Both the position numbers and the translations under genes were made by a program. DNA of 63,558 nucleotides, filler included, from Cercozoa sp. M6MM (lineage: Eukaryota > Protista > Endomyxa: Ascetosporea), in the NCBI GenBank assembly GCA_040357565.1. It is 11 parts of 11 records of this genome, joined end to end, with 100 filler letters (N's around TTAATTAATTAA, not from the genome) between each part and the next. Parts side by side here need not be neighbours in the genome. Positions count along the whole stretch, not along the records: positions 1 to 18,598 come from JBDODJ010000231.1; positions 18,699 to 22,169 come from JBDODJ010001440.1; positions 22,270 to 25,483 come from JBDODJ010001556.1; positions 25,584 to 28,745 come from JBDODJ010001579.1; positions 28,846 to 30,179 come from JBDODJ010002054.1; positions 30,280 to 36,672 come from JBDODJ010000746.1; positions 36,773 to 52,507 come from JBDODJ010000301.1; positions 52,608 to 58,203 come from JBDODJ010000878.1; 3 more parts are not named here. One strand, written 5' to 3'. Under the pieces are notes generated by a model. That model did no database searches, had not been told where the DNA came from, and worked only from the letters and a program-made list of their open reading frames with translations. Below, piece by piece: positions 1 through 63,558 of this stretch (position 1 is the stretch's first letter; every line of letters starts with the position of its first letter).

Positions 1-68
<68 letters not shown>

Positions 69-69
69 G

Positions 70-2411
70 CTACATGTTGGCCACGCGGAGCGACGGCAGG
101 TTGAGTGTGCGCTGACGGATGCGCGCGTTGAGCACAGGTGCCTCCATGCGCGGGTTCGTACCGACCAGCAGTACGGCATCGGCCTCGTCGATACTGCTGA
201 TGTCGCCCTACCAGCCACGACGAATGTACATGGACATAAGGACAGGTAAGTACAGGTACCTCGAAAGTGTAGTGCAGTCGGTTGGACGCGTCAAACTCGC
301 CCATCGACGTCGAGAGATGCGTGTTGTCGCTGCCTAGTCGGTTGCACAGGTCCTTGGCCGCCACCTACACATAATACATACAAAAACAAATAACATAAAA
401 ACAAATAACATAAGCAAAAAACACATAGGCCGCACCAGAGTCTCGGCGTCGCACATGTCGCCAGCGACAAAGTGCACGTCCCTGCACACAACAGACAGGT
501 CAATCTACAGTCAGTCGACACTCCGTCCACGCGGAAGGAAAGTCTACTCAGGCTGCGACGCATTGAGAACGTCGGCGCACGCGCGCATGGCATCAAGCCA
601 GTCCGACGGCGCCAGCATGCCCTCACTGTGCCACCCACAGGATTGTTATTTCCCTTTACCCCCCCCCCCCCGGAAAAGCAAGGATACGAGTTGCGCAGCA
701 GCGGCGTGTCGAGTCGCTGGCGACGCAGACCGTCGAGTGCGAAACGCGCCTTGTCACCGAGCCATTCCTGTCAACAGGCAACACTTGGTACTGAGGGAAC
801 TTTAAAACAAGGCAGTTTGCGCACCTCGTTAACTGAGTCGTTGACACGCGGCTTGATTCGCAGCTGCACGGGGGGGGGGGGGGGGGTAAAGTGGTAAGAG
901 GTGTACGGGGTCAAGCTACGATCTGCTGGCCACGCACGTCGACGATAATGTTGCTGCCGACGGCATCGTGCACGTCCACTGCACAAGAACAAACACGTCC
1001 ACACAGCAGACACTGTGTTTGGGGACAACTGTACCCGTCTCCACCGAACGGAGCTCCCACGGACGCGCCTGCATCTGGTATGTCGCCATCGACGTCAGGG
1101 CACCCTGCGTATATGTACAGGTATAGTGCTTAAGCGGGGGGGGGGGGGGTAAAGAGCAAAGTACGACAGGACACAAGTCGATCACGTTGCCGGACAGTTC
1201 GCTGTCGAATTTCGTGTTCACGTAGGTACCTGTGACAACAGATCAAGTATATATATGTATATGTACCCTTTCTCCCTTTCCCATTCATTGATACGGGAAG
1301 ACATACCAATCTCGGCGTCGACACCACGGCCCGTCATACCGAGCACAGGCACACCTACAGCAAGTGATTGATCAATACTCACACTGTAATTTGGAAACAA
1401 AGAGTACCGGCGATCTGGTCGGCGAAACGCACGCAGCGCGTGCACTTGATGCAACGCGTCATGATCATCTTCACCAGCGGACCAATGTACCTGCAGACAC
1501 AGAGTTAGTATAAAAGAGGTATACAAGGACAGTCCAACTGGACACAAGAACAGTACTGGTCCTCGACAGTGACCTTGGCCTCGCGGAAGCGGCCACCAGC
1601 GGCGCCGAACATGCGGTACTGGTCTTGCAGATCGCACTCACCACCCTGTCCAAATCAGAGAGGTAAATCAACATTCTATACCGTACATACGGACATTTAC
1701 ACTACACACAGGGTAAGTACAGAACAGTACCTGGTCACAGATCGGGCAGTCGAGGGGGTGGTTGGCGAGCAGGAACTCCATGACACCCTCGCGCGCCTTC
1801 TTGGCCTTGGGCGAGTCCGTGCGCACCTGCATGGTCTTGCCGCCCGGAGCGAGCGACACCGGGTACGCACACGCGGCAGCAGGAGCCGGCGGGCCGACGA
1901 TCTGTTTCCATCGACACGTTTTCGATTAAAACACACCAACAAAGAGACCACACGTACCTCAACGAGACACATGCGGCAGTTGCCCGACACCGACAGACGC
2001 TCGTGGTAGCAGTAGCGCGGAATGCGAATACCTGCAATGGTATTCTGACAAAAACAACAACATGAAACAAGGCATACCAACACGCTCACAAGCCTGCAAA
2101 ATCGTGATTCCCTCCGGCACTTGGTACTCGGTGCCCTAAGCAAAAACACACAATTTCGCAAAGCTATTGCAACGATCGCATGCAAAAGCAAATGCTACGT
2201 TGATGTTGAGCGGAATCATCTTCTGCTCGGCTTGCGCTGCCGTCACCTGAGAACGCGCAAATTAACACAACAAATTGAAGGACGCACAAGCTCATAGCAG
2301 CGTTTTTCGATCGCGTCGTTGGCGCGAAGAAAACCAAACCAGAAGCAAGAACCGATAACTCACCATGCATCGCACTCCGGCGCGCACCTTGGCTCCACTC
2401 TGCCGCAGCAT
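70..2411 (-). CDS. NDUFS1: NADH:ubiquinone oxidoreductase 75 kDa Fe-S subunit, multi-exon, 3' end truncated at window start
   Basis: Spliced exons give [56 protein letters not shown] and [13 protein letters not shown]. Arg-rich presequence from ATG 2411. GT-AG introns. Confidence 0.97.
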
Positions 2412-2776
2412 GGCCGAGTCTGCACACGACAACAAGCAGGGTGACACATTAAAAAATTACAGTGCACACAATGCAACGAGCTTCTGCATGCAATTGTACC
2501 GTGGTAGAAGCACGCGCGGGACAAGTACTGTGCGTAAGCTCGAACTAGGTTTTGGCGTTTTGGCTCACAGCAAGTCCAGCCGGACAACAGCGGACCGGCG
2601 CACTTTGGCTCTGTGGTCGAGAACAACTCCTGTGGCGCACTAAAGGTGTCATCCAGCGTGGCCGGGGCATGGAATAGCGTGGTTCCTGCAACCTCGCGTC
2701 CAGTGTGTATATTTTCGCCGAGCTTGCGAGCGGTTAACGTCTGGTCCAGCACAGGTGTGCACGTGCACGTGGCAGT

Positions 2777-5394
2777 ATGTCCAGACGCCGTGATGCCTTA
2801 GGCAGGTACAGTGTGCTTGGGGGACTCTTTTTTGTGTAATTTCCACCGTCCAGCTGATTTGTTGTGACTGACTGACTGACTCGCAGATGGCAGATGCGGC
2901 AATGCTTCGGCGGCCAGAGTCCTGACGTTGTCGAAGGTGCTTCCATCAAGTGAGACGGTTTTGTCAGTGTGAAAACTGCGATAATTTAGGCGACCTGGTG
3001 ACTGCCGTTCAGTTTGACCACAATGGCGGTATTTCGCGTTTTTGGTTGTCTGGTGTGTGTGCAGTGTGCACTTGTTTTTTTTTTAAATTATAATATGTTC
3101 TGTTGTGAAAAACAGACTACCTGGCGGTCGGTGACAAGGGCGGCAGAATCTGGATCTACGTACTCTTGCTGCAAGCTGACACTAGAGCAGTCTAATTTGC
3201 TCTGTGTTTGCAGGAGTCGATGGACTGTGATGCTTCAAGCTGCCAACTTGCTGTACATTTTCCGCTTTAAGTGCCCTGTTAGTCCGTGCAGATGGTGTTT
3301 TGCAGGACGAATCGGCCGAAGAAAGACTCGCGGAACGTCGGCGTGGCATTGAATTCCGATTCTATGGGCAGGTAGGCGGGCATTCTTTACTGTAAAATTG
3401 TATGTCAGTAAGGTACGGGTTTGTGCGATAATAGTTCCAGTCGCACGAGGCCGAGTTCGACTACCTTAAGTCACTCGAAATTGAGGAGAAGATCAATATG
3501 ATTCGCTGGTGTCGTCGCACAAACGAGTCGCTCATCCTGCTGGCCACTAACGACAAGGTAGCCAGTCTCCCAGAATGCCCTCTGTGTAAAATACGAGGAC
3601 TCATGCTTCTTGTGCAGACAGTAAAGCTGTGGAAGATTTACGAGAGGAAGGTGCGCGATCCGGAGGTGCTTTCTGTCTATTTTGCTGCAAGTGTAGGTTG
3701 TAGATGTATGTGCCGATAGGGCAATCAAATACCCGACGTCGATGATGATGACTACGACGAGTACTCGCTCGACCAGGTGCGCATCCCGGACCTGTCGGAA
3801 GCGAGTGCCGTGACTGCTGCCACACCAAGGAGGGGTACCATGTGTTCTTTCCCTCCCAATGATCACCGTATCGTTTTTTCTTTTGACTGATAGTGTTTGC
3901 GAACGCACACACGTACAACATCAACTCGGTCTCACTCAACAGCGATGGCGAGACGTTTATTTCGGCCGATGATCTGCGCATCAACATGTGGAGTCTCGAT
4001 CGGTAAAGGGCTCTACAAGCGGGAGGTTGCTCATTGGTTTACAAGCGCTTTGAACAAGCAGGGCAGACTCGTGCTTCAACGTGGTCGATATCAAGCCGCC
4101 CAACATGGAGGTGAATTTACTGTGCCGATGTCCGCCTCTGCCTGTCCATCTGGACCTGTCTGTGCCTGTACGAGCAGGATCTGCAAGAGGTGATCACATC
4201 AGCGACCTTCCACGAGTCGCACTGCCACCAGTTCGCATACGCCACGTCGCGCGGCACTGTGAAACTGTGCGACTTGAGACAGGTTAGTCTGTCCTTTCGT
4301 CACGGTTTATTCTCTTTTACCNNNNNNNNNNNNNNNNNNNNNNNNNNNNNNNNNNNNNNNNNNNNNNNNNNNNNNNNNNNNNNNNNNNNNNNNNNNNNNN
4401 NNNNNNNNNNNNNNNNNNNNNCCAGAGAGCACTTAGTGACGGAAACGCCGACGCTGCACTCACTTTCGAAGCGCCGTATCTTCTTGTTTAAGTTGATTGA
4501 ACTAACTTATCATGTGTGTGTTGTGCCCACAGTGAGGACGCCGGCGATCGCACTTTTTTCACGGAGATTCTCGCGTCCATCTCCGACATCAGTAGGCTAT
4601 TTTAAAGGAGCGTTTTGTCAAGGCGGCAACTACTGGATAAGTTTGCAGGTTTTTCGGGCGAGCACTTCCTCGTGGCACGCGACTACCTGTCCGTCAAGGT
4701 GTGGGATGTGCGCATGCAGCGTACGCCGGTAGCATCGGCCTTTGCTCGTCCCTTTCGCTTTACCCCCCCCCCCCCCCTTCCCCCTTGACAGGTCTCAGTG
4801 ATCCGAGTGCATGAGCACCTTCAAGACCGATTGTACCATGCTCTTTGTTGAGTGTAGTCTGTTATGTGATATTGTGTTATTGATACACCTATATATGAGG
4901 GTAATCTGTGTGTGTGTATGAGGGGTAATCTGTGAGTGTGCTACGCAGGTGCGAGCTGTACGACAACGACAGTATTTTCGACAAGTTCGAAGTGGCGACG
5001 CAGGGCTCACTGGTCGTCACAGGCAGCTACGACGACGCCTTCGTGGTGGCTGACTGGAGCACGGGCGACAAGGTCTCGGTCAAGGCGCAGAGGCACGGAC
5101 ACCGCGTGTCACACTCGGTCACCTCGATGCAGCAGATCGAGGGTATCGAGCCGCTCTCCGACTCGGACGCCGAAGTGCGCAATCCCTCCGACGACGCCTT
5201 CACCAAGAAGACACTCAACGTCGCCTGGCACCCTACTGTCGATGCTGTGGCTGTGGCCTCACTCAAGTACCCCTAGCGTCTACTCTGCATGCGTGTTTGT
5301 GTTGTGTGTATGTGGCTGTCTGTCCTGTAGCAACCTGTTCATCTACCAGTCGCCTGTGGTGGAGGAATACGACCCGCAGCTGCACTCAACGTAA
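2777..5394 (+). CDS. PPP2R2: Protein phosphatase 2A regulatory subunit B (B55/PR55, WD40), 18 exons
   Basis: Hand-spliced through 17 GT-AG introns: [80 protein letters not shown]. Ends at TAA 5394. Confidence 0.97.
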
Positions 5395-5733
5395 CATGCT
5401 CGGCTGTGACGCTGCGTGCGGGTGTATTTAGTTTGCGATACGTTCGTCCGCCTCCGCTCGCATGGTTTCGACAGTCTCGCGGGTTATGCTATATTAGTCT
5501 ACCATAATTGTCGTGCTGCGTGGACGGCGCACCAAGCGGCATATCAGCTTTAAGCGCTTTGTTTTTTTTCTCGTTGATCATAATCATTTTTTCATCTGTA
5601 GATCGCTATAGAGTCTACAGCAATCAAGCCCTGCTGTGTGTGCTGTGTTCACACTTGGCCAAAAGTGCGGTACGAGGTCGCGCTGCGCTGGGCGCACTGG
5701 CGCATCATCTGTTTTTGACTTGGGGAAGAAGTC

Positions 5734-8084
5734 ATGGAAGACGAATTCGTACGAGAGCAGTCGCCGCTGCTCGACATTGAGATCGAGGGTCTGTGCTATA
5801 TTGATGGAGCATGCTTGTTGCTGAACTGATTTTTTCACAGAGAACGCTAGATTCTCTTCTCGTCGCGACTACGAAACAGAACATCGCAGGTTTTTTTCTA
5901 CAGCACTGGACATCGGAGATGTGTTTACCTTTGCGTGTCTGCAAAGTTCAAGAGACCGGGCTCTAGCTTTCATACAGAAGCATGGCCGCAAACTGCTGCT
6001 TTCACCTGCCATATTACTTGTATCTGACATCTTACTGTGCGTATTATTATGGGTGTATGTGGTGCCTATGTGAGTGTGTTGAAACACAGAGCATTTATTT
6101 GCTGTTCTTGCGTCGTGATAAGTATACAATACTGATAGGCTATAGTGTAGCCTGGTAACTCCTCGATCACCTTGCATTGGGAATTGATTATCAGGTACGG
6201 CATGACGGTGTTCCGGCGTTTGTTCTTGCACACGGTGTTGTTGTGGACGCGCTTTCTGGGTGGCTACTTCCGCCTGTCTTCAGTAGCTTCTTTGTACAAA
6301 CAATATCGCGGTGGCTTGTCACTAATGTGTAACATAAAATGTAGGCACTGCACACTGCCTATGACACCGATACGGAGGCCAGGTTGTTCGTGGTAACCAT
6401 GGACTATCGACAGGAGGTGTTGCCTTCCTTCCACCAAGCATCGCCTCTTTCCGAGTGAGTTGTCGCTCTGCCTGTGTGAAAGGCGAAACCTCACTGTGTG
6501 CTTGTGCTGGCAAAGAGTGCAAGAGGAGAACCGTCAAGTGAGCGCTATGGTTGCCGGTTCGAGGACTGCTTTCGCTCGGTACATTGATCGATCGTGTGAG
6601 TACTTTTATGGTATCACAGTTTTTCAGAATGCACGGCTATCTGACGGGCGACTGCGCACGGCCGCACTCGATGTCGTCGGCGCTCCACGAGGCAGGTGTT
6701 GCGTCCGACTTTAATTTTGCTTTCGTCTACGACCAATCCAAGGGGTAGTTGTGCTTGCGTGTGCCCCTGCGTGCGTGCGTGCATGTGTGTATGTGAACGC
6801 ACTTGTGCTGCAGGAACTTGAACAAACTGCGGTGCTTGATTGCAACCATGGAGCCGCTTCTCAAGACGGACGGTACAGAACTTTGCTTGGATATTTCATT
6901 GTTCGATACTAAAGTTTGTCTGCAGTCAAGTGGATCCAATGGGTGGACACCGATATCGTTTTCGCCGACCCAAGCATCGACATGCGTCAGGTGTGTTTCA
7001 AACGATCTTCTTGTCCGAACAAACGACTGAATTATGACTGTGTGCACAAATTGCGCGCAGTACCTTCCCTCGGCTGAGGCAGAGAGGAAAGCCGGTGTGT
7101 ACAAGCACATGGTTATCTCTGCGGATCGACACGGCTTCAAGTACACTCACACAGTATCCCAGTACTCTGATGTTGCATCGACTGAATGTGCAGTCTCGGC
7201 GTTGGGTTCTACAAGGTGTCGGAGTCGACGCTGTCCTTTCTCAGGCAGTGGCTCAAACTCGGTCTCACGGAGCGCTTTGTTCACATGCGGAGGTATGGCA
7301 CATCTGCTAGGGTGATCTGCGTGTGAGGTACCTCCTATATCAACGCTCCGCAGAGATCAGCCGCCGCTGGCATCGATGTGGAACAAGGCTTTGTCAGAGG
7401 AGAACCGTCGCAAGTGTGCTGCCGTTGAAGGCGATCGCTGTCTCAAGGATGAAACGAACTGCACTTGCGTGCCACTTAACGTACTGCCCTGTTGTCATCT
7501 TTTCTCTCTGTGCTTGGTACGAGTGTGCGTGTTTGTTGAAACAGAGACGGAACAAAGACGCTTCGCTCAAGGGATCACTTCGCTTTGTAGAGTACAACGT
7601 CTTTTGCTTTGCTTTCGTTCTTTTAGACTCCATGTGTCTTAGAATGTCTGATAAGGGCGTCGAACTCTCGACCGACGCCGATCGTTTGCCTGGCATTCAA
7701 GTACGATCGTATTTTGCCATTGAAGGCAATTTGTCTCAGTCAATCTTTACTCGGTTGGATTTGTGCTTCCCAGGTGGTCCCGCAGTTTTGGTTTAATTCC
7801 TACGTCGACTTTCGCGTATTTGACGAGGACATGCACGCGCGTTAGTGCGTTTCTTTTCTGCTGACTCTGTTAAAACGTGACAGATTTTCATTTTCTTTTT
7901 GGTGTAGTGTGTTGGGTGACCCGATCGTTCACTTGGCTGGGTAAACCTTTGTTTTATCCTTCCGCTATTCATTTGGTTAGTTGACCCATCGTAATGTTGT
8001 AGTTATGGTGGACGCGTCAAAAACGGCATTCTGCTTGATTATTACTTGAACGACCGCAGGTGGGTGTTGCCGCCACAAAACTAA
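5734..8084 (+). CDS. Glycosyltransferase family 34-like (GMA12/MNN10-type) type II membrane protein
   Basis: N-terminal hydrophobic segment (ILLVSDILLCVLLWVYVV), then KWIQWVDTDIVF (DxD motif), ISADRHGFNLGVGFYKVSESTLSFLRQW, DQPPL, VPQFWFNSY and GDPIVHLAG. Some 5' exon joins are uncertain. Confidence 0.75.
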
Positions 8085-8346
8085 AGACGTGAGCGTACAG
8101 CAGTAGCCGTTCCGACCAACCAGTATGTACATCGTGTCAGTACGTACAGCGCGTGACGCGATCTTTCAGTCACGCACGGCACGTCAGTCGGTTTCGTTTT
8201 CTTCCTTCGCTTCAGTCGACCGAACGGAAACGGCGCTGGCGACTAGCGTCGATTGGTGCGAACGTTAAGCTACACCTCGCCTAGTCATAGGCTTTATGTG
8301 TGTATACATCTACTTCTATGCGTACTTTGCGGCGGAGGAAGTTTAA

Positions 8347-8395
8347 GTCGTTGGCGGGAAAATACTTGCAAGAAACGTCGTTGGCGGGAAAATAC
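8347..8395. promoter_or_regulatory. Duplicated E2F-consensus site (TTTTCCCGCCAA on the minus strand) upstream of the kinesin gene
   Basis: Exact 19-bp direct repeat GTCGTTGGCGGGAAAATAC at 8347-8365 and 8377-8395, about 180 nt before the kinesin ATG. Matches the E2F consensus TTTSSCGC. Confidence 0.45.
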
Positions 8396-8571
8396 AAAAC
8401 TGGATTCCTTCGGTTTTCTGGTCAGGACCAGAGCTAGCCATACCGATAGTAGCTGCTTCAGTCGGTCTTTTGCTTGGTTCAGTGAACCGTGATTTCCCGT
8501 ATTGACATTCTTGAGTTCAAAGCTCTGAGGGTGTAGCATCGAATTTGAAGCGCGGATCTTTTCAAACTGAC

Positions 8572-11072
8572 ATGAGAAAGCGGCAGATCGAGGCAGTGGT
8601 TCGAATACGACCAGGGAGTGGCCAGCGCGCAGTTACCACCGACCTGAACTCACACATTCGATGCAACAAGAAGAGCTACACCTTCGACGGAGTCATTCCT
8701 GAGTCGTGTGACAACGAACACGTCTTTCGAAAGCATGCCCTCCCAGTGATAAACCAGATCTTCAGTGAAGAAGGCATGTCAAGCTCGTTGATTGCATACG
8801 GACAAACCGGATCAGGAAAGAGCTTCACTCTTGGCACGGAAGCAACGTCTGTGAGTGATCTAGCGTGTCTCGAAACAGGAGCTCCGTTCGACGAGAATGT
8901 GGGCATTTCGTCTAGAGCGCTTCGACACATCATCGAGCGAAGTGAAGAGATGATCTCAGAGTTAGAAGGCCAAGTTCACCGGCGACGGTGGACTGCTTCA
9001 GAAATGCAGCAACAGCGAGTCGCTGGTATATTTACAGTACAGTATCGCGAAACTGAAGTCTAAAGCAAACTGTTCACTCCTATTTTGTAGACACCAGCAC
9101 GGTCGCGGAAAGGCGTACCTTTGCGTCGATTGAAACATCAATTCAGGTTCTTGTCTTTGTCGTTGAGTTGCCCCTTGCACACTGTGATATTGGTCTGTTT
9201 CAGTTCGTCGAGCTGTACAACGACCGACTGATCGACTTGTTGCACGAGGACCTTCCCGTGATACCAGCGGGTTCGTGGCGCAACAAACTGGCCGCAGCTT
9301 CTGAGCTTGGTCGAATCCGACTGCGTGACGATCGTAAAGGAACTGTACAGGTGGAAGGCTTGACTCGAATTGTCCCTGAGAACACACACGAGGCGTTGCA
9401 TGCTTTGAAACATGGTAAATCAATCGTAAAATTTGTGAACTGAAGTACATGTGAAAGGAACCTTTGTGCCCTACTGTAGGACTAGCCAGAAGAGCGGTTG
9501 CCTCGACTCTCATGAACTCAAGTTCTTCACGATCGCACACGTTGCTCATTGTAGAGACAACGCAATCCTGGCGCGTACTACGACGATTCGTTTTGGACAG
9601 CAAGCGAGAACCTGCCGAGGAAGGGTAAACAGGAACTCCGATTAGTTTTCGACGTTTTTGCATGTGTTCGAACAGAAGCGAAGATGCAACGTGGACGCCT
9701 GTTGCAATGGACAACGACAATGTAGAGTACGAATTTAGTGAGGCGGTGGAAAGCTATGACGAAGAAGAGCTCCAGGTTCAAACAACAGGTGCGCCCACTC
9801 TCTCTACTGTGCGTTCACCTTTGAATTTCGAGTATTTTTAGGCACCCTCACGATTGTCGATCTGGCTGGCTCAGAGCGACAGAGACAGACCGGCAACAGC
9901 GCCACCAGACTCAAAGAAAGCTCATCGATTAATCGCGCACTGTCAGCACTGTGTTCTACGCTTTCATTCTGTTTGGATGTCTAACTTTTGACATTAACAT
10001 ATATGCAGCGGAAATGTTGTGCGAGAGCTGTCGAAACAAGGCGGAAGAGGACGTCACATTCCGTTCCGAAACTGCAAACTGACGCGCCTACTGCAGGCCT
10101 CTTTGACAGGCAATGCATTGTGCAAGATTTTCTTCTGCGTCTCTCCGTGTATGAGCGATCGGCACGAAACGATGCGCGTTCTCGACTTTGCTTCTCGGTG
10201 CATGCGAGTGAAACCAACCGTGGTTCACGAAAATGCCGTGCAGGTCCAAATCGTCTCGCAGTATCGCGCAACTGCCGCAGTTTCGTCAACGAAACAACAG
10301 GAAGAAGTCGATGCGGATGAAGCCGTTTTACACTCGGCATCATGCGAGTCATCTTGTGTGTCCTCCAGCAGTTCTAGCGCACGCATCCTTGCTCCTGTAC
10401 TCAAAGCCGTGTCAGACAGATACGAAGAACTGCGCAAGGTAAATTTATTCATGGTGTATTGATTTTATCTCTAAGTTGTATTGTTTAACACAGCTAAACA
10501 GCATTCGAACGGCACTGAAGCAAGAAATTGTGGCGCTCAAGCAAAACAGAGGCGGCAGAAAAGGTGCGACGGGGCGAGCAATCCGCGAGCGACAACAGCA
10601 ACTGCGCGAGTGCGACGAACACTTGAAACGCACTGACACTGCCATCTGGGGTTTATTGCAAACCAGCAGTGCTGCCTTGGAACGCACCAACTGGCAGCTT
10701 GCCGAAGAGCAGGAGGTCGCTGCTGCCCGCAAACGTATTGCGCAACTGGAGGCGACACTTCGCGAAATCCGCCAGCAGCAGCTTCCAGCTGGAACGAACA
10801 AAGTGAATGCAACAACAAATCAGTCGGCCACAGCATCGCAGAGGCTTGGAGAACGGCCAACGCAGCTGCAAGAACATGCAAGCGAGCCGGAACGATTAAA
10901 AACCGCGGAATCTACGACTGCCGAGTCGTCACTTTCGAGCACGATCCAAGGACGCATGCGTCCGATTCGTGCTCACTTGCGCGATCTTGTTGAGACGCAG
11001 AAACCTGATGAATTTCGACGCACTACGGCTAGTGCCGACATGTACAAGACTTTCCACAACAACGCCAACTAA
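8572..11072 (+). CDS. Kinesin with N-terminal motor domain and coiled-coil tail (possibly kinesin-4-like)
   Basis: VVRIRP, YTFDGV, AYGQTGSGKSFTLGT (P-loop), FVELYND, MNSSSSRSH, VDLAGSER, HIPFRNCKLTRLLQASL. Confidence 0.93.
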
Positions 11073-11105
11073 CGTCGGATATTACGACATGACAGTAAAT
11101 GTAAA

Positions 11106-13127
11106 TTAACTAATGTCGTCGGTCAATGCACGAAGACACGAGCGGCAGATCCGACGAAATCGGCGCGAAGACCGAGTCGTTCGTGGCATTGGTCCTGTCA
11201 TGTTTGCGTGTTGTGCACCTTTGTTTTCTTGCAGTTGAAATGTGGTTACCTGGAATTTCAGCAGACTGTAGGCGAGGGCACACGCTGCTTCTTGTGGCAG
11301 CACATTCTCCCACCAGGATTTGTCTGCCATAAAATGTGATATACATCCACAAATGATACAAACCACGAAACACACAGCGAACGCACCCGCAAGGAAAGGC
11401 GCAAACAGGCGCAAATTCGCAGGCAACGGCTGGTTTTCAATCGATGCAATCACTCCTTCGGCAAGCAAGTCAGCACACGCGGCCGTTGTCGACATTCCTG
11501 CTTACAAGAAGGAAGCATAGCTTGGTGTCACAACTGGAGATGTCTATGCACTGTACCGTGACCACCAAACGCAGTGCACATCCACACGCCGTCTTTGCAG
11601 CCCACAACAGGCATACGGTGCGGTGCATACGCCATCGTGCCAGCCCACGCCGACTGTGCTTGCATCGAAACAGGCAGTACTTTCTGTGCATCCTTCAGCA
11701 GGGCAGGTGCGATTTCGTTCTGACTAAGCGACCAGAGACTGGCGTCGCATCGTCCACCCCACAGCAACTGCACGAGATCATCGGCTTCTTTCGACATGTC
11801 AACAGGATAGCCTTGTTCATCGATCACACGATAGTAATCACAGGCGAATCTTGTGTCGGTCACACACGCTCCTGTGCGCAGATGCTGCCGTCTAAGCAGG
11901 CGCAAGTCAGCATAAAACAAACCCCTTCTGTCAAAGAGAAACGCTTTTGTACAGCAGCTCACGTGGCATGGGATCGCTGCACATCATGTAGGTGCGCACT
12001 CTCAAAGAGGTGTCCCACGGACCTCTTGCCAACACCACTTGTCCTGCTTCGATTGTTGCGGATTCGACACTTCCCTCCTGTACACTCCAAGGTTACTAGG
12101 TTGGTCAAAACTAGCGACTGAAAGAAGAGTCTTACTGACTGAACTATGACTTGAAAACTGCCGTTCTTGCGGCGCACCTCTTGCACTTCTGTATGCTCGT
12201 ATACTGTAGCTTGCTTCCTGGCAAAAACGACAGAAGCTTATAGCACAACAAACACTCAAAAGAACTCATATAAACGGAAAAAGTAAATTACAGCAAGCGC
12301 AACATAACCAGACTGTACTTGAGAGGATTCAAACTGAACGCCGATTCGTCCCAAACGGCACCACCATTGTACTTTGGCGAAGAGACCAGAACTTCACGTT
12401 CTTCAGGACTCAAAAGGCGAAAACCAGCGTCCAAAACCTCGTTCAACTCGTCAAGCTCTTCAGCTATTTCACAAATAAGATAACTCAAACCAACAAACAC
12501 AACGAAAAAAGCAATGTACCAAGGTCCTCTCCAAACCAGTCACAAGTCAGCATGCCATACGCTCCTATCGCTCGCGAATCGACTTCGTTTATGCGTCTCC
12601 GCACAGTGTCCATCCCTTGTTTCGTGAGATCAAACAACGCTCGAGCATTCTCGGCGCCAGCTGCTTGAATCTAAAGACAGCATTCCTCGGTGTGGCTTGT
12701 ATATGAACAACTAATACTTACCAATCCATCTTCACCTGCGGCAAAGCCTGTGTGCACAAAGCCGCCATTTCTTCCGCTGTTTCAAACGGTTCTTTATATC
12801 AACCGAACTGAACTCAACCCAGTCAAAGTTAAGTCGGAAACTGGGTACCTGCAATTGCTCGCTACCTCTGATTTTTCCAAAACAACTACGTTAAGTGACG
12901 GACGCTTCTCGAGCAGTGACAAAGCAGTGCTCAAGCCTGCGAGACCGGCTCCGACAACAACCTAAGTCCGCATAAATATCAAGCTGTGTAAAGACAGCAA
13001 AACCGACCACATCTGCATGCTGGGCTTTCGTGTCATGCCTGAGACGATCTACACCACGAAAGCTACCCCCGCGAGTTCGAAGAAGGTCTTGCTCCGATGT
13101 ATCTAGATTCTGGGCGTAGGCTGTCAT
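11106..13127 (-). CDS. FAD-dependent oxidoreductase, DAO family (PuuB/OrdL-like); 3' end approximate
   Basis: VVGAGLAGLSTALSL (Rossmann GxGxxG), VVLEK, SGRNGGFVHTGF, LNPLKY, DYYR, LLWGG, WAGTMAYAPHRMPVVG, AFGGHG. Confidence 0.85.
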
Positions 13128-13387
13128 TTCCGCGCGAAACTCGGTGGTCATCGTGATCGCTCGAAGACAGCGTTTGGGGTTTCGAATTCCCCTAGGACTC
13201 AGCTTGATCAACATCAACCACTTTTAGCACACACAAGCACAGCGTGGGACTAGCAACGTCGTTTGTATTTTGCTCAAACAATAGCCATCGTCGAGCTGTT
13301 CCAGTTTCAAGTTCATAGTTAGCACGTAAGCGACGAGCAGCGCTCGCCAGGTGTGCAGTGCACAACGTGGCACTGATTTTTCAGGGC

Positions 13388-16300
13388 ATGACCCGACGTG
13401 TTGACGTCGCAAGCTTGCTGCAAGGTCTCGAGGACGAATATGGCAGCAATTACCTCGATGTAGACGGCTGGCTCCAGGTATTTTTCGGCTATGTGTTTGT
13501 ATACCTTTTGCGCGTGCTATGTAACGCTGACTCGTTGTTGTGGCACGTGCAGTGGGGTGCAGCGTGGGTGGACTCCACGGTCGACTGGTTGAGCGACGAG
13601 CACATCCCGCCAGCTGCCACGGCTCCGTCTGTTCCGGCCGGAGGCGACACCGCCTTAATTCGAAAGTACGTCCGGCAGGTCGACCAGCTGTCCGACGCGT
13701 TTCGCAAGCGGCAGCGCCGCGTGCGACCGTCGCCAAGTACGACAACGTCGTCGACATCGGAGGACGAGAAGGACGACGAAACGCGAGTGCTCACATCGTG
13801 GCCCGAGCAGGTGCCGCATGTTGCATCGATCCCTGACGACATGCTCACTCTGAGGTCTGTTTCCTTTTTGCTTTCAAGCTCAAAGCTTTGTGATAGCTTC
13901 GCGAAGCTTTGTGATAGCTTCACGAAAGCTTTGTGATAGCTTCGCGAAAGCTTTGTGATAGCTTCGCGAAAGCTTTGTGATAGCTTCGCGAAAGCTTTGT
14001 GATAGCTTCACGAAAGCTTTGAAAGCTTTGCAAAACCTTTGCTTTGCGATAGCGTTGAAAGCATTGCGAAAGCTCGAAAAGCTTTGATTTCGCTTGGACA
14101 GCTTTGCGAAAGCTCTGAAAGCTTTGGATGTTTTCGGTTCCTCACTGAAAGCTGATACTTGTTGCTGCAGGACCTGCCGAGAGCACGTTCCGACAGAGTT
14201 TTTCGCTCCAGTTTCGTTGTTTTCCGTGTTCTCGTCCGAGCCGTTGCAGAACTTTGATCAGAACGTTGGCGGTGGGTTTCTTCTCCCCTTCGGAACTGTT
14301 GATTTGAACGTGTGCTGGTGTGGCTGTAGACGGCGAGTCGAAAGAAGAAAGCGACGTCTCACGCATGAGCGATCTCGTCGAGTGCGCGCTCATTCGACAG
14401 GTGTCGCTGCGTCGCAGCGCTTTCTTCGGCGCACTCACGTCGCTGCAGGAACTTTCTCGCGAATCTCATGAAACGCAGCAACAGGGTACGGCTCGCTTTC
14501 ACGTGGTTTAGGTCTTCACATGCTTTCACACGTTTTCACATGCTTTCACAACGTGCTTAATTGTTTGTCCCTGTGCTTTGTGGGAAATGACGTTATTCTA
14601 TACGATTTCTCTGCATTTTCTCGTTGCTTCACGTGTGTATTTTGTGCTTTCGCTGAGTTTCGTTTGCTTTCGCTGCCGTTTCGCATGTTTCACTTCGCTT
14701 CCGCATGCTTTCGCGATATTTCACGGAGCTTTCGCTTGCTTTCGCTTGCTTTCGCGTTGTTTCACGCAGCTTTCACGAAGCTTTCGCGTACTCTCGCAAA
14801 GCTTTCGCTTATTCTCGCAGAGCTTTCGCGTTGTTTCGAAGCTTTCGCGTTGTTTCGCGAAGCTGTTGCGTGTTTCGCATGAAGTCGTTGGTGTGTGCTT
14901 GCGCAGTGGCGGCGGCGAGACAGGTGCTGCGCGAGGCGCGGCAGAAGGCGGCAGAACCGCTGGAGTTGCTGGCGCTGAAGAAGCGCGAGAGACGCGCTTC
15001 GCAAGTGCTGCAACTGACGCGAAAAGTGCGCGAGATCTGCGTGCTGCGAAACAAAGCGAAAGCTGCGCTCGGAAGCGACGATGTCGAAACTTGCGCCGCT
15101 GCGATTCAACTCGCTTGGCAGATTCGGTATTTCACATTGGAGGCAGGGAGGTAGGGGGAGGCTAAACTTGCTAGTAAGCATGTTGGTACGACAGAAGCGA
15201 GGACGCGCGATTGAGTGGCGTGCAATGTCTCAACTCGGTCGTTGAAGAACTCAGTGAGTGTCGGCAGATGCTGCGCGAGCGACTGATGCGACGCATGCTG
15301 CGTGTACTGCTGCCACCTGAGGAGATACATCGTGATGTGTACTGCCTCTCTTTTACCCTCCAATTTACCCCATTTTACCCCCTATTTTATCCCCCCATTT
15401 TACCTCCATTTTATCCCCCATTTTACCCCCTATTTTATCCCCCCATTTTACCCCCTATTTTATCCCCCATTTTACCTCCATTTTATCCCCCATTTTACCT
15501 CCATTTTATCCCCCATTTTACCTCCATTTTATCCCCCANNNNNNNNNNNNNNNNNNNNNNNNNNNNNNNNNNNNNNNNNNNNNNNNNNNNNNNNNNNNNN
15601 NNNNNNNNNNNNNNNNNNNNNNNNNNNNNNNNNNNNNNCCCCCCCCCCCCCCACAGGGAGGAGTCGTCATGCCAGGCAGCTGCGCCGGTGCTGCGGCAGT
15701 TGCTGCTGCTGCGCGAACACGAGTGCGTGGCGGACTCTCTGCACGCAGGCATGAGTGAGCACTACCACGAGTTGCTCAAGACGCGACTCACTGACACTGT
15801 GACTGAGTTGGACGGCCTCGTTGACAGCAGGCACGGCATCAAGTCGCGTGTGCAGGTTCCTACCTTTTCGCCCCCTGTTTACCCCCTGTTTACCCCCCTG
15901 TTTACCCCCCCCTGTTTACTCTCATGTTTACCCTCTGTTTACCCCCCTGTTTACCCCCCTGTTTACCCCCCTGTTTACCCTCTGTTTACTCACATTTACC
16001 TCCCTGTTTGCCCCCCTTCTTAGGCACTGCGAAGTGAGCACTTCCAGCGACTGCTGGGTCGTCTGTTTGCGCCGCTGTTGGGTAAAGCTTCACCCCTCCC
16101 CCTTTACACCCCCCCTTTACCCTTTACCCCCCTCTTTACCCCCCTTTACCCCCCTTTACCCCCTCTTTACCCCTTGACCCCTCTTTTACCCCTGTGCTTT
16201 CTCTTTACCCCCCGCAGTGTCATGGCGCCGACTGGACGACGGTTGGAGCGCGGTGCTGTCGCAAGTAGAATCGGCCGACCGCGCGGAAGCATTGATGGCG

Positions 16301-18438
16301 CACTTTTGCGCCGCGCGGAACGGTGAAGTCGACAGTGCGCACGTGCGACTGGCGACAGTGCTCAAGTGGCACACGTGCGACAACCTGTCGCTGCGTCAGG
16401 CGACGGCACTGCAGCACAGCGTTTCTTCCTTCGCTCGGCAGTCGGAACTGCTCTGTGCGCGGCCTGTGCTGCCCCTCCGTGCGGTATGCTGTCTGTATGT
16501 ATGTCTGCATGTATGTCTGTATGTATGTATGTATGTATGTATGTATGTATGTATGTATGTATGTCTGTATGTATGTATCAATGTATGTCTGTATGTCTGT
16601 GTGTTTGCATTTGTGTTTGCTTTTGTGTTTGCTTTTGTGTTTGTATTTGTGCATGTGTGTATGTATGTGTGTATGTGTATATATATATATGTATGTCTGT
16701 ATGTCTGTATGTATGTCTGTATGTCTGTATGTATGTATGTATGTATGTATGTATGTCTGTATGTCTGTATGTCTGTATCTATGTATGTATGTCTGTTTGT
16801 CTGTGTGTATGTATACTATATGTATGTACTTGTGTCTCTATCCGTTCATCTATCAATCTATCCATTTATCTGTCCATACCTACCTACCCACTATCTACCC
16901 ACCCACTCACCTACCTCCCTATGTAAACCAGGCGTGCACCCGGGTATTGGAGCGTTTCGCCCAACATGCGCACAAGGACGCGCTGACGCACATCGACAGC
17001 GTCATGAGTCTGGAGCGCTGGCGGCGCACACAGGTGCCGCGGCACATGCAGGCCATGCTGGACGCGGCTCTACTGACTGACGGTCGCACAGGCAGTCGGC
17101 ACACGGACGAAGCTCTGGTGGCACAGGTCACTGTGCGCACGAGTGACTTCTTTGGTCAGTCACAAGACACCCAGATCACAGAGGTCACACAGGGCTCTGA
17201 GGCAGTTGGAGCACTCAGTTTCCAGGTCGCCAGTGCCGCCTTGGTGCTGCTGCAGCGTCTGCAAACTCTCGTGGCCACCTGTCAGGCGCTCAGTCTGCCT
17301 GGTGCGTGTTTTACCCCCCCCCCACCTATTACCCCCTACCTTTATCCCCACTACCTATACCCCCCTCCCCGCAGGTAGTGTCCAGGCAGCCGCCTTGATT
17401 CGGCGATTCGATCTGCGTTGCAAACAACAAGTGCTACAAGCTGGCGCGATTCGGACTGCGCAGTTGTCGGTAGTTTTACCCCCCCCCCCCAGTTACCCCT
17501 CAGTTATCCACCCCCTTACCCCCCTGTTTACCCCCTCCCTCCTTAGAGTATAACGGCTCCGCACCTGTGCATAGCGTCGCAGTCGATCGGTTTCGTGCGT
17601 TGGCTATTGCCGCTACTGCACGAGGCTTTGGACACTCGTTCCGACGCCGTGAGTTCCCCCATGCCATGCTTCCTTGCCCCCTTTACCATACCTTTTTACC
17701 CCTTACCACCCCTTACCCCCCTCGCCACCCCGGCAGTCGCGCGCGCTGCAACTGAGCGAGCTGCGGCACATTGGCGATGAATTGCTTGCACACAGAGGTA
17801 CAAATGGACCGTACTGGTGTACAAATGAGCCGTCCAACTGGACAGTTAAATTGAGGACATCGTGCCGTTCAAATGGACCGTACATATGTGTAGCCCAGTT
17901 GCGGCGCAAACTGGCGTCGATTCTGCGCGGTGTGTGCGACTCGGCGGTGGCACGTGTCGACTCAGTGACCACTGAGGGTTCCACTGACGGTAGCGGCAGT
18001 GTCACTGGGATCAGCGCCGTCAGTGGCAGTGCCAGTGGCACCGTCAGTGTCAGCGGCGACAGTGTCAGCGATCACTCCGACCACGTGGAACCGGCGGCCG
18101 CACTCGTCGATCTCATGCGACTCACTGGTACGACCTCACTGGCGTGTGCTCCACTGGGACATGTGCTACACTGGGACATGTGCACGGTGTGACTGGGGCA
18201 CGTGTGCGTGTGTGTATGTGTATGTCTATGTGTATGTGTCTATGTGTATGTGTCTATGTGTATATGTGTATGTGTATGTGTCTATGTGTATGTGTATGGT
18301 ATGTGTGCAGACAAGCTGTGCCGCATCGTGCGGCGCGACCTCGAGTCGGCCGAGTCGGCGCGCGTGCTGCCGCTACTGGACGCCGTGCTGGCCGAGTCGC
18401 TGCCGCGCGCGCTTCGTGCGCCCAAGCCTGCTGCCAGG
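13388..18438 (+). CDS. VPS54: GARP complex subunit VPS54-like, 3' truncated at contig end
   Basis: C-terminal exons give LIRRFDLRCKQQVLQAGAIRTAQL..ITAPHLCIASQSI, matching the Vps54 motif FNSRxxQLVLGAGA..GLKxITAKHLALASQS. The N-terminal part has VPTEFF and LSRMSDLVECALIRQVS..FFGAL. Confidence 0.8.
13882..14030. repeat. Intronic tandem array of a 22-23 bp unit AAGCTTTGTGATAGCTTC(G/A)CGA(A), about 6 copies plus a degenerate tail
   Basis: Directly visible inside a VPS54 intron. The first junction forms the perfect palindrome AGCTTCGCGAAGCT. Confidence 0.95.
14515..14885. repeat. Intronic degenerate (GCTTTCGC/TTTCAC)n array
   Basis: Many TTTCGC/TTTCAC words inside a VPS54 intron, related in vocabulary to the 13882 array. 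Confidence 0.8.
15350..16215 (+). repeat. Three intronic (TTTACCCC/TTTATCCCC)n arrays
   Basis: At about 15350-15538, 15870-16000 and 16095-16213, each between VPS54 exons. Confidence 0.9.
16490..16920 (+). repeat. Intronic compound microsatellite (GTAT/GTCT)n followed by (CTAT/CTAC)n
   Basis: Directly visible. It is the source of the spurious MYVC-repeat ORFs. Confidence 0.95.
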
Positions 18439-18598
18439 GTAGCCACTTTCTCAGGGGGTGTGGGCTTGAGGCCTACCTACCTACCTCTACCTACCTACCT
18501 ACCTACCTACCTACCTACCTACCTACCTACCTANNNNNNNNNNCCTACCTACCTACCTACCTACCTACCTACCTACCTACCTACCTACCTTACCTACC

Positions 18599-18697
18599 NN
18601 NNNNNNNNNNNNNNNNNNNNNNNNNNNNNNNNNNNNNNNNNNTTAATTAATTAANNNNNNNNNNNNNNNNNNNNNNNNNNNNNNNNNNNNNNNNNNN
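18599..18697. other. Artificial contig linker (N-run, TTAATTAATTAA, N-run); also at about 22214, 25528, 28790, 30224, 36717, 52552, 58248, 59996 and 61487
   Basis: Identical 12-mer with stops in all six frames, flanked by equal N-runs. Genes on either side are truncated and unrelated. Confidence 0.97.
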
Positions 18698-18719
18698 NGG
18701 GGGGGGGGGATTAAAGAAT

Positions 18720-20715
18720 ACCCTCATCCTCATCGAGCAAGTAGGCCATCTGGCGCTGTCGGAAAGTCTCAAGTGCTTGTCTACACAAGTGGGTAAAGGG
18801 GGTAAAGGGGGTAAGGGCAAACGGTACCTGGCATCAAGGCCCGGGTTGGCAGCGCAGGTCTTGTGGATGGCATCGCACACGGCGTACACCAGGTAGCGGT
18901 CGAACTGGTCGCGTGGGAACTACAGACACAGGCAGAAATACCAAGTCTCTTATTCCTACCTTCTCCACCCCTACACTATCACTCGATCACAAGAACACGC
19001 AAGCCTACCTCAGCATCTGAGAGGGCATTGATACGGTCGTACATGTCGCCACCTGTGTCATTAACGTATACAGAACTACAACACAGTCGCGCAAGGGCAA
19101 GGTACTGGTGATGGCGGCAGCCCACTTGGGCATGTGCTCGCATACGTCCATAGCTGCTGCTCGTGCCTGTCCAGAGGGGTATCGGGGTATGGGGTTAAAG
19201 GGGTGGGGTAACATAGAAACATACCAGCATGCGCATGACAGGTCGCATCTCGAGCACTTCCTCTCGCGTCAGAGGCGCCAGGATCGGAATGTCCGACATG
19301 CGCAGCCATCTAGGACGGGGGGGGGGGGTAAGGGGTATAGAGGGTGGGGGGGGGGGTACCGCTGGTGCCACATGTCCCAGGTGCTGGCGTCATCGTCGGG
19401 CACGCACAGCAGCTCGTGGAACAAGAAAGCCAGCGGCTTAAAGTACGCGTTGGCCATGCCCTGCTCGACTGCCGACCTCTGTTCGTATAACAGTATAAAC
19501 GTACCACCAGAAGACTATAGAAAGGGGCGTCAGGATTCGAACATGACTGTACCAAAAAGTCACGGCGATCGTCCTCGTTGCGGATGTGGCATAGGTGGCG
19601 CAGCCACTTGATGGCCACGTTCGGCTCCAGCAGTTTGCTCGACTGCGTGCCTGAGGAGAGGGTAACGGGGGTAACGGGGGGGGGGGTAAAAGTACCATCG
19701 AACTCCTCGTACGTCATCGGTTGACGCGCCTCGAAGTCACTAAACGGGGGGGGGGGGGGGTAAAGGGGGTGGGATGGGAATACACAGCCTACCTGTCAAA
19801 GTTGCGACGCATAGCGAGCTTCTGCAGACGAAGTTGCACGCCGACCTAAGTAAGTACATGTTGTGAGTCCATATGTACGGTCAGAATGGACCGGTGCGGA
19901 CTGATAAGGGAGTACCTCCTTGAGGACTTCGGCAAAGTCGACTTCCTCCTGCAGCGCATACCTGTCCAGAGCCTACAGACGCACGTGTATCAGGACAGGA
20001 ACAGGGACAGGACAGGAGGTCACTTTGAATATGGGAGAGCACCTCCTGCAGAACGTTCTGCGCCTGCTCGTAGAAGGAGAGGTGCTTGATGCGACTGCGC
20101 AGCAGTTCCACGCCGCCTTGCATCAGCATGCGCTTGGTCTATGTGTACATCTAGTTCTCTGCTTTACCCCCCTCTTGCCTTCTTTTGCGCCACCCTCTTA
20201 TTCTTCACAAAGACACAGGGAGTACCTGCTCGGCCGACATGCCTTCCTCGAAGAGATGCTCAAGGTCATCGTCGTCCACTGCCAACGGGGGGGGGGGGGT
20301 AAAGCAACTCAAAGAAGCAAAAGCACAAAGGAAGCTACGCTGGTTGAGAAGAACTGCAGCCTCGTAAATGTCATCCTCAGTGAAGTACAGCGTCTGCAGC
20401 GCGAACATCTCCGGTTCCTGTACATAAGGGGGGTTGAGGGGAACAAAGAACGTAAAGAGTAAGGGTAAAATGAGTAAAGGAGGTAAATGCATACACACCT
20501 CCTCGTTCACCACGGCCTGTTCCATCGCCTGGCGTGACAGCTCACTGCACCCGGGGGTTGTATCATCAACATACATATACACAGTGTGCTAGATAAACTC
20601 AAAGGATACCTGGCGTGCTTGAGACGCTCCTCGCGCGCGACTTCACTCATGTCCTGCGCCAGCATCTCGGCCGCCTGGACAGAACAGATACACATACACA
20701 TACATACACACACAC

Positions 20716-20756
<41 letters not shown>

Positions 20757-20967
20757 TACTAGATGACTTACCTGGGACGGGCCAACCTTCTCGGTGCCGC
20801 CCATCTTCTTCAGTTGAAACTCTGGGTTCTTGCGCGCCAGCACGGCGGGGTCTGTGGCGAAAAGGCGCGCCTACGAGCCTCGAAACGGTGTAGATACACA
20901 GCCTCCAAAGATCAACACATGCGAAACACACATTGCGTCGCGCAAGTCGGCGCGAAAGCAGCATCAT
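18720..20967 (-). CDS. Hypothetical multi-exon alpha-helical protein with a mitochondrial-type presequence, 3' truncated
   Basis: Starts MMLLSRRLARRN. About 15 or more short exons with GT-AG boundaries (e.g. EPEMFALQTLYFTEDDIYEAAVLLNQ; MANAYFKPLAFLFHELLCVPDDD). No family recognised. Confidence 0.7.
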
Positions 20968-21781
20968 TGTAAGTCCGTCCGTGCTGTCGAAACTTGCAGG
21001 ACACGTGTACTCTAGTGCGGCCAGAGCGTGCAGGATATGTAAGCTGACGCTGCCTTAACAATGACGACGTATAGTCCCGGCTCCGGTTCGGAGCCCATTC
21101 TGCATAGGACTGCTGGCTCACTTGCAGAATCACTTTTGCAGGTTGTGCCTTAGCCCAACTGCATACTAAGGTGCTTGCCACTGACCGGAACGCTAGCCCC
21201 GAAGCCTCGCAAAAGCCGCAATCTAAAAAGGAGTTGCCTCGGCAGTCGGTGTGATCTGTCGTGTTCCAGTACGACCACTGCGGTTACGTTCACCGCACCC
21301 GACCGGCATCGCGTTTCCACAGACTGGGTGAGTTTTCTGCACCTTGCTTGCATTTCTTCCGTGGTCGCAGCCACAGCAGGCCCAGCGCTTGGCTTGTTTC
21401 ATTGATCTTTTTATTGTGTTGACCACTTGCAAGTGGCCGTTTCTCGATGATTCTCGCGACTTCTTTTGACCTGCGCTGATCGGTGTTTGTTGGTGGAAGT
21501 GCAGTTTTGAGTGCTGAGTTTGTTGGCCCCGCTTTCACGCCCAACGAGGCTTGCGCACGTGTGTGTCGTGTTTGTGTCGTTTGTGTCTTTGTTTTTCGGT
21601 CGTTTCTCTGATGCGTCGTCAGCGTCGCGCGTCTTTGGGCAGTGTGCGTTTTCCCGATCCTTTTCTCGCATCAAGCGAGCTGCCCATCGTTTCTCATCGT
21701 TCCTTGCACATTTGCTGGTGTGGACGAGCATTTCTGGTGCCGTCGGAGCATACGCGTTGTGTGTGTGTGTGCGCGCTATAG

Positions 21782-22062
21782 ATGTCGCAGCTCCAAGAGA
21801 CACCAGTGCTCTCGCAAGAACCGGCGCCCATGCAGCAGTCAGGGCAGGCCGGCGCTTACACGCCAATGGGTCCTGTACCCGAGCTGCGTGGCGATGAGGT
21901 GTGTCACTGCTCTAACATCCTTGTCATTCACACTCGGGCCGTGGTGTTTTCTCAGGTGAGATGCGGTGATCGGCTGACTCGCAAGGAAGACAAGCGCGTG
22001 CAGAAGCGCGTGCGCGCTGCCGTGAAGTCGTCGTCGACGTCGTCTGTCTTTGCTGTCGAGAC
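21782..22062 (+). CDS. Hypothetical protein, first two exons (truncated)
   Basis: MSQLQETPVLSQEPAPM..GDE | VRCGDRLTRKEDKRVQKR with an in-frame GT-AG intron, then a (CT)n intron at the contig end. Confidence 0.55.
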
Positions 22063-22067
22063 TGTAA

Positions 22068-22166
<99 letters not shown>

Positions 22167-22294
22167 CCCNNNNNNNNNNNNNNNNNNNNNNNNNNNNNNN
22201 NNNNNNNNNNNNNTTAATTAATTAANNNNNNNNNNNNNNNNNNNNNNNNNNNNNNNNNNNNNNNNNNNNGGGGGGGGGGGTCAAACAGTCCTAG

Positions 22295-23696
22295 GTACCT
22301 GTCGCAAGAGTTCCGGTCGCTGCTGCTCCTTACCTGGTCAGTGCCGACCCCACTTCTTAGGTGGTATGTGATTAAGTTTAGTCGCGCCTCTGGAAGCACG
22401 TCCAGCAAGGGTGGCAGGACTTGCAGAGCACTCTATCTTGTACAAGCAGTACACATGCATAATTGAAGAATGAAGGTCGAAGGATGAAGCTGCGCGCGTA
22501 CCTCGCCCTCGCGGAAGACAACGAGATTGTGCCTAATCACGTCGTTCTCTGAGACACGAGCCATGGCTTCCTCCAACGCTTCAGAGCTGACCTCGCCGTC
22601 CTTTCAAACAACGCATATGTTACAACTCAGAGCAGACACAAAGAGACTGTCTGCATACCTTTTCTTTGCTTGAGTCACTGGCTCGAACAATGTTGGCAAC
22701 ACTCTCGCGCAACGCAGTCTCCGCCGTGGCACCATCGAAGAGTCGCAGCATGTTGCAGGACTGCGCAAGTCGTTGTTAAACTGTGTTGTGTGAACACAAC
22801 AAAAATGGGCTGCGATACCTTCAAGTTCAAAGCCAAGAGTGAATCGGGTGTCGCATCAAGAAAGGGCTGTAACAACTGGTTCGACACGTCATGATAGTCG
22901 AGTTCGAAGTAGCACATGGCAATGTAGACTTGCAGTGCGACAAAGCTCCGGTGCTTCACCAACACTTTCTTGTACACGTCGGCAGCCTTCAGTTCGCACA
23001 AGTTGTGATAGTTTACATCAGTACACTACAATCAAAAATGTCAGAGAATACCTCCTGAAATTGCCGTCTTGCGAAGTAAACTGCAGCCAAGCAAAGTTGT
23101 TCGGCAACAGAAGCAAGTTGCTGTGCGTCGCTTTCGTCAACAGAGGCAGCTTCTTCCTGCCGCGCCATCGCTTCCTTCGGTTCCTCGAGCTGTTCGATAA
23201 ATTGCATCACCATCCGCTGCTCTTCGCGTTGTTCGGCAATATGTAACAACAATCTCGTGCGCAAGGAGCTGTGTGGTGTCTCTTCGGCGAGTTCGCGCGC
23301 CTGCCTGAGCATGCCGAGATGAAACATGCAGCACGCAGTCTCCAGGCGCGCTGCTTCCCCCGCGCTTTTGTAAGCTGCCAAAGCGCACTCGAAGTCGCCC
23401 AGATGAAAGGCGGCGTACCCGAGCCACATGGCCAATTCAGTGTCGCTCAAAGCTGCGCCATCTTTCACATTGCCGATTCTACCATGCGACCATCGTCGTG
23501 ACTCTTTTTGCGACTGCAACAGCGTTAGTGCACCTGCAAAATCTCTCGCTCGAAGCAACCAATCGAGCGACAACTCGTCTCGCGCCTCTTCCTGCCACTT
23601 GTGCTCGTTCGTCGCATTAGCACTCACCGCGATGGCTGCGCGGCGAGTCGTTTGCTGACTCGACGACTTTGCCGTCGCCGCCCGGGAGAGAAACAT
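22295..23696 (-). CDS. TTC26: Intraflagellar transport protein 56 / TTC26 (TPR), 3' truncated
   Basis: [91 protein letters not shown]. Confidence 0.93.
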
Positions 23697-24102
23697 TTTC
23701 TGAAACCCTAGCCGAGAGACTCTAAAAATGACGAACCAACCCGACCAGGCAGCAGTCCGTCCTTTGAGTCGCCACTGGAATGCCCACCGATATCAGCCTC
23801 GGTGCTGGGAACTCAGTTCAGTGGAAAGTATCAAAATGGTATTTTCTTCGCTTCCGCGCGGAACTCGTGTCGCTCGGATTGGCTTTCGACTGACCAGCGC
23901 AGACCGAACTGGCTGAACAAATCGAGCGAATGCATCCGCTCGCCTGCAGCGCAACGTAAGCGAACGAAAGAGAAGTCCCTACGCTACTAAATTAGAATTA
24001 CGTTGAAACTAAACGAACGGAAGGAAAGCCAAGCGGTCGCGAAACTTCGGCTCGCGGCGGTCGGGTTAAAGCGACGCGACGAGCGTATTTTTTATTTGTT
24101 AA

Positions 24103-25430
24103 TCAGACGATTCCGCCCTGTCGCGCGCGATGCAGCATGACGAACATCAGCACGACCGAGAAGAAGCCCAGGAGCACTGCAATCCATCACAGGGAGGTCA
24201 ACATAGTGCGTATACTACTGGGGGAAGGGGTAGGGGTATGGGTACAGTTCTCAAGTGAGACATCCTGCAGTGCATCGCGCAAGAAAACGACACCAGGCAG
24301 CCTCTCGACTAGCTGAGTGATCGAACTGGCAGCGACACCGTCAGTAACAGTGTTGATGAGGTTGGAGATACTCGAGAGCAGCAGTGACATCTATGCTCAT
24401 CCATTCATACTACCACTAACAAACGGCAAGTGAGACAGGTACCCTGGTGACAGCACTGTCCAGTATGCTGATGCACAACCGCCGCAAGGCCGAAATTGTG
24501 TCTCTCGGGTGCGTTACCGCCGTGTACATCGTCTGGGGTAAGAGGAGGTAAAGCGGAGGGGTGGGGATAAGGGGGAGTACAGACGCAGCGGCACGCACTT
24601 CGAGCAGCGCGAGCGATAGCGCCACCGCCGCCACGGCTTCCTCGTCCGCGCGGAGCGCCGCCCGATAGTACGCACGCGCCACTCTTAGGTCCTGCAGGAC
24701 CAGACGTAGGGGCTAAGTGGAAGGATAAAGGGTCAAGTACCGAGCCAACGCCGTGTGCAAAGTCGCTCATGTAGCCGAGGTTCCACATGGCATGTGCGTC
24801 ACCCCCCTCTGCCGCTAGTCTACGGGGGGGGGGGGGGGGGGGAAAGGAGGGGGTAGGAGGGGTGGGCGAGTGGAGGGTAAGAGTGCCACCTGTAGTACTT
24901 GGCAGCAATGCGCACCTCCTGCGAATACTCAGACAGGTCGAAAGAAGGCAGACCACGCTGGTCGAGTTCGAGTTCGCTGCCACTGTCGCTGCCTTGGCTG
25001 CCTTCGCTCACAGTATCGTTACTCGAAGTGCCTCGCGACACCGCGTCCAACAATCCACTGTCGGCACGCCGCGGCATGTGTGCCACGCTCCTATGGGACA
25101 ACACATTGGGGTAGAGGAAGGGTAGGGATAATGGGAAAGGTAGGGGTCAAGGGTGGGGTAGGGGTAAAGGGTGGGGCAAAACCGTTGCGGTGGCACAGGC
25201 GCACTGGTGACAGCGTCGGCCTTGAGTGCACCGTGCGAGTAGGGCGCCGGCATCGACCACGTCTGCGCCGTCAGTCGCGGGAGCTCCGGCTCCCTGCAGG
25301 TTAGGACAGTCCAAATTTTAGCCAGTCCATCCGGACCAGTCTGGTCCTTCCTGGTTAGTCCATTTGTACCAGTACAGATCGCCCAACTGACGCGCTGCGT
25401 CCGCCACGCGCTGCTGCGCCGCCATGTGCA
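24103..25430 (-). CDS. SEL1L: SEL1L/Hrd3 ERAD component, C-terminal part (Sel1 repeats plus C-terminal TM); 5' truncated
   Basis: AMWNLGYMSDFAHGV, DLRVARAYYRAAL..AVALSL, and a terminal TM LLLGFFSVVLMFVML before TGA at 24103. Confidence 0.8.
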
Positions 25431-25645
25431 GGTACTGCGCATTCACATGGGGGTAAAGGACTGAGGGTAAAAGAGTAGGAGGTNNNNNNNNNNNNNNNNN
25501 NNNNNNNNNNNNNNNNNNNNNNNNNNNTTAATTAATTAANNNNNNNNNNNNNNNNNNNNNNNNNNNNNNNNNNNNNNNNNNNNAAAAAGGGGGTAAAAAG
25601 GAGCAGGTGAAACGAGGTTAAGTAGGGCAAATGGAAACCAAACTT

Positions 25646-26256
25646 ACAGGTCGAACTGGTTGTTAAATAATACTGCCGAGAAGGAGAAGTACTGCCCATC
25701 AATGGGATAGCATGGGTAAACGAGGGAGGGGGTAACAGGGAGACTAGGTACCACCGAAGCCACGCCGTTGATTACAGTGAGGCCGAGCCACCACATGGCA
25801 TCGTCGCGTTCCCTTTCAACCTCCAGTGAGAGAGCCGTCTCGTCTGCGCAGGCAAACCCCCATACTTCTTCTATACACCATACACCTTGAGGAGAGCCTA
25901 CCCAGCAAGGTCCAGATGGCTTCGAACAGCTGCAGCGACAGCAGCGCCTTGCTCCAGCGATCCAATCGACGCAGTTTCTGCCACTTTGATTGTTTGCGCA
26001 GCGGTACCACCGACTCCGAGTCACCCAGACTGCCAGAGCGAGGACTCGACAAGTCGTCATCGTGCCTGCCGCCAACGGCGGGATCGTTCTCCATCCTGCA
26101 ATACCCGGCCAATTTAAAACCACTAGAGCAACCACAACTCTATCAGATGGAATTGGCACCACGGAAAGTCGTCTGGCTGCACGGAAGACTGTCCCGCCAA
26201 ACACAAAACAAATGCCGAAAGTGATACAGCAGGTTTGAGCACCAACTTACACTCAT
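25646..26256 (-). CDS. Hypothetical multi-pass membrane protein, N-terminal part
   Basis: Spliced exons ..KALLSLQLFEAIWTLL | DETAL..MWWLGLTVINGVASV | YFSFSAVLFNNQFDL. Start is either 26094 or a tiny exon at 26256. Confidence 0.55.
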
Positions 26257-26319
26257 GCTTGCGCTCGATCTCCGCCGTCCGCTATAATCTCTTACTGTGT
26301 TCGCACAACGCTGCACACA

Positions 26320-27396
26320 ATGAGACTCGTCAATGAGAACCCAATGGTGATCTGATACACTTTTTAAACTTTGACGGAGCAGTGCCCCCCTGTCTGCTGT
26401 TGATCGATTCTCAGTACAGCCAAATTAGCCACCATCTACAGCGTTTCTTCAAAATTCCCAATTTACTCCTTCTCAGCTTTCCCTGTTCCTCGTTCTTAGT
26501 CGTACGTAGATCTACATGCGCCGAGAAGAAGTTATTGAGGCGTTCAAGTACCTGATCGAGCTTGGTCGACGCTCGGTAGATCTTTCACCACTTCCTGGCC
26601 GAAAGTCGCCCAGCCACCGTCGAACTGCATCCACGATGTCGAACTGCGATCGTACTGAGCATTTGCTATCGTTTTAGCTACTACAGGTGGATGAAGTGTT
26701 TTCAGAAACCACGGTGCTGCGCTCGCACGACTTGGTACAGTCAGTGAGAACTTGTATTGTCGATACCCCCCCCCCCCCCGCCTCCAGGCCCGTGATCCTG
26801 TCTTTATAAACTTCTAATTACTCTACGTTGCGTCATGCAGACTACAGCACTCATGGTTCTAAGTGGGAAAAGCTATGCGGTATGAACTGAAGTGCTTTCT
26901 AAATCCGAACCGTTTCAACTGGGATTAAAACTAATGCCAAACTGTCAACTTTCCACTCTCATCATTTTCCCAGAGCGCTCGCCGAGAAATGCAGTTTCTG
27001 ATGGCACAGGTACAGTATGTACTCGCACTGTACAATTCAGCACGAAACCTACTGTATCATGCAGGTAGCACTGTATATACGTAGTGCAACAGCGTTAGCA
27101 TTGAGGACTTAGCCGACATGCTCTGCTCGCGGTAAATCTCGAAAACAAATCAACATTCGGATTCCCAAAATTATGTTTAACTACGAGCATTCGTTTCAGA
27201 GAAGAAGAGTGCAACGTTTTCGCAACTAGTGCCATTAGCGCTGCTGGAAACACTCGATCCGGCGAGGTATACGTACATGGACAACTTTTGCTTTGCGACC
27301 CTTCATGTAATGCGCGATGGGTGAGTGCTGGTGCAGCCGAATTCGAAGCAGTTATCGTCTCGGGATTCAATTGAGTCTCATGAGTCCACCACGTCG

Positions 27397-27449
<53 letters not shown>

Positions 27450-27843
27450 GGTACTGCAGTCAATCAAGGTGGACGCGTGTGCGGAGGCTTTCAAAATCCT
27501 AGATCCCCGAAGCCATGGCAGGGTCGATACCGACGCGTTGGGTACGTAAAAAATTAACGCGGAAATGAGGTTCAGTATGCTATTCTTCTGTCGTCTCGTA
27601 CTGAAGTTTTTCCCTTGTTCATGACTACAGCCGACTTGTTCGCCCGAATGGGTCTCCGGCTCGACAGTGCCGTAACTTCAATCAAAGAAATCCATGCAAA
27701 GCAAAGCTTGCGCGTCCATAGTTTGTGCTGCGCAGGACTGGAAGGCAGTGCGAAGTGTGGCCGATCTCGACAGGGATGGACACATTTCACTCAGCGACTT
27801 CATTCGGTAAACGCTGTTCTGTACCACTAAATTTAGGCTGTAA
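26320..27843 (+). CDS. EF-hand (calmodulin/centrin-like) protein; 5' exon structure uncertain
   Basis: EAFKILDPRSHGRVDTDAL and ADLDRDGHISLSDFIRL* are EF-hand loops. An upstream exon reads EEVIEAFKYL. Confidence 0.7.
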
Positions 27844-28186
27844 AGAGGACAGACTTGGCGAGATCGACGAAGGCACCGTCGAGGCGAGCTTCGACCGCGA
27901 ACCCGGCAGATAACCTGCCGGCTGCTAGCCGTAGCGAGACTCATCCGCGCGCTCGGAAATCTAAATTATTATCTTGTCGCGCTCGAGAAAATTCAAGAAT
28001 CTTCCACTGTGCTCGAGTTCTGCACCGCAGCCGGGGAGGGGGTCAAATAACAACCGAAAGCTTGAAAAATAGTCTGCTGTTCAGCCAGCACACAGAACAC
28101 CAAAATAGCGAGTTTCAGACCCATTCGGAGCGTGCATCGTGTTATTCAGTGTTCTTAAGCGACAGAACTGATAGCTAGATGAAATA

Positions 28187-28662
28187 ATGACCCGCGTCTT
28201 GCTTTCGTTTTTCGTTCTGGCTGTTCTCGCCCGTAAGGTCATTTAAAACTAACTTTCTGCGTTAATCACACCGACCCTTTTGTCATTGCTTTCGTCATTT
28301 TGCTCTGCCAGAGGCCATACGGATCGATGTGAACGATGTGATTGCCAAGGCGCTTAATGCGTCTCGAGAGGCAAATACCGATGTCGACACCGCTCATATG
28401 TTGGAACGCGCCAGAGAGCGATTCGGCGACAGGTTCGAGGAACTGCTTTCGCTCGACTCAGGCGACTTTCTGACGGCACTTGTTGATGGTGTCATGATTG
28501 TATTGAGAGGAGAGCAATTGAACCTGCAGTAAGATATTGTTTCTCTACTCGAAAACAGCTGAGGCTGAGGCGGTCGCCAGCGAGAAAGAAGGCGAGATGG
28601 AAGGACCATCGATGTTGACACGTGCAACTTCGCTCTTCACGCTGCACAATGTGCTCATGTTC
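28187..28662 (+). CDS. Hypothetical protein with signal peptide (truncated)
   Basis: Exon MTRVLLSFFVLAVLA, then two in-frame exons. Confidence 0.55.
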
Positions 28663-28701
28663 CGTAAGATTGCTAGTTACCGTCCTTTACCCTCACCCGT
28701 A

Positions 28702-28745
<44 letters not shown>

Positions 28746-29012
28746 NNNNNNNNNNNNNNNNNNNNNNNNNNNNNNNNNNNNNNNNNNNNTTAATTAATTA
28801 ANNNNNNNNNNNNNNNNNNNNNNNNNNNNNNNNNNNNNNNNNNNNGGCTAATACTGGCGCTTTTTTTTTTTGTTCCTGTACCCCTTTCGCCGATACCGAT
28901 TTTTTCGCCCGCCCTTCACCTGCCTTTTTGCCCGCTCTTTTTGATCTTTTTAACCCCCTTAACCCTCTGAGTTCCTTTACCTTTTGAATCTCTTTATTCA
29001 CGCATCCTGCAG

Positions 29013-30179
29013 CAATGAATTATCTGATGCGACACAATGATCAAACTCGAGAGAAGTACCTCGACATCGACGCGTTGTCAAGAATGCTCCAGATCGTGTA
29101 TAGCCGGATGTGTGAAGCTGACAATCGAGGCACTGCAAGTGCCACGGTTGACTATAACGCAACGGTCTTGGTCAAGTGGACGTGGGACTGCTTCATCAAG
29201 TACCGACTCAAGAGTGAGGAGGTGTGTTTGACTCCTACCCCTTACTCCTCTTGGCCCCCTTGACTCCTGTCTGTAGATGGACGTGCAGGAGATGCGCAGT
29301 GCGGCCGCGGAGTTGGTCGGTATGATGCTGGACATGTACGTGACATGCAGTAACAGCTCTGCCGATAATTTCGGTGGTTACGGTGCTTTTCTATCGGTGC
29401 GATGTCTCATCTTTCCCTTGTTTCCTTCGACCCTTACACCCCTTCGTTGAGCAGAAAGAAATGAGAAAGTTTTCAGTGATGAACGGAGTTCACTTGACGC
29501 TGATGCATGTGCTTTGGAACAAAGCGTTGGTGTACTTTACCCCTTTACCTCCCTATCCCTATTCACGACCCTATCCTATTCACGTTAACCCGATCCCTAC
29601 CCACTTTAACCCGATCCCTACCCACTTTAACCCGATCCCTACCCAGTTTAACCCTGTTCCTACCCCTTCACTCCTGCTAACTCTCATCTCATTGGGCAGG
29701 CCGGTGTACCTGCAGTCGGAATTAGTGTGGGAAATCAAACAGCAGATTATTGAGGAGGTGTGTTTAATCCCCCTCCTCTTTACCCTCTATCCTTTATTCT
29801 CTATCCTTGATTTACCCTTTATTCTCTATCCTTTACCTTTACCCTTTACATTCTAACCGTTACACTCTACCTTATCCCCCCTCCCAGAAAACCAAGTTGG
29901 CGGAGAAGCTGAAACCGATGAGTGTCGGACTGAAGGCGATTCCGAAAGCTCAACTTAAACTGGTGAACGATCTGCTGCATGTGCTCAACCGACTGCCGGA
30001 TGAGGTGTGTTCTTGGCCCTTCTCTTTCTCGCTGCTCTCCCTGCTTTACCCCCCTCCTAGCTCTTCCCTTTACTATACCCTCCCCTATCTCAACAGAGAG
30101 ATTTCCAGAAACAACGCAGACTCGAACTGCAACGAGAAAAAGAAGAAAAGGAACAACGACAACAGCAGCAGCAGCAACG
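29013..30179 (+). CDS. Hypothetical protein, internal fragment (helical, ending in coiled coil/poly-Q)
   Basis: About six GT-AG-bounded exons, ending RDFQKQRRLELQREKEEKEQRQQQQQQ. Confidence 0.6.
29585..29665. repeat. Intronic 21-bp tandem repeat TTAACCCGATCCCTACCCACT, about 3.5 copies
   Basis: Directly visible. Confidence 0.9.
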
Positions 30180-30299
30180 NNNNNNNNNNNNNNNNNNNNN
30201 NNNNNNNNNNNNNNNNNNNNNNNTTAATTAATTAANNNNNNNNNNNNNNNNNNNNNNNNNNNNNNNNNNNNNNNNNNNNGCTAAGAACGAATGAGAAAA

Positions 30300-31380
30300 G
30301 TACTGTGGTAGAAATGGCCCTTGGCACGAGGGAAGATGTACTTGCCTACACAAACACAGGTGACGGTAAAGACAGAGGCGATTGAGATGTGCAACAAGAT
30401 ATACCAGCATCCGTGAACATGGGAGGACGCATTTCAAGCACAACGTAGCGCGACGGAATGTCTTCGGCCTTACCTCGCAGCTTCTGTTTCAACAAGGGAG
30501 GGGATAGGTAGGCGAGGGACGGGGTAAGATGTGACAGGGGGACACAATGACACCTCGTAAACGGCCTGCTTCCACTCTGTGTAGCCACGCGTCTTCTGCG
30601 GCAGCTGCGTGCCCGAGTGCAAGGCGCGGTTGCCGGCGTGCAGGAACTGGCACTCCTCACCTGACAGACGGGGGGGGGGGGGGTCAGGGTAAGCAGGGGT
30701 CAGGGTAAGCAGGGAAAAGGAGCAGAAGATGGGAAAATGAGTGTACCACGCGGACACTCGCCAAAGTGCTTCCAGTCGGGACACATATACGGCTTGGGCA
30801 CGATGTGGTGCAGCCACTTCTTGTGCACTAGCGTCACCTGCCTGCAGACACACCATTGTGACACTGAGAGCATGGCGCGTGCTAGATACTCACACGAGAC
30901 TGTCCTACCTCTCAGTGTTGTACTTGTACTCGAACTGCAGACGCGGATGGGCCAGAATCTCCCACCTGGAAACACACGCACATCCATAGACTCCGTCACA
31001 TAGACTCCGAACTTAACACCAACAGCACAATGCTTACAGCTTGAGTCCTCTGAAGCGCTGCGCCTTCTGTCGTTGCGCCACCTCCTCCTCGCGCTTGTTC
31101 CAGTCATTCGTGTAGAACAAGTGGTACTCCTTGATCTTCTTCTCGCGCAGCGCGCGGCGAATCGGCCGCTTGTTCGACGGCCGCCAGCGTCGCTGCACGA
31201 ACTGCGCACAAGGTTGGTGATGATCAAGGCCCACACAAGACATTATGAGATTGCGCTAATAGCCGTCAATCGGACAGATCCACGCAGCATGGACGCTGCC
31301 GAAAAAATAGTGCCCTGGCATACCTGGCTCGCGAAAAGAGATACGCGGCAACCCGAGCTGCCGGCACGCAAAACCTGCAT
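30300..31380 (-). CDS. CCCH zinc-finger protein with putative mitochondrial presequence, 3' truncated
   Basis: Splicing across an intron gives CPDWKHFGECPRGEECQFLH (C-x8-C-x5-C-x3-H). N-terminus MQVLRAGSSGCRVSLFASQ|FVQRRW is rich in R/S/A with no acidic residues. Confidence 0.75.
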
Positions 31381-31642
31381 GGTTATTCCGTGCACACACG
31401 CCGTATAGCACCCCGTCGTGGCCTGGTGACTTGGGCACACCGAATGCACCCTTAAACTGCAGCACAAACAAAAGTGATGTCCATTTGTACTTGCTGTGGT
31501 AGCCGTTGGTGATCCGAGCTGCACGGCACTACACAGGCCATACCGCGGCGTGATCGTGCTGGGAGACGTCTAGACATCGTGTCGCGAGCAGGTCGGCAGG
31601 CGCGAAATCTTTTTTTCGTTTCGAGGCGAGTGATTGGCTAAG

Positions 31643-32611
31643 ATGGCAAGCCGCGGCTCGATGAAAACGGCGGCAACTGCGCTGGGCGTCAGCAAGTGGG
31701 CTGGTCCGGCCGAGCGCGCTGCGCAACGTGTGTCGCTGCGATTCCCTCGGTACGCGACGCAGCATGAGTTGCTCAAGGTGCGCACCAGTCGCAACAACAT
31801 GCTCTGGGTGTCGCGCGTGGCGCCTGAGGTATTGTTCCGTTTGTGTTGCACAAAGGTGCGTTTGGTGCTGTTATGATGCCTTGTATTGCAGGTCAAGCTG
31901 CAGCACATGCGCATGCCATGGGCACACGGAATCACGTCGATCAAGGGTGCGTCCAGTGTGCTCTCTTGCGAGATTGCTGATGTACCTGTGTGCTGACCGG
32001 TGTGCTACAGGTTTCGGCCACTGGAAGATCGGCTGTGTTGTCTCCACGCGTGCTGACAAGACCATCAATGGTGTGCCCATGTCTACCCCATGTCTACCCC
32101 CCCCCCTCGCTCGTTGTGTCGTGTATGTCTGTTGCTGTTGTAGTGATGTGTGAGCACATGAAGCTCGACAAGAAGAGCGGTCTGTTGCTGCGCCGTCGTC
32201 GCAAGCACATGGGCCACGATCCCGACGAGCTGTGTCGCGAGGTAGTCCCTTCCCCTGCCTATATATATATATGTTGCTTGTCTATTACTTGTCTGTTGAA
32301 TAGGGCGACATCGTGCTGATGCGTCCGCTCTTCAGGAAACGCAGAAAGAACAAGCGCAAGAACTACAAGGTATCGCCTGCGTGAGTGTTGGTCTTTGTCC
32401 TTGTTGAAACGTGTGCAACGGTAGGTGATTGCCATCCTGCACCGCGACCCGGACTCGGAGGATGTATGTTGTTTGTAACCTATCTGGGAAGGGGCCTCCT
32501 CTCAAGTACGTGTTGTTTAGATCCCGGATGCCACGCCAGCGGCCGTGCCGTACGCGATGCGCTCTCTGCACCAGAAGCAGCTCGGATTGGTAGTCATATC
32601 TATAACCTATA

Positions 32612-32645
<34 letters not shown>

Positions 32646-34558
32646 GCTATGTTATGTTATATAATATGTTTATACCCTCTGGATCGCAGGTGGGCCCCAA
32701 GCCCAAGGTGCACTACCAGCCCAATTTCCCTGGTACACCTGTTTCTCCCTGATGTGCTGTTTGTACTTTTACGTGGTGTGTTACAGTCTGGCTCTACGGC
32801 AACGAACCGCGACAGCCGGATCGCTTTGTGGTAGTCTTGTTTTACCCCACCCCCCCCCCCCTCTTCCTTGGACTCCCCTAACTCAGGTGCGTCTGGACAA
32901 CTTGCCGGTTGATGCCACGAGCGACGAGGTATTTTATTTCTACCCCTCTACCTTTGACCCTATACCTCTATCCCTATACCTTTGATACCTATATCTTTTA
33001 TATCCGTATTGTTACCCTCTGTAGGTGCGCAACTTTTTGCGCTACAGCATCGTGGCCAACGACAACGTGCACTTCTTCCAGTCGCGCAATTCGCGTGGTA
33101 ACCCTGTCCTGCAGTCTCTTTTTTCTAAAGGCACTATACGTGATTCACCTTTCGTGATTGCTGACAGGCAAGAAGAGTGCCATTGTCGAGGTCGAGTTCG
33201 AGCGTGATCTCGTTCAGGTAGGCCGCAGTGTCTCATGTGTGTAGAGTACCTGAGACAGTATTCCAACGCGCTTGTCTAGGCACTGCCGCTGGTGTCGCGA
33301 TACTTGCGCAACGACGACTTTGACACTGAGGACTTGGTACCGGCCGTTTATCCGTGTCTGTGTTGGTGGTATTGTCAACTTGCGTATTGTCAACTTGCTG
33401 CAGCCGGTGTTCGTGACGCGTTCACACGCCGACTCGTTGAACAGCGTGCTGTGGACTGGTATGTCAAGTCTTCCCCTGGCCCTTGCCCCTTGCCTCCTTG
33501 CCATTGACCCCCACGCCCCTGCAGGCAAGGACACGGAGACGGAGGACGAGCGCATTGGCGAGGCCATCTATAAGGTCGCCAACAGGTATATACTTTATAT
33601 AGGTATATATATATATATATTTATGTATTTCCTGATATTTATTTATATATTTCTATATAACATATGTTTATAATGTGTGTGTGTGTGTGTGTGTGTGTGT
33701 CCTACAGAAGCCAGGAGGACTTTGAGGGCGACCTGCCCAACGAGAAGGACTGGGAGCAAGTCGTCGGCACGCACCCCTCCGTGCTGGCGGCGCAGGAGGA
33801 GGCCGAGCGCGTGCGACGAGAAACCGCCGATGCCGTATGTCTTTACACCTATACCTATACCATTACATCTTTATATATATAATTTACGTACTATATTTCT
33901 ATGTACTATATATGTGTGCATACACATGTACAATGTACTCTGTGTATAGGTGAAGGAGGCGCGGCACGATGCGTACGAGCGACTGCTGAGTCGTTTCGGC
34001 ATCGGCCACGCTCCTGAGCGTAGTTTACCCTCCCCCCCCCCATCCCGACCTCTGTATGTGCATCTCTGTATGTGCATTGTACTCGTATGTGCACAGGTGA
34101 CCTGCTGAACTTTTTGGAGGAGCACCCGAAGTCGCCGACAGCCAAGCGTCTGGCTCTGCGCACGCTCACGCGACGTGCCACGTCTCACCGCTTCCAAGAG
34201 GTCCGTCCTTTCTGTTATCCATTGCATATTTTCATTGTACTGTCCTGTACTGTACTGCATGTCTTGTTGGGGGTACTCACAGGTGGCCAAGTCGCTCGTC
34301 GGTGACGATGAGGTTGCCCACGTCGTCGAACTGCTGGAGCGTCGTCGCCAGCTGCAAGAACTCGGCCGCAACGAGGAGGACATGCGCGCCGCCGATCGCG
34401 CCATCCTCGAGGCCGAGAAGAAGATGAATGCCATGCTGGTACGTCCGTTAGACTAATAAATCGCATAGAGAGATTTCTCTGTGTCTTGTTGACTGCAGGA
34501 GCAGGAGCAGCTCGAAGCCGAAGAAGCCGCCGTGGCCGCCGAGATGCAGACCGAGTAG
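31643..34558 (+). CDS. MRPS17: Mitochondrial ribosomal protein uS17m with RRM-like domain and long helical C-terminal extension (~500 aa, 20 exons)
   Basis: S17 signature IGCVVSTRADKTINV..RRRKHMGHDPDELCREGDIVLMRP..KRKNYKVIAIL. I followed phase-consistent GT-AG splicing through 19 introns to TAG 34558. Confidence 0.8.
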
Positions 34559-35565
34559 TTCCAGCCGCAAGAAACTCACATGGTCCCGGTGAGCGAGCCA
34601 GGCGAGAAAAACCGCCTTATTTTCGCCAGCCTTTATACGTATATACATCTACATGTCTAGAACCGCACCTGGCGTTACGCTCAGCACTGAATTTACTTGT
34701 ACCGTACCAGGTACTCGTATAAGCTGTTCCCGACTCAGTTTAAATCGAGACGTACCAACCTTGAAGATGTCCTGGGGAACTTCAAAAGGCGAGTTGGATG
34801 GCCCACTGTTACGAAACGATATTCTCCATCCGGTCAGTCAGATCTGTCTGAGTTCTGGTGCTCCGCGCGGAAGAAAGTTATTCACCTAGGACCTTCAGAA
34901 GAGTGGTGTATTGTGTTTGTCTGACTGACCTCGAAAGAGCATTAATTTTGCTCCTTTCCTAAAAAGGCTCTCTATTAACCAGCAGAGAGAGCCTTTCTTT
35001 TTCTCTTTTACGTCCCTCCTTCTCCTTCCTTCCTTCTTCTGACTACCGGGCCTCTCTTCCTTCCCGACCAGTCCACTCCCTGTACTTTGCCGACCCTATC
35101 TTGGGGTAACTACATCTGAACGGACTACGTCTAAATTTACTGACTCAATTCTTCTTCACATCGATTCCATTTGTTTCTTGAGTCTTTTTCCTGGCATAGT
35201 ACTTTTTTGCACTGTCAAAGCCTCAATTTCTGAAAGGCTGCGGCAACACCACCCTAAATGGACGGTGGATTACGTACGGCCATGAGCATGTGATCCATCC
35301 CGGGACTAGTACAGGGAAACTACATAGTTGGTTTCTGGTTGGCTTAACTTGACCAAGCTTGTAGCATGAGTCAGAAGCACCGTCACGGGAGGGGTCGATC
35401 CAACACTGTCACTTGAACCATTTTGTTGCTTGTACTTTTCCCATTTGAAGTTCTATAGAGAAGCTAGACGATGTATTTTGGGCAACAAAATTCTGACCAC
35501 GCTTCTGAAAGTTGCTGCTGCAAAAAAAGCTGACTAAACAAAGTTCGTTTTTAGAGGTACACAGC

Positions 35566-36613
35566 ATGAACGACTGCAGTCCTGATAGACACACGTGTAC
35601 ACAAGATAAAATCGGATTCGTGAAGACCTTGGTCACGTCGGTCGTTTCCGGGTTAAATTATTTACGTTCTTCGGCGCCATGGACTGATGTTGTGAAAAGA
35701 TATTATAAAATATAGTTTAGTTTTTTAACGCACACGTGTGTGTCCTTTTTCGTAGAATCGGCCAAAGCGATGCCACCATCGTCCTCAAACGACAGGTGTT
35801 GCATCCAGTGCTGACACTCGCAGTGCTCCAACCAGGCAGCGAGGAGTTCGTATCGATGGCAGCGCGTGTGTCCACCATCGTCGGTCGCGGAAGGTGGAAT
35901 ATAAGAACAGTGAAGCTGGTACGGGAGGTTATGAAGTCGACACGCAGCGCTGCGGCGTCACTCACGGCGGCAGACTTTGACGAGACGATGCAGCGCCTGC
36001 GAGCACTGTGCGTGCTGCTGTTCGAGTCGCCATCAGCATTGCTGGGCTCTCCTGCCGACCTGCACTGTGTTATGCGGGTTTCGTCGCTGGTGGAAAAAAT
36101 CGCGACATTTGCAAAGTCAGTTGTCAGTTCGAACAAGTTCGCAGCATCGTTGTGGAGCTACGAGCTTGCACTGCTTGCGCCTGGACCTCTTGCTCAACGT
36201 CCGATGAGCATTGCGCCGTTTCCGTCCTTCTGGCTGCGACTTCTGTGGCCGGTGAGTTATGCAGAAGCACTCAGTGTACGTGTTGCAATTGCTGCCGACT
36301 TGTGTCGCCACTGGTTCGGATCTGCATGGGCCAGCAAACTGTTGGACCTCACGCTTTCGTGCTTCATTAGGTCGGGACTTGTTTCTGTCCACACCTGTAG
36401 TTTCGTTGACTGTTTTGTGTCCTGTGTGGCTGTGTACGTTTGTATGTGTGCAGGCTTCCACTATCCTATCAGCAAAGCCCCGATGTCGGTCTGGCAGAGA
36501 CAACGCGTGGTCTCAGCTTGCTGCTCGTGATGCGGTACGTCAATATCTCTGCCGGAAACCTCGCTGTGGTATGGCGGCAACAATTGCTGGAGACACTTCA
36601 AGAGCTTTCAAAG
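35566..36613 (+). CDS. Hypothetical protein (helical-repeat-like), truncated
   Basis: About 620-nt open exon at 35756-36370, flanked by splice sites, plus a further exon. Start uncertain. Confidence 0.55.
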
Positions 36614-36794
36614 GTATTCCAAGCTGTGTTCTATTCCACACTGTGTGCACACATATCACCCACCCTATTACTNNNNNNNNNNNNNNNNNNNNNNNNNNNN
36701 NNNNNNNNNNNNNNNNTTAATTAATTAANNNNNNNNNNNNNNNNNNNNNNNNNNNNNNNNNNNNNNNNNNNNGTGTGTGTGTGTGTGTGTGTGT

Positions 36795-36847
<53 letters not shown>

Positions 36848-36883
36848 GAGTGTGTATATGCGTACACCTACGAGGAGCAAGGT

Positions 36884-38053
36884 ACCTCATGGGAATGCAG
36901 CACGATGACTCGAGCGATCTCCTCGGCAGTGAGCAGTTGCTTGTTAGGCCGGTAAAAGGACTTCCACCCAGGCGTGATGAGTTTCGGCACCTTGTTCATT
37001 GCCGCCTGTTCATACCGCACACAGCATGTCCACCCAGCCAGAGTCTTTCCCTATGTGTAGGATACCTCGTTGCGCGCACGTGCCGTCAGCGCATCCGACT
37101 TGCTCATGCGCGAGATGTCGGCCAGCGACAAGGTCTTTTTCTTCTTCGATTTCACGACGGTCTGCGCCGCCTGCTGCGCCGCTGTTTCGCCCGGGTGCTG
37201 TGCGGCACGCTGCTGCATCAGCAGTTGCTCCACCTGCGTGTACAATCATCCTTTAGTTCCTTCCCTTACCCCCTTAACCCCCTTAAACCTCTGATACCTT
37301 TTCGAGATTGCCGGCCTTGAGGACGTCGCGCACTTTAAGCTGCGCGTCTGGCACGGCCTCGTAGCCGGTGCGTTTGAGCATGTTGTTCACCTGTCACACA
37401 GAGGCATGTCAGCATGACTCAGTCACTTGAACAACAAGGTACGTGGCCTATCATCGTTGCGTGTGCGTTTCGCAAGGCTGCAGGAGTGCGAGAGTACACA
37501 TACCAGACACACAACCAGAGGGATAGGGTACCCTTTCTCTGAACACCGCGGAACTGCAGCAGCATCAGCGGCGCCGCAAGCACGCTGCCCAGTGCGGCAC
37601 ATCGGAGTGCCGTGCCGATTGCAATTCCGCCTGCACGTAACGACGCAAGCAATACAAAAGGACACACGCACAAGGGAGAAGGGTACCTACGGGTGCCTCA
37701 GTGTCCATGATGCCACACTTCTCCAGGAACCACGTGCCGTTATTGACAAACGCCTGGACTGCCTACCTTGTTTCCCCAGTAAAACACAAGACACACAAGC
37801 AATACACACGCACGTGCACGGCACAGGCAGCAAACCTACCTCATTCCGGAGCACTGAATTAACGCTTTCGGCCACACCGCCGAGCGCGTCAACCACGGCA
37901 GCTTGAGTCTTTCTGCGTTTATTGTGCACGTACTTGGACTGTACAAAGAGTATCCTGGCCAAAGTACTCCTTCGTGCCGCCAAAAGAGTTGCCCGACGAC
38001 AGGTTGAAGCTCTCTTTCGGGCCGTCCGGGCCACCTTCGTCACCGGACTCCAT
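36884..38053 (-). CDS. Hypothetical protein with a hydrophobic segment, 3' truncated
   Basis: Starts MESGDEGGPDGPKESF. Phase-consistent exons include GGIAIGTALRCAALGSVLAAPLMLLQF. Confidence 0.6.
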
Positions 38054-38267
38054 GGCGTCTGCCTGCGTTTTTCGCACTGACCCTCGTTCAGAAACTAGAG
38101 TACTTGCACAAACTCAAAATCAAGTGCTTGGACCTCTACCACAGTCCGTGTCCAGGTTGTTTCGGCAGAGGTTGACAGATCGCAAACTGTTAATTTTGTC
38201 CCAGCGCTCCGTTTAAGATCGAAGAGTCCTTCCCGCGAAACAAAGCACTGTCTGGGAACGTGCTATT

Positions 38268-39638
38268 ATGGCAAAGAAGTTTAAGCGCGACCAGAAGCGC
38301 GTCGACGAGGCGCTGCGTCAAGAAATCGGTGCCCCACTCTACATCAAAAAGAAAACGAACAGTCTCTTGCGCATATGCATATCTTGTTCCGTTTTGCATT
38401 GTTTTGTTGTGTTCCGATTGTATGATAACGATTGTTGTGGGTTAGAGCGCCGATTGGTGGATGAAGCGCCTCCGCGCGGAAGCAACCAGTTGACGGAGGA
38501 ACTGCAGGCGCGCGTGGATCGCGATGGCGGCAAGGCCGTGCAGGTCAAGCCGGTGTGCTTGCACTTTGTCTGAGATGTACCTTTATGTGTGTGTGTGTGT
38601 GTGGGATCTGGTGGTTTTTGTACAGGAGGAAGCGAGTGCACGTGTGTTCAAACTGGCCACGAACTTCTCGGAACTGCCGCTGAGTCCAGCCACGCAGCAG
38701 GGTCTCAAGGAGGTGTGTGCTTTGTGTCTGTGTGTGTGTCTGTATGTGTGTGTGTGTGGATAGAGATGTAAGTTACTGTGTGTTGCAGTGCAAGTACATT
38801 CGCATGACGGACATCCAACGCTCGTGTCTGCCGCACGCGCTGCGCGGACGCGACGTGCTGGGCGCCGCCAAGACCGGCAGCGGCAAGACGCTCGCCTTTG
38901 TTGTACCCGTGCTAGAGCGACTCTGGCGCGTGCGCTGGTACGCACCCTCTCTACCTATGTCTGTATATTGTACTATCGTAGATACATTTGTTGTATGTAT
39001 TTATCGCTCTACCTGTATTCTATCTACCTATCTATCTATGTATCTATCTACCTATCCATCTATGTATCTATCTATCTATGTATCTATCTATCTATGTGTC
39101 TATCTATCTATGTGTCTATCTATCTATGTATCCATCTATCTGTGTATCCATCTATCTATCTGTGTATCGATCTAATATGTATGTATGTATGTATGTACGG
39201 TAGGAACAAAGCACTCGGCCTAGGAGCACTGATCGTGACGCCGACGCGCGAGCTGGCGCAGCAGGTGTTCCAAGTGCTGCTCGACGTCGGCCGGCTGCAC
39301 AACTTCTCGGCCGCGTGCCTTACAGTAGCCTTATATATACATATAATATGTACATTCATTTATTTACATTATATATATATATATCCCTAATATATGTAGG
39401 GCGGCCGCAGTGCTGAGGACGAGAAGGCGCGCGCCAGCGGGATGAACATTGTAGTGGCTACGCCGGGCCGTCTGCGCATGCACCTGGAGCAGACGCCGAA
39501 CTTTACGCTCGAGTCGCTGCAGGTGCTCGTGCTCGACGAGGCCGACGAGCTGCTAGACTCAAATTTTGAGCTCGACATGGGCGCCATCCTGGACGCCTTG
39601 CCTCGGTGCATTTGCATATCAGTATACCTTAGATATAC

Positions 39639-39675
<37 letters not shown>

Positions 39676-42203
39676 GTGTACAGACACGGCTTTGGCCAGA
39701 TGGTGTCGGAGAATGCCCTGTCGGACGCGCAGCGACAAGTGCTGTACCGACAGACCTTGCTGTTCTCGGCCACACAGACCAAGTCGGTGAAGCGTCTGAC
39801 GCGCATGCACCTGCGGTACAGTAACCCTGCACACCTCCCATGGTAGCCTGTAGACTTGATCCCTTCCTCGTGTACAGCAAGCCAGAGTACATTGCTGTGC
39901 ACCAAGATGCCACGCCAAAGAAACTCACGCAGTTCTACATGACCGTTGAGGGTGCCTTATCTAATATATTATAATATATACATATACATATATATATATA
40001 TATCGATATGTATGTAAATGTACAGCACACCAAAAGTTCGACGTGCTGATGTCCTTCCTCAAGACGCACCAGAAGCAGAAAATCATGATCTTCACCACGA
40101 CGCGCAAGCAGTGCATCTGGTAGACACATATTGCCTTCTATGCATACATGCATATATTTATATATATACATGTATTCATGTATGACAATGAATGTACAGG
40201 CTGCACGAGTCGTTCCGCCGCCTGCAGCCGGGCCTGCCGATCACGCACCTGCACGGCAAGATGCCGCAGGCCAAGCGCAAGGCCATCTACCACCACTTTG
40301 ACGAACTCAAGCGCGGCGCCATCTTCACCACCAACGTCGCTGCTCGTGTATATACATAATATAGCATTTATAATATATATTGATATGTGTACACATGCCC
40401 AGGTTATGTTCTGTGTGATGCCCAGGGTCTTGACTTTCACAAGGTGCGCTGGGTGCTGCAGTTCGACGCACCCGAGGACGTTGACACATACGTGCACCGG
40501 GTCGGTCGTGCTGCTCGTCACAAGAGGTGCGTCGTACTACCCAACCTTACCCTGCACCTACCCCTACCATACACCTACCCCCACCATACACCTACCCTAT
40601 CCAACACCTACCCTATCCAACACCTACCCTATCCAACACCTATCCTACCCTACACCTACTTACCTACACCTACCTTATCTTGGTGCAGTGTGGGCCAGTC
40701 GCTCATGATGCTGCAGCCGAGTGAGAAGGCGCTGCTGCAGCAGCTGAAGAAGCGCGGCATTGCACCGACCGAGGTGCGGCCCAACGAGAAGCAGATGCAG
40801 CGCCGGCCGACGCAGCCGCTGTTCGCGGCGCAGGTGGCCGAGGACAGCGAGTTGCGCTTCCTTGCGCAGAAGGCCTTTGTGTCCTACCTGCGTGCCATCT
40901 TCACAGCGTCCAACAAGGTGCCTCACCCGAGTCTGTGTCCTGTGTAACTGTACTCACTTGTCTGTGCCAGAGTGTGTTCGATGTGCACGCCATCGACACG
41001 GCGGCCCTGGCGCACGCGATGGGTCTGCCGGGCGAGCCGGTGCTCAAGTTCAACAAGGAGGGACATCGCAAGCCGTCCGACCAGCGCGTCAAGAACCAGC
41101 CCTACCTCATGCAGGAGATCCTCAAGGAGGAGCGACGCAAGGCCAAGTTGGGTATATATATATATAAGTATCTATGTATATGTGTGCATTGTGTATATTG
41201 TAGCCAAGAAGGAAAAGAAGAGCAAGAAGGACAAGAAGGACAAGAAAAAGAAGAAGACAAAGAAGACAGAGGAGAGCACTCTGGCCAGCGAGATGATGGC
41301 CAACACTGCCGCTGAGAAGCTCCTGCGTCGACGCAACAACACTGTACTATGCTTGTCCTTCTTACCTTCTCCCCCGTCCTCTGCCCCTGTCCATGTGGCA
41401 CTTTGCAATCTCCGCTCTTTTGCAGGTGCTAGACCCGCAGCGCGAAAAGTACCGAGAAAAGGACGAGGACGATCTCGATGCAGTACCCTGCCCCCCTCTT
41501 TCCTATCGATGTGTGATATACACCACCTTTCCTCCTTTCGCAGGACGATGACTTCATGAAGCTGACTCGTGTTGATCACGATCTAGAAGACACGACGGTT
41601 TACTTACTTTCCCGCACTGCCTTTGCATACATTGATACATGTGTTACCCCCCCCCCCCCTGCAGATCGCCAAGACCAAGCTGCGAAAGAAGTACCGCGAC
41701 ATGGGCACGCACGACATCGAACTCGGCGAGGAGCGCAAAGTCGCGTCCGACGAGCTCGCTTCCTACGCGCAGCGCATGCAGAGCAAGGTGCCACTCCTAC
41801 CTCCCAGACACACATACGAACACGTGTAATTGTGCACAGGTTGCTGAGCACGACGTCGATGACAAGCTGCGCGAGCACGAACGGTTGGTTAAACCTAGGC
41901 CACGAGACTCTTGTTGTGTTGTGCGCGTGAGTATGTGTGTGTGCTATGTGCAGAGTACAAGAGAAACGCCGCAGGTTAAAGGAGAAGCGACGACGCCAGC
42001 GAGACGAGCACGCCGATGATGACGGCGTCACCGTATTCGAACTCGGCAGTGCCTCCGACAACGACGACGACGACAACGTCGATGACACTGGTGCCAGCAG
42101 TGCCGATGATGAGCCAGAGGACGAGCCGCCGCGCAAGAGGCGTAGACTCAAGGATATGGACACGCAGGACCTCGAGGCGATGGCACTCGGCCTGCTGCAG
42201 TAA
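38268..42203 (+). CDS. DDX10: DEAD-box RNA helicase DDX10/DBP4
   Basis: [87 protein letters not shown]-terminus [11 protein letters not shown]. Confidence 0.95.
40540..40680 (+). repeat. Intronic C-rich array including a 16-bp unit CACCTACCCTATCCAA, three copies
   Basis: Directly visible in a DDX10 intron. Confidence 0.85.
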
Positions 42204-42355
42204 CTCAATTTCGTTTCTCCCCGCACCTCATTATCGGTCGGCGTAGTTTATGTACGGTAGTACAGAATGGCAGTACAGAATGGCAGCGGGAAAGTTAGTA
42301 GTATAAATTGCGACGTAAGAAGCGATCCGATCAGACTGCACTAAAATCAATCTAC

Positions 42356-43013
42356 TTAGGCAGCGCCAATGTCCTTCATGGCCTGCAGCATGAGCTCGCC
42401 TGTCGACACAGGCACACATAGACACACACATGCACACACACAGGCACATGCACACAAGAGGGGAAGCTGGGCGTACCAACACGGGCAGGCGACTCAGAGA
42501 CGCGCACGTTGGCCTGCTTGAGCGCCTTGATCTTGTCGGTGGCGGTGCCCTTGCCGCCCGAGATGATGGCACCGGCGTGGCCCATGCGGCGACCAGGCGG
42601 GGCCGTCAGACCGGCGATGAAGCCGACGACGGGCTTGGCGTTGGGGCCGACGTTCTTCTCGGCCAGGAAAGCGGCGGCCTCCTCCTCGGCAGTACCGCCG
42701 ATCTCACCGATCATGATGATGCCCTCGGTCTGCGGATCCACCAGGAAGCGGTCCAGACAGTCGATAAAGTTCGTGCCGTTGAACGGGTCGCCGCCAATGC
42801 CGACGCACGTGCTTTGGCCAAGGCCTAGAGGGGGGGGGAGTAAACTCGCACAGGTTCAGAGAGCGCCGGACATACCGGCACGCGTGGTCTGGTTCACGGC
42901 CTCGTACGTCAACGTACCCGAACGCGACACAATACCTGTACACAAGGGTAGATACCAGGGGTGGGGCAAGGGAGCAGCACAGGGCAGGGGTACCGATCTT
43001 GCCGGGCGTGTGG

Positions 43014-43045
<32 letters not shown>

Positions 43046-43569
43046 GCCGGGCTTGATGATGCCGGGGCAGTTGGGACCGATGAGGCGCGAGTTGCTTTGC
43101 TTGAGCGCGGCCTTGACACGCACCATGTCCTGCTGCGGGATGCCCTCCGTGATGGCCACGATCAGCGGCACCTCAGCCTCGATGGCGTCCATGATGGCAG
43201 CGCCGGCGAACGGCGGCGGCACGTAGATCACCGATGCGTCGGCGTTGGTCTGCTCCTTGGCCTCGCGCACTGTGTTGAACACTGGCAGGCCGAGGTGTTC
43301 CTGGCCGCCCTTGCCGGGCGTGACGCCACCCACCTGTGTGCCCACTCAAGGTAGACAACAGCAGCAACAACACCAGCAACAGTAGCAGCAGAAAAAAAAA
43401 CCATCTGCGTGCCGTACTCGATGGCCTGCTGCGAGTGGAAGGTGCCCTGCTTGCCCGTGAAACCTTGGCAGATCACGCGCGTGTTCTTGTCGACAAACAC
43501 ATGCGCCGTCGACGAGGCACGCCACTGCGCCACCGACTTGCCCACTGCGCGCTGCAAACGTGCGTTCAT
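42356..43569 (-). CDS. SUCLG1: Succinyl-CoA ligase alpha subunit, mitochondrial
   Basis: [73 protein letters not shown] (phospho-His site). Confidence 0.98.
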
Positions 43570-44003
43570 GATGCTAGCTGTCTATTGTCTGCGCCAACAA
43601 TATGCACATAATTCCATCTATCTCAACCCAACCCAATTCATGCGATACAACACACAGAACACACAAACACAACACTCTGCACTCATGCCGAATCTCGCGT
43701 GATGGCACTGCTCATGCCGAACCTCGCTCGACAGCCAACAGGACAGAAAAATTCTGCAAGTTGCGCACACGTCTGAACTATGTGCAGACCTACGAAAATG
43801 CCACGCACACCAACGCGAGACGGCGAACACGGCGCTGCGTGGTCGGTCGCTTGAGCCGGAATAAATGCTCGCCGGACCAGAGGCTCAGTAAACTCGTGCA
43901 AAACGCGAGTTTGTCCGGGTTGAGCCACAGCACCTTGGTCAGCGTTGCATTTGCAAAGCCAGAAAGCAAGCTGGGTCGAGCAGGTGGCTTTACGTTGAAA
44001 CAC

Positions 44004-46443
<2,440 letters not shown>

Positions 46444-46788
46444 CTCTGCCGGAACTTTGCTAAGGCTGGCCGACCGCGGCGTTCAGAATAGAACTAAAGC
46501 TGAGCGCCAAGTCGAGTCGAGTTGCCAGTGCTTTCGTTTAATAGCGTACAGGCGATAGCTTGTGGCTTGATTTCGTATCGTACTAACTAGATTAACCGAT
46601 ACCGCTACTCCGATACATAAGTAATCCTCGCTCGATCGGCGCGACCGGTTGTGTCACCTAACTGTACTTGTTGTTCAGTTGATGTTATTGGCCATCAATG
46701 CAGTCGAAGCACTCCATAAGCTAGTCGGAGCTACAGCTGCAGGCCAGTTAGCGAGTTCGATAGCTAGAGAGATAAATGCCAGCGAGCG

Positions 46789-46792
<4 letters not shown>

Positions 46793-46838
<46 letters not shown>

Positions 46839-46848
46839 NNNNNNNNNN

Positions 46849-46898
<50 letters not shown>

Positions 46899-47175
46899 AC
46901 AGGGCACCTAGCTAGTCCAGGCGCGAGGTACAAGCAAGCCGGTAAGGGAGAGGGACATACCCCGAAAACAGACGACGGTGTAACCCTCCAACCCCCTCCA
47001 CACACGCACACACGCACACGCACACACGCACGCACACACGCACACACACACGCACACACACACACGCACACACACNNNNNNNNNNNNNNNNNNNNNNNNN
47101 NNNNNNNNNNNNNNNNNNNNNNNNNNNNNNNNNNNNNNNNNNNNNNNNNNNNNNNNNNNNNNNNNNNNNNNNNNN

Positions 47176-47218
<43 letters not shown>
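46793..47218. repeat. (AG)n and (CA/CACG)n microsatellites with assembly gaps
   Basis: Directly visible. Confidence 0.95.
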
Positions 47219-47222
<4 letters not shown>

Positions 47223-47229
47223 CAATGTT

Positions 47230-48985
47230 CATACACAGAAGTCCCGCTTCCAAGCCGGAATCAGTTCCTGCATCCAAACCGGTGGAGCAAAAAGGAGGTG
47301 AAAGGTTGAAAGCTGTTTGTGTGTGTATGCGTTTAAGTATGTGTCTGTATGGATACCTTTATGTATATGTCTGTAGGTATATGTGTGTACGTATGAAGGT
47401 GTGTCTGTATGTATGTATGGAAGTATGTATGATGTATGTATGTATGTATGTGTGTATGTAAGTATGTTTCGGTATGGAAACCAGTAACTAAGGTATTGAA
47501 GACGACTAAATAAAGGAAGTAAAACGTCAGTTAGAGTGGCGTCGATGCGAGGGTTGGAAGACATATCCTTGTCGAAAAGGTCGTCGGAAGCTCGAAGGCT
47601 TGTTGATGGCAATTAAAAAAGAACAGCCCAAGCACTGCAGTCAAAGTGCGTGAGCTGTAGAAAGCTTGACCCAAGCTAGGAAGTCAGGTCTAGCAAAACA
47701 AATCCTTCACTATTAACCATACTGGTTCAGATTTGATCGTCCGCGCTGACGAGTAGTCAGATGACAACTTGGCTGGTTGAGAAACGCTATGCCGTAACAA
47801 GTATGCCTGTATACTATACTACATTTAAAAAAATGTGTTCTCTGGACGACCCTGCCAAGGATCTTTTTCCTTCTTTGTGGTATTTCGCTCAATTCAGTGT
47901 CTGTATTCCGTGTCATGAGCAGCGCTCCCCGAGGCATTGGTACATCGGACGGACGTTGGATATCTGCAACAAACCGGTGTGACGAAGAAAATAAAGAAGC
48001 CACAAAAGAACACAAAAACGAGTCAACTCACGCTGCACAGCTGTTTGGAACGGCACGAGCTCAACGAGAGCATCATGCTCTCCACATCTGCAGGTGCGTG
48101 CAGCAGGGGCAAGCGGTGGCAACAAGAACCACGGCTCGATCGACGGCATTGAACAAGTCCACCGGAGACGACAAGTGCGACGTGTGGAGCTCGACGCCGG
48201 CGTGGTGCGCCATGCAGGTAACCCGGGCGAACATAGCCAGACTACGTGCGAGCCGGCTCCCCGTAGCCATGCGCACGACCTGAAAAGCGCAGCAGATATC
48301 GCAAGAGCAGCTGTAAAGTAGAAGCAAAGCGATACCCGAGATGTCGTCAGCGACGCCAGAATCGCCATGAAATACAGCGTCTCCTCGTGTCCTCCGCGCA
48401 TCTGGCCGTGCATGCCACGCGCTGCAGCAATAAGGAAGCGCAGCACACGCGGGTATCGACGCTGGCGCGACTCGCGTAACGACGCCAGCTGTCGCGGAAT
48501 TGAAGTCGCAGCCAACTTCCAGAACAACGCCGGGTCTCCGTCCGTGCCAGCCAAGCCCTCAACTGCGTCGTACTCGCGCGTCACGACTAGCTGACGGAGT
48601 TCTGCAGTGACTGTCTCAAGCCGGGACAGGATAGCACGCGCGGCAGGCGAAACCCGAACACGATTCTGCAGCCGAACGGTGGCAAGAATGACGTCCTTGC
48701 GGTTTGCCCTGTCTTGGTCTTGTCGGTAGTGAAAGGGCACGTTGGAGCTTGTTCGCTACGTCAGTGTCGTGCGTGAGCGTAGTTCTTGCAGCTACAGAAA
48801 AGATATCCAAACATAAATCCCAAAAAAACTCTTGCAAAAAAGGCGAAAACCACTCAACAAAAGCCTGAAACCACTGACAGTGCGCCTCACACAGCTAGTT
48901 GGCAGCACGTGTACCTCGCCTGCCGGCTGTCACTTGGTGCGACAGCATTTCCAGCGTTCTTCCGGCCGCTGCCTCTTGGTGGCAT
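47230..48985 (-). CDS. Hypothetical protein, possibly partly degenerate
   Basis: Starts MPPRGSGRKNAGN, followed by a GT donor and a long open exon at about 48335-48790. I could not resolve the downstream frames unambiguously. Confidence 0.4.
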
Positions 48986-49012
48986 GCTGACACTGAAGGC
49001 TGCTAGGAGCAT

Positions 49013-49745
49013 CTACCAGGTCACGGCGGCCCATACCATCACCTTCTTGCCGCCACGACAGCGCTCCAAGTCGGGCACATTCTGCTGCGCTTTGCGCCAC
49101 ACAAACTCGCGAAACTTGTCGCCTCCACCTACGTGCAATGGTAAACTGCGATAGAAAAAAACCACCCGACCGGGTTTTTGGTCGATTCTACCGGGTTTGG
49201 CTGGTTTCTACCCGGTTTTAGCCGGTTGCGACCGGGTTGGCTCTGTTTGCCGGTTGGATCCGGGCTGAGTGGTCACTCTCACTCAGCCGTTTTTTGGGGG
49301 CGATCACGAAAATACAGCAACCCGGTCGCGAATGGAGTTGTGTTTTTGGGTCTCGGGCGCTCAAAAAAGTCACTTTATTTTGAAACCTCGTGAACTAAAT
49401 GCGTATTGGCGGATGCCAACTCAACTTTATAACAATAACACACAGTGTTGCCGGAGAACAAGCTGTATTAGCAAAGATTTAACGGCGCCGGTAGTGACCG
49501 GTTATTTTTTTGTTTATCCAGTGATAAACGCGCCAAGTAACGTACTCTTTGTTTATCACTAGAAACTAGACGTAGACCCTATAAGAGGGGGCTAGTAGCG
49601 ATTTTCGCCTTGTTACACTCGCAAAAGATAGTCTTCTCAAGGCTCGGCGCTCCGTTAATTAAGACCGCGTTGTCCACGGGCGGTACTTACAAAAGGGATG
49701 GGTTCCTGCCGTGCGACGCCGTGGCGGCTTGACTCCGGCTCGGAC
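49013..49745 (-). mobile_element. Decayed IS630-Tc1-mariner transposase remnant, interrupted by a ~450-bp repeat-rich insert
   Basis: 49130 to 49013 reads GDKFREFVWRKAQQNVPDLERCRGGKKVMVWAAVTW* (the VWR..GG.VMVWAA segment following the first catalytic Asp). About 49745 to 49615 reads RAGVKP..KYRP..*LTERRALRRLSFA (the LT..RL.FA linker). Confidence 0.55.
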
Positions 49746-49811
49746 TACGTACGTACGAATGATGCTTCGTTTGAGTAGAATGTCGCGTACTGTGCTAATC
49801 GACGGTCCGAG

Positions 49812-50618
49812 TCACTTCGAAGTATTCTGTTGACTCCGGATAAACGCCTCGACAGCCGACAAGTGAGCCGCCAGGAAGTCTTCATCGCTCGTGTCCCCTT
49901 GCTCGGGCACATGCAAGAACCCAACCTTCTCGATTGCAACGCTTCCAGACCCTGAGTCACTGTGTTCGTCATCGCGACGAGCGTAGGAGAGAAGAGTCCA
50001 CAACAACGCGTTGCAAAGGTAGGCACCCGCATCGCGGGACAGCACGAGACCCTCAATTTCGCCGTCAAACGTGCAAGTCCCGTAGCGTACAGTTTCGCTC
50101 GGGCACACCGTGTTGAGCCCAACATCGTTCTTAAAGCCATCTTCGTCTCTTCCCTCGCACTTGTTGACAGCTTGCGTTTCGTATTTAACGTTTGAGGAGG
50201 GACATTCGCCCATTCCCAGGCACACACGACTGCAGATGTTTGTATGATTGCGTTGTCCAACAGAAATCTAAATTATATTTATTAACAGGGGGCAGAAACA
50301 GTACGGCTGGTACTGACGCACAAGCCTGTCTACCTTCAACGCCAGGTCTTTCCATACCTTCGAAAAAGCGGCAAAAAACGCAACATTCTCATTTGAGAAG
50401 ATCGATCCTCGCAGTAGAATTCTCACCACTGGAAGCGCTGTGTGAACGATTTGAAACTGGTCACTTTGAACGTGACTCGCTAATCTGTGTCAAGTCAAGG
50501 CAACTTAGGTTGTGAAGGTATCTTCTATTTTAGAAATTTACGTTGAGCTGCCGTTTTTTTGGCGGTTCCGAAATGGCAGGAACGAAATGAGGAGGCAAAC
50601 CGGCTTTTCGGCAGACAT
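49812..50618 (-). CDS. Pyroglutamyl-peptidase I (peptidase C15), 4 exons
   Basis: LLISFLPF..N, LPVVW, LGMG, YETQAVN (catalytic Glu), SRDAGAYLCN (catalytic Cys), GFLHVP (catalytic His). Confidence 0.9.
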
Positions 50619-51258
50619 GGCAGGTACTGTTCCTCGGCACGCACACAGTACAGTAAATTCAGACAAACCATTTAGTCTTGGTAGATTAAAACCGGTACTT
50701 TTTTATGTCCCTCCGTTGTTGTGCGCAATATTAGGGCACTAGGACACTTTTGCACATTTGTACACAACTCAGCCATTGGTTGTGCGAGTGTTGTTGGGTT
50801 CATTGAATTTTTGTACCGAGAGTGCCGGTAATCGGTCAAACATCGTCTAATAGCCTCTGAGTAGCATTTCGGGAGTTTGAATATAATTAACAGTGTCTGG
50901 GACCTTTAGATTCGTTTACGGAGCAGTGATCGCACAAACGGAGCACAGCGGCGCATCTTTGGGTGCTAGGAGGTGCACCGTGCGCGTGCATGGCACGAAA
51001 CGCGGCATGTCGGTGTCAATATAACCTGGGACAGAGCATTTCAGGAAGCCAGTGTAGTTGCGCCGTTTGGCGGTGCCACACATCTGCACATGATGAAGCC
51101 GACTCCGCTTCGGTGGGTAAATTTACAGTGCGGCAGCAAGCTTGGAATGAGACGTATCATCTTGTCAACGCAAACTAACGTAAACAGTCCGGGCGTCGTG
51201 AAGTTCTTTCTCTTTAAAAAAAAAACTGCTCAACTTGCAGCACGCGTGGGCGCTAGCG

Positions 51259-52294
51259 CTAGTCTTGCACGAGTGGCGGCGGTGGTGGTTGCTTTGGCTG
51301 TTCCAGCTGCACAGCAGCACCCGCATATCAGACATACTGGAAGGAGACATAGTCATACTGTACTAAATTTTAGCTGAGTGAAGGATACGCTCGTGATGGG
51401 TGGTGGCGGCGGTCGTAGCGTTGCTGTTACCGTTTCAGCAGGTGTCGTTTCAGCAGGTGTCGTTTCAGCAGGTTTTGTCGTTTCAGCAGGTGTCGTTTCA
51501 GCAGGTGCTGTTTCTGCAGTTATTGTTGTTATTGCTGTAGTTGTTTCTGTTGCTGTAGTTGTTTCTGTTGCTGTAGTAGGTGTTGTGGCTGTAGTATTTG
51601 TTGTAGCTGTTGGAGGTGTAGTTGTTGTCAACACTGGTGGGGGCGGTGGTGTCATTGTCTGCCCGGCCTGGGCCGTGTCCTCACCGTCCTCACCGTCATC
51701 AACAACGGTGGCAGTGTCGGCAGTATCGATCGCTTGCATGTCAGCAGACACTGGTGACTCAGGTACTACATTGACAAGGTACAGACACATATACACACAG
51801 ACACCAGGGGAGTTACCTTGACCAGCCTGCTCTCTGACAGTAACAATCGCATCGGTCTTCTCGCGCGACACTGGTGACACTGGCTTGCTGGGCACTGGCT
51901 TTCGGCCCTAGCAGTACACACATAGACATATCATAAACATACATACAGAGACATAGACAAACAGATATAGAGACATAGACATATAGATACAGAGAAATAT
52001 AGGGGGGGGGGTAAGATAGATGACAAGTGTCTACCTTGCGCGGCAACACGTCGTAGCTGAGCGCGAACAGCGCATCTTCGTCCAACACGTGCCGCTCGTT
52101 CTGCTGCGCCGCAATCACTGCGTCCACCTGCGCACTCGCCTCTGCCACACCGGGAGGGGGTAGGGGGAAAGGGCAGGGGGAAAGAGGGTAGCATAGGGGT
52201 AATCAGGGCCTACCCAGAGTAGAGGCGGGATACGGCAGCGTTCGCAACTGCCTGACACCACTCAAAACGGCCCACTGTTTGAGCCACTTGGTCA
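51259..52294 (-). CDS. RasGEF (CDC25-like) C-terminus followed by a Thr/Pro-rich tail; 5' truncated
   Basis: TKWLKQWAVLSGVRQLRTLPY and LDEDALFALSYDVLPR resemble the last two CDC25-domain helices. The tail has 15-bp repeats encoding PAETT. Confidence 0.6.
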
Positions 52295-52326
52295 CTGCAC
52301 ACACACACACACACACACATATATAT

Positions 52327-52367
<41 letters not shown>

Positions 52368-52607
52368 AATGTGCAGACATAAATACACATACAGACATAC
52401 ATATTTAAAAAAAATATATATATATGCACACATACATACATACATACATACATACCTACCTACATACATACTGACATACATACATACATACATACATACA
52501 TACATACNNNNNNNNNNNNNNNNNNNNNNNNNNNNNNNNNNNNNNNNNNNNTTAATTAATTAANNNNNNNNNNNNNNNNNNNNNNNNNNNNNNNNNNNNN
52601 NNNNNNN

Positions 52608-53531
52608 GCCGGGCGCCAAGCAGCACGCGTCGTGTGACCACTCACGGTGCGTAAAGAAACCGTCCTGCTGCGGCGGCTGTTTCAGCACGACCTGTCGCGT
52701 CAGTGGCCGCTTCTGATCGCACGTGCTGTCGCCAATGCGCTCGATCCGGAAGGCGCAAAACCGTTTCGTGAAATCGCCGTCGTCGGAAAACTCAAGTTTC
52801 GCAAAATCCGCTCTGCGAAACACACAAGACACTCAAAAAACAAAACACAAATCAAGTTGAGATGATCACTCGGAATTAATGTCGGCAGAGTGGCGATATG
52901 TGGGCCCCTCTAAAACCACTCGGTCCACAATATCACTCACACAGTTATGCGGCCGCCATGGGCCCTGATCAAGAATCCAAAATTCTGATCAACTACTCCA
53001 CTTGAGAGGATACTGTATCATCTTCTTCAGTTATGCTCAGATGGGGTACCTGGTGTGCCAAAGTGTAGGCCGTAACGCGCACGTTGGCGGGGATCGCGAT
53101 GGCACCTACCCAGCATTCCTACCCAACAGGCGTTATGCCTCAAGTGAGGTCCGAGGCAAGGGGGTGCTGAGGTACATTGGGCTCGACCCAGTCTTTGACC
53201 AGCGGCAAGCGACGAGAGCCGAGTTCGGGACGAGACATCTCCTGAACGTTCAAGCATCTGCACACGGGTGAAGAAATCATTTGCAAATGATTCAATCGAC
53301 AATCTGGTCTCACGTGTTGTGCGCCAATTCGCAAGCATCCGCGCGGAAGACAAGTGCCTCGTCAGAGACACGCATCTCATGCCCGAACGGCTGCCGGAAC
53401 ACCACCTCTGTCACCTCCTGTTGTTGCCACAGATCCGTAGACACAGTGGCAGTAGAGGCTTTGCTCAGAAAGGACATGGGTACGCCAGTGACGACGTGCA
53501 CGCCGACCAGCACACACAAAACGCGCCACAT
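52608..53531 (-). CDS. Hypothetical secreted Cys-containing protein, 3' truncated
   Basis: Signal peptide MWRVLCVLVGVHVVTG, followed by several GT-AG-bounded exons. Confidence 0.55.
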
Positions 53532-53975
53532 GTCTTGTCGTTTGGGCGATCGGCACTAAATTTCTCTCTAAACCTCCTTTCCAGTGTCTATGCTACAAAT
53601 ATGCTTTAATCAAGCAACTGGCACTGCTCAACGGAGCAATCTGCTTTTCGAAGAAATTAAGGCGGCGAAGCTAGCAGAATGGGATGGTTTGAGTGCCTTT
53701 TTGCACATTTTTGTCGTCTACAAAGCATTGACTATCGATTACTCAATCGAAGAAGCTTCATTGGTTGAGCTGTAGCGAGAGTGACCACTTGTTTATTTTT
53801 GGCTCTCCCCTCCTCGGATACAGTAGCGCCTTTTGGAAGGTGTCTCGCTCCACCGTGCCTGCCCGACACGTGTGGGTGTGCGTGAGCGATTCGTAGTCCG
53901 GATCTGAGTGCATCGGCTTGAAGGCTCGTTTTTTTGTCTTGCCTCGATCGTTTTCGTGGCCGAGCGGCGTCTCAA

Positions 53976-56900
53976 ATGACGTTCTCGATTATTATTTCGG
54001 GTTCCGATGGCGATCGTTCCTTCGACGTGAATTGTGTCCTAGTTCTCAAGAAGGTGCTTAACTGACTGGAAGTTGTTTGTGCAGACTTCAGCGGTGCTGC
54101 CGCAGCAGGCAGGTGCCGTCATGGTCGAAAGCGTCTGCGTCGACACCGAAAGCGACACCGAGATCGACGAAATCGCGAGCGACGTCTCCGAAGAAGCCAT
54201 CGTACACGAAAGCGACGAAGCGAAAGCGCTGGAGAGCCGAGACGAAGCTGATGACAGCTTGTGCGACTTTGACCTGAGCGAGCTCGATCACTCGGCCATT
54301 GTGATGCTTCGCATGCTCGTTCTGCAGCGACAGCGTCTCGCGCAGCTTCTTGGTGTGTTCAAGCTTCTCCGCACCTTTTAATTGTGAATTTGCTTGAAAG
54401 CCTTTCCTTTCACGCTTTTTTTCAGCTCTCTTTGTTTGCTTTTGAGCTTTCCAGCTGTATATTTAATAAGAATATTTTAAAAAGAATGCTCAAGGTTATT
54501 TGCTGGGTTGAGCAGCAGTCAATCGAAGCACGTGTGAGCAGAGGCCGCACGACGAACGGCGTCGCCGCTCGCTGCGGCAGTTTCACGCGAAACTCGCACT
54601 CAAGCAGAGCACCGAAGACGCCGTTAGCGACGACGAAAGTATCATTTTTTTCTTTTGTCGTTTTGTCTTTGTTTTGAAAGCTCAGCTGTGTTGTTGCAAC
54701 AGGCGTTACAGTAGATCTGGCGACGAAACGCGTCGCGCAAAGCTCGCACGAAACCAAACACGAAACCAAACATGGAACGAAGCAAAACACGAAGCTTAAA
54801 ACAAAGAACGAAGCAAAGCAAAATACAAAGCACGAAACCGAACTGGACACGAAGCGAGCACCGGCAGTTCGAGTTGTGACGTCACCGAAACGTAGTGGCG
54901 AGCCCACGTTCTTCCCGTCGCCGATGCAGTCAACACACGACTGCTCACAGTCGAAACTGGCGTGCTCCACGATCGACGAGAACAAGGAGCACGTGCCCTC
55001 AGAAGACGGACTCAGGATCGACACACAGGCCGAAATGGACCATACACTGACTCCCACGCAGCAGCCACTCAGTGTCGAACGGCTCAGTGGCTTCCTCTGG
55101 AAGAAGAATCCCGGTGGTGTGCGCAAGTTGCGAACTTGGTATTGCGTATTTCCTGCCATCCGCGCGGAAGCCTGCTAGTTTTTCAGCACGCTCGTCTGAT
55201 AGCACTCAAATTCGTGCTCTGATTGTGCAGGAAACGGCGGTGGCTTTCGCTCAGCAACGGTTGTCTGCGATATTCGGTATTTCCTGTGCTTCCGCGCGGA
55301 AGTTCCGATCTGTTCTGTTTGCAATATTTTCTGTTTGCGCTGTTTAGATTGAAACTCGCGGTGTACGACGCGTGCGAGGCGTGATTCCGCTTTCACAGGT
55401 GGTCAGTGTTCGTACCCATGGGCCACAGAAGCGTCCGCGCGGATGTCGTTTTGACGTGCTGTGCACTTCTGCGCGCTTGTACGAGTTCCGCACAGCCACG
55501 GTGAGCTTGAGATTATATCTTTTGATTGATTGGGTGTTTTGGTGTTTCTTGCCTCGATCTGTGTTCTCTGCATTAGGAGGAAGATTGCACCAGATGGGTC
55601 AGCATGCTGAAGCAACTCGAGCACCGTTTCGCTTCCTCCACTGGTACAAATTTACAGACTGGTTCGTTGGGACACTCACTTGCAAAATAAATCAGATTTG
55701 GTGCAACGCGCGCAAAATCTCGACGACTCGCAGTACGTCGCGCCGAGACGAAGCGTCCGCACTGCCTGATTTCGAGTCTGGGCCCAGCCGAGACGGATTT
55801 CGAATTACACACTCGCGGCTTTTCCAACAATAGTTTGCGTTGCCGTGGCTTTTCGCCTTAGACAGTTCAGTCTACAAGCAAAGAAACCAACGTAGCTTCC
55901 CTGAGCCTCCAGACCCGGGTGGGGAGTTCACAATATATAGAGCAGTGGTATATATAGAGCAGTGGTGGTGCGCCTGCGTGTGCTGTAGCTACAGACATCA
56001 GATAGCTACCGCAGTTGCGCCGATCTAGTCGTCTAGGTCAGACCAAGATCAGAATCAATGGAGTTTCCTCAAGACACGTCATGTGATGCCTTGGTACCAA
56101 GGGGTGCTGGCTGCCTGTGTTGTGTTTTGAAGACTAAGCGGTGCTTTTTTGGGACAGGAGCGTGCGCGTGCCAGAGTGCTGCGGGACGCGTCGGTGGTGA
56201 CGCCGGAGTTTGTGCAGTCGGTGCTTCGCGCTCAGCCGCCTCGTCTCGCGCTCTACTACGTCGGTGGCTTTACCCCCTTTTACTCCCCTTACAACATAAG
56301 CATACACGCATACATACATACATACATACACATACATGCATACATGCATACATATATACATACATACATACATACATNNNNNNNNNNTACATACATACAT
56401 ACATACATACATACATACATACATACATACATACTACATACATACATACATACATACAAGATATACAGACATAGATATGTGTAAATAATCCTGCAGACGC
56501 AGTGGACAAGCGACAGTGCAGAGAAGCAGAAGCCACACTGCGCGCGCAGGTGGACCTTCTGGAGACCTGTCTTGCCGTGTTTCCGACCGACTCGTTGACC
56601 TCGTCGCTGCAGTTCTCGGTGGCCTTTATGGTAGGCACCTAGTTGGGGGGTAAGGTGGGTACAATGGGGTAAAGGGGGGTAAAGATTGTGTGCCTTGTTA
56701 GATGCGAAGCTCCGGCGACGTGGCACGTGCCGTGATGAGACTGCCCGACGTCTGGCAGTGCGTGCGACGACACGTGTATCCGGAACTGGCGCAGTACCTG
56801 TACAGTGTCTGTACGGTGTCTGTACAGTGTCTGTACTGTGTGTGTACCTGTACTGTGTACCTGTACCCTATGTTGTACTGTATGTTTGTATATGTGTATG

Positions 56901-58102
56901 TGTACTCAGTGAGTGGTGCTGTCGCGACTCGCTGAGAGTCGTGGTGCCTGTGCTACTGGAAGAAGGCATGCCGGGTACTTTGTGTATGTATATACCTACT
57001 AGGGCAGATACAGATATACAGTATAAATATAAATATATATATATGTATGAGTGTATTTTTGTGTGAGTATGCGAGTATGGATCGAGACATGTACGTACAC
57101 AATGTAACTGCAGAGACAGAGACGGTACTGTCACGTTTCTTGAGTCGCCTGGTGCGACTGGAGCGACCGCACGCGTGTCTGGACCTGCTGCACCTGGGCG
57201 TGTCTGTGCCACACCACCAGCAGGAGCAGTCCCTTCTGCAGCTGCTGTCTAGGTTTGTAGCCACCGAGGCTGTACCTCTGTACCGTCTACTACTGGACAC
57301 TGTGCCCGGCATGAACGACGATGTGGTACCCTATCTGATTATCTATATATATATATATATATATACATACATATACATGTATGTATATGTAGTTATATGT
57401 ACGTATATGCAGGCCCTGCTGTGTGCTTCCTACCTGTGCACGAGTGAGCGAGCCATGCGTCTACTGATAGTCACTGCGGATGATACCGATGATACCACTG
57501 TCAGTCAACACCGTCGCAGTGAGCACGTGCACCGTCCGATCACTCTGGGTCGGAACAGCCTCGAAAGTGTCGGCATCGCACTGCACGGCGTCTACTCCAG
57601 CGGTCGCAGTGTGGCACTCCAGGTACCTTGGTCCCTTCTGACTGAGTGACCATCTGACTGAGTGACCACTTGAATGACCACCTGACTGAGTGACCCCATG
57701 ACTGACCACGTGGCAGACACTGGAGCACGTGGCCAATGTGCCAGTCGAGAGTGAGGCAGGTTTTGGCCCTCCCGAACGGCAGACCGAGAAGCTGCGGCAG
57801 CACCTGTCAGGCACACTCAGCGCCGCCGCCGGTCACACCATCGCTGCCCTGCGTGTTGGTACTTTTTGACCTTCCACGCGAATGTAGATGCCGTTTTCTT
57901 AATGTACACAAGTGTCTCAGACGACCCGGACGACGCAGGTCACCGTGAGTACCTGTGCGTCCAGGCAGAGTTGCACTACCTCGTCTCGTGTACTATCCCT
58001 GCCTGCCTTGTTTATGCGTGTATCTACTACCTTGGTGTAGTGCCCAGGATTGGTGTGGACTGGTCGGGTCTGCACACGGTGCTGCAGGTCGTGTGGGAAA
58101 AG
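53976..58102 (+). CDS. PH-domain protein with acidic/low-complexity N-terminus and helical C-terminal region, 3' truncated
   Basis: LSGFLWKKNPGG..WKRRWLSL..LRY..RGVIPLSQV..FDV..RLYEFRTATEEDCTRWVSML is a complete PH signature. A 12-bp repeat at about 54745-54855 encodes HETK-like units. Confidence 0.75.
57638..57712 (+). repeat. Intronic array of CTGACTGAGTGACCA-like units
   Basis: About 4-5 degenerate copies. The reverse complement CACTCAGTCAG recurs at 59255-59300 and 59420-59485 in a minus-strand gene. Confidence 0.8.
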
Positions 58103-58112
58103 GTACTTCCCC

Positions 58113-58176
<64 letters not shown>

Positions 58177-58349
58177 ATACTCAGATACACTTAAAAATAC
58201 ACANNNNNNNNNNNNNNNNNNNNNNNNNNNNNNNNNNNNNNNNNNNNTTAATTAATTAANNNNNNNNNNNNNNNNNNNNNNNNNNNNNNNNNNNNNNNNN
58301 NNNAAGGGAATGGTGGGGGTAGGGGTAGGGGGTAAAGGGGGAGGGGTAC

Positions 58350-59935
58350 AACTGCCGCAGCAGACGCAGCTTGACAAGCGGCAGATCGTCGATCATCTCG
58401 GGCATGAGCACGATACGCCAGACCTCTCGCCTGGGGGAGGGGGTAAGAGGGGTAACGGGGGGGGGGGGTAAGACTACCACAGGTGCGCATGTGCGCCGTG
58501 ATGCAGCAGCAGATCGTCGCCGGAATGGTCACCAGAGTGGTCACCGGAGTGATCACTGCCACTGGCACTGACGGTACCACTGACGGTACCACTGGGGTGG
58601 TCACCCAAGTGATCACTCCGGAGAGCACGTGACAGCGCCGACACCAGTTGCTGCGACGACGTGCGCAACGACGGTCGACCGACGGTGCGACCGATCTGAT
58701 CACAGTGATCGCACACGTGCCACAATGATCGTCCAAATGATCGTACACGTGCCACAATGATCGCACACGTGCCACAGTGATCGCACCTCGAGTTGCGCCG
58801 CACGTGAGCCACCCGCAAACGCCATGCGCAGTCCGAACGTATCCGGCCGCCGCACCGGAAATATCGCGTCCTGCGTTGCTTCCGTCCTGCCCGGGGGGGG
58901 GGGGGTAGGGAGTAAAGAGAGGGTAGGGGGTAAAGAGGGAGAGGTAGGGTAAAGAGGGGGGGTACAAATCCGCACTCGGCCGCACGAGCAGCGGATTCGC
59001 GTTTTCGTTGTTTTCGTCGTCGCTGTCGCTGTCGCTGTCGTCGTCCAGCATGCCAGCTGCGGACAAGCCTGTCCAGACACAGACACTGCGCAGTACCTGT
59101 GCAGTCCCTGTGCAATACCAGCACACAGTACCACCAGACGGCCCGGTTTGTCCGAGTTCGGCGAGCGAGTGCCACGGAGCCTCGGAGGAAGGCAACTGCA
59201 GCGGAGCCACCCACCTGTTGTCACCCACCCAGTCAGACACGTGCCAAGTCACCCGCAGTCAGTCAGTACCACGTGCCAACTGACTGATCACTCAGTCAGC
59301 ACGTGATTAGAGAGAGAAACGCACTTGGGACACGCACGGGCCTTCCAGCGCAGCCATCGCGCGTCGTCGCGTAGTGCCGTTCGCAGAGCGCACCTGCACA
59401 CGTGTCCACCCACTCTGCCAGTCACTCAGTGGGCACGTGTCCACTCAGTCAGCACGTGCCCACTCGCACGTGCCCACTCAGTCAGCGACAAGTGCTACAG
59501 TTTGCGCGACTTGATGCCGCAGTAGTGCAGTTCCTTCCAACTGTGNNNNNNNNNNNNNNNNNNNNNNNNNNNNNNNNNNNNNNNNNNNNNNNNNNNNNNN
59601 NNNNNNNNNNNNNNNNNNNNNNNNNNNNNNNNNNNNNNNNNNNNNAAAGGGAGAAAGCTACACAAGCTGGCGCAGTTCGCCGACGCGTTGCGCCAGTTCG
59701 GGCGCCTCGTAGTCGACACTGCCACTGCTGTGAGCATGTGATCGATCATATTTAGGTACCAGTGGACACGTGTGTGTATCAAGTACCGACTGCCAGTGGT
59801 GCCGCCAGTGATGGCTCCTTTGGCACCATGTGACACGAGGTCGCCACGTGCGTTCCACCGCTCCTGCAGCGTGTCGATCTGACCGACGCCGCCTTCCAGT
59901 CGCGGCAGCGGACGCCGCGCCAGTCGGTTCGCACC
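58350..59935 (-). CDS. Hypothetical protein, internal fragment with S/G/D/H low-complexity segments
   Basis: GT-AG-bounded exons, e.g. RREVWRIVLMPEMIDDLPLVKLRLLRQL. No family recognised. Confidence 0.5.
58698..58790. repeat. Intronic ~20-bp array GATCGCACACGTGCCACAAT, 3-4 copies
   Basis: Directly visible. Each unit carries the palindromes GATC and CACGTG. Confidence 0.85.
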
Positions 59936-60164
59936 TGGGGGGGGGGGGGGGNNNNNNNNNNNNNNNNNNNNNNNNNNNNNNNNNNNNNNNNNNNNTTAAT
60001 TAATTAANNNNNNNNNNNNNNNNNNNNNNNNNNNNNNNNNNNNNNNNNNNNTACCTACCTACCTACCTACCTACCTACCTACCTACCTACCTACCTACTT
60101 ACCTATCTACCTACCTACTTATCTACCTACCCATCGGCATACCCTAATCTGTTGGTACACAACA

Positions 60165-61413
60165 GGAGCTGTTCGGTGCGCTGCGTTTCTCGGACGCACT
60201 GAAGCACCTGGAGATCGCGCGCGTCGACCCGCGCGAGCTGCTGTTTCTGTTTCCGTCGGTGCGCGACACCGTCTACCTGGCCGATCACACTGATGATCGC
60301 AAGATCAGTGACGGTGATCACGCTGATCGTAGTGACGGTAGTGACGGTGACAGGAGCGATCGCAAGTGGCGCAGCGAGTTTGACTTTTTCGGTGCCTGCG
60401 GCAACCGACTGGACCTCATCATCGACGCCGGTCTGCAGCGCCTGCAGGACCAGCAGCAGCACCGGTCGCCTGGCACCGTCGCGCACGGATCGGCGACACG
60501 TGGCCGCGGCATGACCTTTGCCGAGCAGGCCGCTACGGCCATGCAGAGCTACGAGCGCTTCCGCGCGGAAGCTCTGTTCGCGCTGTGCGCCTTCCTGTGG
60601 CAGTGGCGTTACTCGCACCTCGAGGTATACCCCTCCCCCATGTGACTAGTGTAGGTGTAGATGTTGAATTGCTGTTGGGGGTGTCAGGAGGACCTGCCGC
60701 TGCAAAGCGTTGTGGACACGGCGCTGCTGCTGCTGCAGATCGAGCTGCTCGGCATGGACGCCGCGCTGCGCCAGTCACTCGACGCTGCCGACCTGCCCTC
60801 GGTGGAACGCCTGCTTTTTCCGCGCAACGCCGTTGTCGTCTCGGCCGTGCGCGAGCGCCTCATGCAGGGTTTGTTCTTGTTTTTTTACAGCGTCCGCGCG
60901 CGAAAGTTTTTTTTGTATTTTTCTGCATCCGCGCGGGAGTTTTTTCGTCCGCGCGGAAGTTTCTTTTCGTCCGCGCGGAAGTTTCTTTTCATCCGCGCGG
61001 AAGTTTCTTTTCGTGTGCGCGGCAGTTTTTTCTGCATCCGCGCGGAAGTTTTTGTTTTTGTGTAGCCAAGGAGTACTACCTGCTCTCGCAAGTGCTATCG
61101 TCGAAAGGTCTGCCGGCGGTGCTGCAGCCGGGCAGTGGCGTCAGTCAGGCGCAGGCGACGCAGTGGCTGGACGAAGCACTGTCGCTGTGGACGCAGCTTA
61201 GTGCCGGCGAACTGGTCGATGTTCATGGCGACACCAGGTAGTCCTGACCCTCCCCCTGCATTAATATGGCTACGTGGCTACGAGTATGTCTGTCTGTACG
61301 GACACAGGAGTCTGCGCGACGCGGTGGCTACGCTGTCGCAGCTCGGTGCCGAGGACGCCGACGGACTGCTCTGGAAGTACGCCGGTCGATTGTGCAGAAT
61401 CAGCGCCCAGGAG
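60165..61413 (+). CDS. VPS39/TGFBRAP1(Vps3)-like tethering subunit, internal fragment
   Basis: FSDALKHL..VDPRELLFLFP, VVDTALL, LL.PRN, EYYLLSQVLSSKG..EALSLW and LLWKYA occur in the order expected for the Vps39_1/CHCR region. Confidence 0.7.
60891..61052. repeat. Intronic ~22-bp tandem array built on TCCGCGCGGAAGTTT, about 7 copies (4 exact cores)
   Basis: Exact TCCGCGCGGA at 60948, 60970, 60992 and 61037. Variants at 60893, 60928 and about 61014. Confidence 0.95.
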
Positions 61414-61544
61414 GTAGGGAAAGGTTGAGTGTGGGGGGGGGGNNNNNNNNNNNNNNNNNNNNNNNNNNNNNNNNNNNNNNNNNNNNTTAATTAATTAANN
61501 NNNNNNNNNNNNNNNNNNNNNNNNNNNNNNNNNNNNNNNNNNGC

Positions 61545-61836
61545 ATGCGCTCTGAGTCCAAGCGGTTGCCTTGTTTTCCCCCCCCCCCCCCACCCCCTTG
61601 TTTACCCCCTATCCCCCACCCCCAGGTCATCGCTGCGCGCGCGTGCTGTGAACTTTGGCCGCCGCGTCGGTCGGCGTCTGCGTTGGCGTAGTGCTGCTTT
61701 GTGTCTGTCTTTGCCCGTGCCCCCCTTACCCGCTTACCCCCCTGGTAGGACGTGCGGCCAGTCACACCGATCTGGCACGTGTTGATACGGTAGCACACAC
61801 TCTGCCCCCCCCCCACACACACACACAGCATGCATG

Positions 61837-61886
<50 letters not shown>

Positions 61887-63420
61887 CCCTGTAATTTCCG
61901 TTGATAACACCATCTGGGTTCAACATTGGAATAACTCGAAAGATGAAATGCTGCCTCAACTTCTCGGCTTCTTTGGACAGCAGATATTCAACTGCGCCTT
62001 GGACCACAAAGCTACTGTTTGTTTCGCCTGGGTGAACTCGGCTAAAGAAATGAATGGCACGTCCTGTACGAGAAAATATTTGATTTTTACGCTGTGAGAA
62101 CGCAACAAGGACGACTCCTCAGTTCTTGAGGTGGAGCGCTAAAGTCGGTAATCGTCTGCATTTTGTTTAAAAAAATAGGTGTCATTGTATCCTTTGTGTC
62201 AAACGACGTATAAATGAACCACGCATCTTACGAGAATTTGACACGGATTTCCCGCAACTGTGTGCGTCAGAATACGGGAACGCAAACTGCTTTGCACAAA
62301 AGGAGGCAGAAAAAGGGAGAATGCACGCAGAGGTCAAGAGGGAAATAAAGGATCGGTGAAGAAGTTAGAAGTCCATAGTCAAATAAAGCCTCGGGTGCTT
62401 TAAAATACCTTCCACGCAGTGAGTACTTGTTTGTTATTCGTGCGATCCATCGCTGAAGATCAGTAAACGTGTACGGGTATCTGCAAGTGCTTGGGTAAGG
62501 CACTGACAAGGAATCACTGCGACAGTCGGAGGTAAGGATACGACATTGCGAAGTAACATGTGTCGAAGCTGTGTGTGGCCGTCCAAGTAAAGCGCAGTGT
62601 GTACTGGCTGCCAGTTCCCGTCTCTTCAGCGCGCTCACGATCTTGGGACGCAAAGTAACCTATGTCACTCCCAACACGCCTCCAACTACCTCCATTCTGT
62701 GCTTCTTTTTCGCTCAGCAACAAAGGTTTCATCCTGACAACACCCTTAGAAACGATCGATTCAATACATGTACTGTACTTTACCCACTGTTGTAGAGAGA
62801 ATCTTTTTTGGCGAAGTTAACCTGTGCGGTGTGCACGACAGTAAAATGACCACATAATAAAATTTACCATCAATTAGTATCATTTTAGAATAAGTTGAAC
62901 GAACAAAGGATTGCGCACCAAGTTAAAGATGTACGTCTTCCCTGCTTTGACGTTTTGAACTCGAAAATAGAAGAACTGTGTATGTCTTGTCGTGTTGATA
63001 TCTGCTCGAAAACCCGTCGTAAACTTATATGTTCACATCACCGAGGTTCTGAGATCGTAAACTTACGAATTTACCTGGTTGAAGATAGCAAATGTATTCG
63101 TCGCTCCAACTTCTCTGCTGTTGCTCCGACAACGACCGCCCTACCTGAAGAACGCGTCGCAAATTGCCTACAATACCAAGCGAGGTGACAAGAGGTATGA
63201 GAGCGTCGGCCGTCAAATCAAATACCGGCTTCAAACCGAGATTCAAACACGAGCGTATGATCTGTAAGAGACGATGGCTGGTAGTATGGCTCCAGGTCCA
63301 CAACTCCGCCCATGTTGTTGTCTGCCATGTTCTCCTTTGCAGTTGCAAGGACAGCATCGTACACAACCCTGGACGGCTTGGCAAATGCTTGGGTAAGCTT
63401 TCGGCTGTCGCATTTTTCAG
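61545..63420 (-). CDS. Cytosolic carboxypeptidase (CCP/AGBL/Nna1, M14D), internal fragment
   Basis: [61 protein letters not shown]. Confidence 0.93.
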
Positions 63421-63421
63421 T

Positions 63422-63558
<137 letters not shown>

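Follow-up and report, generated by a model that had tools for sequence, protein, structure and literature searches.

A highly iterated, frame-independent palindrome in the nuclear genome of a rhizarian amoeba and its possible reading by a dimeric protein

Introduction

Why should one 10-bp palindrome, TCCGCGCGGA, recur in the exons, introns, and intergenic DNA of separate scaffolds in a eukaryotic nucleus? In cyanobacteria, iterated palindromes that override coding sequence have been an open problem for three decades. The stretch analyzed here, hereafter the window, comprises 63,558 nucleotides, linkers included, of nuclear scaffolds from the marine rhizarian amoeba Cercozoa sp. M6MM (Lemnamoeba sinaloensis), and the statistics on TCCGCGCGGA rest on this one sample of ~62 kb in 11 short scaffolds. 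An initial annotation had described the word as independent of reading frame, as unexplained by composition or protein constraint, and as similar to the cyanobacterial palindrome HIP1. That description stands, whereas the genome-wide process that it proposed would be an extrapolation from this sample and a few outside loci; what it missed is a C/G preference two bases outside the word.

Results

The window holds 13 exact copies of TCCGCGCGGA at 10 separate loci on 5 of the 11 linker-delimited scaffolds (Table 1), all where the initial annotation had placed them; the core CCGCGCGG is present on 6. Its count of 17 cores, 16 followed by A, was also reproduced, the exception being the core at 60929, which is followed by G. 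In 100 dinucleotide shuffles 0.07 copies were expected (largest shuffle value, 2), close to the ~0.1 estimated at the outset. With tandem repeats masked (54,634 bases left), the nine copies outside the array persisted against an expectation of 0.05–0.07, a ~130–170-fold excess. Markov models of orders 1–4 predict 0.11–0.15 strand-counts where 26 are observed; at orders 5, 6, and 7 the expectation climbs to 1.1, 5.1, and 19 because such models begin to learn TCCGCGCGGA itself. Among 160 GC-matched 10-bp palindromes, 140 are absent, 17 occur once, one twice, and one three times, while TCCGCGCGGA, with the array counted once, occurs 10 times. Together, the shuffles, Markov models, masking, and matched palindromes rule out chance and high CGCG content, the latter a reservation of the initial annotation itself, as the source of the excess.

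Extrapolated from the 62 kb, the density of TCCGCGCGGA is 161 per Mb (95% interval 77–296). Spacing is mildly clustered (4 of 9 gaps below 1 kb, p = 0.023), and the first 23 kb hold no exact copy (largest gap, p = 0.095). Contigs from run X1 contain a few additional loci beyond the window and show zero differences from it over six checked copies (53338, 55159, 55291, 55434, 60560, and the array). Assembly error is thus an unlikely origin of the copies, with the qualification that X1 may be the source of the window DNA and hence not independent. One of six tests for a strand-skew flip at the sites gave p = 0.011, in overlapping intervals, and no A+T enrichment was found near the sites within the window.

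Table 1. Copies of the palindrome and associated features in the window
Feature	Position	Context
Exact TCCGCGCGGA	23853..23862	Intergenic; lies upstream of a minus-strand TPR gene (presumably IFT56-like), 157 bp from its start codon
12-bp symmetry	23852-23863	Around the copy at 23853
Exact TCCGCGCGGA	24645..24654	SEL1L-like exon, minus strand, read L-R-A-D
Exact TCCGCGCGGA	34862..34871	Apparently intergenic, ~300 bp past the stop codon at 34559
Exact TCCGCGCGGA	38471..38480	DDX10/DBP4 exon 2, read P-P-R-G within the conserved EAPxxGxNPL motif
Exact TCCGCGCGGA	53338..53347	Putative minus-strand first exon, hydrophobic N-terminus, read F-R-A-D; gene model by eye
Exact TCCGCGCGGA	55159..55168	Inferred intron (~55139-55230), 20 nt past the GT donor
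Exact TCCGCGCGGA	55291..55300	Next inferred intron (55277-55347), 14 nt past the donor
14-bp symmetry	55289-55302	Around the copy at 55291
Exact TCCGCGCGGA	55434..55443	PH-like gene exon, read R-P-R-G; domain named by eye
Exact TCCGCGCGGA	60560..60569	Exon of VPS39-like gene (putative name), read F-R-A-E
16-bp symmetry	60557-60572	Around the copy at 60560; fullest form of the consensus
Tandem array, period ~22 bp	60893..61051	Intronic; counted as one locus
Exact array units	60948, 60970, 60992, 61037	Within 60893..61051
Degenerate array units	60893, 60928, ~61015	3 of the 7 units
Pair of one-off copies altered at the first base, core intact	16278..16319	32 bp apart in one exon; D-R-A-E and A-A-R
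One-off copy, core intact	45346..45355	PCCB exon, read D-R-A-D
Further one-off copies	526 and 47740	

Five loci are exonic, three intronic, and two intergenic, introns outside annotated proteins being inferred from reading frames. The exonic copies are read in two frames, and the third frame is seen as a one-off copy. Annotated proteins P0241 and P0121 agree with the SEL1L and DDX10 gene calls made initially, whereas Pfam scans of the single VPS39-like exon and the single PH exon found no family to bear out those two names; the name given to the secreted protein is also putative. Three of the one-mismatch 10-mers listed at that stage begin at 16278, 16310, and 45346, core starts having been given instead, and those at 526 and 47740 had been overlooked.

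The full site, C-N-TCCGCGCGGA-N-G, is longer than the 10-mer. In a profile of the 20 half-sites from the 10 loci, A is found at +1 in 11 (p = 0.002) and G at +2 in 17 (p = 7e-8), with no significant preference farther out. The consensus is two-fold symmetric and graded: an invariant 8-bp core, T/A next, a weak A, and then a strong C/G. Extensions of the symmetry to 12, 14, and 16 bp are present as first described (Table 1). One-off variants number 3 against 0.4 expected at end positions and 3 against ~1.5, a background level, at inner positions; in these small numbers the excess is confined to the ends, as in HIP1. A base that is fixed at +2 beyond a loose +1 would be easier to explain by protein contacts than by extension through hairpins or in steps, and the C/G preference favors protein recognition over general extension of the palindrome.

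The word also overrides codon choice. In hand-annotated exons it is exact at 5 of 6 peptide-compatible sites against 0.23 expected, a test biased by the entry of five genes into the exon set for having copies. Of the 69 segments in that set, 7 were removed for a wrong frame, and 2 others had no open frame, one of which was re-added with corrected ends. An annotation-free version found the exact word at 20 of 33–34 strand-sites per codon-degenerate pattern, where the other 63 variants average 0.21–0.22 strand-sites each. The DDX10 site aligns without a gap: the P on one side and the G on the other each recur in 100 of 103 homologues, and the two central residues, P (5 of 103) and R (8 of 103), occupy variable columns; 16 of 120 proteins missing the N-terminal part were excluded. 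The SEL1L site (24645) aligns gap-free to A-E-A-S of mammalian SEL1L, and the one-off PCCB site (45346) to D-R-I-E of 3n6r_B. Column counts for the SEL1 repeats (149 representative proteins) were set aside as biased by alignment to the query. Collectively, these data support the original claim that TCCGCGCGGA is frame-independent and that neither composition nor protein constraint explains it.

Discussion

Several known systems resemble the amoeba word. HIP1 (GCGATCGC) is likewise a CG-rich palindrome found within and between genes in any frame, with one-off variants at the end positions and palindromic extensions, and the observed/expected ratio of the amoeba word, ~150, compares with 55–228 for HIP1 or alternate palindromes in most cyanobacteria (PMC4390886; PMC5861425). 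The ~130–170-fold excess, a value for this window only, also falls in the range of 15–300 that marks palindromes of the HIP type. The likeness drawn by the initial annotation therefore holds in ratio and variants. However, the amoeba word is another sequence, lies in a eukaryotic nucleus with introns, and has an extension that skips a position; GCGATCGC itself is absent from the top 8-bp palindromes of the window. The density extrapolated for the amoeba word also appears lower, at ~160 per Mb (77–296, from 62 kb) against 300–2700 for HIP1, which is reported to be conserved by selection and periodic (PMC5861425). In Apicomplexa, ApiAP2 proteins, PfAP2-EXP among them, bind TGCATGCA, an AT-richer palindromic 8-mer that is described as enriched between genes and in repeat-rich segments (PMC6631176, PMC3505466). 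Like the amoeba word it is iterated in a protist nucleus whose genome is rich in simple repeats (Eimeria), but its sequence-specific reader is established there, whereas that of the amoeba word is putative. Moreover, only 2 of the 10 amoeba loci are intergenic, and half lie in exons.

The bacterial systems matS/MatP, SBS/SlmA, and NBS/Noc organize chromosomes through 12–14-bp palindromes that are bound by dimers of bacterial proteins, are indifferent to gene boundaries, and number tens of sites per chromosome, in contrast to the thousands estimated for the amoeba. Fungal Zn2Cys6 sites include the PDRE, TCCGCGGA, bound by Pdr1/Pdr3, and the CGCG-rich Rsc3/Rsc30 motif; in yeast they are promoter-restricted and degenerate. 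The PDRE shares with the amoeba word everted CCG..CGG triplets with T/A flanks, so that the latter equals a PDRE plus two central bases.

Could the word have been spread by copying? Descent of the copies from one transposon, MITE, or introner family, with local tandem duplication, would agree with the single array that holds 4 of the 13 copies, with the abundance of gene-specific repeats in introns here, and with three inferred introns whose first copy lies 14–24 nt past the donor after a similar T-rich lead-in. However, with the overlapping pair 16278/16310 left aside, the best local score among the arms of 13 sites, 24, equals the random median, and the best anchored identity, 15/25, lies within the random 5–95% range of 12–16; three coding sites (DDX10, SEL1L, and PCCB) are gap-free relative to orthologues; and the genome authors detected no introner signal. 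The unrelated flanks and gap-free alignments largely refute dispersed copies as transposon pieces, an origin against which the first reading of the word had asked to be checked, and we consider it the least probable of all explanations. Somewhat less remote, though still improbable, is templated copying or a recombinase/transposase target, with short tracts converted from a master 14–16-bp palindrome, such as the subterminal repeat of an unclassified TIR family, and conservation fading outwards. Similarity to the 16-bp form at 60557 is indeed graded, tandem pairs occur at other loci of the X1 run, 10 TIR families are left unclassified in the genome paper, and two copies of TCCGCGCGGA lie in an unrelated element that is repeated among metagenome contigs (at least 10 loci). 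Yet similarity ends two bases outside the 10-mer, a loose +1 beside a fixed +2 is not expected from conversion tracts, and the exon copies respect protein sequence.

The main rival, which we regard as doubtful, is molecular drive, Elhai's model for HIP1 applied to a eukaryote: a sequence-specific DNA methyltransferase would mark the CG-rich core, and repair guided by the methylation would turn near-matches into the full word, whether or not it confers a benefit. The restriction of the one-off excess to end positions is the pattern that Elhai reports for HIP1 (PMC4390886). The very sharp core, the near saturation of exon sites, and the palindromic extensions, known in HIP1 too, would also be consistent with drive. 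Nothing in the window data points to a methyltransferase, however: CpG observed/expected is 1.03–1.09, with no depletion overall or near the sites. Outside the CC..GG context, CGCGCG is about as frequent as expected (44 vs 33.6 for all CGCGCG), which implies that no 4–6-bp enzyme site is enriched alone, and stepwise extension would hardly yield a C/G preference across a skipped position. To our knowledge there is no restriction-modification enzyme with CCGCGCGG specificity, and a term search of both genome papers did not return “methyl.” It is very unlikely that the word is a signal read on RNA, whether as a hairpin or in splicing, or that it serves as the site of an ordinary promoter factor. 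Transcribed DNA does hold 8 of the 10 loci, intron copies lie near donor sites, and one copy lies 157 bp upstream of a start codon; but 84% of the genome is genic, so a share of 8 in 10 is expected, just two loci are intergenic, and the AG flank can be on either side of the word with respect to the direction of transcription. Four dispersed copies fold as single strands no better than shuffles (z −1.4 to +0.7; DNA parameters), the array folds strongly only via its repeated units, and searches gave no Rfam or tRNA match.

The explanation that we prefer, at about even chances judged from sequence, is that C-N-TCCGCGCGGA-N-G is the selected site of a putative homodimeric DNA-binding protein, each subunit of which would read one CGCGGA-N-G half-site. 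Such a protein would mark chromosomes along their whole length rather than regulate single promoters, and its role may be chromatin or chromosome organization, by analogy with proposals for HIP1. Sites would arise by point substitution where the encoded protein allows and then be kept by selection, with tandem arrays added by local slippage in a repeat-prone genome; ~160 per Mb would correspond to a few thousand sites per genome. Against this reading stand a core sharper than that of most transcription-factor sites, which active correction would predict equally well, the mild clustering, the lack of exact copies in the first 23 kb, and the degeneracy of three of the seven array units. More tentatively, the Lemnamoeba nucleus may use a bacterial-style system of chromosome marking, in which thousands of 14-bp palindromes, read by a dimeric protein or a long-specificity methyltransferase, organize six large chromosomes.

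Scans with the doubled word, which pick up carriers with two copies within ~35 bp, revealed no viral, metagenome, or prokaryote contig with dispersed iteration: the 42 viral loci are mostly local arrays, at least 120 metagenome loci include 114 with a single cluster (40 with short flanks), and 104 prokaryote loci, of which 24 have short flanks, show 11 additional clusters where 7.6 are expected. In the literature, the matches listed for TCCGCGCGGA concern mostly hTERT and primer contexts and none protists, those for CCGCGCGG as a protist motif are unrelated, papers on highly iterated palindromes that mention eukaryotes are cyanobacterial throughout, and GCGATCGC combined with eukaryotic genomes gave no match. 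The term “palindrom” is absent from the two genome papers by term search, and CCGCGCGG from four supplements of PMC13746701. In the literature searched, we thus found no report of an iterated palindrome of this type in a eukaryotic nucleus; the closest parallel among eukaryotes, TGCATGCA, has been described as intergenic, whereas the amoeba word is sharp and penetrates exons. If the chromosome-marking reading is true, the palindrome would be written into exons at the expense of codon and amino-acid choice, and HIP1 would have a counterpart among eukaryotes, in an organism that is in culture and has long-read data. The amoeba is near-homozygous and has a six-chromosome assembly and PacBio HiFi reads (PMC13746701), so the alternatives of a protein landmark and a methylation-driven process could be tested quickly in it, partly on existing data. 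The palindrome would also give access to the little-known chromatin biology of Rhizaria.

Excess of the palindrome in the window

All 13 exact copies of the 10-bp palindrome TCCGCGCGGA reported by the initial annotation are present, and its proposal of a eukaryotic signature like that of HIP1, the highly iterated palindrome of cyanobacteria, is borne out within this 62-kb sample of a nuclear genome, where the excess is real and sharp. One hundred dinucleotide shuffles of the window gave a mean of 0.07 copies and a maximum of 2, and Markov models of order 1-4 predict 0.11-0.15 strand-counts versus 26 seen, higher orders starting to absorb TCCGCGCGGA itself. Masking of tandem repeats leaves 9 copies versus 0.05-0.07 expected, and TCCGCGCGGA and its overlaps then rank first among dispersed words 8-12 letters long. 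When the tandem array is counted as one locus the word occurs 10 times, and 157 of 159 other GC-matched 10-bp palindromes occur once or not at all; in other contexts, CGCGCG is about as frequent as expected (44, versus an order-2 figure of 33.6 for all CGCGCG). Copies are mildly clustered (p=0.023), with no exact copy in the first 23 kb (p=0.095). All word statistics come from this one sample; contigs of run X1, a sequencing run that overlaps the window and may be its source, are identical to it over the copies checked.

The succinyl-CoA ligase and DDX10 genes match annotated proteins of Cercozoa sp. M6MM, and the SEL1L-like gene also matches an annotated protein. According to the accessible text of the genome papers (PMC13746701, PMC11069148), M6MM is now named Lemnamoeba sinaloensis (Apofilosa, Rhizaria) and its 27-Mb genome has six chromosomes, 53% G+C, 13 introns per gene and many simple repeats, with canonical telomeres and an introner signal absent; the terms “palindrom” and “methyl” do not occur in that text. 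A literature search, confined to openly accessible papers, found nothing relevant on TCCGCGCGGA or eukaryotic HIP.

Repeats, palindromes and gene-bearing pieces, by window position
Feature	Position	Details
Direct repeat	8347-8395	19 bp; TTGGCGGGAAAA twice; upstream of kinesin gene
Two introns of one gene	13882-14894	Filled with tandem repeats of palindromic units (AAAGCTTT, GCTTTCGCGAAAGC-like)
Linkers	18599-61542 (span)	10, N44-TTAATTAATTAA-N44, joining 11 scaffolds; distances across them have no meaning
SEL1L-like piece	22270-25483	
Succinyl-CoA ligase and DDX10 piece	36773-52507	
CCGGTT/ACCGGG cluster	49169-49330	Short repeats, non-coding; inverted arrangement
X1 contig breaks	54692-54701, 55289, 55599-55610, 60557	At ends of 10-16-bp palindromes
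Full 16-bp consensus	60557	
Tandem array of the word	60893-61051	Intronic; period 22 bp; 4 exact and 3 degenerate units

Anatomy of the site

The TCCGCGCGGA site is graded. Its inner 8-bp core, CCGCGCGG, occurs 17 times in the window, in all 17 cases with T/A flanking one side or both, and in the masked window the excess of one-mismatch copies is confined to the end positions (3 versus 0.4), inner positions being at background (3 versus about 1.5). Of the 20 half-sites of the ten loci, 11 have A as the first outside base (p=0.002), 17 have G as the second (p=7e-8) and 9 have C as the third (p=0.057), giving a consensus of C-N-TCCGCGCGGA-N-G. These outer bases are fixed in identity, beyond mere complementarity, which argues against general hairpin extension. 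Of the ten loci, five lie in exons, three in introns and two between genes. CpG is undepleted (observed/expected 1.03-1.09 in the window, 1.07 near sites). Within the window, the word shares three features with HIP-type palindromes, namely its observed/expected range, its frame-independent occurrence within and between genes, and its end-biased one-mismatch copies, but it differs from HIP1 in sequence.

Other repeats were also observed. Many window genes carry gene-specific intron minisatellites, suggesting frequent local slippage. The E-box-like CACGTGC is mildly over-represented in the whole window after masking (37 versus 16, 21 loci). TTGGCGGGAAAA matches the canonical E2F site, so that E2F sites look ordinary in the window and distinct from the iterated word. 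The CCGGTT/ACCGGG cluster is possibly a transposon end. Several X1 contigs break at palindromes, whatever their sequence; this points to fold-back library reads, an effect that is general and unspecific to the word.

Copies in coding sequence

In a set of 65 exon segments cut by hand (12,159 nt in all), biased because five genes were chosen for carrying copies, the exact word is used at five of six places with a word-compatible peptide (four of five before one exon was added), versus 0.23 expected from the organism's codon usage. A count made without annotation gives the same picture: under each of the three codon-degenerate patterns the exact word fills 20 of 33-34 strand-sites, versus a mean of 0.2 for the 63 remaining variants. 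In DDX10 the word reads P-P-R-G within the conserved EAPxxGxNPL motif, gap-free against homologues; in an alignment that took in 104 of 120 matches, plants the majority, the outer P and outer G are each found in 100/103, the inner P in 5/103 and the inner R in 8/103. The SEL1L copy and a one-mismatch copy in PCCB likewise align without gaps to solved homologues. These coding copies are best read as having arisen by point substitution at tolerant positions.

Occurrence beyond the window

Extrapolating the window density of 161 per Mb (77-296) gives about 2,100-8,000 sites per 27 Mb. When X1 contigs were mapped to the array at relaxed identity, 7 of 23 fell below 95%, and their loose ends expose other loci: on one lies a further complete copy, on another part of a copy in tandem, and a third resembles another gene's intron with the word following the GT donor (depth 413, similar to the 378-617 of single-copy nuclear sequence). 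GC-rich loose ends could come in part from co-cultured bacteria. Doubled-word scans (two copies within about 35 bp) of viral, metagenome and prokaryote collections, a weak test of absence, returned local arrays and no contig with dispersed iteration among the matches listed. Four viral contigs (L012, L016, L021, L028; about 4600-5600) carry 27-bp-period arrays with up to 9 copies, probably a protein repeat. Ten metagenomic loci (L045, L052, L054, L057, L069, L081, L099, L106, L110, L115) share a repeated element, roughly palindromic, in which the word occurs twice about 30 bp apart, on contigs of 42-50% G+C, 7/10 with microsatellites; it looks like a MITE from an unrelated eukaryote.

Discussion

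The main rival explanation, to which we give about a quarter of our confidence, is a methylation-directed drive that creates the word. End-biased one-mismatch copies around a sharp core recall Elhai's description, in the accessible part of PMC4390886; however, shorter enzyme sites are unenriched and the window data bear no sign of methylation. It is improbable that the copies were templated by a master carried on a transposon. The arms of the 13 sites have nothing in common outside the consensus, and transposon origin is therefore rejected for the dispersed copies, which disposes of the initial annotation's refuting case of fragments of a single transposon family; that the word represents transposon relics is accordingly the least probable reading. 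Hardly more probable is a signal acting in RNA or at promoters.

We favor, with about half of our confidence, the reading that the word is a selected binding site. This reading fits the symmetry of the word, the preference that skips a position, placement irrespective of gene structure and the absence of CpG decay. Precedents, as far as the accessible portions of the sources go, are selection and periodicity in HIP1 (PMC5861425) and the AP2-bound TGCATGCA (PMC6631176, PMC3505466). On the favored reading, a putative homodimeric protein would bind the word in Lemnamoeba and act as a chromosome-wide landmark.
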